Assembly: GCA_964501435.1 (NCBI GenBank) | Contig: CAZCTH010000001.1 | Span: 2,656 to 66,655, forward strand | Direction of reading: 5' to 3' | Source of the DNA: an uncultured Spirochaetales bacterium | GTDB taxonomy: Bacteria; Myxococcota_A; UBA9160; UBA6930 | Length of the DNA stretch: 64,000 nucleotides | In this document: positions 1-64,000 of the stretch, in pieces | Layout of the letters: each line of letters begins with the position of its first letter | Numbering within the stretch: position 1 is the first letter of the stretch | Made by a program: the position numbers and the translations under genes | The notes under the pieces: generated by a model | Database searches by the model: none | Told to the model about the DNA's origin: nothing | The model's input: the letters and a program-made list of their open reading frames with translations, nothing else

Positions 1-39
1 AGGCTGTCAATCGGTGGAGGCGGTCGAGTGATCGGGGAA

Positions 40-55
40 TGGCACAGGCTGTTCC
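40..55 (+). promoter_or_regulatory. weak candidate sigma-54 (-24/-12) promoter upstream of the MMPL operon
   Basis: TGGCAC at 40-45 matches the -24 element exactly. The -12 position reads GTTCC (51-55) rather than TTGC. Noted only because the downstream operon encodes a sigma-54-dependent activator. Confidence 0.2.
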
Positions 56-265
56 TCGGCTCCGCGCGCGCCCGGGCGTCAGCGAGTGCGGCAGCTCGAA
101 GCCTTGAGCGCGCGCGGGTTTGCCTCCTGCCGCTGCCGGTTCGCGCCCGCGATTGGTCGCATTTGGTTGCGGCAAAGTGGCGGGATTACAGCGCTTTTCG
201 GTTGGAGGGCGCACCCCCGCTGGTAGGATGGGCGAGGTCGCCTAACAACGACACTCGGTCCCCCG

Positions 266-2587
266 ATGGCGCGCCCCCGCCTTGACATCGCAACAGCCCT
301 GACCGCCGCGAGCACGCGCCGCCCGCGCCTGACGCTCGCGTTGTGGCTCGCCGCCGTGCTGCTCCTCGCGTCGCAGGCAGCGCGACTCCAGAGCGAGGTG
401 GGGTACGCCGCGTACTTCGGTCCGAACGATCCGGCCGTGAAGCGGCTCGAGTCGTTCCTCTCGGAGTTCGACAGCGGGCTCCACGTCCTGATCGCGTTCG
501 GTTGCCCGGGCAGCTCGGCGTGTAGGAGCTTTCGCGAAGAGCCAGCTCTTGCGCTGCTCGGGCGCATGCAGACGGAAGTGGACGCGCTCCCCGACGTGCT
601 TCGCACCCGCAGTGTGCTGAACACGCCGATCGTCGTCGGGCCGCTGGAGACACGGACGGTCGCGGAGCGGTCGACAGGCGACTACCGGCTAGCGCCCGAC
701 TGGCGCGACCTCATCGAGCGCTCCGCCGGAGAACCATTCCTCGCGGACCTCGTGATCTCGAAGGACGAGGAAACGGCTGGAGTTGTCGTCGAGCTGCAAT
801 CGCTCGACAGCGACAAAGTTCGCGACTTCGTGCACGCGCTCCTCGCGTTGGTGCCACGATTCGAGAAGGAACTCGGAGCGGAGATCTTCGTCGCCGGCGA
901 TCCCGTCTGGACCGTCCTCGCCGATGACGATCTCGATGCCGACGCGCGAAACCTAACAGTCCTGATGTTCGCCGTGATCGGCGGCTTGCTTTGGTTCTTC
1001 TTCCGTTCATTCCGATTGGTCGCGCTGCCTCTGATTGCCGCCGGTGCACTCGCGATCTCAGTGCATGGCGTGATCGCGTTACTCGGCTTCCCGATGACCG
1101 CAATTCTCGCTGCGCTGCCACCGCTCCTCGTCGTGATCGCGGTCATCTCGTCGATTCACCTGATGACGGCATTCCTTCGCAGCGAAGAACCTCGATCCGT
1201 CGCTGCACTCGCCGCGGCGACTCGTGAAGTCGGAGCGCCCTGTCAGTGGGCAGTTCTCACGACAGCGGCGGGGTTCGGTTCGTTCGTGACGAGTGATTTG
1301 TCGAGTTTCGAACAGTTCGGGCTGGTTTCAGCTCTCGGCCTCGTCCTCGGATTCATCACGACGTTCTCGCTCCTGCCTGCGTTGCTCTGCTTGGGGCGAG
1401 AGGCACCGCGGACAGAACTTCGAGTGCCATCGCTGCGACTGCTCCTCGACAGCATGCTGCGCGCGGCCACGGCTCGGCCCGGCTTTGTGCTCATCACGGG
1501 CGTGGTCCTCGCCGTGGGGCTCGCGGTGGGCATTCCGCGCCTCTACTACGAGGTCGATTTCGGCGACCAATCGCTCGTCCTGCGCTCGGTCCGCTTCATG
1601 GAGGCGAGCTTCCGGCGACCCATGACGACAGAGCTCGTCGTCACGATCCCGGAAGGCCGTCGAATCTACGACGGCGAGAGCCTCCGCCTCCTGGCTCGGC
1701 TCGAGGAGCACTTCAAGGCAGAACCCAGCACTGGTACGACGTGGAGCTTCCTCGATTTCCTCGAGCAGGCGCATCGCGTGAATCACGGATCGCGCCCAGG
1801 ATCGCTTGACGAGTTGGTCGACTCGGCCTCAGGCGACGTCGCGATCGTCGCGTCGTTCGACGGGCTGGCCTCCTTCTGGAGTGAAACCACGGAGGAGGCC
1901 GAGGGCGGAGTTCTCAGGTATCGCGATCGCGCACGCATCTCCGTGCACCGAAGCTGGCTCGGTGGCGATGAGCAGCTCCCGTACGTGGATCGGCTGCAGA
2001 GCTACCTCGCCGGCCTGAATCGCGAGCTCCGGCCAACGGGTTATCAGGTCGAGCTGAACGGCGGTCTCGAACTCGCGGCACTCGCAGAGCGCCGCATCCG
2101 AGAAACGCAGTGGGGAAGCTTCGGGCTGTCCTTCGTCGTCGTGGCAGGCACGCTCGCAGCCCTCCTCGCGCGTAGTCCTGTGATCGCAGCCCTCGCGATT
2201 GCGGCGAATCTCCTGCCTGTCCTCGGCTTGCTGGGCCTGATGGGATGGGTCGGAATCGCGGTCGATCCCGCGAACTCCATGGTGGCCGCCATCCTGCTGG
2301 CGATCGCAGACGACGACACGATCCACATGACGCTCCGTTACCAGCGCGAGCGGAGGACTGGAGCCCCCCCCGACGAGGCATTGCGCACAGCCTTCGCGAC
2401 GTCGGGCGAGGCCATCGCGATCACGACCATCTGCCTCGCCTGCGGCTTTGCGGTCCTGATGTTTTCGCGGTGGGGCGGCCTTGTCTCGTTCGGCCTGCTC
2501 GCGAGCCTCGGGATGCTGCTTGCATTGCTCGCGGACCTAATTCTCTTCCCGGCGGCCGTCATGCTTCTCGGGAAGAGGGGGACGTAG
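266..2587 (+). CDS. MMPL/RND-superfamily membrane exporter
   Basis: 773-aa ORF with two clusters of about 6 hydrophobic helices, each preceded by a large soluble loop, which is the MMPL/SSD-type layout. The stop lies 1 nt before the next start. Confidence 0.8.
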   Translation: MARPRLDIATALTAASTRRPRLTLALWLAAVLLLASQAARLQSEVGYAAYFGPNDPAVKRLESFLSEFDSGLHVLIAFGCPGSSACRSFREEPALALLGRMQTEVDALPDVLRTRSVLNTPIVVGPLETRTVAERSTGDYRLAPDWRDLIERSAGEPFLADLVISKDEETAGVVVELQSLDSDKVRDFVHALLALVPRFEKELGAEIFVAGDPVWTVLADDDLDADARNLTVLMFAVIGGLLWFFFRSFRLVALPLIAAGALAISVHGVIALLGFPMTAILAALPPLLVVIAVISSIHLMTAFLRSEEPRSVAALAAATREVGAPCQWAVLTTAAGFGSFVTSDLSSFEQFGLVSALGLVLGFITTFSLLPALLCLGREAPRTELRVPSLRLLLDSMLRAATARPGFVLITGVVLAVGLAVGIPRLYYEVDFGDQSLVLRSVRFMEASFRRPMTTELVVTIPEGRRIYDGESLRLLARLEEHFKAEPSTGTTWSFLDFLEQAHRVNHGSRPGSLDELVDSASGDVAIVASFDGLASFWSETTEEAEGGVLRYRDRARISVHRSWLGGDEQLPYVDRLQSYLAGLNRELRPTGYQVELNGGLELAALAERRIRETQWGSFGLSFVVVAGTLAALLARSPVIAALAIAANLLPVLGLLGLMGWVGIAVDPANSMVAAILLAIADDDTIHMTLRYQRERRTGAPPDEALRTAFATSGEAIAITTICLACGFAVLMFSRWGGLVSFGLLASLGMLLALLADLILFPAAVMLLGKRGT

Positions 2588-2588
2588 C

Positions 2589-5312
2589 GTGTTGCCCGAA
2601 GCCCTTCGGAGTCGAGGCGTCCTGGTCGCGCTGATCCTAGGCGTAACCGTCATCGCCTTGGCACCGCATCCGTCATCGCTTTTGGCCGAACGGCGCACTG
2701 TCGGCATCCCGTTCGATACCTCGCTTCGACTTCCGTTTGGCGCGTCGTTCTTAGGGACCGCGGCGACGCGCCTTCGTCCCGGCGATCGACTCAGAGCCGT
2801 GCAAATGCCGGGCGGCGGATTCCGGCTGCCGCGCTCGCGGGCCGAACTCGACTCGCTCGTCGACGCGGTGCCGCCGGGCTCGGCACTTCAGTTGCACGTC
2901 GTGAGGGGACGTGCCGAGATCGAAGTCGCAGCCACGGTCAAGACGGTCTCACCACTGCGTACGCTTGCAGCGCAGTGGCCGCTCATCCTCGCGGCGATTC
3001 TGTTCCTGCTCTTCGGATGCGTGGTCGCTGCCGGCAGTGCCCATCCGGTGGCGCTGCCGATCCTCTCTGTCTCTTGGTGCGTGGCCGTCGCGGTTCTCTC
3101 TGATCTCGACCTCGTCTTGCCTTGGGACCGAGGGCTCGTCGGCATCGCGGATCTCCGCCCCCGACTCGGTGCGCTCGGGCTTGCGATGTTGCCCGCATCG
3201 GTCCTTCACCTCGCGATGCGATTCCCGGTCGTCGCGCCAAGCTTCAGATCGAGTTCGGCGGCCGTGATGCCGTACGTCGTCTTCACGGTCCCCGCCGCAT
3301 TCGGACAGGCTCGCCTCGACGACGCTGGGCTCGCCAACGGGCTCGAGCGCATCCTCATCGGCCTGTCTCTCGTGTGCGCGGCGGTCCTGGTCGCCGCGAG
3401 CGTGACGCGCGCCGCGCAAATGACGCCCATCGAGCGAGCGCGCACCCGCGCCTTGGCTGTCGGCGTAGTGCTCGGCCTGGCGTTGCCCGTGGTCTTCTTC
3501 GCGACGGGCGGTCGGCCAGAAGCATGGAGCGGAGCGCCCGTCGCGCTCTCGCTTCTCGCGATTCCCGGCTGCGTTTCGTGGGCGATTGTTCGCTACCGGC
3601 TGCTTGACCCGACCGCGTGGCTGCGCCGTACCGTAGTGGGTTCGATCCAAGCCGTTGCATCGCTCCTCGCGGCCACCTTCGCAGTGAGCGGTCTGACGCG
3701 CGGGCCACTCGCGCCTGCAGAAGCGGAGGCGGTGGGCGCCGTGGGGCTGCTGACCGTTGCGATCTATGAGGGCACGCGACTCGTGCTTCGGCGAACCAGT
3801 TCCGTCCGGCGTGAGTCGATTCGAGCTCGCCAGGTACTCGAAGAAGCGACGAAGCGGCTCGCTAGTACACGCGATCGGCGTGCCGTCTTGGCGGGAGTCG
3901 TCGAGGTCCTACGCGAGACCATTCGCCCAGCCGCGATCGCCCTAGTGCAGGCAGACGCCGCGGGAGCCGCGAGCGACCTCGCGATCGACGGCATCTCGCT
4001 GTGGCGATCCCTTGACTCTCCCACTCATCGCGTAGTCGTGCGCCGATCGCGCGCGGAGGATCCGTCGCCAACGAGGGCGGAGCTCGTCGCTCCGATCGCT
4101 CCCGCGTCAGCTGGCATTCACCTGCTCGTTTTGAGCGCTCGGGAGGACGGATTGCCCTTCGGCGCGGAAGACGAAGCGGCTCTGCTCGGCGTCGTCCACA
4201 TTGCCGCAACAGCTCTTGACGCGAGCGCGACAACCGAGGAACTCGAGCGACGCGTCGCAGAAAAGACGGCGAGCCTCGGGCGCGCCGTCGCCGACCGCGA
4301 TCGAATGCTCGAAACCGCAGGCAAGGTCGCGTGCGCGAATCAGGCGGCTGACGTGCTCGACGCGCTGATTGCATTCGTCGGCGGGTCGGCGGTCCACGCG
4401 CATTGGGCCAGCACTGGCGCGACGAGGCATGCGCTCGGCACAGTCGAACTGCCGTCTGGAAGTGCTCTAAGACTGGCGGCTCCAGCGCTATTGCCGGAGC
4501 GCACGAAGGAGCTCGCGCCGCAGGTGCAGACGCTTTGTGCGTTCGCCCACCTCGCCATCGCGCGCCTCGAGCTTCTGATCGAGCTCAAGCGCGAGGTCGA
4601 ACGTCAGGCGGTCGAGATCGCCGAGATTCGCTCGAAGCGGAAGCACGCAGAGTTCGTGCGCGGCGTCGCGCACGAGCTTCGCAAGCCAACCGAGGAAGTG
4701 CGTCGACTCCTGGACGAACTGCCGCCGACTGATGAGGGCGAGCCCGTTAGGGAGAAGCTCAGTCGGCTCAAATCCCTGTCGCATGAGCTTGGGCGTCGTC
4801 TCGATCTCCTGCTCTTCCACTCGGGTGTTCGCTTGAAGCGGACCCGAGTCGATCTCGTCTCCCTAATCTCCGAGGCACTGACCTCCGTGCGAGGGCTGCG
4901 GCCTGATAGAACGTTCAACCTCGCATCGGCTCTCCCGCGACTTCCGGTCGTCGCCGACCCGAGCCGCCTCCTGTCCGTGATCGAGAACCTGCTCGACAAT
5001 GCGGCGAAGGCAACGAGGGCAGGCCAGTCGATCACTGTGCGGACGGGTCTCGAGCACCGCGGACCGGAAGGCGTGTGGGTGCGGTTTGAGGTCGAAGACG
5101 AGGGAATCGGAATCTCCCCTGAGCACTTGGATCGTGTCTACGAACCGGGCGTCACCTTTGCTCCGGACGGCGTCGGGCTCGGCCTCTCGCTGTGTCGCGA
5201 GATCGTGCGGCTCCACGGCGGCAGCATCGCTGCGGAATCGCAGCCAGGTCGCACAGTGTTTCGCGTCACGCTCCCGCAGCTACCGACAAATGAGGAAGAA
5301 GCCGGCCCATGA
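2589..5312 (+). CDS. membrane-bound sensor histidine kinase
   Basis: 907 aa. N-terminal TM segment and a PDZ-like stretch are followed by multiple hydrophobic helices. H-box FVRGVAHELRKPTEEV, N-box LLDNAAKAT, G-boxes EDEGIGI and GLGLSLCREIVRLHGG. Confidence 0.9.
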   Translation: MLPEALRSRGVLVALILGVTVIALAPHPSSLLAERRTVGIPFDTSLRLPFGASFLGTAATRLRPGDRLRAVQMPGGGFRLPRSRAELDSLVDAVPPGSALQLHVVRGRAEIEVAATVKTVSPLRTLAAQWPLILAAILFLLFGCVVAAGSAHPVALPILSVSWCVAVAVLSDLDLVLPWDRGLVGIADLRPRLGALGLAMLPASVLHLAMRFPVVAPSFRSSSAAVMPYVVFTVPAAFGQARLDDAGLANGLERILIGLSLVCAAVLVAASVTRAAQMTPIERARTRALAVGVVLGLALPVVFFATGGRPEAWSGAPVALSLLAIPGCVSWAIVRYRLLDPTAWLRRTVVGSIQAVASLLAATFAVSGLTRGPLAPAEAEAVGAVGLLTVAIYEGTRLVLRRTSSVRRESIRARQVLEEATKRLASTRDRRAVLAGVVEVLRETIRPAAIALVQADAAGAASDLAIDGISLWRSLDSPTHRVVVRRSRAEDPSPTRAELVAPIAPASAGIHLLVLSAREDGLPFGAEDEAALLGVVHIAATALDASATTEELERRVAEKTASLGRAVADRDRMLETAGKVACANQAADVLDALIAFVGGSAVHAHWASTGATRHALGTVELPSGSALRLAAPALLPERTKELAPQVQTLCAFAHLAIARLELLIELKREVERQAVEIAEIRSKRKHAEFVRGVAHELRKPTEEVRRLLDELPPTDEGEPVREKLSRLKSLSHELGRRLDLLLFHSGVRLKRTRVDLVSLISEALTSVRGLRPDRTFNLASALPRLPVVADPSRLLSVIENLLDNAAKATRAGQSITVRTGLEHRGPEGVWVRFEVEDEGIGISPEHLDRVYEPGVTFAPDGVGLGLSLCREIVRLHGGSIAAESQPGRTVFRVTLPQLPTNEEEAGP

Positions 5313-6628
5313 GCGCATCCATCTTGTTGGTCGAGGACCATCCCGCCACGCGAGAGCATCTGGCAGCGGAACTCGCCGTTGCTGGCTACGAGGTCGTCGC
5401 CGCCGAGAACGGTCGTGCGGCGCTGGACGCACTCGAGAAGCGGACGGTCGACCTGATTCTCAGCGACTACCGCATGTCGCCCGTGGATGGCCTTTCGCTC
5501 CTCAAATCGGTTCGCCGGACAATGCAGACTCCGTTCGTCCTGTACAGCAGCGGTGCCGATGCGGATGCCGTGTTCCGAGCCGGTCGCGACGGCGCAATCC
5601 ATTTTCTTACTTTCCCGTTTCGCGTCGCAGACCAACTCCTGCCAACGCTCCGAGCGTGCCTCGAACGCGCCTCGCAGCCCACTCGCAAGCGCCACGGAGC
5701 AGAGCGCTTGATCGGTTCGTCCCACGCGATGCGGAACGTTCGCAGTGGGATTCGGAGAGTCGCGCGCTCCGACGTCTCGGCGTTAATCCAAGGCGAGACG
5801 GGAACGGGCAAAGAGCTCGCAGCCTTGGCGATTCACGAGGAGAGCGGTCGCGGAGAGTTCGTCGCGGTCGCCGTGCCAGAGCTCTCCGAAGGCGTCCTCG
5901 AGAGCGAACTATTTGGCCACGCTCGTGGGGCATTCACGGGGGCTGTAGGCGCTCGCAAGGGGCTCTTCGAGCGCGCCAGTGGCGGAACTCTCTTCCTGGA
6001 TGAGATCGGCGACACGCCTCTCGCCGCGCAGATCAAGCTGCTGCGCGTGCTCGAAAGCCGGGAGGTGCGGCCTGTAGGCGGAGGTGCCGCTCGCGCCGTT
6101 GATGTTCGCGTGGTCGCTGCCACGCATCGCGATCTCGGCGCGATGGTGAAGGCTGGGAAGTTCCGCGAGGACCTCTACTACCGCGTTCGCGCTGCCACCA
6201 TCCACCTGCCCCCGCTGCGCTCGCGCGCGGGCGACATCCCCGAGCTGGCGAGGGCGCTTCTTGACGACGCCGCTCGTCGGGCCGGCGACGCTCCACCGGA
6301 AACGGAGCCTGCGCTCTGGGCCGCGCTCGAAAACGCCGCATGGCGCGGGAACGTGCGCGAGCTGCGCGCGATTCTCGAGAACGCGCTCCTCTGGCGCGAA
6401 GGTCTCGAACCTCTGGGGCGACCCCATGTCCTCGAAGCTCTTGTCGCTTTGAATCCTGCGTTCGGCCCGGAGGAGCAACTACTCTCGCAGCGGATGCTGG
6501 ACGCACTCCGCCGCAATGGATTGAACCAAGAGGCCGCGCGGCGCGAGCTCGACCTGACTCGAGGCGAGTGGCGAACGCGGCTCGCCAGGCTCGGCCTCGA
6601 CGTCGTCAAGCGGCGACGAAAGAAATGA
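5309..6628 (+). CDS. sigma-54-dependent (NtrC-family) response regulator
   Basis: Receiver domain ([17 protein letters not shown]). AAA+ domain with [14 protein letters not shown] and FLDEIG motifs. C-terminal Fis-type HTH. ATGA overlap with the kinase stop. Confidence 0.92.
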
Positions 6629-7467
6629 GACGCGGCGCCGCTATCGCGGCGGCATTGCTGTTTGCGCTCGCCACACAGCCTGCGAGCGGGGGCGACAACA
6701 AGTCGTCGTCCGAGACTCCCGTCGAGATTCTTCAGTCCGCCTTCGATCGGCTCTTCAACTACACATCTGCTCGCCGCGTCACGATGCGAATCCACCGAGA
6801 CGGCCGGCGCGTGATCATTCGCGGCTTCGACATGGTCTACAAGGATGTGGATGGGGAAGGGCGGACGTTCCTGCGTTTTCGGGAGCCTGAGTACCTGCGC
6901 GAGACGGCCCTCCTGATCCTCGAAGTTCAGGGTCGCAGCGACGACGTATGGATCTACCTGCCTGAGCTTCGGAAGCCGCGACGCATCAGCACAAGCGAGA
7001 AGGCCGATTCATTCTACGGTTCCGATCTCACGTACGAAGATCTCGAGCACCACGAATGGAGCCGCTATCAGGTCTCTGCCCGGCCGGACGCGCGAGTCTT
7101 TGAACGTGACTGCTTCGTCCTCGAGGCGATCGCCCCGCCGACCTCGCAGTATTCGCGTGTGGTCGCATACGTCGAAAAGGAGCGCGTCGCGTTGCTTCGC
7201 GTCGACTTCTTCAAGGGCAAGTCTCCGTCGCCGGTAAAGATGCTCGAACTCAATCCAAACGAACTGAGGGTCGAAGGCGAAGTGCTCGTTCCGGCGCGGA
7301 TGTCGATGCGTCTCGTCGGCCGCGAGGGATCGACCGAGGTGACGTTCGATCGAATTGAAGTCGGCGCGAAGATCTCAGACGACGCGTTCTCGGTGATGCT
7401 TCTCGAGACGCGTGTTGCCCCTTTCGACCTTATCGACTCCGGTGACGACGAGGGGGCCGGCCGATGA
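6625..7467 (+). CDS. LolA-like outer-membrane lipoprotein-sorting family protein (secreted)
   Basis: Start moved to the ATG at 6625 (ATGA overlap with the regulator stop). Signal peptide [22 protein letters not shown]. The beta-rich body resembles the LolA-like proteins that commonly accompany MMPL exporters. The ORF-track start at 6340 lies inside the regulator gene. Confidence 0.65.
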   Translation: MRRGAAIAAALLFALATQPASGGDNKSSSETPVEILQSAFDRLFNYTSARRVTMRIHRDGRRVIIRGFDMVYKDVDGEGRTFLRFREPEYLRETALLILEVQGRSDDVWIYLPELRKPRRISTSEKADSFYGSDLTYEDLEHHEWSRYQVSARPDARVFERDCFVLEAIAPPTSQYSRVVAYVEKERVALLRVDFFKGKSPSPVKMLELNPNELRVEGEVLVPARMSMRLVGREGSTEVTFDRIEVGAKISDDAFSVMLLETRVAPFDLIDSGDDEGAGR

Positions 7468-8552
7468 TCGACCGCTTCCGCCGCCGGCCGCTTTACAGCG
7501 CGGACAACGAGGACACGCGATCCGAGCTTGCCGCGCTCGAGATCGGAGCGGACGACACAGTCGTCGCGATCTGCGCCGGTGGAGGCCGGGCGCTCAGCTT
7601 GCTGTCCGCGGCACCCAAACGGCTCATAGCAATCGACAAGCGTCTCGATCAGGTCTTCCAGCTCGAACTCAAGGCTGCGGCGCTGGAGGCCTTCGACCAC
7701 GACACGCTGCTTGAGTTTCTCGGCGTCGCGGATTCGAGGGACCGCTTGGATCACTACGGGCAGATCCGGTCTGCTTTGTCTCCGAGCGCAAGGAGCTACT
7801 GGGACCGTCGCGCTCGTTTGATCCAGGCAGGTGCCTACTACGCCGGTCGCTCCGATCAGATGCTGATCCGCCTCCTTCGCATCATGAAGTCGCTCCGCCT
7901 CCTCGATTGGGCAGAACCGTTCTTCTGTTGCGACACGGTCGAGGCGCAGCGAGTCCTGCTCGAAATCCATCGCCCGCAGATTGACCGTGGGCTCAGCTGG
8001 GTTCGTGTCTTCGTGAACTCGGCGTCGATCTATGCCACCACGCAGGACCCTGGTTTCCTGCGAACGACGGGACGGTCGGTCGCCGAGACGATCGCGAGTC
8101 GCCTTGTTCAATTCGCCGAGGACAACCTCGTCAGAGACAGCTTCTTGCTCACGATGCTCGTTCGTGGGCGGCTCACCCCATGGGATCCACTCCCGTCGTG
8201 GTTGGGTCGGGAGGGCGCCGCGAGGGCCCGAAAGAATCTCGATCGGTTGGAAATCGCACATGGCGAGTTGGCGGACTTCGTTGGTCGGCGTCGAGCGCCC
8301 GAGCGGCTCAAGTGGTCTGTGTCTGACGTTGGCTGCTGGATGAGCGAGGTTGCATACCAGCAGCTCATCCGTGCGCTTTGCCTTGCGAGCAGCGCGGGTT
8401 CCCGGATATGCGCGCGAGAGTTCGCAGCCCAGAGGTCCCTACCCGCGGAGATTCGTGACCAACCCCTCGAGCTGCGCGACCTTGCAGCCGCATTGAGTCG
8501 TCAGGACTCGACCGCGTTGTTTCCCCTCGAGATAGTTGAGGTCGCGGAATAG
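7464..8552 (+). CDS. DUF3419 / BtaA-like (SAM:diacylglycerol aminocarboxypropyl-transferase family) protein
   Basis: N-terminus YSADNEDTRSELAALEIGADDTVVAICAGGGRALSLL..IAIDKRLDQVFQLELK and C-terminal SVSDVGCWMSE fit my recollection of the DUF3419 pattern. ATGA overlap with the upstream gene. No btaB-like methylase is nearby. Confidence 0.6.
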   Translation: MIDRFRRRPLYSADNEDTRSELAALEIGADDTVVAICAGGGRALSLLSAAPKRLIAIDKRLDQVFQLELKAAALEAFDHDTLLEFLGVADSRDRLDHYGQIRSALSPSARSYWDRRARLIQAGAYYAGRSDQMLIRLLRIMKSLRLLDWAEPFFCCDTVEAQRVLLEIHRPQIDRGLSWVRVFVNSASIYATTQDPGFLRTTGRSVAETIASRLVQFAEDNLVRDSFLLTMLVRGRLTPWDPLPSWLGREGAARARKNLDRLEIAHGELADFVGRRRAPERLKWSVSDVGCWMSEVAYQQLIRALCLASSAGSRICAREFAAQRSLPAEIRDQPLELRDLAAALSRQDSTALFPLEIVEVAE

Positions 8553-8652
8553 GCCGATACCTCGGGGAGCCGCTGCGGCCGTCCGCGTAGGCGGGCCCGG
8601 CCGCGGAGCGCCCCCGTAGCGTGATGGGCACTCAGAACCTCCCCATCGCAAG

Positions 8653-8678
8653 CGCTCGGCTTGACATAGTGCCGAGCG
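8653..8678 (+). promoter_or_regulatory. 8-bp inverted repeat enclosing a TTGACA hexamer (operator or terminator-like hairpin)
   Basis: CGCTCGGC (8653-8660) pairs with GCCGAGCG (8671-8678). The 10-nt loop TTGACATAGT contains TTGACA at 8661-8666. It lies between the BtaA-like stop and the helicase start. Confidence 0.3.
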
Positions 8679-8706
8679 GCCGCGTCAATCGACTATCGGA
8701 CTCGAG

Positions 8707-10704
8707 ATGAGGGGGCCGCTTATGACTGAATCCGGACGAGAGCCTTGGCTCGACGGGATCGACGGCGATGCATTGCCCCGGCTGATCTCAGGACAAGCGA
8801 GGATCATCCGGGTCGTCGCCGGGCCCGGGTCAGGCAAGACAACGGGGTTGAAGCGCAGAGTGCAACGGCTTATCCAGGGGGAAAACGTTCGACCTGAGCA
8901 GATCTTCGTCGGGACGTTCACACGGGCCATCGCAGGCGAGCTTGCTGAGGCGCTCGGCGTGACCGTCGCCCGCGACGACGATGGCGACGAGCCGAAGGCA
9001 GTTTCGGTCTCGACGCTTCACTCACACGCACTGCGCCTAATCAGGAAACACCCGACTGCCCGACCCGGCCGAGAGATGCGATTCCTTCTCAGCTACGAGA
9101 AGGACGCAATGCTGTACGACATCGGCGAGGCGCTCTCGGATTCGATGGATCAGAATGCTCGGAAGCGCGAGCTGAAGCGGGTGTGCGCGCAGTGGGCGAA
9201 GGGCACGGACCTGGACACGGCAGGGTTCGTCGGAGAGATGGAACGCTGGCTCCGCCACCATCGCGGCATGCTAATCGACGAGGTAGTAAACCTCGCCAGG
9301 ATCGGCCTCGAGTCCGGCGAGATTCCAAGCGGCGAGTTCGATCACGTTGTCATCGATGAATACCAGGACCTAACCGCGGCCGAGCAGCGCCTCGTCGAAT
9401 TGATCTGGTCGAAAGACGGATCGCTGGTCGTCCTCGGAGACGACGACCAATCCATCTACTCGTTCCGCCACAACCACCCGGGCGGTATCAGCGAGTTTCT
9501 CGAGCGCTGGGTCGCTGAGGAGCCGGCGGACCTGAGCATTCCAGAGAACAGGCGATGTGGTCGCGTGATCGTTGAGATTGGCAACGCGATGATGGCAGCA
9601 GCGGGTAGCGCGAAGCCACCAATGATCTCGCGTAGGGGTGAAGAAGGTGAGGTCGCGTTTGTATATTGGCCGCCGCTTGCCCACGAAGTTGGCGGTCTGG
9701 CGAAATACATGCAGGCGCGGAAGGACACTCGCTTCCTCGTACTCGTCCCTCGCCGATTCATCGGATATCTGCTGAAGCGTGCCCTCGGAGCTGACGCGGT
9801 GACCGCGTTTCACGAAGAGGCGCTTGAGGTGCCGGCCGTTCAGGAGCGCTTCGCATTGGCAGCGCTAGTAGCGAATCCTGAAGACCGGATCGCGCTACGA
9901 ACAGTGTTGGGGTTCTGCGCCGGAGGGTCTTTGTGGGCTTCGAAGAGAAACGCTTGCGCCTACAGGAGCCTCCAGGCGGTCCCGCTAGTGGGTAGAGCCC
10001 TACTTGAGGCGATTGCGGCTGGCGATGCGAAGCTCCGAGGCGGGGGATCCAAGCACGTGCAGGATCGGGCGCAGCATGCGAGGGATCTCCTCGCTGGTAT
10101 GCCGGAGGACACAGAAAAGCGAATAGAGATTCTCTTCGACCCTGCGGTCGCGGCGCCCATCGCAGACCCGGAAGTTCGCGACGAGGCTCGGAGGGACCTG
10201 GAGGAGCTGCGCCACTCGGCGCATGAGATCCGCCAGCGGCTGAACCAGCCAACCCTCGCCAAGGTCCTCGAACGTCTCCGGTACCGCATCGCGATGCGGC
10301 TCCCGCTCGCCGAGTCGGAGGAATCCCGGGTGCGGATCATGACACTCCACGGAGCCAAGGGTCTCGAAGCAGACGTGGTTGTCATCGCAGGGGCGGCAGA
10401 CCAAATCATTCCCGGGTTCCCGCCGAACGAACCGGCCGGAGAAGCACGGCACCGGGAAGAGCAGCGGAGACTGCTGTACGTCTCGGTGACGCGCGCGAAG
10501 CGCGAGCTCGTGGTTTCGTGGCCGCTTAGCATCGAGTACAAGGACGCGATCAAGAATCAGGTACGGAGGGATGGCGGTGTTCGGACGCAGGCCCGCAAGA
10601 AGGTTGTGGATCTCGGGGCGAGCCGCCTCGTGCCCGACGCTCAGACGCGGCCGCAAACAGGTGCGAGCTGGCTCAAGAGGAAGCTCGCGCCTACGAGCAG
10701 CTGA
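8707..10704 (+). CDS. UvrD/Rep-family superfamily-1 DNA helicase
   Basis: Motifs AGPGSGKTT (Walker A), VIDEYQDLT (II), GDDDQSIYSFR (III), ENRRCG (IV), TLHGAKGLEADVV (V), LLYVSVTRAKREL (VI). Confidence 0.9.
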   Translation: MRGPLMTESGREPWLDGIDGDALPRLISGQARIIRVVAGPGSGKTTGLKRRVQRLIQGENVRPEQIFVGTFTRAIAGELAEALGVTVARDDDGDEPKAVSVSTLHSHALRLIRKHPTARPGREMRFLLSYEKDAMLYDIGEALSDSMDQNARKRELKRVCAQWAKGTDLDTAGFVGEMERWLRHHRGMLIDEVVNLARIGLESGEIPSGEFDHVVIDEYQDLTAAEQRLVELIWSKDGSLVVLGDDDQSIYSFRHNHPGGISEFLERWVAEEPADLSIPENRRCGRVIVEIGNAMMAAAGSAKPPMISRRGEEGEVAFVYWPPLAHEVGGLAKYMQARKDTRFLVLVPRRFIGYLLKRALGADAVTAFHEEALEVPAVQERFALAALVANPEDRIALRTVLGFCAGGSLWASKRNACAYRSLQAVPLVGRALLEAIAAGDAKLRGGGSKHVQDRAQHARDLLAGMPEDTEKRIEILFDPAVAAPIADPEVRDEARRDLEELRHSAHEIRQRLNQPTLAKVLERLRYRIAMRLPLAESEESRVRIMTLHGAKGLEADVVVIAGAADQIIPGFPPNEPAGEARHREEQRRLLYVSVTRAKRELVVSWPLSIEYKDAIKNQVRRDGGVRTQARKKVVDLGASRLVPDAQTRPQTGASWLKRKLAPTSS

Positions 10705-10942
10705 CCAGCGCACGCCCTGATTCGCCATTGGGGCCATCTCCCGGCGCGCGGCATGTGCCTCTAGCTGTCGCCATCCGCATCTTGGTGGACGGCGCAGTGG
10801 TCATGGTTGGCGCCTCTTGGCCATTCCGAGACCGCCAAGTCGATGCGAGAAGGGCGCGCCCAAGTCGCGTCCAAATACTCCTGTCGACGCTCCGTTGCGC
10901 CGTCTCTGATCAAGCCCGGGTAGACCCGGCTGGGCATGGGGA

Positions 10943-11965
10943 TTGCTCCGCCGGAAACCCGTGCGAGCCCCCCGTCCCGCAAGCCTCCAGGCGCAACGCG
11001 AACTCCGTCTGCGCGAAAAGCTCGAACGCGAGCTGGGCGCGGACGTGCGTGCTGCGCTCGGAGATCCCACGGTCGTTGAGGTCGTCCTCAATGCGGACGG
11101 CGAGCTGTGGGTTGAGCGCCTCGGGAAGGAGATCGAGCCGCTTTGCGCGAGGATGGAACGCGTCCAGGCAGAGTCCCTAATTGGCACGGTCGCCGCACTG
11201 CTCGATCGCGAGATTCATGACGAGCGGCCGATTCTCGAGGTCGAGCTGCCGTTCGATGGGAGCCGCTTCGAGGGCGTGATGCCTCCGATCTCTCGCGCGC
11301 CGATCTTCGCGATTCGGCGCCGGGCGGTGCGGGTGTTCACGCTCGACGAGTATGCGGGCGCCGGGACGGTCTCGCCGGAGCGCGCCACGCAGCTCCGCGA
11401 GGCGATCGAGCACCGCCACACAATTCTGATCTGCGGTGGCACTGGCTCTGGCAAGACGACGCTCGCGAACGCGCTGATCGCGGAGGCGGTTCGAGCAGCC
11501 GGCCCCGCCGAGCGCTTCCTGATTCTCGAAGACACGCTTGAGCTGCGCTGCAACGCGCCCAATCACGTGCAGCTACGCACTTCCGAGTTCGTCGATCTCG
11601 AGCGATTGGTGCGCGCGACGATGCGCCTGCGCCCGGATCGGATTGTTGTTGGGGAGGTCAGGGGGAGGGAGGCTCTTGCGCTCTTGAAGGCGTGGAACAC
11701 CGGTCATCCCGGGGGAGTGACGACCGTGCATGCCAACAGCGCGAGGGCAGCCCTCTCCCGCCTCGACCAACTGGTCCAGGAGGCGGGCGTGCCATCCCAG
11801 CCTCAGCTCATCGCGGACGCGATCGACTGGATCGTGTCGATCGCGCGCACGCCGAGTGGGCGGCGCGTGACGGAGATGGTTCGAGTGCGCGGGTGGATTC
11901 CGGGCTCCGGCTTCGATCTGGAGACGTTTGCCCGTGACAACTCAGACGAAGGAGATGAGAAGTGA
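10943..11965 (+). CDS. trbB: P-type conjugative transfer ATPase TrbB (VirB11 family)
   Basis: Walker A GGTGSGKTT, the VirB11-type core (LILEDTLEL, RLRPDRIVVGEVRG) and its position at the head of the trb operon. Start (TTG at 10943) is uncertain. Confidence 0.9.
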   Translation: MLRRKPVRAPRPASLQAQRELRLREKLERELGADVRAALGDPTVVEVVLNADGELWVERLGKEIEPLCARMERVQAESLIGTVAALLDREIHDERPILEVELPFDGSRFEGVMPPISRAPIFAIRRRAVRVFTLDEYAGAGTVSPERATQLREAIEHRHTILICGGTGSGKTTLANALIAEAVRAAGPAERFLILEDTLELRCNAPNHVQLRTSEFVDLERLVRATMRLRPDRIVVGEVRGREALALLKAWNTGHPGGVTTVHANSARAALSRLDQLVQEAGVPSQPQLIADAIDWIVSIARTPSGRRVTEMVRVRGWIPGSGFDLETFARDNSDEGDEK

Positions 11966-12285
11966 AGCGACATGAAACGTACGGCGCCGCGATCGGCCTC
12001 GCCGCCGCCTTGGTCGTCATCGGGCTCGCGACCGCGGCAAACGCGACACCTGCCGGGCCGACGATGCCCTGGGATCAGCCGCTCACGGTTCTCCTCAACA
12101 ACTTACAGGGGACCGTCGCGCGCATCCTCGTGACCGTGGCCGTGGTGATCACGGGGTTGCTCTTCGCGTTCGGCGAAGCGGGTGGCGCCTTCCGGCGCGT
12201 GTTTGGAATCGCGTTCGGCGCCGCGATCGCGCTGGGGTCGCTCTCCGTCCTCAGCAGCCTTGGCTTCGTTGGGGCGACGTTCTGA
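11962..12285 (+). CDS. trbC: TrbC/VirB2-family pilin
   Basis: 107 aa with a signal-like N-terminus and two hydrophobic helices. GTGA overlap with trbB. Confidence 0.8.
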   Translation: MKRHETYGAAIGLAAALVVIGLATAANATPAGPTMPWDQPLTVLLNNLQGTVARILVTVAVVITGLLFAFGEAGGAFRRVFGIAFGAAIALGSLSVLSSLGFVGATF

Positions 12286-12644
12286 TGTCGGGCGACGACG
12301 CGAAGCCCGACGCGCACATCGCTGCGGAGCCACGGCTGCTTCGGCTGCATACGTCGCTCACGCGGCCAGTGCTCTTCGCAGGAGCAGACCGCGGGCTCGC
12401 GCTTGCGAACGGCGTGATCGCGCTCGCGTTGGTCTTCGGGATCGGCCCGTCCTGGGCGACGATCGGCGTCGCCGGAATGCTGCTCGGCGTCGGCCACGTG
12501 AGCCTCGTGCTTCTCGCGAAGCGCGAGCCTGAGCTTCGAGCCCTTTACGTCCGGCACGTGCAGCACGCCCCGGTCTACCCGGCGGCTCCCGCAGAACTCC
12601 ACCGCTCTCCGCTCGTCCATCCAAGCGTTCCGGTCTCGGAGTAG
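12285..12644 (+). CDS. trbD: TrbD/VirB3-family protein
   Basis: 119 aa, hydrophobic. It sits between the pilin and VirB4 genes, and its start overlaps the trbC stop (TGATG). Confidence 0.8.
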   Translation: MSGDDAKPDAHIAAEPRLLRLHTSLTRPVLFAGADRGLALANGVIALALVFGIGPSWATIGVAGMLLGVGHVSLVLLAKREPELRALYVRHVQHAPVYPAAPAELHRSPLVHPSVPVSE

Positions 12645-12649
12645 GTCGA

Positions 12650-15073
12650 ATGCTTCGAGAGCACCGCACTCGCGCGCATGGGTTGCCGGACTTACTGAAC
12701 TTCGCGGCCCTCGTCGACGAAGGCGTCGTCCTCAACAAGGACGGATCGTTCCTCACCGCGTGGTGGTATGCCGGGCCCGACATGGAGTCCGCGAGCACGG
12801 TCGAGCTCGCCGCGCTCTCATCGCGCGTGAACGCGGCGCTGCTGAGGCTCGGCAACGGCTGGATGCTCCAATCGGACGCGATCCGCCGGCCGAGCGCTGG
12901 CTACGCGCCGCCCGGCGCATTCCCCGATGCAACGACGGCCGTAGTCGATGCGGAACGCCGCGCACAATACGAGAACGCCGGCGCCGGTTTCGAGAGCCTC
13001 TACGCACTCACCGCTGTTTGGCTTCCGCCGCGTGACGTGCAGGATCGCGTCGCGGGATGGTTCGTCGATGAGCCCGAGCGTAGAGTGGACGGATACGAGG
13101 GCGTGCTCCGCGCCTTCGTCCGAAGCGTCGAGGAGATCGAGGATGCACTTGCGGGCGCGCTGACGCTCGCACGCATGAACTCGGGCGATCTGCTCAGCTT
13201 CCTGCACTACTGCGTTACGACGGACCTGCAGGACATCCGCGTCCCCGGGACGCCGATGTATCTCGACGCGCTGCTCGGCTCCCGAGACCTCGTCGGCGGA
13301 TTCAAGCCGCGAGTCGGCACTCAGCGCCTCTGCGCGATCGCGCTGATCGGCTTCCCGGGTGAGACGTTTCCGCAGATCCTGAGCGGGCTCGGCCAGCTTT
13401 CGCTCTCGTTCCGATGGTCCAACCGGTTCGTGTCGCTGGACCCTGCAACTGCCGAGGCGCGCCTCAGGGTGATGCGTCGCAACTGGTTCCAGAAGCGCCA
13501 AGGGCTCTCGGGCTTGCTCAAGCAGGCCCTCTCGCTTGGCGAACCCACGTTTTCCAATCGCGATGCGGTCGCGATGGCGGAGGATGCGGACGAGGCGGTG
13601 CAGGAAGCCGCCTCGGGCGCAGTCCGCTTTGGGTACTTCACGAGTGTCGTGCTGCTCGCCGGCAGTGACGAGGCTGCGCTCGACGCAGCCGCGCGCCAGG
13701 TGCGGCGCCTCCTGCAGCACTGCGGATTTGCCTCGCGCGTCGAGGAAATGAACGCGCTCGAGGCGTACCTGGGGACGATCCCCGGACACGGGCACCGGAA
13801 CCTTCGGCGCCCGCTCGTGCACACGCTCAACTTCGCGGACCTGATCCCAACGACCAGCGTCTGGCCTGGTCTCGAAACAAACCCGAGCCCGCTTTTCGCC
13901 GCGCGTAGCCCCGCCTTGTTATACGCCCGCACCTCGGGCGCGACACCGTTTCGCCTGAACCTCCACGTCTCGGACGTCGGTCATACGCTCGTGATCGGCC
14001 CAACCGGTTCGGGCAAGACGACGCTGATCGGCCTCCTGATCGCCCAGTTCTTCCGCTACGCGGGCGCGCAGGTGTTCGCATTCGACAAGGGGCACGGCCT
14101 GGAGACGCTGGTGCGTGCCGCCACGGGCGATCACTACGACCTCGGCGGCGAGTCCTCCGAAGGCGGGCTCGCGTTGTGTCCGCTCAGCAACATCGATCGC
14201 CCAGGCGAGCGGCCGTGGGCCGCGGAATGGTTGGAGACGGTCGTGCGCCTTCAGGGGCTCACCGTTACGCCCGAGCATCGTCGCGCCGTTCAGATCGCGC
14301 TCGAGCGCCTCGCCGAGAGCCCCGCGCGTTCGCTCACGGACTTCGCGACTACCGTGCAGGACCGCGAGGTCCGCGCGGCGCTTAGGCACTACACGCTCGA
14401 GGGCGCACTGGGCGCACTCCTCGACGCGGAGCGCGACGGCCTCGGCACGGCCGCGTTCCAGGTCTTCGAGATGGAGCGACTCCTCAATCTCGGCGACGCG
14501 AACGCGACGCCGGTGCTCACTTGCCTCTTTCACCGGATCGAGGAGCGCCTCGACGGGCAACCCACGCTGATCGTGATCGAGGAGGCGTGGCTCGCGCTCG
14601 GGAACGTGCTCTTCGCCGAGAAGCTCGAGGAGTGGCTGCGCGTTCTGCGCAAGCGCAACGCGGCGGTCGTCTTCGTGAGCCAGAGCCTCGCCGAGGTGGT
14701 TGCGTCGCCGATGTGCGCCCTCTTGCTCGAGAGCTGCCCGACGAAGCTGTTGCTCCCAAACCCTGAAGCGCGGACGCCCCAGACGAGCTCCCTGTACCAG
14801 CGGATCGGGCTCACCAATCGGCAGATCGAGCTGATCGCGAGTGCAGTGCCGAAGCGCGAGTACTACTACGCGTCGCCGCTTGGGCGGCGCCTCATCGATC
14901 TCGGCCTCGGGCCGGTGGCGCTCTCGTTCGTCGGCGCCGCGAGCCCGGAAGAACTGCGCGAGGCGCGCGCTCTCCAGGTCGCGCACGGCACGGATTGGCC
15001 CGCAGCGTGGCTCAGCGCGCGCGGAGTCAGCGACTGGGCAGCTCTCTGGCAAGAACTCAAAGGAGAAACGTGA
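12650..15073 (+). CDS. trbE: TrbE/VirB4 conjugal transfer ATPase
   Basis: 807 aa with Walker A GPTGSGKTT and Walker B-like LIVIEEAW, in the synteny position of VirB4. Confidence 0.92.
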   Translation: MLREHRTRAHGLPDLLNFAALVDEGVVLNKDGSFLTAWWYAGPDMESASTVELAALSSRVNAALLRLGNGWMLQSDAIRRPSAGYAPPGAFPDATTAVVDAERRAQYENAGAGFESLYALTAVWLPPRDVQDRVAGWFVDEPERRVDGYEGVLRAFVRSVEEIEDALAGALTLARMNSGDLLSFLHYCVTTDLQDIRVPGTPMYLDALLGSRDLVGGFKPRVGTQRLCAIALIGFPGETFPQILSGLGQLSLSFRWSNRFVSLDPATAEARLRVMRRNWFQKRQGLSGLLKQALSLGEPTFSNRDAVAMAEDADEAVQEAASGAVRFGYFTSVVLLAGSDEAALDAAARQVRRLLQHCGFASRVEEMNALEAYLGTIPGHGHRNLRRPLVHTLNFADLIPTTSVWPGLETNPSPLFAARSPALLYARTSGATPFRLNLHVSDVGHTLVIGPTGSGKTTLIGLLIAQFFRYAGAQVFAFDKGHGLETLVRAATGDHYDLGGESSEGGLALCPLSNIDRPGERPWAAEWLETVVRLQGLTVTPEHRRAVQIALERLAESPARSLTDFATTVQDREVRAALRHYTLEGALGALLDAERDGLGTAAFQVFEMERLLNLGDANATPVLTCLFHRIEERLDGQPTLIVIEEAWLALGNVLFAEKLEEWLRVLRKRNAAVVFVSQSLAEVVASPMCALLLESCPTKLLLPNPEARTPQTSSLYQRIGLTNRQIELIASAVPKREYYYASPLGRRLIDLGLGPVALSFVGAASPEELREARALQVAHGTDWPAAWLSARGVSDWAALWQELKGET

Positions 15074-15852
15074 TGACGGCAATGAGCGACCGATTGCGAA
15101 GGATGACCTGCACGGTGGTAGTGGCGCTGGTGGCATTCACGGGACAGCCCGCGCGCGCCACCGGATTCCCGGTGATCGACATCAGCAACTTGGTTCAGAG
15201 CGTGCTTACCGTTGCGAAGCAGGCGCAGCAGGTGACGCAGGGGACGCGCAACCTCGCGCAGCAAGCGCAGCAGCTCCAGCACGAGATCGACATGCTGCGC
15301 GACATGGCGCGCAACACTGCGCCTGGAAAGACCGCCGCTTGGGGCGACGTGCAGGCCGTACTTGGGAGTCTCTCGCGAGTCCTCCAGATTGGACAGTCGA
15401 TTCCGTACACGCTCTCGAACGCCGCCTCGGCGTACCAGCAGCGCTTCCCCGGCTATACAAAGCCCAACAACTGGCAGGCCGAGTACAACGCCTGGTCGCG
15501 GACGGCGCTCGACACGCTGGCTGCGACGCTCGCCTCCGCAGGCGCCAACGTCGGCGACGCCGCGAGCGTCGAGAGCTCGCTGCAGACGTTGCGCTCGGCG
15601 AACGAATCTGCGCAGGGGCGACTCGAAGCGATCCAAGTGGGAACTCAGGTCGCGAGCCTTCAGGTCGCAGAGCTCACGAAGCTTCGCCAGCTCCTGGCCG
15701 TGCAGATCAACGCGCAGAACGCGTACCTCGGCGCGCAGGAAGCGAAGGAAGCTGGCGCCTTCGCGGCGTTCGATGCGTGGGTCGCCAGCGGACCGCGCTC
15801 GGCGCCGACAAGCCGCCCGGCGCAGGGCCTCGCGCGCGTGCCGCGGCCGTAG
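15073..15852 (+). CDS. trbJ: TrbJ (VirB5-like) conjugal transfer protein
   Basis: Start moved to the ATG at 15073 (TGATG overlap with trbE). Signal peptide, then GFPVIDISNLVQSVL and a coiled-coil, Q-rich body typical of TrbJ. Confidence 0.85.
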   Translation: MTAMSDRLRRMTCTVVVALVAFTGQPARATGFPVIDISNLVQSVLTVAKQAQQVTQGTRNLAQQAQQLQHEIDMLRDMARNTAPGKTAAWGDVQAVLGSLSRVLQIGQSIPYTLSNAASAYQQRFPGYTKPNNWQAEYNAWSRTALDTLAATLASAGANVGDAASVESSLQTLRSANESAQGRLEAIQVGTQVASLQVAELTKLRQLLAVQINAQNAYLGAQEAKEAGAFAAFDAWVASGPRSAPTSRPAQGLARVPRP

Positions 15853-15866
15853 TCCGAGCGATCGCG

Positions 15867-17024
15867 ATGACCACGATCCTCACCGACCTCGTGACGCAGT
15901 TCCAAGCCGCCACCTCCGGTTGGTTCCAGGCGTTGTTCCCGATCGCGCGGAACCTGTTCTTCACCCTGGCCGCGATCGAGCTCGTCTGGGCGGCGTCGTG
16001 GTGGGTCGTTGAGCGCGACGATCCAGCACAGATCCTGGTGCAGCTCCTCAAGCGAGTGATGGCGATCGGGTTCTTCCTCGCGGTGCTGACGTTTGCCGAC
16101 ACGTGGATCCCGGCTGTGATCGATGGTTTCTCGACCGCCGGCCAACAGGCATCCGGACTGCCCGAACTGAACCCGAGCACGGTGATCGATCAGGGAATCG
16201 CGATCGCGACGAGCCTTATCTCGAGCATCTCCGTTGCCGGATGGTTCACGTCGCCGATGGGCGGCCTGGTCGCCGCGTTCAGCGCGCTCGCCAGCTTCCT
16301 CGCATTCGTCGTGATCGCCGCGCAGCTCGCACTCGCGCTGATCGAGATGTACGTCGTCATCGGCGGTGGCGTGCTGCTGCTCGGCTTCGCGGGCTCACGC
16401 TGGACGATGCCGTTTGCCGAGCGGTACCTGAGCTACGCGGTCGCGGTCGGGATCAAGCTCTTCGTGCTCTACCTAATCGTGGGTGTCGGCACTGCGCTCG
16501 CGGCGTCCTGGAGCACGCTGATCGCCAACGCGGGCGCATCGTTCGCGGATCTCTTCGCGGTCGTCGGCGCCTCGCTCGTCTACATGATCGTGGCCTGGCA
16601 GATCCCCAGCTTCGCCTCGGCGCTGATCGCCGGCTCGGTGAACCTCACGCTCGGCACCGCCGCGTACACCGCGGCGTCGATGGGTGCGATCGCGCTCGGC
16701 GCGAAGGGGCTCGCCGTGCGCGCTGCCGCGGCCACCGCGGGCGCCACGACTGCGATGCTGGAAGCAGGCCGCTATGCGCGGGACGCGCGCGCTGTCGGCG
16801 CCGGGGGCGGGACGGGAGGCGCGATCGCCGGCGCGGGCGCACTCGCTCGAGAAACGCTTGCAACGCATGCGCGCCGCGCGATCGGCATGCGCGCGTCATC
16901 CACGGCGACCGCGATCGAAGAGGCTCGCGTGGCGCGCTTCGGCCCCGCGCTCATTGCGCAGCGCGCGGCGCGGCAAGAGAAGGGCGCACCGCGGCCGGCT
17001 GGCAATGAGGAGAATCGCTCGTGA
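15867..17024 (+). CDS. trbL: TrbL/VirB6 inner-membrane channel protein
   Basis: Start moved to the ATG at 15867 (MTTILTDLVTQFQAA...). Polytopic with an Ala/Gly-rich tail. The upstream 342 codons of the track ORF overlap trbE/trbJ in another frame and are Arg-rich noise. Confidence 0.85.
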   Translation: MTTILTDLVTQFQAATSGWFQALFPIARNLFFTLAAIELVWAASWWVVERDDPAQILVQLLKRVMAIGFFLAVLTFADTWIPAVIDGFSTAGQQASGLPELNPSTVIDQGIAIATSLISSISVAGWFTSPMGGLVAAFSALASFLAFVVIAAQLALALIEMYVVIGGGVLLLGFAGSRWTMPFAERYLSYAVAVGIKLFVLYLIVGVGTALAASWSTLIANAGASFADLFAVVGASLVYMIVAWQIPSFASALIAGSVNLTLGTAAYTAASMGAIALGAKGLAVRAAAATAGATTAMLEAGRYARDARAVGAGGGTGGAIAGAGALARETLATHARRAIGMRASSTATAIEEARVARFGPALIAQRAARQEKGAPRPAGNEENRS

Positions 17025-17677
17025 CAGCGCGCGCCCCGGAGAACCCGTACCTCGCCGCGCGGCTCGAGTGGAACGAGCGCTACCACGGCTTCCTGCGAGC
17101 GAAGCGCAACTGGCAGATCGTTGCGCTTTCGCTCGTCGCCGTGAACGCAGGGCTCGTCGGCGCGATGACGTGGCTCGCGACGCAGAGCCGCGTCGTACCC
17201 TACGTGGTCGAGGTCGATCGCCTCGGGCAGACGCTCGCCATCGGTCCCGCTGAACGCTCGCGTGCGGCCGATGCGGCGCTCATTCGATACCAGCTCATCG
17301 AGTTCATTCGGCGCTCGCGCTCCGTGATCTCGGACGGCGCCGCTGAGAAGCAGCTTCTCGAGTCGGCGTACACGCAGGCCGGCGGTGCGGCCGTGCGCTT
17401 CCTGAACGAGCACTTCCAGGAGCAAAGCCCGTTCGTCGTGATGCGCGAGCGAACGGTTGCCGTGCAGGTGACCAGCGTGCTGAGGCTTCCGGCGAGCGAC
17501 TCGTGGCAGATCCAGTGGATCGAGACGCATCGCGGGCTCGATGGCGCCGTGCTTGCGGCGGAGCGCTGGCAGGCGCTTCTGCGCGCCGAGGTGCGCGCGC
17601 CGGAGTCGCCCGACGAGCTGCTTCGTAATCCGCTCGGCCTCTACGTCACAGACATCCAGTGGACCCAACAGTTGTGA
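17021..17677 (+). CDS. trbF: TrbF/VirB8-family protein
   Basis: 218 aa with a single N-terminal TM helix and an NTF2-like periplasmic domain. GTGA overlap with trbL. Confidence 0.85.
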   Translation: MTARAPENPYLAARLEWNERYHGFLRAKRNWQIVALSLVAVNAGLVGAMTWLATQSRVVPYVVEVDRLGQTLAIGPAERSRAADAALIRYQLIEFIRRSRSVISDGAAEKQLLESAYTQAGGAAVRFLNEHFQEQSPFVVMRERTVAVQVTSVLRLPASDSWQIQWIETHRGLDGAVLAAERWQALLRAEVRAPESPDELLRNPLGLYVTDIQWTQQL

Positions 17678-17685
17678 GGAGACCC

Positions 17686-18630
17686 ATGCACCGACCGAAC
17701 GGCCTCGCGGCCGCCCTAGTCATAGAGGTGACAACCGCGCTTGCGGGATGCGTCGCGGCGCCGCCACGGGGGCCCGAAACACTGTCGCCAGCGACTCTCG
17801 CGGCCGCAGATGAACTCGCGCCGGCGGCGGACGCCTCTCCACCAGCAAGCACATCTGCATTCCTCGATCCGGCCGACCCGGAGCTCACCGAGGCCGTTCG
17901 CCGGTTCCAAGAGACCGGCAAGGCGCCCGTCATCCGAAGCCCCGGCTTCGTGCGGTTCCCATTCGGGGAGACGCAGCCAGTCCTCTACTGCAAGCCGCTT
18001 CGCGTGTGCGACGTGCAGCTCGAGCTGGGCGAGATCGTGATCGACGTGGCGCTCGGAGACTCGGATCGCTGGATGGCCTCGAAGCTCGAAAGCGGTCCCC
18101 CGGGCGCGCGCGTCGCGCACGTCCTCTTGAAGCCGACCGAGTTCGATGCCGCGACAAATCTCGTGATCACTACGGATCGCCGCGTGTACCACCTCGGCCT
18201 CGTCAGCACAGCGGGTGCGCAATCCGGCTACTTCCGCAGCGTCCGCTTCTACTACCCCAGCGAGACCATCCAGCGTTGGGCGTCATCGACTGGCGCCGCC
18301 ACGCGCGAGCGCGAACTCGCCGTGGCGTCGCTTCCGTCCGTGAGCCCCGAGGCGCTCCACTTCGGCTACCGCATCGCGGGCGAGCGCGTGCCCTGGCGTC
18401 CGATACAAGCCTTCGACGACGGCACGCGCGTTTTTCTCTTGATGCCTGACGCGATGCGGGCGAACGAGGCGCCCGCGCTCTTCGTGCAGTCCGAGGAAGA
18501 GGAGAATGCGCTCGTGAACTACCGCGTGCGCGGTCGCTACTACGTCGTGGATCGCCTGTTCGCGAAGGCGGTGCTCGCGCTCGGCGTCGGCCGCAATCAG
18601 CAGCGCGTGACGATCACGCGGATTCCGTAA
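17686..18630 (+). CDS. trbG: TrbG/VirB9-family protein
   Basis: ATG at 17686 is preceded by GAGGAG. Lipobox-like LAGC. The C-terminal beta-rich VirB9-like region includes NYRVRGRYYVVDRLF. Confidence 0.85.
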   Translation: MHRPNGLAAALVIEVTTALAGCVAAPPRGPETLSPATLAAADELAPAADASPPASTSAFLDPADPELTEAVRRFQETGKAPVIRSPGFVRFPFGETQPVLYCKPLRVCDVQLELGEIVIDVALGDSDRWMASKLESGPPGARVAHVLLKPTEFDAATNLVITTDRRVYHLGLVSTAGAQSGYFRSVRFYYPSETIQRWASSTGAATRERELAVASLPSVSPEALHFGYRIAGERVPWRPIQAFDDGTRVFLLMPDAMRANEAPALFVQSEEEENALVNYRVRGRYYVVDRLFAKAVLALGVGRNQQRVTITRIP

Positions 18631-18644
18631 CAAGCGAGGCCATC

Positions 18645-19916
18645 GTGTCTGATCCCAACGACGATGTTCGAAGACCGCCAGCCGATCCGATCGACCTCAA
18701 TTCCGAGCCGCGCGTGACGCGCCTGAATCGCAGAGCAATCGGCGTACTTGCCGCGGCGCTCTGCGCGGCCCTCCTCGCCGCAGTATTCACGCTGTCGCAG
18801 CGAAGCCAGCAAGCGGAGCAACGCACGAAGGAGAGCAGCCGCCCGAGCGCGACGCCGGATCGATTCTGGGAGGATGCACCCGACGGCACACCGGGGCTGC
18901 TCGCGCCGCCCGAACCGGTGCCGGAGCTCGTCGAGCGCGAGACGCCTTTCTTCGAGGCCGGCGATTCAGGGTTCCAGAACGCCAGCGAGGCGATGAGTCC
19001 GGAGGAGCAGATCCTCGAGCGCGCGCGTCGCTCGCCGATCGTCGTGTACGAAGGGAAGGAAGCAGAGGCGACAGTCGCCGGGGGATGGGCCGCGTCACGG
19101 CTGGCGGGCGAGCCGGGCTCGCCGCCGAGAGACGGGATCGCCGAGACGTCGTTGGGCGCGATCGCCAACCTCGGCGCCCCCGAAGATCCTGTCGTCGCCC
19201 AGAACCTTCAGCACGAGAAGCGCGACTTTCTCGACGACGCTGGCCAATCGCAAGAAGAGACGATCGCTCATCGAGTCCGCACCCCGTCGTCGCCCTACGC
19301 CGTGCTCGCGGGAGCAGTCATCCCCGCGGTCCTCGTAACCGAAGCGCGCTCCGATCTGCCGGGGCAGGTGATCGCTCAGGTGCGCGAGTCCGTCTTCGAC
19401 ACGCCGACCGGCGCGCACCTCCTGATTCCACAGGGCACGCGGGCAATCGGAGAGTACGACAGCGTCGTTGCGTTCGGGCAGGAGCGCGTACTCGTCGCGT
19501 GGCAGCGCTTGCTCTTCCCCGACGGATCGAGCCTCACCTTGGGAGCGATGCCAGGCACCGACGCTGCTGGCGCCGCGGGGCTACACGATCGCGTCGACCG
19601 ACATTTGCTTCGGACGTTCGGCAGCGCGGCGCTCCTCAGTGCGATCAGCGCCGGCGCGCAGCTCTCTCAAGGAACGTTCGGTAGTGGCGCGGGCAGTAAT
19701 GCGCCGACCGACGCGCGCGAGATCCTGGCCGCCGCGCTCGGCCAGAACCTCGCCGAGCTCGGCACCGAGATGACGCGACGCAACCTAAGCGTTCAGCCTG
19801 CCCTCGAGATCCGAGCCGGGTACCGCTTCAACATTGCGGTTGTGAAGGACCTCGTGTTGCCTGGGCCGTACGCGGACGATCTCGCGCTCACCGCGCCATC
19901 AGGAGGACCACGATGA
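18645..19916 (+). CDS. trbI: TrbI/VirB10-family protein
   Basis: 423 aa with an N-terminal TM helix, a Pro-rich linker and the conserved C-terminal VirB10 domain (ATLVTEARSDLPGQVIAQV...LEIRAGYRFNIAV). Confidence 0.9.
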   Translation: MSDPNDDVRRPPADPIDLNSEPRVTRLNRRAIGVLAAALCAALLAAVFTLSQRSQQAEQRTKESSRPSATPDRFWEDAPDGTPGLLAPPEPVPELVERETPFFEAGDSGFQNASEAMSPEEQILERARRSPIVVYEGKEAEATVAGGWAASRLAGEPGSPPRDGIAETSLGAIANLGAPEDPVVAQNLQHEKRDFLDDAGQSQEETIAHRVRTPSSPYAVLAGAVIPAVLVTEARSDLPGQVIAQVRESVFDTPTGAHLLIPQGTRAIGEYDSVVAFGQERVLVAWQRLLFPDGSSLTLGAMPGTDAAGAAGLHDRVDRHLLRTFGSAALLSAISAGAQLSQGTFGSGAGSNAPTDAREILAAALGQNLAELGTEMTRRNLSVQPALEIRAGYRFNIAVVKDLVLPGPYADDLALTAPSGGPR

Positions 19917-20146
19917 AGCTCCACCGCCGCAAACCCGAGGAGCCGCCTGTCGAGATTCGCATCACCGTTCCTGCTGAGACGGTCGCCGAGTTGAAGGCGT
20001 ACGGGCAGTACTACGAAGCGACCTACTCGGACGCGATTGCGCTTCCGGTGCTGATCGTCGAGATCGTCCAGCAATACCTAACCCGCGAGCGGGGCTTTCG
20101 CAGCTGGGTCCGCACGGTCGGGGCAAGCCAGCGCGCGGTCGAGTGA
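19913..20146 (+). CDS. DUF2274-family small protein (typical last gene of Trb-type ICE transfer operons)
   Basis: 77 aa with an ATGA overlap with trbI. The sequence KLHRRKPEEPPVEIRITVPAETVAELKAYGQYY fits my recollection of DUF2274. Confidence 0.65.
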   Translation: MKLHRRKPEEPPVEIRITVPAETVAELKAYGQYYEATYSDAIALPVLIVEIVQQYLTRERGFRSWVRTVGASQRAVE

Positions 20147-20148
20147 GA

Positions 20149-20174
20149 GTCGGGGACGGCGACACGACCCCGAC
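20149..20174 (+). terminator. GC-rich hairpin immediately after the trb operon (no U-tract)
   Basis: GTCGGGG (20149-20155) pairs with CCCCGAC (20168-20174) across a 12-nt loop. It begins 3 nt after the DUF2274 stop codon. Confidence 0.35.
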
Positions 20175-20202
20175 CGCACGGTTCCTAAACCGCGTGTCGT
20201 CA

Positions 20203-20226
20203 GTTCGACTCCGGCCGGGGGCGCCA
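20203..20226 (+). other. tRNA 3'-end-like fragment; candidate att-site remnant
   Basis: Covers the T-loop, 3' T-stem, 3' acceptor strand, discriminator and CCA. Reads GTTCGACT-CCGGC-CGGGGGC-G-CCA. No matching 5' acceptor strand (GCCCCCG), D-arm or anticodon arm could be folded upstream. Confidence 0.4.
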
Positions 20227-20237
20227 ATAATCAACGC

Positions 20238-20280
20238 GACCCCGGGGACTTACGGTCCTCGGGGTCGTCGTGTGTTTGGG
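20238..20280 (+). terminator. strong hairpin followed by a T-containing tail (terminator-like)
   Basis: GACCCCG (20238-20244) pairs with CGGGGTC (20260-20266), with an inner GGAC/GTCC helix, followed by GTCGTGTGTTTGGG. It lies 11 nt after the tRNA-like CCA. Confidence 0.4.
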
Positions 20281-20601
20281 GCAGCTGGGAAAAGGAAGGG
20301 GCTAGGAAGGTTCTGCGTTGGCGACCCCGCCCGGCAGAGGGCCCAGTTGACGCTCCGCGTTCGCGACGATACGCTGGCCGCGGCGAGGCCGAGCGGAGCG
20401 AAGGCCGAAGCCAAGGCTCTTGACAGCCACGCGGCCTTTGCCAGCTTCCGCGACTTGGTCGACCGGACCCCTCGCCGGGCGAGCCAGAGAACGGCCGGCG
20501 CCCCCAGCGCCACCCGGCGGCGAGAACACCGACGAGTTCGAACTGGGACCTCCGGCACTTTGCGTGCTTCGGCGATGCCGAGCCGCGCTGGAAACCCCCT
20601 A

Positions 20602-21735
20602 ATGACCTACGAACCGTCGCTCGACCTCCGCCACCCAGGCGCCGAGCTCGACTGGTTGCTTCTGCTCATCACGCAGAAGCTCCAGCTCTCGCCCACGCAG
20701 CAGCAAACCGCGGCCGATCGGTATCAGGCTGTCGGGCGCTACCTGCAGTCGAGGGCACCGATCCTTCGGATGGACCTATACGCGCAGGGATCGATGGCGC
20801 TCGGCACCACGGTCAAGCCGAAGGGCGGCGGCGAGTACGACCTCGACATCGTGCTCGAGATCCAGCGATTTCCCTCCGAGAGCCCGTTGGACTTGCACCA
20901 GTGGCTGGTCGACGCGCTGCGCGCGAGCGGGACGTACCGCGACCTCGTCGAGCCCAAGAAGCGCTGCGTGCGGTTGAACTACGCCGGCGACTTCTACATG
21001 GACGTGCTGCCGGCTCGTCCCGACCCGAATCCTGCGAAGTCCCGGCTCTACCGCGAGACCTGCATCCTCGTGCCGGACACAAAGTTGGAGGCCTGGACCG
21101 GAAGCAACCCGCGCGGCTTCGTGCGCTGGTTCGAGGGTCAATGCAGCGAGGACGCGCTCCGCTTGCGCGCTGCGCAGCAGCCACTGCCTGAAGCCGAGCC
21201 CGCGCACAGGAAGGCGGTCCTGCAGCAGCTCGTGCAGCTGGTGAAGCGCCATCGGGTGATGTGGTTCGGGGACGACAACGACGACGCGCCGCGCTCGATC
21301 GTGCTCACCACTCTCGCCGCGCACTTCTACCACGGCGAGCCCGTCCTGTTCGAAGCGCTCCGCGGCGTCGCCGCACGGATTCTCGCCGCGCTCCCGCCGG
21401 AGCCTCCGCAGGTGCGGAACCCGACCAACTTCGACGAGATTTTCTCGGAGCAGTGGATCGCAAAGCCCGCGACCTACGACGCATTCGTCCGCTGGATGCG
21501 GCAGTTCCATGCGCGCATCGCGAATCTTCCGCGCCTGCTCGGGCCCGCGCTCGACGACGAGATGCGAAGCCTGTTCGGCGAGGTCGCACGCGACGCGCGC
21601 GCTGCGCTGACCGAGCGGGTGGCACAAGCGCGGGCGGCGCAGCAGCTGCGGGCCACGCGGAGCGGACTCACGACGGCCGCGGGCGCTGGCGCGCTGGTCC
21701 GACCCAACACCTTTTTCGGGGGCGACCACGAGTAG
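20602..21735 (+). CDS. CD-NTase / SMODS-family cyclic-oligonucleotide synthase (CBASS cyclase)
   Basis: Pol-beta NTase triad QGS(63-64)MALGTTVKPKGGGEYD(80)LD(82)IVLEI plus third acid FYMD(134)VLPA. Also the N-terminal helix LSPTQQQTAADRYQAVGRYL, SNPRGFVRWF and PRSIVLTTLAAHFY. Start could be ATG 20602 or ATG 20575. The 153 in-frame codons upstream are Arg-rich non-coding sequence. Confidence 0.8.
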   Translation: MTYEPSLDLRHPGAELDWLLLLITQKLQLSPTQQQTAADRYQAVGRYLQSRAPILRMDLYAQGSMALGTTVKPKGGGEYDLDIVLEIQRFPSESPLDLHQWLVDALRASGTYRDLVEPKKRCVRLNYAGDFYMDVLPARPDPNPAKSRLYRETCILVPDTKLEAWTGSNPRGFVRWFEGQCSEDALRLRAAQQPLPEAEPAHRKAVLQQLVQLVKRHRVMWFGDDNDDAPRSIVLTTLAAHFYHGEPVLFEALRGVAARILAALPPEPPQVRNPTNFDEIFSEQWIAKPATYDAFVRWMRQFHARIANLPRLLGPALDDEMRSLFGEVARDARAALTERVAQARAAQQLRATRSGLTTAAGAGALVRPNTFFGGDHE

Positions 21736-21796
21736 GCGACCTCTAACGGCTGCGGTCCAGTACGCGGGCCTCGAAGCCATCGGCTTCAAGGGCTCG

Positions 21797-22150
21797 GTGC
21801 GGCGCAACAGGCTCGTGGTGCGCGGGCCGGTGCAGCCGAAGGCGCTCAGCGAGACATACGGAGTCCGCATCGAGTACACGGAAGGGGATTCGCCCGACGT
21901 CTGGGTGGAGGACCCGCCGCTGCGGCCTCGCGAACCTGGCGGCGCGATCCCACACGTCTACCCCGGCCTACGCCTCTGCCTGCATCTGCCCGGCGCGGGC
22001 GAGTGGACGCCGGCCGATGCCATCTCGAAGACGACGGTCCCGTGGGCGGCGATTTGGCTGCTGTTCTATGAGGACTGGCTCACAACAGGCGAGTGGCGTG
22101 GCGGTGGAGTCCATCCGGACCCTGGCGACACGAAGCTGGAGGGCAAATAG
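21797..22150 (+). CDS. stand-alone E2 (UBC)-like protein, CBASS ancillary
   Basis: 117 aa with a beta-rich N-half followed by IPH(53)VYPGLRLC(61)LH and EWTPADAISKTTVPWAAIWLLFYEDW. This resembles the E2 HPN..C flap and W-x-P helix. GTG is the only available start. Confidence 0.55.
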   Translation: MRRNRLVVRGPVQPKALSETYGVRIEYTEGDSPDVWVEDPPLRPREPGGAIPHVYPGLRLCLHLPGAGEWTPADAISKTTVPWAAIWLLFYEDWLTTGEWRGGGVHPDPGDTKLEGK

Positions 22151-23151
22151 TGCGCCGCGTCCTCGCGATCGACGGCGGCGGCATCAAGGGCGTATTCGCG
22201 GCGGCCTTCCTCGCTCGGATCGAGGACCACATCGAGGGCAGCGTCGGCGACTACTTCGACTTGATCTGCGGCACCTCGACCGGCGGAATCCTCGCCCTCG
22301 GCCTGGCGTCGGGACTCTCGGCGCAAGACATCCTCGGCTTTTACCAGAAGCACGCCCAGGACATCTTCGGCCCCGCGCCATCGCATTGGCGTGCGATCCG
22401 GCGGCTGTGGCGACCCAAGTTTGACTCGGCGCCGCTCCATCGAGCGCTGCGCGAGCACTTCGGCGATCGCCGACTACGCGACTGCAACCGCCGCCTCGTC
22501 GTCCCAAGCCAGGTGTTGGAAACCGGCGACGTCCACATCTACAAGACTCCTCATCATCCGCGCCTCGTCGACGATGTCGACAGGACGTTGGTCGACGTCG
22601 CCATGGCTACGGCGGCAGCGCCGACCTACTTCGCCGCGCATCGTCCCGCCGGCTGTGCACTCCTGGTCGACGGCGGAACATGGTCAAACAACCCGGCAGG
22701 TGTCGCGGCGACAGAGGCCGTCGGGGTGCTTGGATGGGATCGGAAAGAGACGCGGCTCTTGAGCGTCGGGTGCACCGAAGAACCGTGGGACCCGACGCGA
22801 GTCCGGAACACGACGTTTGAAGGTGCTGCTTGGCTCCAGCACGCCCACACGCTGATGATGAAGGGACAGTCGTTCGGGGCGTTGGGTACGGCCAAGAGTT
22901 TGTTGGGCGCCGAGAACGTGCACAGAATCTCTGCTGTCGTTGCGCCCAATCGGTTCACGCTCGACGACGCGAGCACGGTGGACGATCTCGTCGACCTCGG
23001 CCGGGTTGAAGCCCGCACTGCGATTTCACAGGTGCGCGAGAGGTTCTTCGACACGCCGGCCGAACCCTTGCTATCTCTGCCTTCCCCACCCCGATCAACT
23101 CCGCCGGGCGCAACCGAGATGGAAGGCGCCAGGTGGTCGGGGACGTCATGA
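22150..23151 (+). CDS. capV: patatin-like phospholipase effector (CapV-like)
   Basis: RVLAIDGGGIKG oxyanion motif, GTSTG nucleophile elbow and LLVDGGTWSNNP catalytic Asp. GTG at 22150 overlaps the E2 stop (TAGTG). The alternative ATG at 22093 would add 19 atypical residues. Confidence 0.88.
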   Translation: MRRVLAIDGGGIKGVFAAAFLARIEDHIEGSVGDYFDLICGTSTGGILALGLASGLSAQDILGFYQKHAQDIFGPAPSHWRAIRRLWRPKFDSAPLHRALREHFGDRRLRDCNRRLVVPSQVLETGDVHIYKTPHHPRLVDDVDRTLVDVAMATAAAPTYFAAHRPAGCALLVDGGTWSNNPAGVAATEAVGVLGWDRKETRLLSVGCTEEPWDPTRVRNTTFEGAAWLQHAHTLMMKGQSFGALGTAKSLLGAENVHRISAVVAPNRFTLDDASTVDDLVDLGRVEARTAISQVRERFFDTPAEPLLSLPSPPRSTPPGATEMEGARWSGTS

Positions 23152-25640
23152 CGCACTCGCTCGTAGAGCCGGTTGATTTCTTTCGCATTGACGCCAGCAG
23201 CAAGCTCGTACCTGTCCGGCGCGCCGAACTCGGCCAATTCCTGACGACCGCACCCGTCGCGCGCCTCATGGCCGGGATGTTCGAGCGTCGCCCGCGCGAG
23301 GTCAGGTTGCTCGATGCTGGGGCCGGCGTGGGCAGCCTCACAGCCGCCTTCGTGGAAGCCGCGATCAGTTGGGACCCGAAGCCCGAGCGAATCGTCGCAA
23401 CCGCCTACGAGGTTGATCCGGCCCTCGTGCCCTACCTCAAGGACTCCCTGCGACTCTGCGGGGACGCCTGTGCGGCTTCGGGCATCGCCTTCGAGAGCAC
23501 CGTCGAGGGCGAGGACTTCGTGGAGGCGGCCGTCGCGATGCTGGACGGCGGGCTCTTCGCGCGCCCAACAACTCGCTTTAACGCCGCGATCCTGAACCCG
23601 CCGTACCGAAAGATTCACTCCGCATCCGAGGCGCGCAGGCTGGTTCGCGCCGTCGGGGTCGAGACCTCGAACCTCTATACGGCGTTTCTCTCGCTCGTCG
23701 TCAAGCTGCTGGAACCGGGCGGCGAGCTCGTCGCGATCACGCCGCGCAGCTTCTGCAACGGGCCGTACTTCAGGCCCTTCCGTGAACTCTTCCTCGCGAA
23801 CATGGCGATCCACCGCGTGCACGTCTTCGACGCGCGGGACCGAGCCTTCGCGGACGACGCGGTCCTGCAGGAGAATGTCATCCTGCAAGCCCTACGGGGT
23901 GAACCGTCGCCTAGCCGAGTGGTCATCACGGCGAGCTCCGCGCCCGACGAGGACATGACCATCCGGCGCGTGTTGCCGGGCGAGTTAGTGCGCCCGGGCG
24001 ATCCCGAGCAGTTCATCCGAGTTGTTACTGACGACCTCGGTGCGCGGATCGCCGAACGAATGGAGAGCCTGCCGGCGACCCTCTCCGACTTGGACGTCGA
24101 GGTCTCGACCGGCCGCGTCGTCGACTTCCGCGCGAGCGAGCATCTGCGGGCGGAGCCGAGCCGCGACACCGCGCCGCTTATCTATCCCGGCCACTTTTCG
24201 AGTGGCTTCGTCGAGTGGCCGAAGCTCGGCGGTAAGAAGCCGAACGCCCTCGCGGCCGTTCCCGAGACGCTCTCGCTCCTGATGCCGCCGGGCGTCTACG
24301 TCCTGGCGAAGCGCTTCTCGTCCAAGGAGGAGCGCCGACGCGTGGTCGCCGCGGTCTACGACTCGGCGCGGATCGACGCGGGGGACGTCGGGTTCGAGAA
24401 TCACCTGAACGTCTACCACCGACGAGGAGCGGGCCTTCCGGAGGCGCTCGCCAAGGGGCTCGCGCTCTTCCTGAACTCGTCGCTCGTCGATCTCTACTTC
24501 CGCCAGTTCAGCGGGCACACACAGGTGAACGCGACCGACCTAAGAAGTTTGCGCTACCCGAGCAGCGAGGCGCTTGAACTTCTGGGCGCTTCGGTCGGCG
24601 AGGCCATGCCGGGGCAGGACGAGGTCGACCGGCGATTGCGAGAGGGGGTGTTCGGAGTGGCGACTGATCCGGTGAGCGCGAAACGGAAGCAGGACGAGGC
24701 GCTCTCGATCTTGAAGGCGTTGGGGTTTCCAAAGGCTCAGCTGAACGAGCGCTCGGCGCTCACCCTCCTCGCGCTGCTTGACCTGAAGCCCGAGTCGGAG
24801 TGGCTCGCTGCACGCGATCCGCTGATGGGTATCCGCCCGCTCATGGACTACTTCAAAGAGCACTACGGCAAGGTGTACGCGGAGAATTCCCGCGAGAGCG
24901 TCAGGCGCTTCACGATTCACCAGTTCCTCGAAGCCGGCTTGATCGTGCGGAACCCGGACGACCCAGAGCGCCCGACCAACAGCGGGCTCTACGTTTATCA
25001 AGTCACGCAGCCGGCGCTGGACCTCGTGCGCACGTTTGGACTGCCTGCCTGGGGCGCGAACCTCGCCACCTACCTTGCTAAGCGCCCCGGGCTCGCGAAG
25101 AAGTACGCGAGCGAGCGCGAGCAGCGGCGGATTCCGGTGACGCTGCCGACGGGCCAGACACTCTCGCTCTCGCCCGGCGGGCAGAACGAGCTCGTCAAGA
25201 AGATCCTCGAGGAATTCTGCCCGCACTTCACGCCGGGCGGTCACGTGCTCTACGTCGGCGACACGGGCGACAAGTGGGCGATCTCGGATGCCGCGGGCCT
25301 CGCGGCGCTCGGGGTAGAGGTAGACCTGCACGGGAAGATGCCGGACGTTGTCGTCCGCCACGTCGAGAAGAACTGGCTTGTGCTCATCGAGGCGGTCACC
25401 AGCCATGGGCCCGTGGACGGCAAGCGCCACGGCGAGCTCCGGACGGTCTTCTCGGGCGCGAAGGTGGGGATCGTCTACGTCACGGCGTTCCTCGACCGAA
25501 AGGCGCTCGCCAAGTACGTCGCGCAAATCTCCTGGGAGACCGAGGTGTGGGCCGCCGACTCGCCGACCCATCTCATCCACTTCGATGGCGAGCGGTTCCT
25601 CGGTCCGTACCCACCGGACGGAGGCTCGCACGCCGGCTGA
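23148..25640 (+). CDS. single-chain restriction-modification enzyme: N6-adenine methyltransferase fused to a BsuBI/PstI-family endonuclease
   Basis: N-half: FLTTAPVARLM, LLDAGAGVGSL (SAM motif I) and ILNPPYRKI (motif IV). C-half: ALSILKALGFPKAQLNERSALTLLALLDL (the BsuBI/PstI N-domain) and GKMPDVVV..LVLIEAVTSHGP (PD..ExK-like core). ATG at 23148 overlaps the capV stop (ATGA). Confidence 0.75.
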   Translation: MTHSLVEPVDFFRIDASSKLVPVRRAELGQFLTTAPVARLMAGMFERRPREVRLLDAGAGVGSLTAAFVEAAISWDPKPERIVATAYEVDPALVPYLKDSLRLCGDACAASGIAFESTVEGEDFVEAAVAMLDGGLFARPTTRFNAAILNPPYRKIHSASEARRLVRAVGVETSNLYTAFLSLVVKLLEPGGELVAITPRSFCNGPYFRPFRELFLANMAIHRVHVFDARDRAFADDAVLQENVILQALRGEPSPSRVVITASSAPDEDMTIRRVLPGELVRPGDPEQFIRVVTDDLGARIAERMESLPATLSDLDVEVSTGRVVDFRASEHLRAEPSRDTAPLIYPGHFSSGFVEWPKLGGKKPNALAAVPETLSLLMPPGVYVLAKRFSSKEERRRVVAAVYDSARIDAGDVGFENHLNVYHRRGAGLPEALAKGLALFLNSSLVDLYFRQFSGHTQVNATDLRSLRYPSSEALELLGASVGEAMPGQDEVDRRLREGVFGVATDPVSAKRKQDEALSILKALGFPKAQLNERSALTLLALLDLKPESEWLAARDPLMGIRPLMDYFKEHYGKVYAENSRESVRRFTIHQFLEAGLIVRNPDDPERPTNSGLYVYQVTQPALDLVRTFGLPAWGANLATYLAKRPGLAKKYASEREQRRIPVTLPTGQTLSLSPGGQNELVKKILEEFCPHFTPGGHVLYVGDTGDKWAISDAAGLAALGVEVDLHGKMPDVVVRHVEKNWLVLIEAVTSHGPVDGKRHGELRTVFSGAKVGIVYVTAFLDRKALAKYVAQISWETEVWAADSPTHLIHFDGERFLGPYPPDGGSHAG

Positions 25641-25879
25641 TCGCCGTGCTCCCCGTGCTGGCCTACGCGCGCGATCGGCCGCCCAAGGCGACGCACGGGT
25701 CCGCTGTCCGCGGGTTCGGCGCCGATTCCGCTGGCGAGTCGCCGGGCTCGCAGTTGCGGGGCCGGGTTGGGAAGGGCCCGGGGGAGGGGTCAGGCGCTCG
25801 CGATCGGGGCTGAACCTGTCCCGATTCCGCGGGCACATTCTTTAGGCGGCTTTCTCAGGACTGACTCGACTACGTCTGC

Positions 25880-25983
25880 GATTGGGAGTCACGAGTCGAC
25901 TCCGAACTCGATTCGCTCGGCAGTGTCTGATTGGGAACCGCCGTCGTGGAGCTTCATTCGCGGCAGCGTATCCGCCGATTGGG
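25880..25983 (+). repeat. three GATTGGG motifs at 48-49 bp spacing, plus a 10-bp palindrome, in a non-coding region
   Basis: GATTGGG at 25880-25886, 25929-25935 and 25977-25983, in contexts TCTGCGATTGGGA, TCTGATTGGGA and CCGCCGATTGGGT. Palindrome GAGTCGACTC at 25893-25902. Confidence 0.5.
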
Positions 25984-26250
25984 TGTGACCTCCGGCGCGC
26001 ATGGGCGATTCAGCGCGAGGCCGTCGCCGGAGCGAAGTCCGCGTCCAGTTAGGCGCCCAGGACGCGGGTCCGGGTGCTGGCTCCCTCCGTTGCGAGTCGG
26101 TGCCGTTCGAGACATCGCCATAGCTCCCTCCGTGTCTTCGTCCTCGGGCCTCGCTCCGCTCGCAGGTCTTCGTCACAGCCCCGCGCCCTTCGCGGAGCCT
26201 CGGTCACGCGGCTTGCCTCGACCCGCGGCTCCGCTTCGCCCTCCGGCCGA

Positions 26251-26303
26251 GCCCGCAGGCGGCCGGCTCTCCGCAGCCGTGAGAGAGCCGGCCCGCAGCG
26301 GGC
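26251..26303 (+). promoter_or_regulatory. long GC-rich stem-loop 22 nt upstream of the radC start
   Basis: GGCCGGCTCTC (26261-26271) pairs with GAGAGCCGGCC (26283-26293) for 11 bp. An outer helix GCCCGC (26251-26256) / GCGGGC (26298-26303) lies across a 4x4 internal loop. Confidence 0.45.
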
Positions 26304-26324
26304 CAGAACAACACGGAGGGTTCA

Positions 26325-26804
26325 ATGGCAACAACAACTCGCGACGGCATCCACTTCATCCGCGTGGTCGCAGTCCGCTACACCGGGCCGCGGCGGCGAT
26401 CGCCCGAGACGGTCCGCGCTCCGCGCGAGGCGACGGCGGTCATGCGCCGCATCATCCTCGACGACGCGCGCGAGCACTTCATCGCGCTCTACCTCGACGG
26501 CCGGCACCACGCGATCGCGCTCCAGGTCGTCTCGATCGGCACCGCGACTGCGTCGCTCGTCCACCCGCGCGAGGTCTTCCAGTCCGCAATCCTAATCGGC
26601 GCGTGCGGCGTGATCGTCGGCCACAATCACCCGTCGGGCGATCCGAGCCCGAGCCCCGAGGATCGCCAGATCACGCGTCGAATCGCCGACGCGGGCAAGC
26701 TCCTCGGCATCCCGCTGCTCGACAGCGTCGTGTGGGGCCACGGCGTTTCGTACGTCTCGCTGCGAGAGATCGCGCCGGACCTCTTCGGCTCGAGCGCAGA
26801 CTGA
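26325..26804 (+). CDS. radC: RadC-like JAB/MPN-domain protein
   Basis: JAMM motif GHNHPSGDPSPSPED, a RadC-type C-terminal half, and SD-like GGAGGG 7 nt upstream of the ATG. Confidence 0.88.
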   Translation: MATTTRDGIHFIRVVAVRYTGPRRRSPETVRAPREATAVMRRIILDDAREHFIALYLDGRHHAIALQVVSIGTATASLVHPREVFQSAILIGACGVIVGHNHPSGDPSPSPEDRQITRRIADAGKLLGIPLLDSVVWGHGVSYVSLREIAPDLFGSSAD

Positions 26805-27116
26805 CGGTGCGCGGCACTCGCGTCGCGCACGTCGGACGCGAGCGGTCGCTGAGCCAGCCCCCCATCTCACCCCCTCGTCGACTCCTCGCTGACCGCCAAG
26901 TCGACGCACACGCAGCGCGTCCCGCCAGAGCCGCGATCGCGTGTTTCGCCATCCGTGTTCGTCCGGTTTTCCCCCTCTGGTGCTGCACCTCTTAGGGCCT
27001 GGCCCAGCCGTCGCCTATGCGCGCAAGGCACCGCTGCGCTCGCCTGCGGCGGCCTTGCGCGCGGCTCCGGCTGGTCCGCATCGGCCCGAGGTGCAACGCA
27101 CCAAGGAGGAAACCCG

Positions 27117-27527
27117 ATGATGACTCTCACTTACTTCAACGAAACACTCGACCGCCTGCTGGGCGGGGCGCGCTGCGTGCGCATTACCGTCGACGGCTAC
27201 ATGACGCTCGTCGTCGAGGAGGTCGGGCCGTCGGCGGATGGCCGCCGACTCATCGCGCTCGCGCACACGGCCGTGCAGAACGGCGACGTAATGCACGACC
27301 CCGAGATCGTGTTCGAGCTCCATGCGCTCGGCGCAGAGCCGATCTCCTTCCGCAACGACTACGTCGGCGCGTACAACGAGGTGTACGCATACGATCACGC
27401 CGGTCGCCGCACCGGCGTGTATCCGAAGCGACGCGCCGAGCTTCAGTCCTTCGCGCGCATGTGGTTTCGCAACCTCCGCGCGCAGGGCTTCCTGGGAGAC
27501 GCCGCGCGACGCGAGGTTCTCGCATAG
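27117..27527 (+). CDS. hypothetical protein (conserved-looking, soluble, 136 aa)
   Basis: Strong SD AAGGAGGA at 27104-27111 followed by tandem ATGs at 27117 and 27120. Composition is coding-like. I cannot name a family with confidence. Confidence 0.6.
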   Translation: MMTLTYFNETLDRLLGGARCVRITVDGYMTLVVEEVGPSADGRRLIALAHTAVQNGDVMHDPEIVFELHALGAEPISFRNDYVGAYNEVYAYDHAGRRTGVYPKRRAELQSFARMWFRNLRAQGFLGDAARREVLA

Positions 27528-27705
27528 CCCGCGCGGACCTCGGGCCCGTCGCGCCTCGCGCGCGGCGGGCTCGCGGCTCGGTCGCCTACGTCCCGCGCTC
27601 AGCAGATGTCGTCGCAGAGCGGTCTCCTCGGAGGAGCGTTCGGCGAGCGCCTCGACCGACCGTCAAGTGCGCGGCTATTCTGACTTCGCGCGTGAGGGGC
27701 ATCGC

Positions 27706-28098
27706 ATGATCGTCGCGGAATTCATCCTTGTCGCGTTCGTCGCGGGCATCCTCGCGAAGAGCGGCTGGATCGCGATCGCGACGTTCGCTCTGCTCTACAG
27801 CGTCTACCGCTACAGCCGACTCTCTGTCCTGCTCGCCGCGTTGCTGATCGCTTATTGGGCGGCAGTCGGCTTTCAGGTTGGCCGCGGCGTGAGCGGCCCG
27901 GTCGGCGCCTTGGCTGGCGCGGTAGTGGCGGGTCTGGTGTCCGCGCGCGTGCACCGCGATGCCTTCACTCGTCTACGTGGGCGGGGAGAGATCAGGCAGA
28001 CTCCTGCGCCGCAACCGGTAGCGTTCAGTGCATCGCCGGTGCCGAAGACTCACCGCGAAGGCGACGTGATCGACGTGGAGTACCGCGTCGTTTCGTAA
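27706..28098 (+). CDS. small membrane protein (3 predicted TM helices), unknown function
   Basis: ATG at 27706. MIVAEFILVAFVAGILAKSGWIAIATFALLY.. followed by two more hydrophobic helices and a charged tail. The upstream part of the track ORF is Arg-rich noise. Confidence 0.55.
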   Translation: MIVAEFILVAFVAGILAKSGWIAIATFALLYSVYRYSRLSVLLAALLIAYWAAVGFQVGRGVSGPVGALAGAVVAGLVSARVHRDAFTRLRGRGEIRQTPAPQPVAFSASPVPKTHREGDVIDVEYRVVS

Positions 28099-28170
28099 CG
28101 CGAGCGCGCCATTGTCTCGCTCAGCCCGTTGTCGATTCGATGCATGATCGGGCTCCGCTTGGGAGTCGGA

Positions 28171-28345
28171 TGGCAGCGCGAGTGGACTTGGCTTTGGCAG
28201 CGCGTATGCGTGATGAGCTGCGCGGGAGAGGGAGCGGGTCGGGGAGAGATCGGAGGAGAGAGGAGTTGTTATAGAATCTTGTGCAAGATAAAGAGTGCTG
28301 GACGGAATCTCGCAACCGCTCGATTCTCAAAGGAAATCTGTTGGA
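28171..28345. promoter_or_regulatory. repeat-rich, locally AT-rich intergenic block
   Basis: The role could be an oriT, a promoter remnant or a rearrangement junction. TGGCAGCGCG occurs at 28171-28180 and again at 28195-28204. A purine-rich tract runs 28224-28265 (37 of 42 nt). An AT-rich stretch follows with GAATCT at 28274 and 28305, GATTCT at 28322 and GAAATCT at 28333. Confidence 0.35.
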
Positions 28346-28406
28346 CGACGCGCGAAGAGCGCACATCCGGCACAGGTTCAGCCTCGAGGGCTACTAGAGG
28401 CCTTGG

Positions 28407-28925
28407 CTACTTACGCGGCTGGCGTTCGCCTGAGCCACCATTCACGGCCGGAGCTGCTGCCGGAGCGAAGGCGTCCGAAGTGCGTGCGGCGTGCTCATCC
28501 ACCGCCGTCAGCCACGCGCGATGCCGCGCCGAAGCACTCTGTGAACGCGTTGCTCGCAGCTCGGGCGGAACCTCTGGCATGTGCAGCATCAGCCCGAAGT
28601 AGAGCCGATCGAGCATCGCCTCGGCTCGCGCAATCCGTAGGTCGATCGAAGCAAGAGTGTCCGTGTGGTCGTCGATCCGGGCGGCGATCCGCGCCTCGAG
28701 TTCGAGCAATGGCAGGGGCACGCGCCGCGGCGCATCGGTGTCGGCCGGGAGGAACCGCACCGCCTCCGCGGTCACGTCTCGCGCGGCGAAGGCCTCCGCG
28801 AGAGCAGTGCGAACGATTTCCGAGAGCCGCTCCCCGGTCGCAGCCGCCTCGCGCAGCATCCGCTGGTAGAGCGCCTCGGCGATGTGCGTGCGCACTTCGT
28901 ACTGCTTCCGTCGTTCATTGCTCAT
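28407..28925 (-). CDS. ribbon-helix-helix (CopG-like) protein following traG
   Basis: Start moved to the ATG at 28925 (MSNERRKQYEVRTHIAEALYQRMLREAAATGERLSEIVRTAL is an RHH-type N-terminus). It overlaps the traG stop by 11 nt. Confidence 0.6.
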   Translation of the reverse strand: MSNERRKQYEVRTHIAEALYQRMLREAAATGERLSEIVRTALAEAFAARDVTAEAVRFLPADTDAPRRVPLPLLELEARIAARIDDHTDTLASIDLRIARAEAMLDRLYFGLMLHMPEVPPELRATRSQSASARHRAWLTAVDEHAARTSDAFAPAAAPAVNGGSGERQPRK

Positions 28926-30996
28926 GCTGCGCTCCCGAGCGCGCGCTCTCACCGAACATCTTCTCTTGCGCGAGGAGTTGCTCCGGCGCAACTACCGTCG
29001 AGGCGGCGCCCGCTGTCCAAGGGCACGCGCGGGAACGCAGCCGATCCGACTCCCGCGGCGCAGCGATCGCCGCTCGTCGCGCGAACTCTGCGTTCTCGAA
29101 GTACCGCAGCTTGCTTGCGAGAATCGGCCGAGCGCCGGCGACGAAGACCAGTGCAGCGTCGGCCGGCAGGCGCATGGCTTCGTCAGGCGTCAGCAGAGCC
29201 CGGTGCGACTCCTGCTCGGATGCGAGCACGTGCATGAGCACTGGGTTGAGGCGATTTCCCGTGTACGTGCGGCTCTCCTTGTGCACGGTCATCGCACCCG
29301 CCATGTCTGACAAGAGTCGCGCTGTCTCGACGCGATTCGGAGCGAAAGCGACGCGGACATGGCAGTTCGACACGATGCTCTCGTCGCGGCCGTACGCGGC
29401 GTAGAGCTGCGAAAGGTCCTGCACGATGAGGAACGCCTGAATCCCGTAGCCGGACAGGTACGAGAGCTGACTCTGGAAGAAATCGAGCCGCCCGAGCGTC
29501 GGGAACTCATCCATCAGCAGAAGAAGCTGGCGGCGGTCCCGCCGACCGTTGCTGTCCGGCGCGTGCAGTTCTTCCGTCAAACGCCGCCCGACCTGCTGGA
29601 TCAGAAGCCGGGTCAGCGACCGTGTGCGCGCTAGATCTGACGGCGGAACGGTCAGGTAGAGGCTCACGGTGCGATCGGGGCGAACCAGGTCGGCGATGCG
29701 AAAATCGCAGGCGGATGTGTTCGCGGCCACGATGTCGTCGTGGTAGAGGCTAAGGAACTTCGTGGCCGAGGAGAGCACGCTCGACCGCTCGTTCTCGGAC
29801 TTGTTCTTCAGCGATCGCGCAGCACGCGCGACCGCGGGGTGCGTCGGCGTGGCTTCCCCGGTTGTTGGGTCGTGCCATCCGCGCGTCAGGCCAGGATCGT
29901 GCGGCGCATTGAGCATCTCATCGAGCACGGTGCCGATCGTGCGGCTCGGGTCCGTGAGGAAGTCGAGGCAGCCGCGCAAGCTCTTGTCGGGTCGCACGTA
30001 GAGCACGTGCAGAATCGTGCCCGCGAGAACTTCCTGCGCAGTGAGATCCCAGTGGTCCTTCGTGCCCGCGCCATCCGGATCGACGAGCATGTCGGCGATC
30101 GTCTGAACGTCGCGCACTTCGAACGGCCCGCGCCGCACCTCGAGCAACGGGTTGTATCGCGCGGCGCTTCCGTCGGCGCAGGTGGGGTCGAAGCGCAGGC
30201 AAGTGCTGCCGAGCTCGCGCTGGCGAAACCCCGCGGTGAGCGACCAGTTCTCGCCCTTCACGTCGTTCACGAGCACGGAGTGCGGCCAGGTAAGAAGCGT
30301 CGGGATCACCCAGCCGACGCCTTTGCCCGAGCGCGAAGGCGCGAAGCCGAGGACGTGTTGAGGCCCGGCGTGGCGAAGTGGGAGCTCGCGCCGGCCGCGC
30401 TGCCAGACGCCGACGTAAATGCCTTGCCGACCCAACAGCCCCGCAGCTTCGACATCGAGATCGGACGCCCATCGTGCAGAGCCGTGCAGGTCGCTCTTGC
30501 CGCCGACCCGCCGCGCTCGCCGCACGGCGATCGCGATTCCAACGATGAAGACGAAGTGCGCCGGTACTCCAATCAGCCAGTGGCCGGTGCGAAAGATCGC
30601 GTCGGTAGCGGGTGTGCTCGCGAAGCGGAGCTCCCAGATGAAGAAGTCCCAGGGTGCGTAGATCGGGCCGAGCCACGCCGCTGCCGCGGCGATCGCCGCA
30701 ACCGTCGAGGGAGCGGCGAACCGACGTGCGGGCACATGAAACGTGGACAGGAATGCAACCGCTGCGAGTAGAACAGCGAAGGCAGCGAGCGCGACACGCG
30801 CATCGGGCGACGCCGTGAGCAGTGGCGCGCCGAGCGCGCGTTGGAAGCCGAATCGCCACGCGGTCCATTGCGTCGTCGCCCACAGAACGAGAACGATGGT
30901 TGCGGCTACCGAAATCAGCGAGGCGAAGAGAACGCCGGCCGCACTGTTGCCGTCGGTGCCGCCGGGCAGGCGATAGAGAGCGAGTCTTTTCTGCAC
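28915..30996 (-). CDS. traG: TraG/VirD4 type IV coupling protein
   Basis: 693 aa with N-terminal TM helices, a P-loop-like FAPSRSGKGVGWVIP and the conserved LLLLMDEFPTLG (Walker B region) typical of T4CPs. Confidence 0.9.
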   Translation of the reverse strand: MQKRLALYRLPGGTDGNSAAGVLFASLISVAATIVLVLWATTQWTAWRFGFQRALGAPLLTASPDARVALAAFAVLLAAVAFLSTFHVPARRFAAPSTVAAIAAAAAWLGPIYAPWDFFIWELRFASTPATDAIFRTGHWLIGVPAHFVFIVGIAIAVRRARRVGGKSDLHGSARWASDLDVEAAGLLGRQGIYVGVWQRGRRELPLRHAGPQHVLGFAPSRSGKGVGWVIPTLLTWPHSVLVNDVKGENWSLTAGFRQRELGSTCLRFDPTCADGSAARYNPLLEVRRGPFEVRDVQTIADMLVDPDGAGTKDHWDLTAQEVLAGTILHVLYVRPDKSLRGCLDFLTDPSRTIGTVLDEMLNAPHDPGLTRGWHDPTTGEATPTHPAVARAARSLKNKSENERSSVLSSATKFLSLYHDDIVAANTSACDFRIADLVRPDRTVSLYLTVPPSDLARTRSLTRLLIQQVGRRLTEELHAPDSNGRRDRRQLLLLMDEFPTLGRLDFFQSQLSYLSGYGIQAFLIVQDLSQLYAAYGRDESIVSNCHVRVAFAPNRVETARLLSDMAGAMTVHKESRTYTGNRLNPVLMHVLASEQESHRALLTPDEAMRLPADAALVFVAGARPILASKLRYFENAEFARRAAIAAPRESDRLRSRACPWTAGAASTVVAPEQLLAQEKMFGESARSGAQHEQ

Positions 30997-31078
30997 GAGT
31001 CGGACTCCGAGCGCGGAGTCCGGTCATCGCGGGGGAGATCGGTTGGTAGCACGCGACCCAGGGCAGGGCGCCTCCGAT

Positions 31079-32959
31079 TCACCGGCTGCGCGAATGCTCG
31101 TGCATGCGCTCGAGGTCATCGAGCGTCCAAGTGACGCGTCGGCGTTGATCGTCCTGCTGGATCTGAGCATGAGCGCGCGTGTCGTGACCGATCGGAACGG
31201 AGCGCTCCACGACAGGTACAACTGTGAGCTGTCGGCCCGTGTCGATCACGGCATGCAGCGCTTCGCGTTCATCGACCGCGTAGGCGACCAAGCGCCCTTC
31301 GTGGCTAAGCGCGGGCGTTTCAGAAGCCGGCCGAGCAGGCTTTCCGAAGCGCGGCTCGACCTCGGCGACCCTGAGCCGTGAGTGCTCTCGCTCGTTGGAT
31401 TGCTTTTCCACTTCTCGCTCCGCTCCTTGAATGACGATCAACCGCTGCGCCTCGCCGAGGCCGTGACGGCGGATGAGTCCAGCGCGCTCCAGCAGCGGGA
31501 GGCGGTCGCGGACCGCGTGCCACCAACGCGCCTGGAAGCCGCGCGGTCGCGCGCCCTCTGCGCGTTCCGGCTGTCCTGAACGAAGCCATTCGAGGGCGTC
31601 GAGATCGAGCGCCGTCGACGGCGTATCGACGCGCTGTAGGTCGCCGATGCGACCGTGCGCGAGCACCTGCGTCCCGCCGAGAGGCGCTCGGCGAATCGTT
31701 GCAACGCTGCCTGGCCTAAGAACCCCGGCGGCGCGGCTCGAAGAGATGGCTTGCTCCTCGCGCAGAATGTGGCGGCGACCATCAGTGGCTTCAACCACGA
31801 GAAGAGTCCCGTCCGAGGTCTCGGAGTAGCCCGCTCCCGCAACGCGTCCGCGAATCTCTTGGCCTGGAGCGAGCGTCGTAACAACAACCGGCGCGCGCGC
31901 GTCCGTGATGCCGACTCCGCCGCGCCACATGCTCTTCTGGACGTCGCCCGCGATCTGAAGCTCGCGCAGCTTGGCTTCGAGGTTCGCGTCGAGCTGCCAC
32001 TCGTGCTTCGAGAGGTGCTCCGCGAGACCCAGCGAGCGGAGGTAGAGGAGGCGCCGGAGCTCTTGGGGGAAGAGGCCGCTCGCCATGCCCTCGCGGCCGC
32101 TCGCAGGCGCCGCCACGCGACCATCGGCGGTCGCCCGACGAAGGAGACCTCGATCGATCTCTGTCACGCGCGGCGCTTCGATCGCTCGTTCCCTCGCTGT
32201 GAGCCGCTCTCGATCCTGGCGAAGGCCCAGCGTTCGCGTCAGGACCTCCTGGCTTCGCGCGCGGATTCCTTCGCGCACGTAAGCGCGTGGGAATCGGAGC
32301 TCGCGGCCGCTGCGATCAACGCCGCGAATAACAACGTGGACATGCGGATGGTCGGTGTCGTGGTGGTCGATGGCGGCCCAGTCGAGTTCCACATCGAGGT
32401 CGCCTTCCACTGCGCGTACGAGCGCGCGCGCGTGGGCGTGAAGATCGACTCGATCCCCCGCTTCAGGGGAGACCACGATTTTCCAGAGGCGCCGATCGCC
32501 GGCGCGCTGCCAGTCATCGAGACGATCGGGGAGATGCACGTCTTCCCGATCCGCGTCGAAGCCGATTCCCCTCTCGCTTTCGCGCTGGGCTCCCTTTCGG
32601 CCCAGGTACTGCCCATACGCGCGGAAGCCACCTGGCCGCGCGTGAGAGAGGAACGAGACCTTGACGAGGCTGCGCTGGAGCAAGGGCGACGACAGCGGAG
32701 ATGTTGCGAGAGAGCGCGCGCGAGGGCCCTGATGAGACCGCCGGAGAGCACTGCCCGAACGAAGGCGCCCCTGCTCGCGGCGAATTCGGGAAGGTCGGAC
32801 GCGCGCGGCCGGCGCATCGTCGGTGGAGATTTGGCGAGTTTCAACGAAGACTGACGAAAGCTCGTTCGCGGCACCGCCGGATTCGCGCGCCGGCAAGGCC
32901 TCTGCGCGCGCCGCGTCTCGGTGAACGCGGCCAGGTCGAATCCGTCGGCGGGTCGTCAC
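31079..32959 (-). CDS. relaxase/mobilisation nuclease (DUF3363-type, MOB-P-like histidine triad)
   Basis: Motifs WKIVVSPEAGDRVDL and DHHDTDHPHVHVVIRG, with a long C-terminal extension. ATGA overlap with the traF stop. Confidence 0.85.
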   Translation of the reverse strand: MTTRRRIRPGRVHRDAARAEALPARESGGAANELSSVFVETRQISTDDAPAARVRPSRIRREQGRLRSGSALRRSHQGPRARSLATSPLSSPLLQRSLVKVSFLSHARPGGFRAYGQYLGRKGAQRESERGIGFDADREDVHLPDRLDDWQRAGDRRLWKIVVSPEAGDRVDLHAHARALVRAVEGDLDVELDWAAIDHHDTDHPHVHVVIRGVDRSGRELRFPRAYVREGIRARSQEVLTRTLGLRQDRERLTARERAIEAPRVTEIDRGLLRRATADGRVAAPASGREGMASGLFPQELRRLLYLRSLGLAEHLSKHEWQLDANLEAKLRELQIAGDVQKSMWRGGVGITDARAPVVVTTLAPGQEIRGRVAGAGYSETSDGTLLVVEATDGRRHILREEQAISSSRAAGVLRPGSVATIRRAPLGGTQVLAHGRIGDLQRVDTPSTALDLDALEWLRSGQPERAEGARPRGFQARWWHAVRDRLPLLERAGLIRRHGLGEAQRLIVIQGAEREVEKQSNEREHSRLRVAEVEPRFGKPARPASETPALSHEGRLVAYAVDEREALHAVIDTGRQLTVVPVVERSVPIGHDTRAHAQIQQDDQRRRVTWTLDDLERMHEHSRSR

Positions 32960-33501
32960 GGGCGATCGAGGCTCAGCGTCGCAATCGGCCTGAGCGAAGC
33001 GATCACTGAAGAGACCGGGACGGGGCCGAAGTAACGGCTATCCCAGCTGCGATCGTCATCGACGCCGATCAGCCAAACCTCGCTGGGACCGACCGAGTGC
33101 CGACCCAGAGGCCAGTGCGAGAGCGGACGGGCCAGCGAGTCCCGCGTTCGCAGCGCACTGGTTGAGATGCGCTCGCCATTCACAGCCAAGTCGGTCGCGC
33201 TCAACTCCACCATGTCGCCCGGCGTCGCCGCGATCCGCTTGCCGACTGGGCTCGCATGTAAAGCGCACGAACCGCCCGGTAGATAACCACGCTCGCGACC
33301 GGCGTGCGCAGTCGGTGGCGGCAAGCAGACGAGGGAGATCTCACCGCGCCTGACTATCGGCGGACCAATGCTGTAGAGTCCGACCGGCATCGATGCCGTC
33401 CAGTTGAAGCGGACGCCTGCGATCTGCGGCGGTGCTATGACCGCCACACAGAGCGCGCCGGCGCAAGCGAGCGCAGTCCCGCGTATGAGGACCACTCTCA
33501 T
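32956..33501 (-). CDS. traF: TraF, S26-family signal-peptidase-like conjugative pilin-maturation protease
   Basis: 181 aa with a signal anchor, NWTASMPVGLY (Ser nucleophile region) and a C-terminal DDRSWDSRYFGPV motif. Confidence 0.85.
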   Translation of the reverse strand: MRVVLIRGTALACAGALCVAVIAPPQIAGVRFNWTASMPVGLYSIGPPIVRRGEISLVCLPPPTAHAGRERGYLPGGSCALHASPVGKRIAATPGDMVELSATDLAVNGERISTSALRTRDSLARPLSHWPLGRHSVGPSEVWLIGVDDDRSWDSRYFGPVPVSSVIASLRPIATLSLDRP

Positions 33502-33719
33502 GGGACCGAGCGGAGAGTTCGCTCCAGCGGTGGTGTCTGGGAAGTCGACTCCCGGACGCCGCTGCGCACGAACTCATCAAGTTCGGTCGGGTCGTATCGC
33601 ACCGCGTTTCCCAGCTTCACGAATCGCGGGCCGCGCCCCTCGATGCGCCACTTCTGGAGCGTGCGCACGCTGAGTCCGAGACGGCTCGAAACCTCGGCCT
33701 CTCGCAAGAGTGCAGACAT
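33498..33719 (-). CDS. AlpA/excisionase-like helix-turn-helix protein
   Basis: 73 aa. LGLSVRTLQKWRIEGRGPRFVKLGNAVRYDPTELDEFV is an AlpA/MerR-type wHTH. It is the first gene of the minus-strand transfer operon. Confidence 0.75.
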   Translation of the reverse strand: MSALLREAEVSSRLGLSVRTLQKWRIEGRGPRFVKLGNAVRYDPTELDEFVRSGVRESTSQTPPLERTLRSVP

Positions 33720-34223
33720 GGTTCGCCTCCCGAGGAAGCGAAGCAGAGCAAGGGGCGTGCCCGCGCGTTCAAGCGCTCGGCGATGTCGCCGCCGTGAATC
33801 AGCGTGTCGGTATCGGGTTCACGGGACCGCTCAAGCGCGGAATTGTCGTCTGGCTAGCAACGCGTGCTCGGCTCGTCTGGGCGGTGAGGTCATCGGGTCC
33901 CGCGAGGGGGAGCTGGGCCCGACGGCGACCGTCGTGCTCGGACGCAGCGCTGCGCCGTCCCTGCCGACGCAGCATGGGCGGCGGCTCGCGTCGCTCGTGC
34001 CCCCAACCGTCCGCCGCGCGGACTCGACGACGCTCGGACGTCGGGAGTCGATCGTGGACGTTGGCGCAAGCATCGGTTCGAACCCATCTGCTCTACCGCG
34101 CGGGTGCAAGCCGGCGCTCCCGAGCGGGTCGTGTTCATTTCCGATGCGAAACAAGATTGCAGATACGAAAGGTGGGTGGTTTACTCCGGCTTCGGGGCGT
34201 TGCCCCGTTTCGGAGGAGAGGCC

Positions 34224-35348
34224 GTGGCGCTGCGCACTCGCGTCTGTGACTTGTTCGAAATCGAGTTCCCGATCGTGCTCGCTGGCATGGGCGGAGCCGC
34301 GACTCCGGAGCTCGCAGCCGCGGTTTCGAATGCCGGCGGCCTGGGCGTGCTCGGCGCCGCCGCCTGTGGGCCGAACCGACTGCGCGAGTGGATCCGCCGC
34401 ACTCGCCAGCTCACGAACAAGCCGTTCGGCGTCGACACGCTTCTGCCGGCTTCCGTGCGCCGCGGCGCGTTGCAGAAAAAGGCGGGGCCCTCTCCACTCG
34501 AGCAGCTGCCTTCGCTGCAGAAGTTCGCGCGCGAGTTCATGGAGCGAGAGGGTCTTTCCAGCGTCGACCTCGCCGCCGAGGAGGACGCGCTCGATCGCGG
34601 AGGTCCGGCTCCGCTCACCAAGGAATTCTTCGAAGCGCAGATGAAGGTGGTGGTCGAGGAGAAGGTCCCCGTATACGCGGCGGGCCTCGGCAATCCCGGC
34701 CCATACATCGACGCTCTGCACCGCAACGGCACGCGCGTAATGGCGGTCATCGGTCAGACGTATCACGCACGCCAAGTGGCTGAGTCCGGCGTCGACGCGA
34801 TCGTCGCCCAGGGCCACGACGGCGGCGGGCACAACGCGCCGATCGGCACACTCGCGCTGATTCCCCAAGTTCGCGACGCCATCGGCGACATTCCGCTGCT
34901 CGGCGCCGGAGGTATCGGCGACGGCCGCGGTGTCGCTGCGGCCCTCATGCTCGGCGCCGAGGGCGTGTGGATTGGCACGGCCTTTCTCGCGACGCGCGAG
35001 GCGGGGCTGCGCGATTTTCAGAAGGAAGCGCTCGTCGAGGCGACTGACGCAGGGACGACGATCTCGCGCTGCATCACGGGCAAGCCCGCGCGTGCACTTC
35101 GCTCCAAATGGACTTCGGCGTTCGAGGAGAGCAGGATCACGCCGCTTCCGATGCCCTACCAGTCGATGGTGGCGATGCCCGTGCTCGCCGCCGCGACTCG
35201 GGCGGACCGCAAGGACATCGCTCCCGGCTTCGCAGGGCAAGGGGTCGGATTGATCCGCGAAGTGCGCTCCGCCGCGGACGTGCTCCAAGACCTCGTGAAG
35301 GGCGCGGAGCGCGTGCTCAACGCGGCGCCGGCCTTCACCGGGCGCTGA
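34224..35348 (+). CDS. nitronate monooxygenase (NMO/2-nitropropane dioxygenase-like, FMN) family protein
   Basis: GTG at 34224 follows GGAGGAGAG. FEIEFPIVLAGMGGAATPELAAAVSNAGGLGVLG and GGIGDGRGVAAALMLGAEGVWIGT. Confidence 0.85.
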   Translation: MALRTRVCDLFEIEFPIVLAGMGGAATPELAAAVSNAGGLGVLGAAACGPNRLREWIRRTRQLTNKPFGVDTLLPASVRRGALQKKAGPSPLEQLPSLQKFAREFMEREGLSSVDLAAEEDALDRGGPAPLTKEFFEAQMKVVVEEKVPVYAAGLGNPGPYIDALHRNGTRVMAVIGQTYHARQVAESGVDAIVAQGHDGGGHNAPIGTLALIPQVRDAIGDIPLLGAGGIGDGRGVAAALMLGAEGVWIGTAFLATREAGLRDFQKEALVEATDAGTTISRCITGKPARALRSKWTSAFEESRITPLPMPYQSMVAMPVLAAATRADRKDIAPGFAGQGVGLIREVRSAADVLQDLVKGAERVLNAAPAFTGR

Positions 35349-35396
35349 GGCGAATTGCGCGGAGCCCGCACAAGCGGTCGCTCGAGAGGTCAGGCG

Positions 35397-36485
35397 ATGG
35401 ACTTCGGCGTACAGATGATCTTCCAGAGCTACGGCTACGGGCCCGGGGTCGACGACGGCCAGGTCGTCGCCGAGGAGATCCAACTCGGCGTGCTCGCGGA
35501 GGAGCTCGGCTTCGACAAGCTCTGGCCCGTCGAGCATCACTTCGAGGACTACGCGTTCTGTCCTGATAACACGCAGTTCCTCAGCTACATGGCCGCGCGC
35601 ACGCGGCGCATTGGCCTCGCCACCGGCGCAGTGATCCTGCCCTGGAACGACCCGCTGCGCGTGGCCGAGAAGATCAGCCTGCTCGATCACCTCTGCGGTG
35701 GTCGCACTGTCTTCGGCATGGGACGCGGTCTCGCGCGGCGGGAGTACATCCCCTTCCGCATCGAGATGGACAGTTCGCGCGAGCGCTTCGACGAGGCAGC
35801 GCCGATGATCCTCGCCGCGCTCGAGAGCGGGTTCATCGAGGGCCGTGGTCCCCACTACCCGCAGCCGCGCACGCCCATTCGCCCGCGCCCGTTCAAGTCG
35901 TTCCGCGGGCGCACCTACTGCGTCGCGATGTCGCCCGACTCGGTGCTCACCGCCGCGCGTCTCGGGGCGCAACCCGTGATGTTCAGCCAACGCGCTTGGG
36001 ACCAGGCGAAGGCCGCCATCGATCGATATCGCGAGGAGTTCACGAAGCATCACGCGGGAAGTCCGTTGCCACCGGTGACCTGCGACTTCGTCTACTGCGA
36101 CGAAGATCGCGCGCGCGCCGAAGACAAGGCCGCACGCCACATCACGGGCTACCTCACCAGCGTGCTCGGCCACTACGAGCTCGCCGGCGAGCACTTCAAG
36201 AGCGCCAAGGGTTACGAATCCTACGGCGCGGCAGTCGATACGCTTCGCCAGCTCGGACTCGACGCGCAGCTGAAGGCCTACCTCGCGGTGCAGATTTGGG
36301 GAACGCCCGAGATGTGTCTCGAGAAAATCGAGCAGCGGCGTGCGCTGCTCGGCGACTTCGACCTGACCTGTTGCTTCCGGTTCGCAGGCCTCCCGTACGC
36401 GGATGCCGAGCGCAGCATGCGCACCTTCGCGACGCACGTGATCGCGCCGCTGCGTGCGAGATACGGCGCGCCGGTCGCCGCCTGA
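35397..36485 (+). CDS. luciferase-like (LLM-class) flavin-dependent monooxygenase
   Basis: MDFGVQMIFQSYG..LGFDKLWPVEHHF is a typical LLM N-terminus on a TIM-barrel-length protein. Confidence 0.8.
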   Translation: MDFGVQMIFQSYGYGPGVDDGQVVAEEIQLGVLAEELGFDKLWPVEHHFEDYAFCPDNTQFLSYMAARTRRIGLATGAVILPWNDPLRVAEKISLLDHLCGGRTVFGMGRGLARREYIPFRIEMDSSRERFDEAAPMILAALESGFIEGRGPHYPQPRTPIRPRPFKSFRGRTYCVAMSPDSVLTAARLGAQPVMFSQRAWDQAKAAIDRYREEFTKHHAGSPLPPVTCDFVYCDEDRARAEDKAARHITGYLTSVLGHYELAGEHFKSAKGYESYGAAVDTLRQLGLDAQLKAYLAVQIWGTPEMCLEKIEQRRALLGDFDLTCCFRFAGLPYADAERSMRTFATHVIAPLRARYGAPVAA

Positions 36486-36496
36486 AGGAGCCCGCG

Positions 36497-37585
36497 ATGA
36501 AGACGTGCGCCGCGATGGTGCAGACCGGTCCGCGCAAGCTCGAGATGCGCTCGCTGCCGCTTCCGGAGATCGGCGACGAGGACGCGCTGCTGCGCATCGA
36601 GGCGTGCGGCATTTGCGGAAGCGACGTCGAGCAGTACCACGGCGCGCTGCGCCTTCCGTTTCCGCTGATTCCCGGCCACGAGCCGCTCGGCATCATCGAG
36701 CGCATCGGCGACCGCGCCGCGAAGCGTTGGGGCGTGGACGTAGGCGACCGCGTTGCCGTCGAGACGATGCTCGCCTGCAAGTTCTGCGAGGCGTGCCTAA
36801 CAGGCCGCTATCACCTGTGTCACACGCGTCGCATCTACTCGTACATCCCCCTCGAGCAGGAGCCGGGCCTTTGGGGCGCGTACGCCGAGTACATGTACCT
36901 CGCGGCGAACTCGGTCATTCACAAGATGGATCCCACGCTCCCGCCCGAGCTCGCGGTGTTGTTCAACCCGCTCGGCGCGGGCTTCCGCTGGGCGGTCGAG
37001 ATCCCGCAGACGCGCGCAGGCCAGAGCGTCGTGATCCTCGGGCCGGGCCAGCGCGGCCTCGCGAGCGTCGTCGCGGCACGGCACGTCGGCGCCGGCACTG
37101 TCGTCGTCACGGGCCTCGAGAGCGACGCACCCAAGCTCGCCCTCGCGCGCGAGTTCGGCGCCGACGTGACGGTCGACGTGCAGAACGAGGACGCTCGCAC
37201 GCGCATTCTCGAGGCCACGGGCGGCGGTGCCGACGTCGTCGTCGACGTCTCGGCCTACGCGACGGAGCCCGTCGCCTCGGCGCTCGACTACGTGAAGCCC
37301 GGCGGCACGATCGTGCTCGCCGGCGTGAAGGGCTACAAGCCCGTGCCCGACTTCATCTCCGACAAGATCGTGATGAAGGAGATCTCGGTACGCGGCGCGA
37401 TCGGCGTCACGACCACGGGCTACACGCAGGCGATCCGATTGATCGAGTCCCGGCGCGTTGCGCTCGAGAAGATGCACACGCACGACTTCAAGCTGAGCGA
37501 CGCCGAGGAGGCGATCCTCACGCTCGCAGGTGAAGCCGCGGGCCCACGCTCGATCCACTCGTGCCTCTTGCCGAGCTTGGGATAG
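36497..37585 (+). CDS. zinc-dependent medium-chain alcohol dehydrogenase/reductase
   Basis: ACGICGSDVEQYHG (catalytic Zn), CKFCEACLTGRYHLC (structural Zn) and ILGPGQRG (Rossmann fold). SD GAAGGAG upstream. Confidence 0.88.
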   Translation: MKTCAAMVQTGPRKLEMRSLPLPEIGDEDALLRIEACGICGSDVEQYHGALRLPFPLIPGHEPLGIIERIGDRAAKRWGVDVGDRVAVETMLACKFCEACLTGRYHLCHTRRIYSYIPLEQEPGLWGAYAEYMYLAANSVIHKMDPTLPPELAVLFNPLGAGFRWAVEIPQTRAGQSVVILGPGQRGLASVVAARHVGAGTVVVTGLESDAPKLALAREFGADVTVDVQNEDARTRILEATGGGADVVVDVSAYATEPVASALDYVKPGGTIVLAGVKGYKPVPDFISDKIVMKEISVRGAIGVTTTGYTQAIRLIESRRVALEKMHTHDFKLSDAEEAILTLAGEAAGPRSIHSCLLPSLG

Positions 37586-37594
37586 GAGGATGCG

Positions 37595-38752
37595 ATGACC
37601 GCTCCCATCGAGAGCATGCCGCTGGTCGACATCGACACCCACTTCACCGAGCCGCCCACGCTCTGGACGTCGCGTGCACCGGCGGCCCTGCGCGAGCTCG
37701 CGCCTCGCGTCGTGAGCAACGCCGAGGGCAAGCCGCAGTGGATCGTCGGGCGCGATCTCCCGCTCAGCCCACCCGGCTTCTGCGTCGTGCGGAGTGACGG
37801 CTCGAAGATCGCGGGCCGCTTCTCGCTCGAGACCTTCGAGGAGATGACGCCGGCCGCGAGTGACGCGGGCGCGCGGCTTCGCGTCATGGACGAGCTCGGA
37901 ATTCAGCTCCAGATCGTCTACCCGAACATTCTGGGCTTCGCGGGCGGATCGATCATGCGCGTCGAGGATCCGAAGCTTCGCGCCTTCTGCGTGACGGCGT
38001 ACAACGATGGCGTCGGGGAGCTGCAAGGGCGCGCGAGCGGGCGGCTGCTGCCTCAGGCCCTCATCCCCTTCTGGGACGTCCATCTCGCGGTGAAGGAGCT
38101 CGCGCGCTGTCGCGACGAGCTGAAGCTCTCGGGCTTCACGATGACGGATTCGCCCGAGGCGTGGGGCCAGCCGTCGCTGAACGACCGCTACTGGGATCCG
38201 CTCTGGGCCGCGGCGCAGGAGCGCGGCCTCCCGGTGAACTTCCACATCGGCTCCGGCGGCACCGGCGGCATCGTGTGGGGCGGAATGGACGTGCCCAGAA
38301 TGCTCGCCTCGATCTCGACGATCCTGTTCATGAACAACATGCGCTGCCTCGTGAACTTGATCTTCAGTGGGCTCCTCGATCGCTTCCCGACGCTGAACTT
38401 CGTCTCCGTCGAGAGCGGCATCGGCTGGATTCCGTTCCTGCTCGAAGCGTGCGAGTACCAGATGGACGAGAACGCGGTGCCGCTGAAGCTCCGGCCGCGC
38501 GAGTATTTCACGCGCCAGATTTACGCCTCGTTCTGGTTCGAACGCGAGGACGTTCCGCACAGCATCGGGCGGATTGGCGCGAACAACGTGATGGTGGAGA
38601 CGGACTTTCCGCATCCCACCTGTCTCTATCCCGGCCCGCGCAAGAAGCTCGAGCAGGCGCTCGCGCCGCTGCCGATCGCGGCGCAGCGCAAGATCCTCTA
38701 CGAGAACGCGGCGCGGGTCTACGGGCTCGACCTCCTGAGCTTGCAGCACTGA
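37595..38752 (+). CDS. amidohydrolase-2 (ACMSD-like metal-dependent hydrolase/decarboxylase) family protein
   Basis: VDIDTHFTEPP metal-binding N-terminus and METDFPHPTC near the C-terminus. Paralogue of 41366-42526. Confidence 0.8.
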   Translation: MTAPIESMPLVDIDTHFTEPPTLWTSRAPAALRELAPRVVSNAEGKPQWIVGRDLPLSPPGFCVVRSDGSKIAGRFSLETFEEMTPAASDAGARLRVMDELGIQLQIVYPNILGFAGGSIMRVEDPKLRAFCVTAYNDGVGELQGRASGRLLPQALIPFWDVHLAVKELARCRDELKLSGFTMTDSPEAWGQPSLNDRYWDPLWAAAQERGLPVNFHIGSGGTGGIVWGGMDVPRMLASISTILFMNNMRCLVNLIFSGLLDRFPTLNFVSVESGIGWIPFLLEACEYQMDENAVPLKLRPREYFTRQIYASFWFEREDVPHSIGRIGANNVMVETDFPHPTCLYPGPRKKLEQALAPLPIAAQRKILYENAARVYGLDLLSLQH

Positions 38753-39897
38753 TGGCGCGGCGCGCGGCCATCGTCGGCATCGGGCGCACGGCGTATAGCC
38801 GCGATTCCGGCCGCAGCACGCTGGCGCTCGGCGCCGAGGCCGCGCGGGCGGCGCTCGCGGACGCGGGGCTGGCGGGCGCGGACGTCGACGGCGCGGCCAC
38901 TTATCAGGTCGGCGACTCCGCCGCGCCGATGCGCGTCGCCCACGCGATCGGCGCGCCGGGTCTCGTCTGGAACCTGGATCTGATGGGCGGCGGAAACTAT
39001 GCGACGAGCGTCGTCGCGAACGCGGCGCTCGCCGTCGAGGCGGGCGCGTGCGAAGTCGCGCTCGTCTACCGCGCGCTGAACGGGCGCTCGGGGCACCGCT
39101 TCGGCCGCGCCGACGGCGCCCTGCGCGTCGGCGGGGAAGCGCAGTTCGCTGCGCCGCACGGCTACCTCACGCCGCCGCAGTGGATGGCGATGTGGACGCG
39201 CGAGCACCAGCGCGTCTATCGCAGCACCTGCGAGGACCTCGGACGCATCGCGGTGACTCAGCGTGCCCATGCCGCCGAGAACCCCCACGCTCTTCAGCGC
39301 CGGCGCATCACCCTGGACGACTACTTCGCCGGCCGCGTCATCAACGAGCCGCTGCGCATCTACGACTGCGCCCTCGAGGTGGATGGGGCGGTCGCGCTCG
39401 TGCTCACGACGCGCGAGCGCGCGCGCGACTTGCGGCAGAAGCCGATTGCGCTGCTCGGCCACGCCGAGTTCACGGGGCAGGGCGGCTCGTGGGATCAGTG
39501 GCCCGATCTCGCCTCGATGTACTCGGCGCATGCCGGTCCCGCGCTATGGAAGCGGAGCGGCCGCACGCCGAGTGAGGTCGACGTGGCCTGCATGTACGAC
39601 TGCTTCACCACGACCGTGATGATCACGCTCGAGGAGTTCGGCCTGTGCGAGCGCGGCGCCGTGGGACGCTTCTTCGCAGAAGGGCGGGCGACCTTTGGAG
39701 GCGATGTCGTCGTGAATCCGCACGGCGGGCTGCTCTCCGAGGGCTACATCCATGGGCTGAATCACAGTTACGAGGCCGTCCTTCAGCTGCGCGGTCTGGC
39801 TGGCGCGCGGCAGGTGAAGGACGCGCGGACGGCGCTCGTCACCGCGGGCGCCGGTCCGTACGGCGGCGGGATGCTGCTCGCGGAGGCGCCGGAGTGA
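38752..39897 (+). CDS. thiolase-fold lipid-transfer-protein (Ltp/SCP-x-type) enzyme
   Basis: MARRAAIVGIGRTAYSRDSGRS.. and C-terminal NPHGGLLSEGYIHGLN. Start overlaps the previous stop. Confidence 0.8.
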   Translation: MARRAAIVGIGRTAYSRDSGRSTLALGAEAARAALADAGLAGADVDGAATYQVGDSAAPMRVAHAIGAPGLVWNLDLMGGGNYATSVVANAALAVEAGACEVALVYRALNGRSGHRFGRADGALRVGGEAQFAAPHGYLTPPQWMAMWTREHQRVYRSTCEDLGRIAVTQRAHAAENPHALQRRRITLDDYFAGRVINEPLRIYDCALEVDGAVALVLTTRERARDLRQKPIALLGHAEFTGQGGSWDQWPDLASMYSAHAGPALWKRSGRTPSEVDVACMYDCFTTTVMITLEEFGLCERGAVGRFFAEGRATFGGDVVVNPHGGLLSEGYIHGLNHSYEAVLQLRGLAGARQVKDARTALVTAGAGPYGGGMLLAEAPE

Positions 39898-40313
39898 GCC
39901 GCGATCTCCCGCCGCAGCCGCGTCCGGACGCGGACACTGCTCCCTTCTGGGAGGCAACTCGCGCCGGCAAGCTCGCGCTTTGCCGCTGCAGCGCATGCAA
40001 GCGCTGGCACCAGCCCCCGCTCGAGCGCTGTCGCGCCTGCGGAGCCCCGACGCGCTTCGAGGAGGTCGCCGGGACGGGCAGACTCGCGAGCTTCATCGTC
40101 GTGCGGCATCCGGCCGTGCCCGGCTACTTGCACGACCTCCCCTATGTGGTGGGCCTGGTCGAGCTCGACGAGCAGCGCGGCCTGCGTCTGCCCGGCCGCA
40201 TCGTCGGCGCAGAGCCCGAGGCGCTCGCGATCGGACAGCCGGTGAGGGCTGAGCTCGTGCCGCTCGCCGGGGGCGAGGAGAAGGTCGCCGTGTTTCGGTG
40301 CACCGGCGCGTGA
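39894..40313 (+). CDS. DUF35 OB-fold / zinc-ribbon protein (thiolase partner)
   Basis: CRCSACKRWHQPPLERCRACG rubredoxin-like ribbon followed by an OB-fold. GTGA overlap with the thiolase-like gene. Confidence 0.8.
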   Translation: MSRDLPPQPRPDADTAPFWEATRAGKLALCRCSACKRWHQPPLERCRACGAPTRFEEVAGTGRLASFIVVRHPAVPGYLHDLPYVVGLVELDEQRGLRLPGRIVGAEPEALAIGQPVRAELVPLAGGEEKVAVFRCTGA

Positions 40314-40341
40314 CCCATAACAAGCACTGGAGAACCAGGCG

Positions 40342-40707
40342 ATGACCCACGAGGAGAAGCTTCGGCTCGCGAGGAGACTCACCGACGCGCTGCCAGCGCC
40401 CGAGGAGATCCGCGACGACTGGGGGATGTTCATCGTCGACACCGTGCTCCCGAACGGCGTGTGGTCGCGCAAAGGCCTCTCGCAGCGGGACCGCAGTCTG
40501 ATCACCGTCGCTGCGCTCACCGCGCTTCATCGACCGAACGAGCTGAGGCTCCACCTGAGCCGTGCGCTCGAGAACGGCGTCACGCGCGCCGAGCTGAGCG
40601 AGCTGATCATGCACATGGCGATCTACGGCGGCTTCCCGGTCGCCGTCGAGGGCATGCGCATCGCGCGCGAGGTGTTCGACGCAGCCGACGCGAGCAAGCG
40701 GAAGTAG
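40342..40707 (+). CDS. carboxymuconolactone decarboxylase (AhpD-like) family protein
   Basis: 121 aa. SQRDRSLITVAALTALHRPNELRLHLSRALENGVTRAELSELIMHMAIYGGFP. Confidence 0.8.
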   Translation: MTHEEKLRLARRLTDALPAPEEIRDDWGMFIVDTVLPNGVWSRKGLSQRDRSLITVAALTALHRPNELRLHLSRALENGVTRAELSELIMHMAIYGGFPVAVEGMRIAREVFDAADASKRK

Positions 40708-40714
40708 GCACGCC

Positions 40715-41191
40715 GTGTCGCGTCCGCGCAAAGCGAGTCGCGCGCGAAAGCGAGCCGCTCGGAAGACGGGTTCGCTCGCGGCGCGCCTGCGCGCCGTCGA
40801 GGATCGCGACGAGATTCGCGAGCTGACTGCGCGCTATTGCCACGCGGTGGCCGCTGGCGACGCGGAGGCGATCGTCGGGCTCTTCTGCGAGGACGGCGTC
40901 TTCGAGATGAACGGGCGCCCCGTCGTCGGGCGCGCGGAGCTCGCCAAGTTCTACGGCGCCGTTGCGGGCACGCCGCCGATTCCGTTCATCCAGAATCACG
41001 TCGTCGCGCTGAACGGCGACACGGCCACCGGTCGCTGCTCGGTCGAGATCCGCGTCGTGCAGAACGGCGAGGCGTACACGGCCGCGGGCTGGTACGACGA
41101 TGCGTATCGGCAGGAAGCGCGAGGCTGGCGCTTCGCCCAGCGCAAGTTCCACGTCTTCCACTGGGTGCCGCTCGCGAAGGGCTGGGCGTGA
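40715..41191 (+). CDS. SnoaL-like / NTF2-fold protein
   Basis: RLRAVEDRDEIRELTARYCHAVAAGDAEAIVGLFCEDGVFEM.. is the typical NTF2-like pattern. Start uncertain. Confidence 0.7.
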   Translation: MSRPRKASRARKRAARKTGSLAARLRAVEDRDEIRELTARYCHAVAAGDAEAIVGLFCEDGVFEMNGRPVVGRAELAKFYGAVAGTPPIPFIQNHVVALNGDTATGRCSVEIRVVQNGEAYTAAGWYDDAYRQEARGWRFAQRKFHVFHWVPLAKGWA

Positions 41192-41365
41192 GACGCGCGC
41201 GGGTTTCCCGGTTCCGTGGTGGCGAAGTCAGCGGAGCGTCACGCCGGCGTCGTTGCGGATCGGAAACGTGGTAGCATGTTGAGAAACGACCCTGTGTTTC
41301 GGCGTGCAGTGAAACGCGTGCCGGGGCCGGATCAACCCGAACGACTCTCGTCGATGGAGTGCCTC

Positions 41366-42526
41366 ATGAGCGCAGCGCTCGCGGAAATGCCCGTGATCGA
41401 CGTCGATGCCCACTTCACGGAGCCGCCGGACTTCTGGACGTCGCGCGCGCCGAAGAAGTACAAGGACGTGGCGCCACGCGTCGTGAAGGGCGCGAACGGC
41501 AATCCGATCTGGATCGTCGGCGCGGATCTCACGCTCTCGCCGCCCGGCCTGTGCGTCGTGCAGCCCGACGGGAAGAAGGTCTACGGCAAGTTCTCGATCG
41601 AGACCTTCGAGGGCATGACGCCCGCCGCCTTCGATTGCGCCGCGCGCCTTCGCGCGATGGACGAGCTCGGGCTCACGATGCAGATCCTCTACCCGAACGT
41701 CCTGGGATTCGCGGGCGCCACGATCATGCGCATCGAGGACGTGGGGCTGCGCAACTTCTGCACGACGGCGTACAACGACGCGATCGCCGAGGTCGCCAAG
41801 CAGAGCCGCGGTCGCATCTTCCCGCAGGCCCTGCTGCCGTTCTGGGACGTCGAGCTCTGCGCCAAGGAGCTCGCGCGCTGCCAGGAACAACTCGGCTTCA
41901 CCGGCTTCAACATGACCGAGACGCCCGAGCAGTGGGGCTTCCCCTCGCTCCACCATGAGCACTGGGATCCGCTCTGGCGCGAGGCCGAGGCGCGCGGGAT
42001 GCCCTGCAACTTCCACGTCGCGTCCGCGGGCATCATGAACCACGTCACGTGGCAGGGCTACTCGCCCGATCGCCTGCTCGCCGCGCTCTCGTGCTTCATG
42101 TTCATGAATAACAGCCGCTCGATGGTGAACCTGATCTTCAGCGGCCTGCTCGACCGCTTCCCGCGCATGAAGTTCGTGTCGGTGGAGAGCGGAATCGGCT
42201 GGATCCCGTTCGTGCTCGAGGCGTGCGAGTACCAGATGGCGGAGAACATGGTGCACCGCGGCGGGCTGAAGCTCTCGGCGAAGGAGTACTTCCACCGCAA
42301 CATCTTCGCGTCCTACTGGTTCGAGAAGGACCGCACGCGCCAGGACATAGAGGCCGTCGGCGCCGACAACGTGATGTTCGAGACCGACTTCCCGCACCCG
42401 ACCTGCCTCTACCCCGGCGTGCGGGAGCATGTTCAGGCCTCGCTTGGCGCCTTGGCCCCGGCCGTCCAGCGCAAGGTGCTGTACGAGAACGCCGTGCGCG
42501 TCTACCAGCTCCCCTCACCGGTCTGA
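41366..42526 (+). CDS. amidohydrolase-2 family protein (second copy)
   Basis: Start placed at ATG 41366 by alignment with the paralogue at 37595 (MSAALAEMPVIDVDAHFTEPP against MTAPIESMPLVDIDTHFTEPP). Confidence 0.8.
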   Translation: MSAALAEMPVIDVDAHFTEPPDFWTSRAPKKYKDVAPRVVKGANGNPIWIVGADLTLSPPGLCVVQPDGKKVYGKFSIETFEGMTPAAFDCAARLRAMDELGLTMQILYPNVLGFAGATIMRIEDVGLRNFCTTAYNDAIAEVAKQSRGRIFPQALLPFWDVELCAKELARCQEQLGFTGFNMTETPEQWGFPSLHHEHWDPLWREAEARGMPCNFHVASAGIMNHVTWQGYSPDRLLAALSCFMFMNNSRSMVNLIFSGLLDRFPRMKFVSVESGIGWIPFVLEACEYQMAENMVHRGGLKLSAKEYFHRNIFASYWFEKDRTRQDIEAVGADNVMFETDFPHPTCLYPGVREHVQASLGALAPAVQRKVLYENAVRVYQLPSPV

Positions 42527-42541
42527 CGAACGGAGCCGCCC

Positions 42542-43378
42542 ATGCACAAGGTGATTGGCTTCGTCGGGCTCGGGAACATGGGCAAGGGCATGGCGGTCAA
42601 CCTCGCTCGCGCCGGCGTGGACCTCCGCGTCTACGACCTCGACCCACGCCCGATCTCGGAGCTGGAGGCGCTCGGCGCCAAGCGGGTGCACTCCAACCGC
42701 GAGCTGGGCGCCGTCGCCGACATCGTCGAGATCGTCGTCGTGAACGACCGGCAGGTGGAGCAGGTCGTGTTCGGCGACGACAAAGGGGACGAGGGGGTCC
42801 TCGCGGCAGCACGGCCGGGCACGATCCTCGTCATCCACAGCACGGTCCACCCCGACACCTGCCGCCGCATCGCGCAGGCCGCCGCCGCCAAGCACGTGGG
42901 CGTCGTCGATGCGGCCGTGAGCGGCGCCGAGGCTCGCTCGAACGACGGGTCGCTCACGCTGATGGTGGGCGGGCCGGCGGACCTCGTCGCAGCGTGCCGG
43001 CCGATCTTCGAGATCGTCGGCGCGCGCGTCTTTCATCTCGGCGAGGTCGGGCGGGGACAGGTCGCCAAGCTCTGTAACAACCTGATGTCGATCGTGAACC
43101 TCGTGATCGTCGAGGAGGCGCTGCGCCTCGCGCAGCAGGCGGGCATCGACGAGAAGCAGATGATCGAGATCGCGAGCGTGAGCACGGGCGAGAGCTGGGC
43201 GCTGCACGGCTACGGCCCGATGCGCGACTTGCTTCGCGCGCGGGGGTCCGACGCATCGATGGCGTTGATTGCGCGCAAGGACGTCGCGCTCGCCGTGGAT
43301 TTGGCCCGCAGCCTCGGCGCAAAGGTGCCCGTCGGCGAGTTCGTCGTGGGGCTCGCGAAGTCCAGCGCGAGCCGTTGA
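42542..43378 (+). CDS. NAD(P)-dependent beta-hydroxyacid dehydrogenase (3-hydroxyisobutyrate dehydrogenase-like)
   Basis: IGFVGLGNMGKGMAVNL Rossmann motif and the family-typical length (278 aa). Confidence 0.85.
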   Translation: MHKVIGFVGLGNMGKGMAVNLARAGVDLRVYDLDPRPISELEALGAKRVHSNRELGAVADIVEIVVVNDRQVEQVVFGDDKGDEGVLAAARPGTILVIHSTVHPDTCRRIAQAAAAKHVGVVDAAVSGAEARSNDGSLTLMVGGPADLVAACRPIFEIVGARVFHLGEVGRGQVAKLCNNLMSIVNLVIVEEALRLAQQAGIDEKQMIEIASVSTGESWALHGYGPMRDLLRARGSDASMALIARKDVALAVDLARSLGAKVPVGEFVVGLAKSSASR

Positions 43379-43393
43379 GCGGTGCTGACCAAA

Positions 43394-43599
43394 TGGAGGC
43401 GAACGTGAAGGTGATCGTCGACTACGACTTGTGCGAGGCGAACGCAGTTTGCATGGGCTGCTGCCCTGACGTCTTCCGCGTCGAGGACGACGACTCGCTC
43501 ACGGTGCTGATGGACGAGATTCCCGAGCCGCTGCGCGCGCGCGTCGCGGAAGCGGTCCGGCTCTGTCCTCGCCAAGCGCTTCGCTTCAGCGAGCGCTGA
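43394..43599 (+). CDS. small [3Fe-4S]/[4Fe-4S]-type ferredoxin
   Basis: KVIVDYDLCEANAVCMGCCPDVFRVEDD..CPRQAL. Start ambiguous: ATG 43394, or GTG 43405 preceded by GGAGG. Confidence 0.75.
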
Positions 43600-43699
43600 C
43601 GAGCTGCGCGAAGTCGCGTCGCTCGCGCCGAAGCGAAGCCAGGGTGGCCGCAATGGGGTCGAGCAAGAGCGCCCAACAACTTCGAACGGAGGAGGCGCC

Positions 43700-44719
43700 T
43701 TGGACGAGAAGCCGCTGATCGCGATCACGCAGGGCGATCCCTGCGGCATCGGTCCCGAGGTCGTGGCCAAGGCCCTGGCCGAGGGCACGGCGTACGTGGT
43801 CGCGCGCCCGGTCGTGATCGGGTGCATCGAGTCGCTGCAGGCGGGCGCGAGGGTGGCGGGCGTCGATCTGCGCGTGCGACGCGTCTCGTCGCTCGACGGC
43901 GCCGGCACGGATCCACGCGCGATCGACGTGCTCGACGAGGGCCAGCTCGATCCGAAGCACATCGCGCTGGGTCGCGTCGTATCCGAGTGCGGACGCGCGA
44001 ACGGCGCGTGGCTCGCCACCGCCGCCGCGCTCTGCAGCGATGGCCGCGCTGCGGGCACGGTGATGGCGCCCGTCAACGCCGAGGCCCTCGCGCGCGGCGG
44101 CGCTGCGGGTCAGATCCTCGGCACGGACGAGACCGCCCGCTACCTGACCCTGCTCTCGGGCCCGCTACGCGTCGTGCACCTCTTCGACCACGTCCCGCTC
44201 GAGGACGTCTGTCGCCGGGTTTCACCTGAGCTCGTGGAGCGTGCCGTGGCGAAGACGCACGCGTGCCTCTCGCAGTGGGGGATCGCCTCGCCGCGCATCG
44301 GGGTGTCCGGCCTCAATCCGCACGCGCACGGACGGCAAGAGCGCGAGGCGATCGCGCCCGGCGTCGAGCGTGCGCGCGCGCAGGGGATTGACGCGGCGGG
44401 GCCGATCGCTCCCGACACCGTATTCCGGCACTGCATCGAGGAGCGCTATGACGTCGTGGTGGCAATGTTCCACGACCAGGGCCAAATCGCGGTCAAGACT
44501 TGGGGATTCGCAGGCAACTGCGCGCTCTTTCTGGGCGCGCCCTATCTCTTGCTCAGCGTCGGCCACGGGACGGCGTTCGACATCGTGGGCCGCGGCGTGG
44601 CGGACGCCAGCATGATCCGCGCTGCGATTCTGCAGGCCGCGAGCTTGGCCCGCGGCTGCGGCTTTCTGCGCGAGACCGAGCGCGGGAGCGCTGCACATTC
44701 CATGGGAACGGCTGCCTGA
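43700..44719 (+). CDS. PdxA-family NAD-dependent dehydrogenase/decarboxylase
   Basis: IAITQGDPCGIGPEV, GLNPHAGE-like GLNPHAHG, MFHDQG and SVGHGTAFD motifs. TTG start follows GGAGGAGG. Confidence 0.85.
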   Translation: MDEKPLIAITQGDPCGIGPEVVAKALAEGTAYVVARPVVIGCIESLQAGARVAGVDLRVRRVSSLDGAGTDPRAIDVLDEGQLDPKHIALGRVVSECGRANGAWLATAAALCSDGRAAGTVMAPVNAEALARGGAAGQILGTDETARYLTLLSGPLRVVHLFDHVPLEDVCRRVSPELVERAVAKTHACLSQWGIASPRIGVSGLNPHAHGRQEREAIAPGVERARAQGIDAAGPIAPDTVFRHCIEERYDVVVAMFHDQGQIAVKTWGFAGNCALFLGAPYLLLSVGHGTAFDIVGRGVADASMIRAAILQAASLARGCGFLRETERGSAAHSMGTAA

Positions 44720-44789
44720 GAGGCCGGGCACGCCGCATGCGCGCAGCGTCTCGCACCGGGGCGCCGTGCGATGGAGAGATCACGCGATC

Positions 44790-46634
44790 ATGACGCAGAC
44801 GAATGAGCTCGAGCCGTACACGGTCGACACCTCGGATCTGGACTTCGATCCGGACGCGCTGCGGCGCAAATACATCGCCGAGCGCGACAAGCGGCTGCGC
44901 CTGCGCAGAGAAGGATTTGCGCAGTATCAGCACGTCTCCGGCGAGCTCGCAGGCTTCGCAGCGGATCCCTATGCGGGGCCGCGCCGGGGGCGCGAACCGC
45001 TGGCCGACCAGGTCGACGTGCTGATCGTCGGCGGAGGATTCGGCGGCTTGTTGACGGCCGCCGAGCTGCGACGCGATGGGGTCGAGAGCATCCGCTTTAT
45101 CGAGCTGGGCGGCGACTTCGGCGGCACCTGGTACTGGAACCGTTATCCCGGAGCGCAGTGCGACGTCGAATCCTTCGTCTATTTCCCGTTGCTCGAGGAG
45201 CTCGGCTACATCCCGAAGGAGCGGTACTCGCACGCGCCCGAGATCTTGGACCACTGCCGCGCGATCGCGAGACACTTCGACCTCTACCGCGACGCACTCT
45301 TTCAGACCGAGGTCACCGAGCTCCGCTGGGACGAAGACGCGGCGCTCTGGACCGTGCACACGGACCGCGCAGACCGGATTCGGGCTCACTACGTGATCCT
45401 CGCCAGCGGAGTCCTCGTCCGCCCCAAGCTTCCGGGCATTCCGGGCATCACGTCCTTCCGCGGCCACATGTTCCACACCAGCCGCTGGGACTACGCCTAC
45501 ACGGGTGGGAGCTGCGAGGGGAAGCTCAGCGGGCTCGCCGACAAGCGCGTCGGCATCATCGGCACCGGCGCGACCGCGGTGCAGTGCATTCCTCATCTGG
45601 GGGAGTCGTCGCGACACCTCTACGTCTTCCAGCGCACGCCGTCCTCGGTCGACGTGCGCAACAACGCGCCGACGGATCCTGCCTGGGTCGCAAAGCTCGA
45701 GCCCGGCTGGCACTCGGAGCGGGTTCGCAACTTCACTGCGGTCGTGAGCGGCGCTCGCCCGGCGCGGACGGCGACCGTCTCGACCCTGGTGGACGACGGC
45801 TGGACCGACGTGGCGAACAGCGCCGGCAAGATGGAGCGCGCAAAGCCGCGGCTGAGCGCGAAGCAGAAGAAGGAGCTCGCGGAGATCGCCGATCTCAAGA
45901 AGATGGAGGAGATCCGGCGGCGCGTATCGCGCATCGTCGAGCGAGAGTCGACCGCCGAGGCGCTGAAGGCTTATTACTGGCAGTACTGCAAGCGGCCCTG
46001 CTTCCACGACGAGTATCTGCAGACCTACAACCGCCCGAACGTCACGCTGGTCGATACGCGCGGCGAGGGTGTCGAGCGAATCACGCCCGAGGGCGTGGTC
46101 GTGGAAGGCACCGAGTACGCGCTCGACTGCTTGATCTTCAGCACCGGCTTCGAGCTGGGCAGCAGCTACACCGTGCGCTCGGGCTACGATCTGGTCGGTC
46201 GGGGAGGCCGCCGGCTGAGCGAGAAGTGGTCGAAGATGCCCTCGACGCTCCACGGGATGACCACGCGAGATTTTCCGAACTGCTTCTTCATCGGCTACCT
46301 GCAGACCGGCGTATCGCCCAACTTCACGCACATGCTCGGCGAGCAGGCGCGCCACCTCGCCTACATCCTCGGCGAGGGGCGCCGGCGCCGCGCGAGGACG
46401 ATCGAGCCCACCCAAACGGCTGAGGACGAGTGGTGCGCGGTGATCGAGCGCAGCGCCGAAGCGGTGGAGCGCCACTTCGCCAAGTGCACGCCCGGCTACT
46501 ACAGCAACGAAGGCGAGCAGGGGAACCGCAACGGTTTCATGAACGGGCAATACGGCGAAGGTCCGATGCGTTTCTTCGAGGTCCTCGCCGAGTGGCGTGC
46601 GGAAGGCAGCCTGCGGGGGCTCGAGCTGCGCTAG
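44790..46634 (+). CDS. Baeyer-Villiger-type flavin monooxygenase
   Basis: VLIVGGGFGG (FAD), FGGTWYWNRYPG, BVMO fingerprint FRGHMFHTSRWD and GIIGTGATAVQ (NADPH). Confidence 0.88.
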   Translation: MTQTNELEPYTVDTSDLDFDPDALRRKYIAERDKRLRLRREGFAQYQHVSGELAGFAADPYAGPRRGREPLADQVDVLIVGGGFGGLLTAAELRRDGVESIRFIELGGDFGGTWYWNRYPGAQCDVESFVYFPLLEELGYIPKERYSHAPEILDHCRAIARHFDLYRDALFQTEVTELRWDEDAALWTVHTDRADRIRAHYVILASGVLVRPKLPGIPGITSFRGHMFHTSRWDYAYTGGSCEGKLSGLADKRVGIIGTGATAVQCIPHLGESSRHLYVFQRTPSSVDVRNNAPTDPAWVAKLEPGWHSERVRNFTAVVSGARPARTATVSTLVDDGWTDVANSAGKMERAKPRLSAKQKKELAEIADLKKMEEIRRRVSRIVERESTAEALKAYYWQYCKRPCFHDEYLQTYNRPNVTLVDTRGEGVERITPEGVVVEGTEYALDCLIFSTGFELGSSYTVRSGYDLVGRGGRRLSEKWSKMPSTLHGMTTRDFPNCFFIGYLQTGVSPNFTHMLGEQARHLAYILGEGRRRRARTIEPTQTAEDEWCAVIERSAEAVERHFAKCTPGYYSNEGEQGNRNGFMNGQYGEGPMRFFEVLAEWRAEGSLRGLELR

Positions 46635-46713
46635 AGGCGAGCCCTCGAGGCGCGGTCGCTCGGGCGCGGTGATTGCGCGCTGATCCCTCGGAAAGGCGCA
46701 GCGCAGTGATCGC

Positions 46714-47871
46714 TCAGGCCGACTCGAGCGCGGCGCGCAGCTCGCGATGAAAGTGCTGGAGCGCGGGCTCGTTGCGCCCGAACACGACGTGCTCCTGCAC
46801 GCCCGCGGCGAAGCCAGTCTGAATGTGGCGACCCACCCGGAAATCCTCATGCTCGACCGTGTCCATGAGGACCTGCCAGTTCTTGTCCCAATGGCCGCGC
46901 CGGCTCTCGGCGAGCTCCGCCGACGGCGCGAGCAGGCTCACGCGTGCGGACGAGCGCGCCGGATCCGCGACGTCGGGGAAGACGGTCCACAGCTCGAAGT
47001 GGTCGCCCTGCCAGATCAGGATCGAGTTCGGGAACAGCTGGTAGACGACCGCCACGTGCGGGAGCAGATCGACCTGTTCGGGCGCCGTACTCAAGTGTCG
47101 ATCGAAGCTCTTTCGCGCGGCGACCATTCGGCCGTGGCGCCCTTGGGCGGCGAAGGGCGCGGGGCGGCCATGAATCAGCGCGCCCGCGGTGCGCGGATGA
47201 AGCACCGGCAGGTGATACGCCTCGAGGAACCCGTCCACGACGAGCTTCCAGTTGAGGCGATCGCGCAGCCAGACGCTGCGCTCCTCGACGTAAGCGTCGA
47301 GACCGAAGCCCGTGAGCTCGCGGTCGAGTGCACCGAGATGTGTACCGACGTCGAGCCGAGCGGCGGAGTCGGCGCTTGCCCAGAGCAGGCCGTGGCGCTG
47401 CTCGACGGGCACCGGAATCAAGCCGCGCTGCGCGCGGTCGAGGCCGGCGAACGCGGAGCTCTCCGTGATCGCACGCAGCGCGCCGTCCGTCCCGTAGATC
47501 CAGCCGTGATATGGGCAGCGGAAGGAGCGCGCCGCGCCGTACGGCTCCTCCACGACGCGCGCGCCGCGGTGCCGGCACAGGTTCGCGAACGCGCGCACGG
47601 AGCCGTCGTCCTGGCGCACGACGACGATCGGCAGCCCGACGAGATCTGCGGTGAGGAAGGCGCCCGCGCCCGAGAGCTGGCTGGCGTGCCCGACCACGAT
47701 CGGAAACCGCCGGAAGAGCGCCTTCAGCTCGCGCTGGAGGTGCTCGGGGTCGTAATAAGGGCGAGTCGGGTTGAGGAGCTCGGAGGGTGCGAGCGGGCTC
47801 GTTCCGTCGCTCTGATGGCGCTGCAGCTCCTGCACCAGCGCGCAGCGCGTCGCGAAATCCATGCCGCTCAC
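46714..47871 (-). CDS. alpha-only Rieske non-haem-iron oxygenase (phthalate/KshA-type family)
   Basis: Rieske CRHRGARVV..(17)..CPYHGWIY. Iron site NWKLVVDGFLEAYHLPVLH. No beta-subunit gene is adjacent. Confidence 0.85.
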   Translation of the reverse strand: MSGMDFATRCALVQELQRHQSDGTSPLAPSELLNPTRPYYDPEHLQRELKALFRRFPIVVGHASQLSGAGAFLTADLVGLPIVVVRQDDGSVRAFANLCRHRGARVVEEPYGAARSFRCPYHGWIYGTDGALRAITESSAFAGLDRAQRGLIPVPVEQRHGLLWASADSAARLDVGTHLGALDRELTGFGLDAYVEERSVWLRDRLNWKLVVDGFLEAYHLPVLHPRTAGALIHGRPAPFAAQGRHGRMVAARKSFDRHLSTAPEQVDLLPHVAVVYQLFPNSILIWQGDHFELWTVFPDVADPARSSARVSLLAPSAELAESRRGHWDKNWQVLMDTVEHEDFRVGRHIQTGFAAGVQEHVVFGRNEPALQHFHRELRAALESA

Positions 47872-47919
47872 TCCAGTGTGGCCGTTGAACGTCGCGTGCG
47901 GGCGCGCCCGCCGCGAGCC

Positions 47920-48798
47920 TCACCGCCCGATGAACACCGGCTTCCGCTTCTCCATGAACGCGCGCGGCCCCTCGACCGCGTCCTTCGAGCGCATCACGTC
48001 GGCTGCGCACTCGCTCTCGATGCGAAAGGCATCTGCCAGCGGCAAACCGTTCGTGCGCAGCAGCGCCTCCTTGATCTTCCGCACCGCGAGCGGCCCGTTC
48101 TCCGCGATGCGATTCGCGATCTCGGCCGCGCGCGCGAGCAGCTTCTCTCGCGGCACGATCTCGTTGATGAGGCCGATCCGGTGCGCCTCCGCGGCGGGCA
48201 TCGGATCGCCGGTCAGCAGAATCTCCATCGCCTTGCAGAACGGCACCTGCCGCTGAAGTCGCGCCAAGGAGCCGCCCGCCGGGATGATCCCGCGCTTCGG
48301 TTCCGAGAGGCCGAAGCTGGCCTCGGGACAGGCGATCCGAATGTCGGTGGCCTGAAGAATCTCGGTACCGCCCGCGAGCGCCGCGCCGTTCACCGCGGCG
48401 ATCACGGGCTTGTAGAGCTCGAAGCGCCGTAACAGGCCGGTGTCGAGCGCCTGGCGATCCTCGATCAGCTCTCGATCCCAGTCGGTCTCCGGCTTGCGAG
48501 CGCCGGTGAAGAGCGGGATCAGGAGCTGGAGATCCGCGCCGGCGCAGAACGCCTGATCACCGGCGCCCGTCAGCACGGCGACCCGCACGTCGTCGTCGTC
48601 GCGGAAATCGCCCCACGCGTCCCGCAGCCGCACGAGCATCTCGGGGCTGATCGCGTTGCGGCGCTCGGGCCGATTCATCGTCAGCCACGCGATTCCGTCG
48701 CGCTTCTCGTACAGTAGGTGCACGGGGTACCTCGCAAGAGCCGTCGGGGTCCGCTCGCTGGTGAGCGGCACACCCTCAGGCTGTCGCCAGGGGACCAC
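47920..48798 (-). CDS. enoyl-CoA hydratase/isomerase (crotonase) family protein
   Basis: IAWLTMNRPERRNAI, FCAGADL and AAVNGAALAGGTEI motifs. True start is probably downstream of 48798. Confidence 0.85.
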   Translation of the reverse strand: MVPWRQPEGVPLTSERTPTALARYPVHLLYEKRDGIAWLTMNRPERRNAISPEMLVRLRDAWGDFRDDDDVRVAVLTGAGDQAFCAGADLQLLIPLFTGARKPETDWDRELIEDRQALDTGLLRRFELYKPVIAAVNGAALAGGTEILQATDIRIACPEASFGLSEPKRGIIPAGGSLARLQRQVPFCKAMEILLTGDPMPAAEAHRIGLINEIVPREKLLARAAEIANRIAENGPLAVRKIKEALLRTNGLPLADAFRIESECAADVMRSKDAVEGPRAFMEKRKPVFIGR

Positions 48799-48875
48799 AG
48801 GCTAGGTAAACTCGCAACGTCGTTCGATCATCGGAAACAGCCCGCGCAGGTTGTGCGGGCACGGGAGAAGCGGCC

Positions 48876-49511
48876 GTGGAAAACGCATTAGCGCAGCTGA
48901 ACAAGCGGGTACGTGCCTGGCGCGAGGAGCTCGGGCTTTCGCTTCACGAGCTAGCGGCACGCAGCGACGTGGCGGCGAGCACCATCCAGAAGGTCGAAAC
49001 GGGCCAGATGGTTCCTTCGATCGCCGTGTTGATCAAAATCGCGCGCGGCCTCGAGCGACGGCCGGCGGAGCTCGTGAGCGATGCGAGCGAAGAGGCCGAG
49101 GTCGTGGTGACACGGGCGAAGCACCACCCGACGATCAGCTCGCCGTCGCGCATGCGCGTCGAACGGCTGTCGGGCGACCTCTTCGACCCAGCCATCGAGG
49201 TGTGGCGCGGCCAGCTCGAGCCCAGTCACGGAAGCGGGAAGGGAACCTACGCCTACGAAGGAGAAGAGGTTGTCATCTGCGAGGAAGGCGAGATCTCCTT
49301 CGAGGTGGGCGGCGAGGAGTACGTGCTGACGCCCGGCGACACGCTCCACTTCAAGGCGGGCATTCCGCATCGCTGGTGGAACTCGGGCTCCCGGACGGCG
49401 CGGTTCCTGATCGTCGGGAACTTCCCGCGCGGCCTGCGTTCGAAGCTGCATCGCCAGCTGCAGCGCCAGCCGGCGACGAAGCGCGCGGCGTCCTCGACTA
49501 GCCGCAGCTAG
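48876..49511 (+). CDS. XRE-family HTH regulator with C-terminal cupin domain
   Basis: LGLSLHELAARSDVAASTIQKVETGQMVPSIAVLIKIARGL (HTH_3) plus GDTLHFKAGIPHRWWN (cupin). Divergent from the crotonase gene. Confidence 0.85.
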   Translation: MENALAQLNKRVRAWREELGLSLHELAARSDVAASTIQKVETGQMVPSIAVLIKIARGLERRPAELVSDASEEAEVVVTRAKHHPTISSPSRMRVERLSGDLFDPAIEVWRGQLEPSHGSGKGTYAYEGEEVVICEEGEISFEVGGEEYVLTPGDTLHFKAGIPHRWWNSGSRTARFLIVGNFPRGLRSKLHRQLQRQPATKRAASSTSRS

Positions 49512-49539
49512 TCGCCGGGCTCCAAGAGCGGAGTCGCCA

Positions 49540-50670
49540 GTGAAGTTCAATCTCTTCATGTACTGCACGGTCGGGCGCCGCGCGGAGCTCGAGGCCGGGA
49601 TGGCCGGCCAGCGCAACGATCTCTACCAGCGCATGTTGGTCGAGATCGCCGAGTACGCGCGCTTCGCCGATGAAGCCGGCTACGCGGGCTTCGGCCATCC
49701 CGAGCACCACCTCCAGATCGAAGGCTTCGAGGCGAGCAACGAGCCCACGCTGATGGCGATGTGGCTCGGCCAGCACACGAAGCGCCTGCGCGTGATCACC
49801 TGCGGCTTCGTTTCGACGACGCACAACCCGCTGCGCACGGCGGAGTCGATCGCGACGCTCGACCACATGCTCGGCGGTCGCTTCGGCGTCGGGCTCGTAC
49901 GCGGTTATCAGGCGCGCTGGGTCGACAACTTTCGCATCCGCCCCGAGCTCAGCGCCGTGGGCCCGTGGAACCGCGACAGCGCCGACGACGACTCGAACCG
50001 CGAGTACTTCGACGAGTACGTCGAAGTCGTGCTGAAGGCGCTGCGCGAACCGACGTTCTCTCATGCAGGGAGATTCTGGACGTTCCCGCCCGCGGGGTTC
50101 GTGAATCCGCACGAGCACCGCGTCTACGTCGACTTCGGCCGCGGTGTCGACGCCGACATGCGTGTGCGCGAGATCGGCATCGCGCCGCGTCCGCTGCAGA
50201 GGCCGCATCCGCCCCTCTACGGCGGCTTCACGCACAGCCTGCGCACGGCGCTGTTCTGGGCGAAGTACGGCGGCAAGCCGATCGTGCTGTCGTCGAATCT
50301 CGAGTTCTGTCAGAAGCTGTGGGCCGCCTATCGCACCGAAGCGGCTCGCCACGGGCGCACGGTCGCGCCGGGCGAGGAGGCAGGCTGGGGCGGCATCCTC
50401 GTGGCGGCGCCGACGGACGCCGAGGCGCAAGCGTGGGCGGAGGACATGCGCTGGTTCTGGGAGCGCTGGTCGGTGCCGTTTGGGCAGGGCCTCCCCGAAC
50501 TGCTCGTGGGCTCTCCCGACACGCTTTCGCGCCGCATCGAGCAGGCGTCGATCGCGGTGCCGATCGAGGAGTGCTTTCTCTTGATTCCGCAGGGGCTCCA
50601 CGCCCGGGACCGGATCCTGCGCTCGCTCGAGCTGTTCGCGGAGAAGGTGATGCCGCGCTTCGCGGCGTGA
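49540..50670 (+). CDS. luciferase-like (LLM-class) flavin-dependent oxidoreductase
   Basis: MKFNLFMY.. N-terminus, GFGHPEHHLQIEGFE, and a length and composition typical of the LLM family. Confidence 0.75.
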   Translation: MKFNLFMYCTVGRRAELEAGMAGQRNDLYQRMLVEIAEYARFADEAGYAGFGHPEHHLQIEGFEASNEPTLMAMWLGQHTKRLRVITCGFVSTTHNPLRTAESIATLDHMLGGRFGVGLVRGYQARWVDNFRIRPELSAVGPWNRDSADDDSNREYFDEYVEVVLKALREPTFSHAGRFWTFPPAGFVNPHEHRVYVDFGRGVDADMRVREIGIAPRPLQRPHPPLYGGFTHSLRTALFWAKYGGKPIVLSSNLEFCQKLWAAYRTEAARHGRTVAPGEEAGWGGILVAAPTDAEAQAWAEDMRWFWERWSVPFGQGLPELLVGSPDTLSRRIEQASIAVPIEECFLLIPQGLHARDRILRSLELFAEKVMPRFAA

Positions 50671-50819
50671 GCTGGTCGACCGAACGGCCCTTGCGTTTCG
50701 GATGGGAAATGATCTAGCGTTTTCGCAACAGCCGACGCGCCGGGCGACCGGCGTCTCCGGGGACGTGCGACGCCGCATCGTCGCCAGCGCGCCGGCTCCC
50801 GAGATCGAGGAGAGCAGGC

Positions 50820-51266
50820 ATGGCGCGCATCCATCCTCCGGGGTTCCCGATCGAGCGCGGCAAGGTTCACGAGTTCGCGAATGCGATCGGCGCGGAGGAT
50901 CCGCTTCACCACGACGCCGAGGCTGCGCGCGCGGCGGGTCTACCCGGAGTGGTCGCGCCCCCGACGTTCTCGGCTGCGGCCGCGTTCTTCCCCGAGCCCG
51001 GCGGGGCGGGCGGGCTCGGGATCCAGGGCCTCGACATGCGCTTCGTGCTGCACGGAGGACAAGAGCTCGAGTACGAACGGCCGCTCTTCGCCGGAGACTT
51101 GTTACGGGCCGAGCCCGGCGACACGAAGTCTTACGAGAAGCAGGGAAAACGCGGCGGCACGATGAAGTTCATCGAGACCGAGACGCTCTACCGCGACGTG
51201 CTGAGCGCCGTCGTGCTGCGCGTCCGGAACACGCTGGTGCAAACGGCGGGAGTCGTGAAGGAATGA
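50820..51266 (+). CDS. MaoC/hot-dog hydratase subunit (N-terminal-type, non-catalytic half)
   Basis: FPIERGKVHEFANAIGAEDPLHHD is the FAS1-DH/MaoC_N-like pattern. 148 aa. Confidence 0.75.
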   Translation: MARIHPPGFPIERGKVHEFANAIGAEDPLHHDAEAARAAGLPGVVAPPTFSAAAAFFPEPGGAGGLGIQGLDMRFVLHGGQELEYERPLFAGDLLRAEPGDTKSYEKQGKRGGTMKFIETETLYRDVLSAVVLRVRNTLVQTAGVVKE

Positions 51267-51688
51267 GCCACGACGTTTCGCAGGCGAAGGTCGGCGAAGG
51301 GCGCTCATTTCGCGTCGACGACGTGAACCGAAGCCACTTCGTTCGTTACGCGGGCGCGAGCGGCGACTTCAACCCGATCCATCACGATCAGACCTTCGCC
51401 GAGAAGGCGGGGCTTCCGACGGTGTTCGGGATGGGCATGTTCACGGCCGGCGTGCTGAGCCGGGTCGCGACGGAGTGGTTCGGCGCGACCTCGGTGGCCC
51501 GCTACGCGATCCGCTTCACCTCGCGCGTCTGGCCAGGCGACTCCGTGACCTGTCACGGCAAGGTGGCGCGCGTCTATGCGAAGGACGGAGTTCCCCACGC
51601 CGACCTCGAGCTGCGCGCGATCTCGCAGAAGGGCGAGGATCTAATTCGCGCCGAAGCGACCGTCCGGAGCTGGCAGCCGCCGCCCTGA
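51263..51688 (+). CDS. MaoC-like (R)-specific enoyl-CoA hydratase subunit
   Basis: YAGASGDFNPIHHDQTFAEKAGLPTVFGMGM hydratase motif. ATGA overlap with the preceding hot-dog gene. Confidence 0.85.
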   Translation: MSHDVSQAKVGEGRSFRVDDVNRSHFVRYAGASGDFNPIHHDQTFAEKAGLPTVFGMGMFTAGVLSRVATEWFGATSVARYAIRFTSRVWPGDSVTCHGKVARVYAKDGVPHADLELRAISQKGEDLIRAEATVRSWQPPP

Positions 51689-51740
51689 GCGGAAGCCGCG
51701 CGCGCTGAGGCGCGTCTGCCACGATTCGAGAGGAGCGGGG

Positions 51741-52763
51741 ATGAAGCTCGACGCCCAACTTCGCGTGATGGACCCCGTCCGCGCGGGCGAGTTCGCGAAG
51801 CAATGCGAGGAGCGCCGCTACGACGGCGTGTGGAGCGTCGAGGCGGGTCGCGACCCCTTCCTGCCGTTGGCCTCCGTCGCCGCCGCGACACGCACGCTCG
51901 AGTTCGGCACCAACATCGCGGTGGCGTTCGCGCGCAGTCCCCTCTCCATGGCGCAGGTCGCCTGGGACCTGCAGCGCCTCAGCGGCGGTCGCCTCATCCT
52001 TGGGCTCGGCACCCAGGTGCGTGCGCACGTCGAGCGCCGCTACTCGATGCCATTCGAGCATCCGGCGGCGCGCGTCACCGATTACATCCGCTGCCTGCGC
52101 GCGATCTGGCGCACCTTCCAGACCGGCGAGACGCCGGACTACCGCGGTCCTTTCTACCAGTTCACGCTGATGAATCCGATGTTCAATCCCGGCCCCATCG
52201 ACCATCCGGAGATCAGGGTGGCGCTCGCCGGCGTAAATCCCCGCATGTGCGAGGCCGCGGGTGAAGTGGCCGACGGCTTCCACGTCCATCCCATGCACTC
52301 GCCGGGCTACCTGCGCGACATCGTGATGCCGGCGCTGGACAAGGGCGCGCGCACACGTGGCCGGCGCGCGCAGGATCTCGAGCTGTTCGCGCCCGTCTTC
52401 GTCGTGACGGGCGACGACGCCGGCGAGCGCAGCCGTTCGGAAGCGCGCGTTCGCCAGCAGATCGCGTTCTATGGCTCGACTCCGAGCTACCGCACGCTGC
52501 TCGAGTACCACGGCTTCGGCGCGCTCGGGAAGGACCTCAGCGCGCTCGCGCGCGGCGGCGAGTGGGAGGCGATGGCGAGGCGCGTTCCCGACGCGCTCGT
52601 CGAGGCCGTCGCGGTCGTCGCCAAGCCAAGCGAGCTCGCCGTCGCGCTTCGCAAGCGCTGCGAGGGACTCCTCGATCGGGTCTCGCTCTACTTCCCGATC
52701 GCTGCCGAGGGGTCCGAGAGCGAGTGGCGCAAGTTCGTCGATGCATTCCACGGCACCGCCTGA
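51741..52763 (+). CDS. LLM-class (possibly F420-dependent) oxidoreductase
   Basis: YDGVWSVEAGRDPFLPLA..GGRLILGLGTQV fits the LLM/F420-type pattern. 340 aa. Confidence 0.75.
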   Translation: MKLDAQLRVMDPVRAGEFAKQCEERRYDGVWSVEAGRDPFLPLASVAAATRTLEFGTNIAVAFARSPLSMAQVAWDLQRLSGGRLILGLGTQVRAHVERRYSMPFEHPAARVTDYIRCLRAIWRTFQTGETPDYRGPFYQFTLMNPMFNPGPIDHPEIRVALAGVNPRMCEAAGEVADGFHVHPMHSPGYLRDIVMPALDKGARTRGRRAQDLELFAPVFVVTGDDAGERSRSEARVRQQIAFYGSTPSYRTLLEYHGFGALGKDLSALARGGEWEAMARRVPDALVEAVAVVAKPSELAVALRKRCEGLLDRVSLYFPIAAEGSESEWRKFVDAFHGTA

Positions 52764-53855
52764 TCGACTGGCGACGCCGCTTGCGAAGCGGCTCGGCATC
52801 TCGCTTCCCATCGTGCTTCCGGGGATGACGCGAGTCTCGACGCCGTCCCTCGTCGCGGCGGTGTCGGAGGCGGGCGGGCTCGGGCTCCTTGCGACGGCTT
52901 CGCTCGGACCCGACGACGTGCGCCGCGCAATTCGCGAGACCCGCGAGCGCACCGCGCGACCGTTCGGCGTGAACGTTCCTCTCCTGGTGCCCGGCGCGCG
53001 CGAGAACCTCGAGGTCGCAGTCGCGGAGCGTGTACCGGTCGTGAATTACGGACTCGGCAACGGCGGCTGGTGCGTTCCGTTCGTCCACAATTACGGCGGC
53101 ACGGTGATCGCCACCGTCGCGACGCTCCGGCACGCGCTCGCAGCCGAGCGACAGGGCTGCGACGCGGTGCTTGCGGTCGGCCACGAGGCCGCGGGGCACG
53201 GCGGCGAGCTCGGCTCGCTCGTATTCGTCCCGACGCTGGTCGACGCGCTGTCGATCCCGGTCGTCGCGGCTGGCGGCTTCGCCGATGGGCGCGGGCTCGC
53301 GGCCGCGCTCGTGCTCGGCGCGCAGGCGGCAGCGCTCGGGACGCGCTTCGCCACCGCGGCCGAGAGCCCGCTGCATCCGAACACGAAAGCCGCAGTGATC
53401 GCGGCAGGCGGCGAGGACACGCTGATTACGGACCGTCTCGACGGAATGCCGTGCCGCGTGCTGTCCGCGGCCGGGGCGCGCCACACGGCACGCGAGGGAA
53501 ACGGCACCTTGGCTGCGCTCGCCGCCTCGCGCGCGAGCGCGACGCGTCGTGGCTCGCGCTCGTCGCTCGAGTGCTGCTCCGCGGCCCGGCCGGGACGCTT
53601 CGGCTCGCGCGGGCCGCGGGGGCTGCGGGAGCGATGCGGCTCGCGCTCGAAGCGGGCGACCTCGAGCGCGGCGTGGCGCCGGCGGGGCAGGCAGTGGCGC
53701 TCGTGCGCTCGGCGCGGCCCGCGGGTGAGCTCGCGCGCGAGGCCGCCGCCATCGCTCGCGCGCTGCTGGGCGCGAGCAGCGGCGAGCAGTCAGGGGGAAA
53801 CCCCGAAGCTTTCCCTCAGCCTGCGCCGGGGATCGGCGCCTCGGAAGTGCGGTAG
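52741..53855 (+). pseudogene. nitronate monooxygenase-family gene interrupted by a frameshift (or assembly indel)
   Basis: The N-terminal ~255 residues (LGISLPIVLPGM..GGFADGRGLAAALVLGAQAAALGTRF..DGMPCRVL) are in the frame of ORF 52471-53874. The family-typical C-terminus (AMRLALEAGDLERGVAPAGQAVALVRSARPAGELAREAAAIARALL) is in the frame of ORF 53070-53855. The switch lies near the CG-repeat run at about 53490-53545. Confidence 0.6.
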
Positions 53856-54622
53856 CCGGCGTCCGTTGGGATGACGAGCTTGCGGCCGCTCGCGTCGGCG
53901 ACGATGCGAGGCATTACGGGGACGACGCGCCGCGCGCGCGAAGCTGCGAGCACCTCGTTCGCCGACGCGAGCTCGCACACGCTCTCGAGATTGCAAAGCG
54001 TCGGGAAGATGATCTGGCGCTCTCCGCGCGACGCCTCGGCGAGCGCGTCGGCAGGCCGGATCCACACGTGGTGCGTCGACTCCTCGCCGTCGGGAGCCGC
54101 GCGCTGGCCCGCTGGCGCAATCGCGGTGAAGAAGAGGGTGTCGAAGCGCTGCGGCACGCGCTCTGGCGTGATCCAACGCGCGTGGATCGCGAGCGCTCCG
54201 CCGCACAGCTCGAGGTCGTGCGCCTCGACGAGATCCGCAAAGGAGGTGTCACCGCTCTGACAAGCGAGTCGCTCCGCGACTAGATCTCGGAGCAGGTCGC
54301 CAGCGACGAAATCTCGGCTTCCACGCTTTCTCGCGAGCAGGATGCCCGCTTCCTCGAACGTCTCCCGAATCGCGGCGACGCAATACCCGACGGCCTGCGT
54401 CGGGGAGAGCTCCGGCACTCGCGCCGAGATGGCTCCCGGTTCGAGGTCGGCGATGCGGCCAGCGAGCTCGTAGTCGCCGTCTTCCACGCGCCCGCCTGGA
54501 AACACGTAGAGATCCGGCAGCCAATCCGAGCGAGCCGAGCGGCGCAGCAGCAACACCTCCAGCGACGGTGCCGCGTCGCGCAGCAAGAGAACGGTCGCTG
54601 CAGGGACGGGCAGGGCGGACAT
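53816..54622 (-). CDS. NUDIX hydrolase
   Basis: Nudix box GGRVEDGD..(x)..AIRETFEEAGILLA. Confidence 0.85.
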   Translation of the reverse strand: MSALPVPAATVLLLRDAAPSLEVLLLRRSARSDWLPDLYVFPGGRVEDGDYELAGRIADLEPGAISARVPELSPTQAVGYCVAAIRETFEEAGILLARKRGSRDFVAGDLLRDLVAERLACQSGDTSFADLVEAHDLELCGGALAIHARWITPERVPQRFDTLFFTAIAPAGQRAAPDGEESTHHVWIRPADALAEASRGERQIIFPTLCNLESVCELASANEVLAASRARRVVPVMPRIVADASGRKLVIPTDAGYRTSEAPIPGAG

Positions 54623-54742
54623 GAACGCTCCTCACGGGCGACTTCGCCGAGACGGGCGGTAACGCTCGCATTCCGGCTCGAGATGGACAATCCTACACAA
54701 AGTTTCCGATCGGATGCGACGCGCGGCGCGGAGGAGCGAGCG

Positions 54743-55873
54743 ATGCAGTTCAGCTTCACGGATGAGCAGGAGGAGTTCCGGCGCTCGGTCCGGCGCTTTC
54801 TTCAGGATCGCTCGCCCATCTCCGAAGTGCGCCGGCTCATGGAGACCGAGACCGGCTACGACGCCGGCGTCTGGAAGGAGCTGTGTCAGGGGCTCGGCCT
54901 GACCGGCGTTCACGTGCCCGAGACCTACGGCGGCCAAGGCTTCGGCTTCGTCGAACTCGGCATTGCGCTCGAGGAGATGGGCCGCGCCCTCCTGTGCGCG
55001 CCGTACTTTGCGTCGGCCGTGCTCGCGACCGGCGCGATCCTGAACGCCGCCGAAGAAGCGCAGAAACGACGGCTGCTCGCGCCGATCCTCGCAGGCGACG
55101 CGATTGCGACGCTCGCCGTCGCAGAGCCGGCCGGGCGCTGGGACGCCGAGGCCAGCGAGCTGGTCGCCACACGCGATGGCAGCGCGTTTCTCCTGAACGG
55201 CGTGAAGAGCTTCGTGCTCGACGGCTTGCGGGCCGACGCGATCGTCGTCGCAGGGCGCGCGCCGGGCTCGAGCGGGGCGCAAGGCCTCTCCCTGTTCGTC
55301 GTCGCGGGAGACGCCGCGGGCCTCGAGCGGCGGCCGCTCTCGAGCCTCGACGCCACGCGCAAGCTCGCGCGCCTCGAGCTTTCCGGCGTGCGCGCCGAGG
55401 TGTTAGGGGAGCCCGGCGCCGCCGCTGCGGCGCTGTCGCGGACGCTCGACGAAGCGGCCGTCGCGCTCGCGAACGAGATGGTGGGCGGCGCGCAGCGCGT
55501 GCTCGAGACGACGGTCGAGTACGCGAAGACGCGCATGCAGTTCGGGCGCCCCATCGGCTCCTTCCAGGCGATCAAGCACAAGTGCGCGGATCTCCTGCTG
55601 GACGTCGAGCACGCGAAGTCCGCGGCCTACGCGGCGGCCTCGGCGGTGGCCGAAGGGCATGGCGACGCTCCGGCGTTCGCCTCGCTCGCCAAGGCGTGCG
55701 CCTCCGACGCTTATCTGCGCGCGGCGTCCGACAGCATCCAGATCCACGGCGGTGTGGGCTTCACATGGGAGAGCGACTGTCACCTCTACTTCAAGCGCGC
55801 CAAGTGCAGCGAAGCGTTCCTCGGGCTCCCCCACGAGCACCGCGAGCGGTTCCTGCGGCGCTCGGGAATCTGA
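54743..55873 (+). CDS. acyl-CoA dehydrogenase family protein (pair 1, subunit A)
   Basis: ATG at 54743 follows GGAGGAG. MQFSFTDEQEEFRRSVRRFL.. with C-terminal IQIHGGVGFTWE. Confidence 0.85.
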   Translation: MQFSFTDEQEEFRRSVRRFLQDRSPISEVRRLMETETGYDAGVWKELCQGLGLTGVHVPETYGGQGFGFVELGIALEEMGRALLCAPYFASAVLATGAILNAAEEAQKRRLLAPILAGDAIATLAVAEPAGRWDAEASELVATRDGSAFLLNGVKSFVLDGLRADAIVVAGRAPGSSGAQGLSLFVVAGDAAGLERRPLSSLDATRKLARLELSGVRAEVLGEPGAAAAALSRTLDEAAVALANEMVGGAQRVLETTVEYAKTRMQFGRPIGSFQAIKHKCADLLLDVEHAKSAAYAAASAVAEGHGDAPAFASLAKACASDAYLRAASDSIQIHGGVGFTWESDCHLYFKRAKCSEAFLGLPHEHRERFLRRSGI

Positions 55874-55883
55874 AGGAGCAGCG

Positions 55884-57140
55884 ATGAGCGAGACCAGCGA
55901 AGCGTTCGTGCGCGCCGAGGTGCGCGACTGGCTGGGCACCCAGTGGAGCCCGAGCCTCAGCCTACGCGAATGGCGAAGTCGGCTCGCCGACTCGGGCTGG
56001 GGCTGTCCAACGTGGCCGAGGGAATGGCACGGGCAGGGCCTGCCCGTTGCGCTCGCGGACGTGGTGAACGAGGAGTTCCGCAAGGCGGGCGCGATCGGGA
56101 TTCCGCAGGGTCCGGGGCCGACGCTCGCAGGGGCGACGCTGCTCGAGCACGCGAACGACGGGCAGAAGCGCCGCTTCCTGCGTCGAATTGTCACGGGCGA
56201 GGACACCTGGTGTCAGCTGTTCAGCGAGCCGGGTAGCGGATCGGATCTCGCCGGACTCACCACGCGCGCCGATCGCGACGGCGACGAGTGGATCGTCAAC
56301 GGGCAGAAGGTTTGGACGACGAGCGCGCACCACGCGCGCTACGGGATGCTGCTCGCGCGCACGAACTGGGACGTTCCCAAGCACCGGGGCATCACCTTCT
56401 TCGTGATCGACATGCAGCAGAGCGGCGTGGTCGTTCGCCCGCTGCGCCAGATGAACGGCCACGCCTCGTTCAACGAGGTGTTCTTCACCGACGCGCGCAT
56501 CTCGGCGGACAACGTGGTTGGCGAGGTCGGCCAAGGCTGGACCGTCGCGCTCGCCACCCTCGCACACGAGCGCCGGCTCGCCGACGGCATGCGCTCGCTC
56601 GGCCAAGCGCCGCGCACGTCGGGCCGCGTTTTCGACGAGTATCGCGCCGAGACCGCATCCGTGATGGAGCCGTACAAGTGGTATCCGCAGCGCGCCGGCC
56701 GGCCGGATCTCGTGGTCGCACGCGCGAAGGCGACGGGCCGAGATCGCGATCCGGTCGTGCGCCAGGCGATCGCGAAGGTCTTGATCCTCGCGCGCTCGGC
56801 CGAATGGACCGCGCAGCGCGCGCGCGCTGCGCGCGTGCTGGGCCGCCCACCTGGGCCGGAGGGCAGCTTGGGCAAGCTCGCTGCCAGCCACGTCGCGCGC
56901 GCTGCGGCCGACGCGCACACGCTGATCGCGGGTGCCGACGCGATGCTCGCGCGCGGCGACAGCCCCGAGGGCGGCGTGATCGGCGAGGTGCTCATCTCGG
57001 TACCGGCCGTGTCGATCGCGGGCGGCACAGACGAGATCCAGCGGAACATTTTGGGGGAGCGTGTGCTCGGCCTCCCCAAAGAACCGGCGGATGACGCCGG
57101 GCGGCCCTTCCGCGACGTGCCGAAGAACCTCGCGAGGTAG
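55884..57140 (+). CDS. acyl-CoA dehydrogenase family protein (pair 1, subunit B)
   Basis: ATG at 55884 follows GAAGGAG. QLFSEPGSGSDLAGLTTRA, WIVNGQKVWTS and IAGGTDEIQRNILGERVLGLP. Confidence 0.88.
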   Translation: MSETSEAFVRAEVRDWLGTQWSPSLSLREWRSRLADSGWGCPTWPREWHGQGLPVALADVVNEEFRKAGAIGIPQGPGPTLAGATLLEHANDGQKRRFLRRIVTGEDTWCQLFSEPGSGSDLAGLTTRADRDGDEWIVNGQKVWTTSAHHARYGMLLARTNWDVPKHRGITFFVIDMQQSGVVVRPLRQMNGHASFNEVFFTDARISADNVVGEVGQGWTVALATLAHERRLADGMRSLGQAPRTSGRVFDEYRAETASVMEPYKWYPQRAGRPDLVVARAKATGRDRDPVVRQAIAKVLILARSAEWTAQRARAARVLGRPPGPEGSLGKLAASHVARAAADAHTLIAGADAMLARGDSPEGGVIGEVLISVPAVSIAGGTDEIQRNILGERVLGLPKEPADDAGRPFRDVPKNLAR

Positions 57141-57217
57141 GCCGGCCAGCCGGCGGAAAATTCACGCCGCGCACGCGCGGGCAGCGCTGCGGCTGTTTGT
57201 TACGGGCGCGACGCAGC

Positions 57218-58423
57218 TCAGCTCGGTGGGCGGCGGTCCTTCGGCAGCCCCAGGCCGCGTTCGGCGATGATATTGCGCTGGATGTGCGCCGTGCCGCCGC
57301 CGATGTGGAGGCCGAGCGCCCACATGCCCTGACTGATCCAGCCGCCGCTGCCCGACGGCGCTGCAGACATGAGGTGCTCCTTCTGGCCCGGCGCCGCGAG
57401 GCCGTCCGCTTCGAGCAGCTCGAGGGCGAGGCGTGAGACGCGCAGCGAGATCTGCGTCGAGTTGAGCTTGTTCATCAGCATGACGGAGCCTGGATGCTGT
57501 CGCCGCGCCGCGGCGGTCATCTGGCGCCACATCGACGTGCGCTGCGCGAGCACCTCGGCCTCGATCTCGACGAGCTGCTGCCGCACGCCGGGATCCTCGA
57601 TCGCGGGCCGCCCGGCGCGCTTGCGGTCGCGCGCCAGCGCGACCAGGCTCTCGAATAGCACGCGCTGAAAGTCGGCGTCGCCGATCATGTTGCGCTCGTG
57701 CTTGAGCGTCGTGTTGGCGATCTTCCACCCCTCGCCGCGGGCGCCGACGAGATTCTCCTTGGGCGCTCGCACGTCGGTGAAGAACACCTCGTTGAAGTCC
57801 GCGGTGCCGGTCATCTGGCGCAGCGGACGCACTTCGAGCCCTGGCGTCTTCATGTCGATCAGCAGATACGAGATACCGGCGTGCTTCGGGGCGTCGGGCT
57901 CGGTGCGACAGAGGCAGAACATCCAGTGCGCCTCGTGCGCGAGGCTCGTCCAGATCTTTTGCCCGTTGATCACCCAATGATCGCCGCGCAGCTCCGCGCG
58001 CGTGCGGAGCGACGCGAGGTCGCTGCCGGCGCCGGGCTCGCTGTAGCCCTGACACCAGACGAGTTCGCCGAGGAGCGTCGGGGGCACGAAGCGCTCGCAC
58101 TGTGCGGGAGTCCCATGCTCGAGCAGCGTGGGAATCAGCATCGCCGTGCCCGATCCGCGCACCTCGGACGGCGCGCCCGCTCGCGCCACCTCCTCGGCGA
58201 TGATCGCTGCTTTGAGCACGTCGGGCGCCTGCTCGGAACCGCCGTAGCGGCGCGGCACACCGCGCGCGTAATAACCCGCTTCCGTGGCGCGCTGCCGGAA
58301 GAGCCGGGCCTGCGCGGGCGCGGAGAGCGAACCTTCGGCTCCCGAGAGCGGCCAGTGGGTCTTCAGGAACGCCCGCAACTCGCCGCGAAATGTCTCGTAG
58401 GCCTCGCTGTACCGGAGATCCAT
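57218..58423 (-). CDS. acyl-CoA dehydrogenase family protein (pair 2, subunit B)
   Basis: Start moved to the ATG at 58423 (MDLRYSEAYETFRGEL..). QGYSEPGAGSDLASLRTRA, WVINGQKIWTS and IGGGTAHIQRNIIAERGLGLP. Confidence 0.88.
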   Translation of the reverse strand: MDLRYSEAYETFRGELRAFLKTHWPLSGAEGSLSAPAQARLFRQRATEAGYYARGVPRRYGGSEQAPDVLKAAIIAEEVARAGAPSEVRGSGTAMLIPTLLEHGTPAQCERFVPPTLLGELVWCQGYSEPGAGSDLASLRTRAELRGDHWVINGQKIWTSLAHEAHWMFCLCRTEPDAPKHAGISYLLIDMKTPGLEVRPLRQMTGTADFNEVFFTDVRAPKENLVGARGEGWKIANTTLKHERNMIGDADFQRVLFESLVALARDRKRAGRPAIEDPGVRQQLVEIEAEVLAQRTSMWRQMTAAARRQHPGSVMLMNKLNSTQISLRVSRLALELLEADGLAAPGQKEHLMSAAPSGSGGWISQGMWALGLHIGGGTAHIQRNIIAERGLGLPKDRRPPS

Positions 58424-58433
58424 GGTTCCTCGC

Positions 58434-59507
58434 TCACCAGCCCGCGAGCTGCGCACAGCTCTCGCGCAGCGCAGTCGGCGTTCCGAACAACACGCGATCC
58501 ACGAGCGCGCGCCGATACCAGAGGTGCACGTCGCACTCCCAGGTGAAGCCGATGCCGCCGTGGAGCTCGATTGCCTTGCGCGCCGTTTCGAGGTAGCGGT
58601 CCGTGAGGTGCGCCTTCGCGAGCGCCGCGAGCCGCTCCGCCTCGTTCGGGAATGCGTCCCACGCGTGCGCCGCGTACCAGAAGAGGCCACGCGAGGGCTC
58701 GGTGCGCAGCGCGAGGTCGGCGAGGTCGTGCTTCACGGCTTGAAACTGCGCGATCGACTGCCCGAACTGTTCGCGTGTGCGGGCGTAGGCGACGGACATC
58801 TCGACGAGTCGCTGCGAGCCGCCAAACGCGTCCGCGGCGAGCAGCACACGTGCCGCGTCGCGCACGCGCGCGGCGGCTCCCTTCGCTCGCGCAAGCGGCT
58901 CACAGGGCGCGCGGTCGAGGCGGAGGGTGGCGAGCGACCGCGTGCGATCCGCGCTCTCTTCGGCCGACACCGATGCGGCACCGCGCTCGACGATGGCCAG
59001 CCGGTCTCCCTTCGCCGCGACGACGATCACGTCGGCGAGCTCGCCCGCTGGGACCCGGCAGAGCACGCCGCTCGCACGCCCGCGCTCGATTCGCGTGCGA
59101 GTGGAAGCGGGCGCGATCCCGCCGCTCGCGTCTTCGAGGGCGACGGTCCCGATGAGTTCGCCTGCCGCGAGCGGTCCGAGCCAGCGTTTGCACTGCGCGT
59201 CACTGCCCGCGAGCGAGATAGCGAGGCCCGCGAGGCTGTGGCCGAGGAACGGCCCCGGCGCCGCGCTCTCGCCCAACACCTCGGCGATCAACGCGGCATC
59301 GAGCAGCTCGAGGCCGGCGCCGCCCCAGCGCTCGGGGATCAGCAGGCCGCCGAGCCCGAGCTGACAACTGCTCTTCCACAGCTCCGGCGCGTGCCCTGCG
59401 CCGCTCTCGAAGGTGCGGCGCACCACGGCGGGCGAGCATTCGCGAGCGTGAAGCTCGCGGGCGGATTGCTGGAGTAGGAGCTGCTCGTCCGAGAGTCCGA
59501 AGTCCAA
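58434..59507 (-). CDS. acyl-CoA dehydrogenase family protein (pair 2, subunit A)
   Basis: MDFGLSDEQLLLQQSARELH.. with C-terminal IELHGGIGFTWE. It ends 10 nt before the next ACAD start. Confidence 0.85.
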   Translation of the reverse strand: MDFGLSDEQLLLQQSARELHARECSPAVVRRTFESGAGHAPELWKSSCQLGLGGLLIPERWGGAGLELLDAALIAEVLGESAAPGPFLGHSLAGLAISLAGSDAQCKRWLGPLAAGELIGTVALEDASGGIAPASTRTRIERGRASGVLCRVPAGELADVIVVAAKGDRLAIVERGAASVSAEESADRTRSLATLRLDRAPCEPLARAKGAAARVRDAARVLLAADAFGGSQRLVEMSVAYARTREQFGQSIAQFQAVKHDLADLALRTEPSRGLFWYAAHAWDAFPNEAERLAALAKAHLTDRYLETARKAIELHGGIGFTWECDVHLWYRRALVDRVLFGTPTALRESCAQLAGW

Positions 59508-59528
59508 CTCGATCCTCCTCCTGGCAGC

Positions 59529-60599
59529 TCAGCTGCGCGGGGCAGCATCGGCTTGCGCCACCGCGGCGGCGGCGCGCGCGCTTCCGCCCGCGGAGAGGCG
59601 CGCCAACGCGTGGGTCGTCTCGGTGACGAGCCGCTCGACGATCTCTCCCGCCGGCCGCACGTCCCGAATCACGGCGGCAGACTGGCCGGCCGCGAGCGCG
59701 CCGATCTCGACGTCGCCCTCGCGCCGACCCGCGATGTAGGGATCCTTGCCCAGCCACTTCCCGATCACCCCGAACTGGCGTGGGAAGGGGAGGATCTGCG
59801 CCTGCAGCTCAGGCGCCTCCCACGCGGAGGTAGTGCGATTGCGAATGACCCGGCAGGGCTTGCCGCTGAAGCAGCGCGTGCGGATCGTGCCCTCGTCGTC
59901 GATCTCGACCACGCGCTGCTTGTAGTTGTCGTGCGAATAGGCCTCAGCGCTCGCGATGAAGCGAGTGCCGAGCCATACGCCCACGGCCCCCAGCGCGAAC
60001 GCCGCTGCGATCTGGCGCCCATCCGCGATGCCGCCCGCGGCGACGACCGGGACGTCGACGGCGTCGACGATTGCCGGCACGAGCGCGAGCGTCCCGACCC
60101 GTCCCGTGTGCCCGCCGCCGTCGTAGCCCTGGGCGACGACGACGTCGACGCCGCTGCGCGCGACGCGGCGCGCGTTGCGCGTGTTGCCGACGAGCGCGAG
60201 CACCTTCATCCCGAGCGAGTGCGCGGTCGGCACCGCCGGCCCTGGGTCGCCGAGGCCGCTCGCGAGCACCGCCACACGCTCCTCGAAGACGACGTCGAGC
60301 TGACGCTCCACCTCGCTCGTGAAACGGACCGTGGCGGCATCGCTCTGTGGCCTGCCGACGGTCGCGAACAGGATGTCGACGCCGAACGGGCGGTCCGTCG
60401 CGTCCTTGACCTTGCGGATCTCCTCGCGCAGCTCGGCGGCGCTCAGCGATGCGGCACCGATTACACCGAGGCCGCCCGCCCGCGAGACCGCGGCGCACAG
60501 ATCGGCGCGCGCGACGTAGCCCATGCCCGCCTGCAGGATCGGGTGACGAATCCCCAACACGTCACAGAGGGGCGTCGCGATCGGCGAGGGCGTGGACAC
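59529..60599 (-). CDS. nitronate monooxygenase (NMO) family protein
   Basis: LGIRHPILQAGMGYVARADLCAAVSRAGGLGVIG and AAGGIADGRQIAAAFALGAVGVWLGTRF. Start is uncertain (GTG 60599 or ATG 60689). Confidence 0.82.
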   Translation of the reverse strand: MSTPSPIATPLCDVLGIRHPILQAGMGYVARADLCAAVSRAGGLGVIGAASLSAAELREEIRKVKDATDRPFGVDILFATVGRPQSDAATVRFTSEVERQLDVVFEERVAVLASGLGDPGPAVPTAHSLGMKVLALVGNTRNARRVARSGVDVVVAQGYDGGGHTGRVGTLALVPAIVDAVDVPVVAAGGIADGRQIAAAFALGAVGVWLGTRFIASAEAYSHDNYKQRVVEIDDEGTIRTRCFSGKPCRVIRNRTTSAWEAPELQAQILPFPRQFGVIGKWLGKDPYIAGRREGDVEIGALAAGQSAAVIRDVRPAGEIVERLVTETTHALARLSAGGSARAAAAVAQADAAPRS

Positions 60600-60809
60600 G
60601 GCGTGCGCTCCGAGTGTCGTACGAGCCCGGTGAGAGGCTCCGGCGCACGTTACCACCGCGGTTTCCGATATGACAACGACGGCTTCCAATCAGAAACGCA
60701 GGCGACCGACGGTCCGATGCGGGTGCTTGTGTATCCGATCGGAAACAGCGTACTCTCATCGGGCCGGAGCGGGCGCTCGCATCCGGGGCCGACCTGAAAC
60801 GGAGGCGAG

Positions 60810-61715
60810 ATGGCGAGACTGTGCGAAGGGCGAATCGTGATCGTGACGGGCGCGGGGCGAGGCATCGGCCGCGAGCACGCGCTCGAGTTCGCCCGCCAGG
60901 GCGCGCGCGTCGTGGTGAACGACCTCGGCGGTGCGGTGGACGGAACGGGTACTTCCACGTCGCCGGCGATGGAGGTGGCGGAAGAGATCCGCAAGGCCGG
61001 CGGGGAAGCAGTCGCAAGCAGCGACGACATCTCCGACTACACGGGTGCGCAGCGGCTGATCGAAGCGGCGGTCCGCACGTTCGGTGGCCTCGACGTGCTG
61101 GTCTGCAACGCGGGCATCTTGCGCGACCGCATGCTCGTCAACATGGAGGAAGCCGAGTGGGACGCCGTGATGCGCGTGCACCTGAAGGGCACGTTCGCCC
61201 CTGCGCGTCACGCCGCGGCCTATTGGCGCGAGCGCCACAAGGCGGGCAAGCCGGCCGACGCGCGCATCATCACCACGAGCTCAGCCTCGGGTCTGTTCGC
61301 GAATCCGGGGCAGACGAACTACGCCGCAGCGAAGGCGGGCATCGCCGCCTTCACGCTCGTCGCGGCCAAGGAGCTCGAGCGTTACGGCATCACGGCAAAC
61401 TGCATCGCCCCGGGCGCGCGCACGCGCATGACGACGCCGCTCGGCTTCGGCGGAGCTGAGCCCAAGGGCGGCTTCGACCCATTCTCACCCGAGAACATCT
61501 CCCCCCTCGTGGTCTGGCTCGGCAGCAGCGAATCGCGCGGCATCACCGGGCGCGTCTTCGAGGTGATGGGCGGGCGCATCGGAGTGGCAAACGGCTGGAC
61601 CCGCGGACCCGAGGCGCACGTCGACCGGCGCTGGGACCCCAGTGAGGTCGGCGGTGTGGTGCACGACCTGCTGGTCAAGGCGCCTGCGCCCGAGCCGGTA
61701 TTCCGGCCGAGGTAG
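60810..61715 (+). CDS. short-chain dehydrogenase/reductase (SDR)
   Basis: VTGAGRGIGRE cofactor motif and the catalytic Ser...YAAAK (YxxxK) motif. Confidence 0.88.
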   Translation: MARLCEGRIVIVTGAGRGIGREHALEFARQGARVVVNDLGGAVDGTGTSTSPAMEVAEEIRKAGGEAVASSDDISDYTGAQRLIEAAVRTFGGLDVLVCNAGILRDRMLVNMEEAEWDAVMRVHLKGTFAPARHAAAYWRERHKAGKPADARIITTSSASGLFANPGQTNYAAAKAGIAAFTLVAAKELERYGITANCIAPGARTRMTTPLGFGGAEPKGGFDPFSPENISPLVVWLGSSESRGITGRVFEVMGGRIGVANGWTRGPEAHVDRRWDPSEVGGVVHDLLVKAPAPEPVFRPR

Positions 61716-61717
61716 CC

Positions 61718-62737
61718 GTGCCGAACGCCCCGCTTGCGTGCCAGCGCTACGGCCGCGTGCTGCGGATTCCTACGCCGACGGTATTCGCCGTCGGCGACAT
61801 CAACGTCTACGTGATCCTTCCCGAGGGAGGCCGCGGTGGCCCCATCCTGATCGACACGGGGGTTCGCACGGACGCCGCGTGGGCTGCGCTCGAGTCCGGC
61901 CTCGGCGCGCACGGCTTCAAGGTGCGCGATCTCGAGCTCGTGCTGCTGACCCACGCGCATCCCGATCACTTCGGCCAGGCCGCGCGCATCCGCCGCGCGG
62001 CGGGCTGTGAGGTGTGGCTCCACGAGGACGCAGGGCATTCACTCGCCCGCTTCAGCGGCGATTCACTCACGGGCGAGCGGCTCGAGGTCGCGCGCCATCA
62101 CATGCGCGCATGGGGCGTGCCCGAGGAGCGCACGGGAGACGTGCGCGGCTCGTCGGACGCGAGCGCGGTCGTCGATCCGCTCGAGCCGGATCGCTGGCTC
62201 ACCGATGGCGACCTGATCGACATTCCGGGCTTTCGGCTGCGCACGGTGCACACGCCCGGCCACTGTCCGGAGCAGGTGGTCTTCGTGCAGGAGGAGCAGC
62301 GTCTCGCGTTCTCCGGCGATCATCTGCTCCCCGACATCACGCCCGTGTGCCTGATCCAGTTTCCCGATCGCATCGAGGATCCGCGCAAGCCGAGCCTGCT
62401 CGAGTACGAGCGTTCGCTCACGAAAGCTGACGCGCTTGCGCTCTCGCTCGTGTTTCCGAGCCATGGAGACGTCATCACCGACGCGCCCGGACTGATCGCG
62501 TCCTACCGGCGCCACATCGAGAGCCGAAGGCACAAGGTCGAGAGCGCGCTCCGCGAGGCCGAGCTCACGGCCTACGCGCTCGCGGAAGCTCTCTTCGGAC
62601 GCGCGGTCGAGAGTCAGCTCTTGCTCGTCATGTCCGAGGTCGTGGGCCACCTCGATTCGCTCATCGCCGACGGCCGAGTCGTCGAGCGCGCGCGGAGTGG
62701 CGTGCGCTTCTACTCGTGCCGCGATTCCTCTGACTGA
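61718..62737 (+). CDS. metallo-beta-lactamase-fold hydrolase
   Basis: LLTHAHPDHFG (HxHxDH) with later HTPGH and PSHGD ligand motifs. Confidence 0.85.
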   Translation: MPNAPLACQRYGRVLRIPTPTVFAVGDINVYVILPEGGRGGPILIDTGVRTDAAWAALESGLGAHGFKVRDLELVLLTHAHPDHFGQAARIRRAAGCEVWLHEDAGHSLARFSGDSLTGERLEVARHHMRAWGVPEERTGDVRGSSDASAVVDPLEPDRWLTDGDLIDIPGFRLRTVHTPGHCPEQVVFVQEEQRLAFSGDHLLPDITPVCLIQFPDRIEDPRKPSLLEYERSLTKADALALSLVFPSHGDVITDAPGLIASYRRHIESRRHKVESALREAELTAYALAEALFGRAVESQLLLVMSEVVGHLDSLIADGRVVERARSGVRFYSCRDSSD

Positions 62738-62759
62738 TCTGCGCGAAGGAGACGACGCC

Positions 62760-64000
62760 ATGGCCGCTTGGCGCGAGGAGTATCAGCGACGCCTCACGAC
62801 CCCCGAAGCCGCGGTGAGCCGCGTTCGAGCTGGCGACGTCGTGAACATCCCGATCTTCCCGCCCACGCGGCTCTTGGATGCGCTCTGGAAAAGGCGCGAC
62901 GAGCTCGCGCAAGTCGCGATTCAGCTCAACGCCACCTCGCACGACCCGGGCTGGCTCAAGGCCGATCCCGCGAGCTCTCCGTTCACCCTCGAGTTCGAGA
63001 TTTTCATCGGCGATTTTGCGCGTCCGGCCCACGACGACGCGCGTGGCGTTTATCTCCCCAACCTCTTCTCGACATCCTTCAAGCCCGGCGACGAGCAGCG
63101 ACCCACTCACCGGCCGCCGACCGTGGCGATGGTGGTCTGCTCGGAGCCCAACGAGGCGGGCTTCGTTCACTTCGGCGCGCATCACTGGACCAAGCGCAGC
63201 CTGGTTCGCCGCGCGGAAGTCGTGCTCGCGGAAGTGCGCTCCGACCTGCTTGCGGTGTGCGGCGACGTGTGGGCGCACGTGACGGAGTTCGACGCGTTCG
63301 TCGAAGTGGGACCCGTCCAGATCACTCCCGAGCGGATCGAGACGCTGCTCGCGTCGGTTCCCGACGAGCGCCGCGAGAAGCTGCGCGCCCTGATTCCGCG
63401 CATTCCGCGCGATCGTTTGCCCGGCGCCTTCCCGCTGCTTCCCGTCATGGAGCCGTCGGCGCTCGAGCGCGCGCTCGGGTTGGGTGCGCCGCCGGAGACC
63501 TACCGCGCGATCGCGGGTTACCTCTCGGAGGTGGTGCAGGACGGCGACTGCATCCAGATCGGCGTCGGTGAACCGTCGAGCACGATGATTCGCCTCGGCG
63601 CATTCGATCGGAAGCACGATCTCGGCGTCCACACCGAGCTGATCGCGCCCGGGACCGCGCAGCTCGTCGAGGCCGGCATCATCACGGGCCGACGCAAGAA
63701 CCAGTTCCCGGGCAAGGTCGTCGCCGCAGCGTGGACCGGCGGCAGCAACGAAGACTTCGCGATCATCGCGTCGAATCCGAACTTCCAGCTCTTCGACCCC
63801 GAGTTCGTGCTGCACATTCCGCGCATCGCGGCGAACGACAACCAGGTCTCGATCAACAACGCTCTTTCGATCGACCTGATCGGGCAGATCAACTCCGAGA
63901 CCGTGCTCGGCCGGCGCATGATCAACGGCACCGGCGGTCAGCCCGAGACTCACCTCGGTGCATTCCTCTCGAAGGGCGGGCGGGCCGTCACCCTGCTGCC
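62760..64000 (+). CDS. acetyl-CoA hydrolase/transferase (4-hydroxybutyrate CoA-transferase-like) family protein, 3'-truncated by the window edge
   Basis: Not in the ORF track because no stop is reached. My own translation from ATG 62760 (SD AAGGAG upstream) begins MAAWREEYQRRLTTPEAAVSRVRAGDVVNIP and continues to ...DLGVHTELIAPGTAQLVEAGIITG...VSINNALSIDLIGQINSETV..GGQPE. Confidence 0.8.
   Translation, partial: MAAWREEYQRRLTTPEAAVSRVRAGDVVNIPIFPPTRLLDALWKRRDELAQVAIQLNATSHDPGWLKADPASSPFTLEFEIFIGDFARPAHDDARGVYLPNLFSTSFKPGDEQRPTHRPPTVAMVVCSEPNEAGFVHFGAHHWTKRSLVRRAEVVLAEVRSDLLAVCGDVWAHVTEFDAFVEVGPVQITPERIETLLASVPDERREKLRALIPRIPRDRLPGAFPLLPVMEPSALERALGLGAPPETYRAIAGYLSEVVQDGDCIQIGVGEPSSTMIRLGAFDRKHDLGVHTELIAPGTAQLVEAGIITGRRKNQFPGKVVAAAWTGGSNEDFAIIASNPNFQLFDPEFVLHIPRIAANDNQVSINNALSIDLIGQINSETVLGRRMINGTGGQPETHLGAFLSKGGRAVTLL

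What the first reader, a model, noticed from the sequence alone, without database searches (positions are those of the whole stretch)
23148..25640. BsuBI/PstI-family endonuclease fused behind an Eco57I-like N6-adenine methyltransferase
Seen: one 830-aa ORF. Residues ~1-500 carry the gamma-class MTase motifs (LLDAGAGVGSL, NPPY). Residues ~520-830 carry both BsuBI/PstI REase regions (ALSILKALGFPKAQLNERSALTLLALL..., then GKMPDVVV...LVLIEAVTSHGPVDGKR). Established: PstI/BsuBI systems are classically two separate genes, R and M. Inference: this is a Type IIC/IIG-style single-chain derivative of a PstI-like system. Its specificity and cleavage geometry may differ from the CTGCAG prototype.
Basis: partly seen in the sequence, partly recalled or inferred. 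Interest (0 to 1): 0.55.

Follow-up and report, generated by a model that had tools for sequence, protein, structure and literature searches.

The report
Fused PstI-type methylase-nuclease gene
This gene really does encode a DNA methylase and a PstI/BsuBI-type restriction nuclease joined in one protein, but the fusion is common in public databases and is already catalogued, so it is an ordinary single-gene restriction-modification system carried as cargo on a conjugative element.

Summary
Window 23148-25640 (+) is one uninterrupted 830-codon ORF. Residues 1-500 form a gamma-class N6-adenine methyltransferase with a TaqI-like recognition domain. Residues 514-821 form a complete BsuBI/PstI/SdaI-type restriction endonuclease.

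The protein is "Type IIC" by definition, since R and M sit in one chain. It is not built like Type IIG enzymes: it keeps two separate DNA-recognition modules and is a seamless end-to-end join of an M->R gene pair whose stop and start codons overlap in unfused relatives.

The architecture is not rare. All 119 closest database homologues are full-length fusions. 21 of the 150 best 50%-identity cluster representatives are fusions, from many phyla. PADLOC holds a full-length profile for it (E=2e-262). Fused and unfused forms interleave on a methylase tree, which suggests repeated fusion or fission.

The nuclease half is 58% identical, without gaps, to the Stx2a-prophage enzyme. The literature ties that enzyme type to CTGCAG, so CTGCAG methylation and in-site cleavage are the likeliest activities (inferred).

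Here the gene lies directly behind a CBASS operon (ATGA overlap), in the cargo region of a Trb-type conjugative element.

Verdict: a new member of a known kind, of low interest.

The parts
23148..25640 (+). Single 830-aa ORF: M-R fusion, a single-chain PstI/BsuBI-type restriction-modification enzyme
   Evidence: ORF list and translation. Full-length PADLOC profile PDLC03359 matches residues 3-821 to profile positions 10-839 of 840, E=2.3e-262.
23148..23897 (+). Gamma-class N6-adenine MTase catalytic domain (about residues 1-250). Motif I LLDAGAGVGSL at 23307-23339; motif IV NPPY at 23595-23606.
   Evidence: Pfam Eco57I 142-229. D56, G58, A59, G62 and N150-P-P-Y153 are invariant in 69 fused homologues. 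Foldseek hits to M.TaqI, M.BseCI and CamA.
23898..24647 (+). MTase target-recognition domain (about residues 251-500), TaqI-like
   Evidence: Stand-alone MTase profile PDLC03227 covers residues 6-498, E=3e-161. The Foldseek alignments to whole M.TaqI chains (TM 0.71-0.74 normalised to target) span catalytic domain plus TRD. 45% identity over residues 10-497 to the Stx2a-phage MTase. The domain boundary is approximate (inference).
24648..24686 (+). Fusion junction (about residues 501-513): the former M C-terminal tail joined to the R N-terminal head, with no inserted linker domain
   Evidence: Colinearity with the M tail and R head of two-gene relatives, whose stop and start codons overlap by 4-8 nt.
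24687..25097 (+). BsuBI/PstI REase N-terminal winged-helix (HTH) DNA-recognition domain (residues 514-650)
   Evidence: Pfam PF17728, 4e-48. SdaI 2ixs alignment over 516-821, E=3e-73.
25131..25592 (+). BsuBI/PstI REase catalytic PD-(D/E)XK-type domain (residues 662-815). HGKMPD at 728-733 and IEAVTSHGP at 747-755.
   Evidence: Pfam PF06616, 6e-60. H728, G729, K730, D733, E748, A749, V750 and T751 are invariant in 69 homologues. 58% gap-free identity to the Stx2a-phage REase.
20602..23151 (+). Context, not part of the enzyme: a CBASS operon directly upstream. Cyclase about 20602-21735, E2-like 21797-22150, patatin phospholipase 22150-23151. Its stop codon overlaps the RM start codon (ATGA at 23148-23151).
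   Evidence: NCBIfam CBASS_lipase 8.5e-73. PADLOC cyclase 1.5e-85 and E2 9.5e-40. Gene calls on L001. Sequence of the junction.

Best explanation
The gene encodes a self-contained, single-polypeptide Type II restriction-modification enzyme. It arose by in-frame fusion of a BsuBI-like, head-to-tail M->R gene pair. The N-terminal half is a monomeric, TaqI-like gamma-class N6-adenine methyltransferase with its own recognition domain, and it protects host DNA. The C-terminal half is a complete PstI/SdaI-type endonuclease with its own winged-helix recognition domain and a PD-(D/E)XK-type catalytic domain. It probably dimerises and cuts unmethylated sites within the recognition sequence. The most likely target is CTGCAG (N6-methylation of the adenine; cleavage CTGCA^G) or a close variant. 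Fusion fixes the M:R ratio at 1:1 and guarantees that the nuclease is never made without the methylase, which suits a gene travelling on a conjugative element. Here it is cargo of a Trb-type conjugative element. It sits directly behind a CBASS operon and is probably co-transcribed with it, so the two form a two-layer defence cassette. Shown: the ORF, the domain content, motif conservation, homology, how common the architecture is, and the context. Inferred: both activities, the specificity, dimeric in-site cleavage and co-transcription.
For: A single ORF with all three Pfam domains. A full-length PADLOC profile match, E=2e-262, plus separate matches to stand-alone M (E=3e-161) and R (E=1e-126) profiles. 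MTase motifs I and IV and the nuclease HGK-x2-D...EAVT residues are invariant across 69 fused homologues at 57-77% identity, which indicates selection on both halves. The R half is 58% identical with zero gaps, and the M half 45% identical, to the Stx2a-prophage M->R pair. PMC3893438 describes the Stx2a-prophage BsuBI/PstI system as methylating 98.8% of CTGCAG sites and as essentially identical to the biochemically tested EcoGIII system. SdaI (CCTGCAGG) matches at E=3e-73 with 41% identity. The AF2 model (pLDDT 83, pTM 0.74) hits SdaI for the C-terminal half and M.TaqI, M.BseCI and CamA for the N-terminal half. Two-gene relatives have overlapping stop and start codons, and the query junction is colinear with them. 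Fused homologues stand alone, with no separate MTase gene next to them, as expected for a complete one-gene system. An engineered R-M fusion of another Type IIP system, Eco29kI, kept both activities and still restricted phage (PMC3039593).
Against: No activity data exist for this protein, and I found none for any fused member in the searchable literature. The specificity is inferred from 45-58% identity only. The family also contains the 8-bp cutter SdaI, so a variant site is possible. CTGCAG is not depleted in the window (23 observed, 26 expected), which gives no support either way. Where SdaI has Lys in EAVK, the query has Thr (EAVT). This is the family consensus, including stand-alone enzymes, so it is not evidence of inactivation. 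I could not retrieve the SdaI paper, so the identity of the catalytic lysine is unverified.
Confidence: 0.8

Rival explanations
1. The ORF is two genes (M and R) that only appear fused because of a sequencing or assembly frameshift, or it is a recent pseudogene-like read-through.
For: Two-gene relatives differ from the fusion only by a 4-8 nt stop/start overlap, so a single indel error could mimic a fusion.
Against: The identical 830-aa protein is called on three contigs, two of them from two separate sequencing runs. All 119 nearest homologues (57-78% identity) are fused. Five genome-collection loci from different phyla have uninterrupted 839-894-codon frames.
Confidence: 0.02
2. It is a methyltransferase with a decayed or repurposed nuclease half. 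In effect it is an orphan MTase, with the PstI-like HTH module acting only as an extra DNA-binding or autoregulatory domain.
For: Some cluster representatives of about 686-732 aa carry the MTase plus only the N-terminal HTH part of the REase, so nuclease-less derivatives may exist. The SdaI Lys corresponds to Thr in the query.
Against: The full 154-position catalytic Pfam domain is matched end to end, E=6e-60. H728, G729, K730, D733 and E748-T751 are invariant in 69 homologues. The same EAVT/ESVT motif occurs in stand-alone REases, including the Stx-phage enzyme type reported as biochemically active.
Confidence: 0.08
3. It works like a classical Type IIG/IIS enzyme (Eco57I or MmeI style): one recognition event by the MTase TRD, AdoMet-stimulated cleavage at a distance, and possibly a new specificity.
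For: The only Pfam hit for the MTase half is the Eco57I family. BpuSI and PglX appear among weaker structural hits. Weak PADLOC REase_MTase_IIG hits, E=5e-4 to 8e-3.
Against: The domain order is reversed relative to Type IIG, where the nuclease is N-terminal and one specificity module is shared (PMC4081073). The nuclease half brings its own recognition domain and aligns gap-free to a Type IIP enzyme. The best MTase matches are stand-alone Type II MTases (PDLC03227, E=3e-161; M.TaqI fold).
Confidence: 0.05
4. The fusion protein is a functional component of the upstream CBASS system (an extra effector or a sensor) and not an independent RM system.
For: Its ATG overlaps the patatin stop codon (ATGA), it is on the same strand, and no terminator-like site is predicted between the genes. 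The same arrangement is seen on the Logan contig L001.
Against: The six other fused homologues inspected, including the closest ones at 78%, 72% and 66% identity, have no CBASS genes beside them and sit in unrelated neighbourhoods. The cyclase + E2 + patatin set is already a complete CBASS by the PADLOC and NCBIfam hits.
Confidence: 0.05

Closest known systems
BsuBI and EcoGIII-type two-gene CTGCAG systems (M->R, head-to-tail), as on Stx2a prophages and many plasmids
   Same: Both halves are homologous and colinear: M 45% and R 58% identity to phage GER2, and about 50% to the plasmid systems. The gene order M then R is the same. They share the gamma-MTase motifs and the HGKMPD...E(A/S)VTSHGP nuclease motif.
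   Different: In those systems M and R are separate proteins whose stop and start codons overlap by 4-8 nt. Here the two frames are joined into one 830-aa chain.
Fused 'Eco57I methylase domain + BsuBI/PstI endonuclease' proteins already in the databases (PADLOC profile PDLC03359; NCBI names such as 'BsuBI/PstI family type II restriction endonuclease', about 820-890 aa)
   Same: The architecture is identical over the full length: 57-78% identity to 119 proteins, and cluster representatives down to about 30% identity.
   Different: Nothing architectural differs. This copy is distinguished only by its location behind a CBASS operon on a conjugative element.
SdaI (PDB 2ixs), an 8-bp cutter related to PstI
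   Same: Same two-domain REase fold (wHTH plus catalytic domain). E=3e-73, 41% identity over residues 516-821. It is the top Foldseek hit.
   Different: SdaI is a stand-alone REase, recognises CCTGCAGG and has EAVK where the query has EAVT. The query is closer to the CTGCAG-type enzymes (58% against 41%).
Classical Type IIC/IIG enzymes (Eco57I, MmeI, BpuSI) and BtgZI
   Same: R and M activities lie in one polypeptide, with a gamma-class NPPY MTase. BtgZI also has the MTase in front of the nuclease (PMC4081073).
   Different: Type IIG enzymes have an N-terminal nuclease without its own recognition domain, one shared specificity module and cleavage at a distance. BtgZI has an alpha-class MTase. 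The query has two independent recognition modules and a Type IIP-type nuclease.
Engineered RM.Eco29kI fusion (PMC3039593)
   Same: It shows that joining an overlapping Type IIP gene pair into one frame gives a protein with both activities that still restricts phage. That paper predicted natural fusions of this kind for head-to-tail systems, and named BsuBI among them.
   Different: The order there is R-M, with a GIY-YIG nuclease and an m5C MTase, and the construct is artificial. Its restriction was 100-fold weaker than that of the wild-type system.

Membership tests
BsuBI/PstI restriction endonuclease family (Pfam PF17728 + PF06616; SdaI fold) | N-terminal HTH domain and C-terminal catalytic domain both present, above Pfam gathering scores | tested here: met
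   PF17728: 163 bits against a cut-off of 27, profile positions 3-139 of 140. PF06616: 202 bits against a cut-off of 27, positions 1-154 of 154.
BsuBI/PstI restriction endonuclease family (Pfam PF17728 + PF06616; SdaI fold) | Conserved catalytic-core residues (PD ... E-x-V-T/K block) | tested here: met
   H728, G729, K730, D733, E748, A749, V750 and T751 are invariant in 69 homologues. The same block is present in stand-alone P0202 and in the Stx-phage REase. I could not check which residues are catalytic in SdaI, because the paper is not held.
BsuBI/PstI restriction endonuclease family (Pfam PF17728 + PF06616; SdaI fold) | Structural similarity to SdaI | tested here: met
   Sequence match to 2ixs, E=3e-73. 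Foldseek E=5e-29, 41% identity; the global TM is low (0.47) because the relative orientation of the two domains differs.
BsuBI/PstI restriction endonuclease family (Pfam PF17728 + PF06616; SdaI fold) | Recognition of CTGCAG (or CCTGCAGG) and cleavage inside the site | not testable with these tools
   Inferred only, from 58% identity to the Stx2a-phage REase type linked to CTGCAG in PMC3893438.
Monomeric gamma-class N6-adenine DNA MTases (M.TaqI / M.PstI type) | Motif order: AdoMet motif I, then NPPY motif IV, then a C-terminal TRD | tested here: met
   Motif I at residues 54-64 and NPPY at 150-153, with the TRD region after about residue 250. Gamma-MTase organisation as described in PMC3874165.
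Monomeric gamma-class N6-adenine DNA MTases (M.TaqI / M.PstI type) | Fold similarity to M.TaqI, including the TRD | tested here: met
   Foldseek to M.TaqI: E about 2e-17, TM 0.71-0.74 normalised to the target. Also M.BseCI and CamA.
Type IIC (combined R and M in one polypeptide) | Endonuclease and methyltransferase domains in the same protein | tested here: met
   A single ORF holds both domain sets. The activities themselves were not assayed.
Type IIG (Eco57I / MmeI-like) | N-terminal nuclease; R and M harnessed to one shared specificity module | tested here: not met
   The nuclease is C-terminal and has its own wHTH recognition domain, and the MTase has its own TRD. Definition taken from PMC4081073.
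Type IIG (Eco57I / MmeI-like) | Cleavage stimulated by or dependent on AdoMet, at a distance from the site | not testable with these tools
   This needs biochemistry.

The most novel reading that the evidence does not exclude
Natural M-R fusions of Type IIP systems such as this one could form a mechanistically distinct class. In such a class the tethered methylase and nuclease would compete at the same palindromic site, giving altered kinetics, tolerance of hemimethylated DNA or a shifted specificity compared with PstI. In this element the fusion may also be deliberately co-expressed with CBASS as one operon, so that restriction and abortive infection are regulated together. My evidence does not exclude either idea: no fused member appears to have been characterised in the literature I could search, and the ATGA overlap with the patatin gene is real.
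Probability: 0.08. Interest if true: 0.45.

Novelty: new member of a known kind. Interest (0 to 1): 0.15.

Why it matters
It matters little beyond annotation. The gene should be labelled a single-chain (Type IIC) PstI/BsuBI-family RM enzyme that probably targets CTGCAG, not a novelty. There are two modest points of interest. First, the family is a natural, widespread and apparently recurrent example of the R/M gene-fusion route that had been demonstrated only with an engineered construct (RM.Eco29kI), yet no fused member seems to have been studied biochemically. Second, this copy forms a compact CBASS + RM defence cassette in the cargo slot of a conjugative element, and is a usable example of stacked defences that travel together.

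Tried and rejected
(1) Possible inactivation of the nuclease, because the query has EAVT where SdaI has EAVK. Rejected: Thr is invariant in the fused family and is also present in stand-alone enzymes.

(2) CTGCAG or palindrome avoidance in the window as a clue to specificity. There are 23 sites against 26.2 expected (order-4 Markov estimate), so there is no signal, and 64 kb is too short to say more.

(3) A functional link to CBASS. Rejected as a general property, because the six other fused homologues inspected lie in unrelated, CBASS-free neighbourhoods.

(4) Literature searches for a characterised PstI-type M-R fusion found none. They returned only the two-gene EcoGIII/BsuBI systems, the engineered Eco29kI fusion and general reviews. 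One search failed on syntax, and the SdaI structure paper is not held.

(5) Host identification by megablast of the Trb region against plasmids gave only two 42-bp matches in trbE. The host remains unknown, and no tRNA gene is present in the window.

(6) A fused-versus-unfused tree was made on the MTase domain only (NJ, no bootstrap). A parallel REase-domain tree was not possible, because only one stand-alone REase was among the 150 listed representatives.
Full report
OBSERVATION. The six-frame ORF list shows one uninterrupted frame on the + strand from 23133 (GTG) or 23148 (ATG) to the stop at 25640. Translation from the ATG gives 830 residues and a single terminal stop. Pfam places Eco57I (methylase) at 142-229, BsuBI_PstI_RE_N at 514-650 (4e-48) and BsuBI_PstI_RE at 662-815 (6e-60, profile covered 1-154 of 154). 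It is not an assembly artefact. The identical protein is called on three contigs, two of them from two separate sequencing runs. All 119 nearest homologues share the architecture.

ANATOMY. An AlphaFold2 model built on 69 fused homologues has mean pLDDT 83 and pTM 0.74. Against the PDB, the C-terminal half hits the restriction endonuclease SdaI (E=5e-29, 41% identity). The N-terminal half hits monomeric gamma-class adenine methyltransferases that carry their own recognition domain: M.BseCI, M.TaqI (TM 0.71-0.74 normalised to the target) and CamA. By sequence, SdaI (2ixs) matches residues 516-821 at E=3e-73 with 41% identity. The protein thus has four modules: MTase catalytic domain (about 1-250), MTase recognition domain (about 251-500), REase winged-helix recognition domain (514-650) and REase catalytic domain (662-815). 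In the 69-sequence alignment both catalytic centres are invariant: D56/G58/A59/G62 and N150-P-P-Y153 in the MTase, and H728-G-K730, D733 and E748-A-V-T751 in the nuclease. SdaI has Lys where the query has Thr751. That Thr is the family consensus and is also present in stand-alone enzymes, so I do not read it as inactivation.

ORIGIN OF THE FUSION. tblastn against plasmids and phages finds many two-gene systems, with an 'Eco57I...methylase' gene followed by a 'BsuBI/PstI family endonuclease' gene. They match the query as two colinear pieces at about 50% identity over 92-99% of its length. 88 plasmid records and 97 phage records cover at least 80% of the query. In phage GER2 and in Nitrosospira multiformis plasmid 2, the M and R genes overlap by 4 nt. 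In two metagenome-assembled genomes (L010, L014) they overlap by 8 nt. The query's junction (...EAMPGQDEVDRRLREGVFGVATDPVSAKRKQDEALSILKALG...) is colinear with the M tail and the R head of those relatives, and no extra linker is inserted. A one-step frameshift or stop loss is enough to make the fusion. This route was demonstrated experimentally for Eco29kI, and the same paper predicted it for head-to-tail systems including BsuBI (PMC3039593).

HOW COMMON IS IT? In the 5.8-billion-protein collection, all 8000 scored candidates passed E<=1e-5. The best 119 besides the query are all 796-922 aa, carry the same three Pfam domains and are 57-78% identical. Some already carry source names such as 'BsuBI/PstI family type II restriction endonuclease', 'Eco57I restriction-modification methylase domain-containing protein' and 'Type-2 restriction enzyme AplI'. 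In the exhaustive search of 50%-identity cluster representatives, 1517 clusters score E<=1e-30. Of the best 150, 21 are full-length fusions whose MTase halves are only 29-56% identical to the query. 99 are stand-alone MTases at 39-55% identity, and one is a stand-alone REase at about 63%. Five loci from the species-representative genome collection have single 839-894-codon frames: Terriglobia, Thalassospiraceae, Gemmatimonadota, Pirellulales and Caldilineaceae. Four others keep two genes. PADLOC-DB contains a full-length profile (PDLC03359, 840 positions) that the query matches end to end at E=2.3e-262. From my own knowledge, not tested here, these RM profiles derive from REBASE-based sets. 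A neighbour-joining tree of MTase domains needs at least 17 switches between fused and unfused states. This is a crude tree without support values. It agrees with the fact that the query's MTase half is closer to some stand-alone MTases (55%) than to most other fused clusters. Fusion or fission therefore looks recurrent.

WHAT IT MOST LIKELY DOES. The REase half is 58% identical, with zero gaps over 306 residues, to the REase of the Stx2a-prophage system. The MTase half is 45% identical to that system's MTase. PMC3893438 reports that the Stx2a-prophage BsuBI/PstI system accounts for methylation of 98.8% of CTGCAG sites in E. coli O145 RM13514. It also reports that its genes are essentially those of the EcoGIII system, which was shown biochemically to methylate and cut CTGCAG. 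Reviews describe M.PstI as a monomeric gamma-MTase that methylates both strands of its palindrome in turn (PMC3874165), and describe PstI and SbfI as sequence-related enzymes (PMC4081073). I therefore infer N6-methylation of the adenine in CTGCAG (or a close variant) by the N-terminal half, and cleavage within the same site by a dimer of the C-terminal half. Fused homologues elsewhere are solitary genes, with no separate methylase beside them and with unrelated neighbours, as expected for a complete one-gene RM system.

COMPARISON WITH KNOWN CLASSES. By definition the protein is Type IIC. It does not fit the usual Type IIC/IIG design, which has an N-terminal nuclease and a single specificity module serving both activities. 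The review names only BtgZI as an MTase-first exception, and that enzyme has an alpha-class MTase. Here each activity keeps its own recognition module, so I see no reason to expect cleavage at a distance. I found no paper that characterises a PstI-type M-R fusion, and REBASE could not be queried.

CONTEXT. The gene lies in the cargo region of a conjugative element. Upstream are the Trb/VirB genes: TrbE 12650-15073, then the genes up to TrbG (CagX) 17659-18630, TrbI 18645-19916 and DUF2274 19913-20146. A terminator-like hairpin follows at 20236-20268. Next comes a CBASS operon: cyclase about 20602-21735, E2-like protein 21797-22150 and patatin phospholipase 22150-23151. The patatin TGA overlaps the RM ATG (ATGA). 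Downstream lie RadC 26325-26804, DUF6908 26955-27527, the coupling protein TraG/VirD4 28915-30996 (-) and a relaxase 31079-32959 (-). G+C content is uniform across the region. The adjacency to CBASS is specific to this element and is best read as stacking of defence genes.

VERDICT. This is an ordinary member of a widespread, already catalogued family of single-chain PstI/BsuBI-type RM enzymes. Interest is low (0.15). The residual novelty is that no fused member seems to have been studied at the bench.

Noticed in passing
window 20602-23151 (+): A compact CBASS operon: a CD-NTase cyclase (SMODS; PADLOC cyclase 1.5e-85), a 117-aa E2-only protein (PADLOC E2 9.5e-40) and a patatin phospholipase effector (NCBIfam CBASS_lipase 8.5e-73). 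The longest cyclase ORF starts at 20143, but the gene call on L001 starts at about 20602.
   Followed up: partly
window 20236-20268 (+): A strong terminator-like hairpin (15 pairs, 10 of them G-C, followed by a T-rich tail) lies between the end of the trb operon (DUF2274 gene) and the CBASS cassette. It suggests that the defence cassette is its own transcription unit.
   Followed up: no
window 10943-20146 (+) and 26325-32959: Backbone of a conjugative element. It includes a VirB11-like ATPase, TrbE, TrbL, VirB8, CagX/TrbG, TrbI and DUF2274. After the defence cargo come RadC, DUF6908, TraG/VirD4 (28915-30996, -) and a MobA/VirD2-like relaxase with DUF3363 (31079-32959, -). No tRNA gene is present in the window, and no integrase was looked for.
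   Followed up: partly
proteins P0126, P0136, P0138, P0140 (cluster representatives): Several representatives of about 686-732 aa carry the full MTase plus only the N-terminal HTH domain of the PstI-type REase, and end a few residues later. They may be nuclease-less derivatives (MTase with an extra DNA-binding domain) or truncated or frameshifted ORFs. Their contigs could not be looked up with the tools allowed.
   Followed up: no
L008 7914-10165, L011 1404-3832, L012 7884-10419: In three species-representative genomes (Capsulimonadaceae, Verrucomicrobiota, Bryobacteraceae) the homologous region changes frame within the REase part. These look like decayed or frameshifted copies of the fused or paired system.
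   Followed up: no
window 23864-23871: The RM gene itself contains one CCTGCAGG site, which includes CTGCAG. Over the whole window CTGCAG occurs 23 times against about 26 expected, so the predicted target is not avoided.
   Followed up: yes
L030 5701-6327 (-); L021 3191-6449 (-): Some fused homologues sit next to other defence-like genes. P0003 is followed by a TIR-domain gene. P0005 is preceded by genes for AAA_14/DUF4143, a small nucleotidyltransferase and a HATPase_c_3 protein. This is consistent with placement in defence islands.
   Followed up: no
window 35355-42526 (+): Beyond the relaxase the window switches to metabolic genes: luciferase-like monooxygenase, zinc alcohol dehydrogenase, two amidohydrolase_2 proteins and a thiolase-like protein. 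Several long ORFs at 33-50 kb have no Pfam hit and overlap ORFs on the opposite strand, as is usual for spurious frames in 68% G+C DNA.
   Followed up: no

Follow-up and report, generated by a model that had tools for sequence, protein, structure and literature searches.

A CoA-dependent oxidative catabolic island beside an ICE-like conjugative module, with putative DitZ/PtmU3-related oxygenases and a possible role in the breakdown of bulky alicyclic or polycyclic acids

The window, the whole 64,000-nt stretch of DNA that was analysed, carries a catabolic island from position 34,224 to its end, where 30 genes were recovered by GC3-based gene calling and Pfam. We give slightly better than an even chance to the reading that this island encodes an aerobic, CoA-thioester-dependent pathway for degrading a bulky carboxylic acid, alicyclic or polycyclic, with terpenoid or resin-acid-like, naphthenic or steroid-like compounds as candidate substrates. 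An Ltp2-type retro-aldolase, apparent acyl-CoA dehydrogenase (ACAD) heteromers, a PockeMO/PtlE-clade Baeyer-Villiger monooxygenase (BVMO) and DitZ/PtmU3-like "amidohydrolases" point to such a bulky alicyclic substrate. Apart from these "amidohydrolases", the catabolic island is of an ordinary kind. Functions throughout were assigned by homology at 25-55% identity to characterised enzymes.

The initial annotation had described a CoA-dependent oxidative catabolic island, and the Pfam and NCBIfam inventory agrees. Each family it listed between 34,224 and 64,000, including 3 NMO, 3 LLM and 2 amidohydrolase-2 genes, was found by Pfam, and the XRE-cupin gene was indeed the only regulator (Table 1). 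The list needed amending on three points. It had overlooked a 3-hydroxyisobutyrate-dehydrogenase (HIBADH)-like gene, one of its three NMO genes carries a frameshift, and the island extends past 64 kb. On a 100% identical public Logan contig it runs on for at least 3,673 nt. With these it has two DUF35/thiolase-like pairs, two split MaoC pairs and three Amidohydro_2 genes, the third being AH2-3. The CoA-transferase, interrupted by the window end, is 489 aa long on this extension. The reading frame of NMO2 is broken between 53463 and 53655 in a sequence that is identical in assemblies of three sequencing runs, and NMO2 is a probable pseudogene. Genes for a transporter, CoA ligase, ferredoxin reductase or ring-cleaving dioxygenase were missing from both the window and the extension, which speaks against the breakdown reading.

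Table 1. Features of the conjugative module and the catabolic island, in window coordinates.
Feature	Position	Strand	Basis
Trb mating-pair formation operon: trbB, trbC, trbD, trbE, trbJ, trbL, virB8, virB9, virB10-like	10943-19916	+	Pfam
TraG coupling protein	28915-30996	-	Pfam
DUF3363/VirD2-type relaxase	31079-32959	-	Pfam
TraF S26 peptidase	32956-33501	-	Pfam
HTH_17 (excisionase/RdfS-like), heads tra operon	33498-33719	-	Pfam on identical Logan contig
NMO1, FabK/NMO-family flavoenzyme, putative enoyl reductase	34224-35348	+	Pfam
LLM1, luciferase-like monooxygenase (Bac_luciferase)	from 35397	+	Pfam
MDR zinc alcohol dehydrogenase	36497-37585	+	Pfam
AH2-1, DitZ/PtmU3-related Amidohydro_2	37595-38752	+	Pfam, motifs
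Ltp2-type retro-aldolase (Thiolase_C_1)	from 38752	+	Pfam, solved-structure relatives, active-site residues
Stand-alone DUF35 partner with Cys4 zinc ribbon	39894-40313	+	Pfam
CMD/AhpD-family protein	40342-40707	+	Pfam
SnoaL/NTF2-like protein	about 40715-41191	+	Pfam
AH2-2, second DitZ/PtmU3-related protein	from 41354	+	Pfam, profile search, AlphaFold model
HIBADH-like dehydrogenase (NAD_binding_2)	42542-43378	+	Pfam, NCBIfam
Small 4Fe-4S-type ferredoxin	43393-43599	+	Pfam
PdxA-family dehydrogenase	43700-44719	+	Pfam
Type I BVMO, 614 aa, N-terminal extension	44790-46634	+	Pfam, NCBIfam
Rieske oxygenase alpha subunit, beta subunit absent	46714-47871	-	Pfam
Crotonase	47920-48771	-	Pfam, NCBIfam
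XRE-HTH + cupin regulator, sole regulator of the island	48876-49511	+	Pfam
LLM2 (Bac_luciferase)	from 49540	+	Pfam
Split MaoC hydratase pair	50820-51266, 51263-51688	+	Pfam
LLM3 (Bac_luciferase), TIGR03617 F420-dependent LLM family, above cut-off	51741-52763	+	
NMO2, frameshifted	52741-53874	+	Pfam
NUDIX hydrolase, 268 aa	53816-54622	-	Pfam
ACAD pair 1 (ACAD1 short, ACAD2 large; genes start 54743 and 55884)	54743-57140	+	Pfam, NCBIfam
ACAD pair 2 (ACAD3 large, ACAD4 short; genes at 58434 and 57218)	57218-59507	-	
NMO3, FabK/NMO family	59529-60599	-	Pfam
SDR, PRK07791 subfamily, above cut-off	from 60810	+	NCBIfam
MBL-fold hydrolase	from 61718	+	Pfam
Acetyl-CoA hydrolase/transferase-family CoA-transferase (AcetylCoA_hyd_C)	from 62760	+	Pfam

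The genes annotated as amidohydrolase-2 do belong to Amidohydro_2, but their products are closest to di-iron diterpenoid hydroxylases, the amidohydrolase-related dinuclear oxygenases DitZ (dehydroabietic-acid hydroxylase) and PtmU3 (platensimycin pathway). A profile of the AH2-1/AH2-2 subfamily matched DitZ and PtmU3 at 147 bits and everything else at 75 bits or less, and the AlphaFold model of AH2-2 (pLDDT 89.7) had DitZ as its closest fold (TM 0.84). The island proteins share with these oxygenases the PF04909 TIM barrel, an N-terminal D-x-H (as in AH2-1), a central His, a Glu and D-x-P-H; D18, H20, H221, E278, D345 and H348 are invariant. Identity to DitZ and PtmU3 is about 23-31%. AH2-3 is 31% identical to PtmU3 and has the fully canonical motif D-F-P-H-T-D. 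In contrast, AH2-1 (D-F-P-H-P-T), AH2-2 and more than 100 of their closest relatives carry D-[FYV]-P-H-P-T in place of the published D-x-P-H-x-D/E. Because AH2-1 and AH2-2 thus lack the last carboxylate of the oxygenase motif, their oxygenase role is only putative. The ferredoxin beside them is also different, being of the 4Fe-4S type, and a small Rieske ferredoxin is absent there. The AH2 proteins are most likely oxygenase-like relatives of DitZ and PtmU3, judging by sequence and the structural model, and this changes the reading of the pathway. Abietane diterpenoid (dit) clusters resemble the island in DitZ-like proteins, SCPx-type thiolase-like proteins, ferredoxin, Rieske components and CoA-dependent steps, whereas the DitA alpha/beta dioxygenase pair, an extradiol dioxygenase and a P450 are absent from the window and the similarity of the AH2 proteins to DitZ is remote.

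The BVMO scored 441 bits against PockeMO (5MQ6), 275 against PAMO and 224 against steroid monooxygenase, and its sequence places it in the polycyclic-ketone monooxygenase clade PockeMO/PtlE. Like the large-ring-ketone enzymes of this clade it is a type I protein with an N-terminal extension. It matched the PtlE model at 773 bits, under the 1100-bit equivalog cut-off. Since PtlE, the nearest characterised BVMO, and PtmU3, one of the two best AH2 relatives, come from antibiotic biosynthesis, a biosynthetic cluster that tailors a terpenoid-like natural product was considered. We regard this as very improbable. DitZ, the other best AH2 relative, is catabolic, the setting of the BVMO is catabolic rather than biosynthetic, with ACADs, hydratases, the aldolase and CoA-transferase dominating the island, and Pfam found no terpene synthase, prenyltransferase, PKS, NRPS, resistance gene or exporter.

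Parts of the island resemble the actinobacterial and proteobacterial steroid side-chain machinery (ChsE, ChsH1-ChsH2, Ltp2-DUF35, EchA19). The host differs from those groups, being an uncultured lineage; Myxococcota or 'Deltaproteobacteria' MAGs are its closest named relatives. The Ltp-type thiolase with DUF35 was confirmed as Ltp2-like. Among solved structures TcLtp2 matched it best (6OK1, 254 bits); Tyr282 (in YDCF) and Tyr335 fall at the positions of the TcLtp2 catalytic residues Tyr294 and Tyr344, and the nucleophile loop lacks Cys. It differs from the steroid enzymes in having YDCF instead of YDHF and a DUF35 partner that is stand-alone, not MaoC-fused. Large and small ACAD genes adjoin in two paralogous pairs of the same anatomy (37% identity). 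ACAD2 (418 aa) and ACAD3 lack the YEG Glu and carry another, which we take from motif comparison rather than alignment to be equivalent to the helix-G, IVD/LCAD-type base; the shorter ACAD1 (376 aa, catalytic Glu absent) and ACAD4 lack both. By sequence, both pairs look like heteromers of a large catalytic and a short non-catalytic subunit, as in alpha2beta2 ACADs. A search with one large subunit, ACAD2, gave the alpha2beta2 steroid enzymes Tcur3483 (IpdE-type pair) and ChsE4 as the best solved matches. For ACAD1, generic butyryl-CoA dehydrogenases matched first and Tcur3481 sixth. The nearest NCBIfam model of the large ACADs is the pimeloyl-CoA dehydrogenase PimC.

The Ltp2 and ACAD2 matches, with a crotonase nearest the EchA19 model (306 bits), would suit a true cluster for degrading sterols or bile acids through side-chain and C/D-ring (HIP-type) steps. 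NMO-family reductases are known from HIP catabolism (IpdC), which was also counted in its favour. Such a cluster is nevertheless quite unlikely. No KstD, KshA-type Rieske, HsaA-D or IpdAB-type CoA-transferase was found by Pfam in 34-67.7 kb, and the EchA19 score is under the 400-bit cut-off. The two-gene MaoC hydratase is present but resembles HadAB-type dehydratases, not ChsH1-ChsH2. KshA was rejected for the Rieske protein, whose matches are alpha subunits of the biphenyl, CntA and GbcA types. The enzymes annotated as steroid signatures (heteromeric ACADs, heteromeric MaoC hydratases, Ltp/DUF35) are not specific to steroids, given PimC, HadAB and the non-KshA Rieske protein. Because the steroid-nucleus genes are absent, we prefer polycyclic or alicyclic carboxylate catabolism over steroid degradation as such.

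From the family assignments, the active-site residues and a nine-gene core found in another organism, we infer a substrate class and an order of steps for this carboxylate catabolism. The acid would be activated by the family-I CoA-transferase, and hindered acyl-CoAs would be desaturated by the two alpha/beta ACADs, hydrated by the MaoC-type and crotonase hydratases, and oxidised at the hydroxyl by the SDR, MDR and HIBADH-like dehydrogenases. The Ltp2-type retro-aldolase, held by the DUF35 zinc ribbon, may split beta-hydroxyacyl-CoAs that thiolases cannot process. Ring ketones would be lactonised by the BVMO, possibly also by the luciferase-like monooxygenases, then opened hydrolytically with the MBL-fold hydrolase as candidate lactonase. 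Unactivated carbons might be hydroxylated by the AH2 proteins and the alpha-only Rieske oxygenase, supplied by the small ferredoxin. NMO-family flavoenzymes would carry out enoyl reduction.

The conserved backbone of an ICE-like conjugative element stops just before the island. As annotated, it starts about 500 bp past the first transfer-operon gene and adjoins a module with rdfS-like, traF, DUF3363 relaxase, traG and trbB-I genes. Nucleotide similarity to the relative L107 stops at about 33761. This point lies 42 nt upstream of the rdfS-like gene and also marks a shift in codon composition. The TraF-relaxase-TraG order recurs in the relatives L107 and L018. A Tn4371-type element had been proposed; Tn4371 and ICEMlSymR7A share this gene content (HTH_17, traF, DUF3363/VirD2 relaxase, traG, trbBCDEJLFGI-type genes) and a backbone flanked by variable accessory DNA. 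Here, however, tra and trb run convergently, and defence genes (CBASS, type IIG R-M), RadC and DUF6908 lie between the two operons; int and parB/repA/parA were not seen, and the nearest named relatives are again Myxococcota or 'Deltaproteobacteria' MAGs. Proteobacterial plasmid relaxases are matched at 31-39% identity. Extending the contig showed that the island continues, but neither the window nor the 3.7-kb extension yielded an integrase, a tRNA or an att-like repeat. The island may be cargo of this element, to which we give a little less than an even chance, the alternative being adjacent host DNA.

The island genes form at least 7 transcription units on both strands, and with one pseudogene this makes several substrates possible rather than a single pathway. 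If paralogous modules for oxidoreductases and beta-oxidation, of a kind common in these high-GC uncultured lineages, had accumulated for several unrelated substrates, this would account for the many divergent and convergent operons, the decayed NMO2 and the duplicates (2 ACAD pairs, 2 Ltp/DUF35, 2 MaoC, 3 NMO, 3 LLM, 3 AH2). Distant AH2 homologues likewise occur in varied contexts, with Ltp or DUF35 close by in 3/31 loci. Still, we consider accretion unlikely, as at least 30 catabolic genes follow one another with a single regulator and no housekeeping genes, GC3 is uniform (0.878, SD 0.028) and the enzyme set is chemically coherent. Conservation bears on both sides. In the relative L010 (60% GC) just nine orthologues are kept together and their order is reshuffled, yet they retain 65-83% identity despite the different GC and are contiguous within 11 kb. 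They are AH2-2, HIBADH, AH2-3, ACAD1, ACAD2, SDR, CoA-transferase, Ltp and DUF35, and the AH2-2/HIBADH pairing is kept. The second DUF35/thiolase/MaoC module recurs within a ring-cleavage cluster in L105.

Genes were called from third-position GC and each call was checked against Pfam, in a window whose GC content is 63-72%. Thirty genes were called between 34,224 and 64,000, and the best explanation of this catabolic island is that a bulky carboxylic acid, alicyclic or polycyclic, is broken down aerobically in CoA-dependent steps. Pfam recovered every family that the initial annotation had named for the island. The NMO and luciferase-like monooxygenase (LLM) families have three genes each, and Amidohydro_2 has two. 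A DUF35 gene follows that of a Thiolase_C_1 protein, the MaoC hydratase is split over two genes, and the ACAD genes occur as two adjacent pairs. Single genes encode a crotonase, an SDR, an MDR alcohol dehydrogenase, a flavin BVMO and a small ferredoxin, and a Rieske alpha subunit occurs with no beta subunit in the island. PdxA-like, CMD, SnoaL/NTF2, MBL-fold and NUDIX proteins were also found, along with a CoA-transferase of the acetyl-CoA hydrolase/transferase family that is truncated by the window end. The XRE-cupin protein is the single regulator, as had been stated. The inventory fell short in that a 3-hydroxyisobutyrate-dehydrogenase-like (HIBADH-like) gene was overlooked, NMO2 is broken, and the island does not end at 64 kb.

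A 9.1-kb Logan contig (L001), 100% identical over 58,534-64,000, runs 3,673 nt further, to the equivalent of 67,673. On this extension the CoA-transferase is complete (489 aa). It is followed by second DUF35 and thiolase-like genes and by another split MaoC pair, and a third Amidohydro_2 gene (AH2-3) lies on the opposite strand. The initial annotation had suggested an integrase beyond 64 kb; none was found in these 3,673 nt. Following the second thiolase-like gene into further contigs gave only shorter ones. An Rfam search gave no matches, and promoter and terminator scans gave only chance-level results. As a query in genome contigs, the MBL-fold protein found only relatives of ≤45% identity, none with synteny.

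Features of the window and its rightward extension
Feature	Position	Strand	Remarks
MMPL/RND transporter to DUF3419 (left flank)	266-8552		
UvrD-family helicase	8707-10704		directly upstream of trbB
trbB, trbC, trbD, trbE, trbJ, trbL, virB8, virB9, virB10-like	10,943-19,916	+	Pfam
Defence genes between trb and tra	20143-25640		
traG, DUF3363/VirD2 relaxase, traF peptidase, HTH_17	28915-33719	-	Pfam
HTH_17 (rdfS-like)	33,498-33,719	-	73 aa; Pfam
AH2-1 (Amidohydro_2)	37595-38752		
Ltp (thiolase-like)	38752-39897		
AH2-2 (Amidohydro_2)	41354-42526		
HIBADH-like dehydrogenase	42542-43378		
LLM3	51741-52763		
NMO2	52741-53874		frameshifted between 53463 and 53655
AH2-3 (Amidohydro_2)	L001 8537-9139 = window 67070-67672 equivalent		opposite strand to second module

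AH2-1 shares 60% identity with AH2-2, and the two are, by sequence and by the modelled fold of AH2-2, the nearest relatives of the oxygenases DitZ and PtmU3. The best solved relatives of AH2-2 are DitZ (108 bits) and PtmU3 (94 bits), not hydrolases or decarboxylases. With a profile of 28 family members both scored 147 bits, against ≤75 for all else and ≤65 for decarboxylases. The AlphaFold model of AH2-2 (pLDDT 89.7) was matched by Foldseek to DitZ at TM 0.84, to PtmU3 at 0.76 and to ACMSD at about 0.68-0.70. DitZ, which acts on dehydroabietic acid, and PtmU3 are di-iron C-H hydroxylases of the superfamily of amidohydrolase-related dinuclear oxygenases (ARO), whose defining motifs are D-x-H (N-terminal) and D-x-P-H-x-D/E (C-terminal) (PMC13154177).

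The N-terminal motif lies on the first beta strand and reads D-T-H in AH2-1 and D-A-H in AH2-2, with D18 and H20 invariant in 28 relatives. These relatives also share an invariant central His, Glu and D-x-P-H. The C-terminal motif of both proteins is D-F-P-H-P-T, which departs from the ARO motif in its final Thr, and each carries 6/7 ARO site residues. Because Thr replaces the last D/E, AH2-1 and AH2-2 were not filed as ARO members. The form D-x-P-H-[PA]-T is found in 117/120 closest homologues. The AH2-2 family has >3,783 matches at E≤1e-20 with the invariant pattern D-x-D-x-H...H...E...D-x-P-H-P-T-C; where a member is named, its MAG is labelled Deltaproteobacteria, Myxococcota, Myxococcales or Thermodesulfobacteriota. 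Such a subfamily would escape the published D-x-P-H-x-D/E filter. More than 3,700 D-x-P-H-P-T "amidohydrolases" have DitZ/PtmU3 as nearest relatives and sit outside the motif now used for annotation; should they prove to be oxygenases, the superfamily is substantially larger than the current count. AH2-3, at 31% identity to PtmU3, keeps the canonical motif, D-F-P-H-T-D. Its N-terminus is off the contig end, and the gene is divergent from the operon of the second DUF35, thiolase-like and MaoC-pair genes. The usual partner of ARO enzymes is a small Rieske ferredoxin. None was found in the island; the small ferredoxin gene lies two genes downstream of AH2-2.

Ltp2 of Thermomonospora curvata (TcLtp2) is a steroid side-chain aldolase, and it was the best solved relative of Ltp in a search of solved structures (6OK1_A, 254 bits). 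Its Tyr294 and Tyr344 have been named as catalytic base and acid (PMC12329534). In our alignment these residues correspond to Ltp Tyr282, in a YDCF motif intermediate between YDHF of TcLtp2 and YDCY of CtSal, and Tyr335. The loop in which true thiolases hold the nucleophilic Cys reads GGGNYATS, and a DUF35 protein with a Cys4 ribbon is encoded directly downstream. Given the Tyr pair, the loop and the Cys4 DUF35, Ltp was classified as an aldolase-type enzyme, so the Ltp-type thiolase with DUF35 named at first reading stands as an Ltp2-like aldolase and its partner.

The ACADs form two paralogous pairs, 37% identical within each class. The large subunits, ACAD2 and ACAD3, lack the YEG glutamate and keep a Glu at the putative helix-G position, which we take to be equivalent to the IVD/LCAD-type base, the alignment itself holding no IVD or LCAD sequence. 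The shorter ACAD1 and ACAD4 end early and lack Glu at both base positions. This matches the anatomy of alpha (catalytic) and beta subunits in ChsE4-ChsE5 (PMC11153573), and the pairs are predicted heteromers. ACAD2, the sole large subunit run against solved structures, had Tcur3483 and ChsE4 as best relatives. In NCBIfam both large ACADs are nearest to PimC, the pimeloyl-CoA dehydrogenase large subunit, and for that reason the architecture is not steroid-specific. The heteromeric ACADs of the initial annotation were thus borne out in their one-Glu-per-pair anatomy but not in steroid specificity. Similarly, the split MaoC hydratase is indeed a two-gene pair, but not of the ChsH1-ChsH2 type: among solved structures it is related to HadAB, HtdX and the like, with a HadAB-type dehydratase resemblance, and no ChsH match was obtained there at E≤1e-5.

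The Rieske protein (Ring_hydroxyl_A) is not KshA-like; it is akin to alpha subunits of the biphenyl, CntA and GbcA types. The crotonase is near EchA19 in NCBIfam and scores under the EchA19 cut-off. The BVMO scored 441 bits with the polycyclic-ketone monooxygenase PockeMO vs ≤275 with PAMO, CHMO, steroid monooxygenase and OTEMO. On the PtlE model NF045818 it reached 772.6 bits (cut-off 1100), which places it in the PtlE (neopentalenolactone D synthase) clade yet not as a PtlE equivalog. No Pfam families for KstD, KshA-type Rieske, HsaA/C/D or IpdAB occur among the called genes, and without these nucleus-degrading enzymes a strict steroid cluster is unlikely. The observation behind the proposed steroid/alicyclic hallmarks is confirmed and its interpretation partly supported: the CoA-dependent catabolic island is there, but the steroid nucleus genes are not.

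LLM3 scored 417 bits on TIGR03617, an F420-dependent LLM family (cut-off 278). A sigma-54 activator and Trb-type conjugation genes are found in the same organism.

From the family assignments and active-site residues we infer a substrate class and an order of steps. The acid would be activated by the CoA-transferase, desaturated by the alpha/beta ACADs, hydrated by the MaoC and crotonase enzymes and oxidised by the SDR, MDR and HIBADH-like dehydrogenases, after which Ltp/DUF35 would perform retro-aldol cleavage. Ring ketones would undergo Baeyer-Villiger lactonisation, then hydrolysis. The Rieske oxygenase and the DitZ/PtmU3-like proteins may hydroxylate unactivated carbons, and the NMO enzymes may reduce enoyl groups. 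A more specific scheme, which we consider a long shot, is a catabolic counterpart of platensimycin A-ring cleavage. Here di-iron AH2 oxygenases (AH2-3 canonical and PtmU3-like, AH2-1 and AH2-2 of the D-x-P-H-P-T subfamily) would beta-hydroxylate alicyclic acyl-CoAs whose quaternary alpha-carbon blocks the dehydrogenase/hydratase route, and the Ltp2-type retro-aldolase with DUF35 would then cut the C-C bond, all this next to or on a conjugative element. If the main reading is right, the island would be a compact, possibly mobile toolkit against hindered polycyclic acids in an uncultured lineage, with resin acids, naphthenic acids and terpenoid or steroid fragments as candidates. The DitZ/PtmU3-like proteins aside, the island is an ordinary catabolic cluster beside an ICE-like element, of a kind already known.

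The strongest evidence that these genes would work together is a nine-gene core in a relative locus of 60% GC (L010), where the orthologues lie side by side within 11 kb: AH2-2 (83% identity), Ltp (79%), HIBADH (78%), SDR (76%), AH2-3 (75%), CoA-transferase (74%), ACAD2 (73%), ACAD1 (68%) and DUF35 (65%). The visible part of that locus has no transfer genes. Remoter AH2 homologues occur in varied contexts, often adjoining CoA-transferases or thiolases. Tight linkage of AH2 with Ltp/DUF35 across the wider family was considered and rejected, Ltp or DUF35 being near AH2 in 3/31 loci with enough flank.

The second DUF35/thiolase/MaoC module is highly conserved across phyla. A 78% orthologue of its thiolase-like gene lies in a cluster from another metagenome (L105, 1-21155) with two Rieske alpha/beta dioxygenases, BphC- and LigB-type extradiol dioxygenases, LLM, Amidohydro_2 and NMO genes, a P450, a BVMO, a TetR regulator and an MFS transporter. 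Its gene content suggests a more complete pathway of the polycyclic-aromatic or diterpenoid type.

NMO2 was identified as a genuine pseudogene or recoding site. NMO3 residues 4-252 align to it in one frame until 53,463 and residues 295-341 in another from 53,655, the C-terminal GDxxxG...GQ motif carrying on in the second frame. The same sequence is present in Logan assemblies of SRR14271338, SRR14271339 and SRR14271334, and the agreement of three different runs shows a real break rather than an assembly error. A literature search on these accessions, meant to identify the sampled environment, found no paper. The NUDIX gene, on the opposite strand, has its 3' end inside NMO2.

Left of the island lies the transfer module. 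Published maps of Tn4371 show traG and the trb operon co-oriented, and elements of this family end in 8-bp TTTTYRT direct repeats. The Pfam families of the module are HTH_17, Peptidase_S26, DUF3363 relaxase, T4SS-DNA_transf, T2SSE, TrbC, VirB3, TrbE, TrbJ-like, TrbL, VirB8, CagX and TrbI. This matches the transfer gene content of Tn4371/ICEMlSym-type ICEs, whose Tn4371-family scaffold is rdfS, traF, rlxS, traG and trbBCDEJLFGI (PMC2789088). The synteny is not matched: tra and trb are convergent in the window, and a 9-kb stretch of defence and other genes separates them. The Tn4371-type label given initially therefore holds for gene content but not for orientation, and int and par were not seen in the window. 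Pfam detected no Tn4371-type tyrosine integrase and no parB, repA or parA in 1-64,000 or the 3.7-kb extension. The window holds no tRNA or tmRNA genes and no att-like long direct repeats, its sole repeats being the AH2, NMO and ACAD paralogues. No near match to the window was found in the plasmid collection, and an exact 40-mer taken from its end was absent from both the viral and the metagenome contig collections. The relaxase is 31-39% identical to proteobacterial plasmid relaxases; the closest TraG relatives are 68-77% identical, the named ones in Myxococcota MAGs.

We rate the proposal that the island is cargo of this element at somewhat under an even chance. The gap of about 500 bp on which it drew is real, NMO1 starting 504 nt past the HTH_17 gene. 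The traF/NMO1 junction is identical in the sole other assemblies holding the region, and among them no empty site or alternative junction was found. The excisionase-like gene would argue for an integrating element, and because the transfer region itself has no integrase, at least one of the flanks must contain more of the element. By analogy, int and par would be expected towards the island in a Tn4371 layout. The closest relative is similar in nucleotide sequence over 28,543-33,761, up to 42 nt upstream of the rdfS-like gene, and GC3 steps up at this breakpoint (p=2e-7): it is 0.88 across the island, as against 0.80 for the transfer genes and 0.73 for the left flank. The relatives have a common backbone of HTH_17, traF, relaxase, traG, a 158-179-aa ORF, DUF6908 or ArdC, and RadC; beside it they have genes for defence or signalling and none for catabolism. 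In three of them (L017, L018, L107) the DNA upstream of the rdfS-like gene is variable, with no integrase within 7-10 kb. The breakpoint at 33,761 fits a cargo hot-spot and an element end equally.

Between trb and tra are a CBASS cyclase (SMODS), a patatin phospholipase effector and a single-polypeptide type IIG methylase/BsuBI-PstI endonuclease, followed by RadC and DUF6908. Relatives of the element have SIR2, RES and MmeI-like R-M defence genes at that place instead. The UvrD-family helicase scored 137 bits on Gabija GajB models; no GajA-like gene is beside it, its upstream neighbour being DUF3419. The left flank, lowest in GC3, encodes an MMPL/RND transporter, a large histidine kinase, a sigma-54 response regulator, a LolA-like protein and DUF3419, and might be a lipid-export unit.
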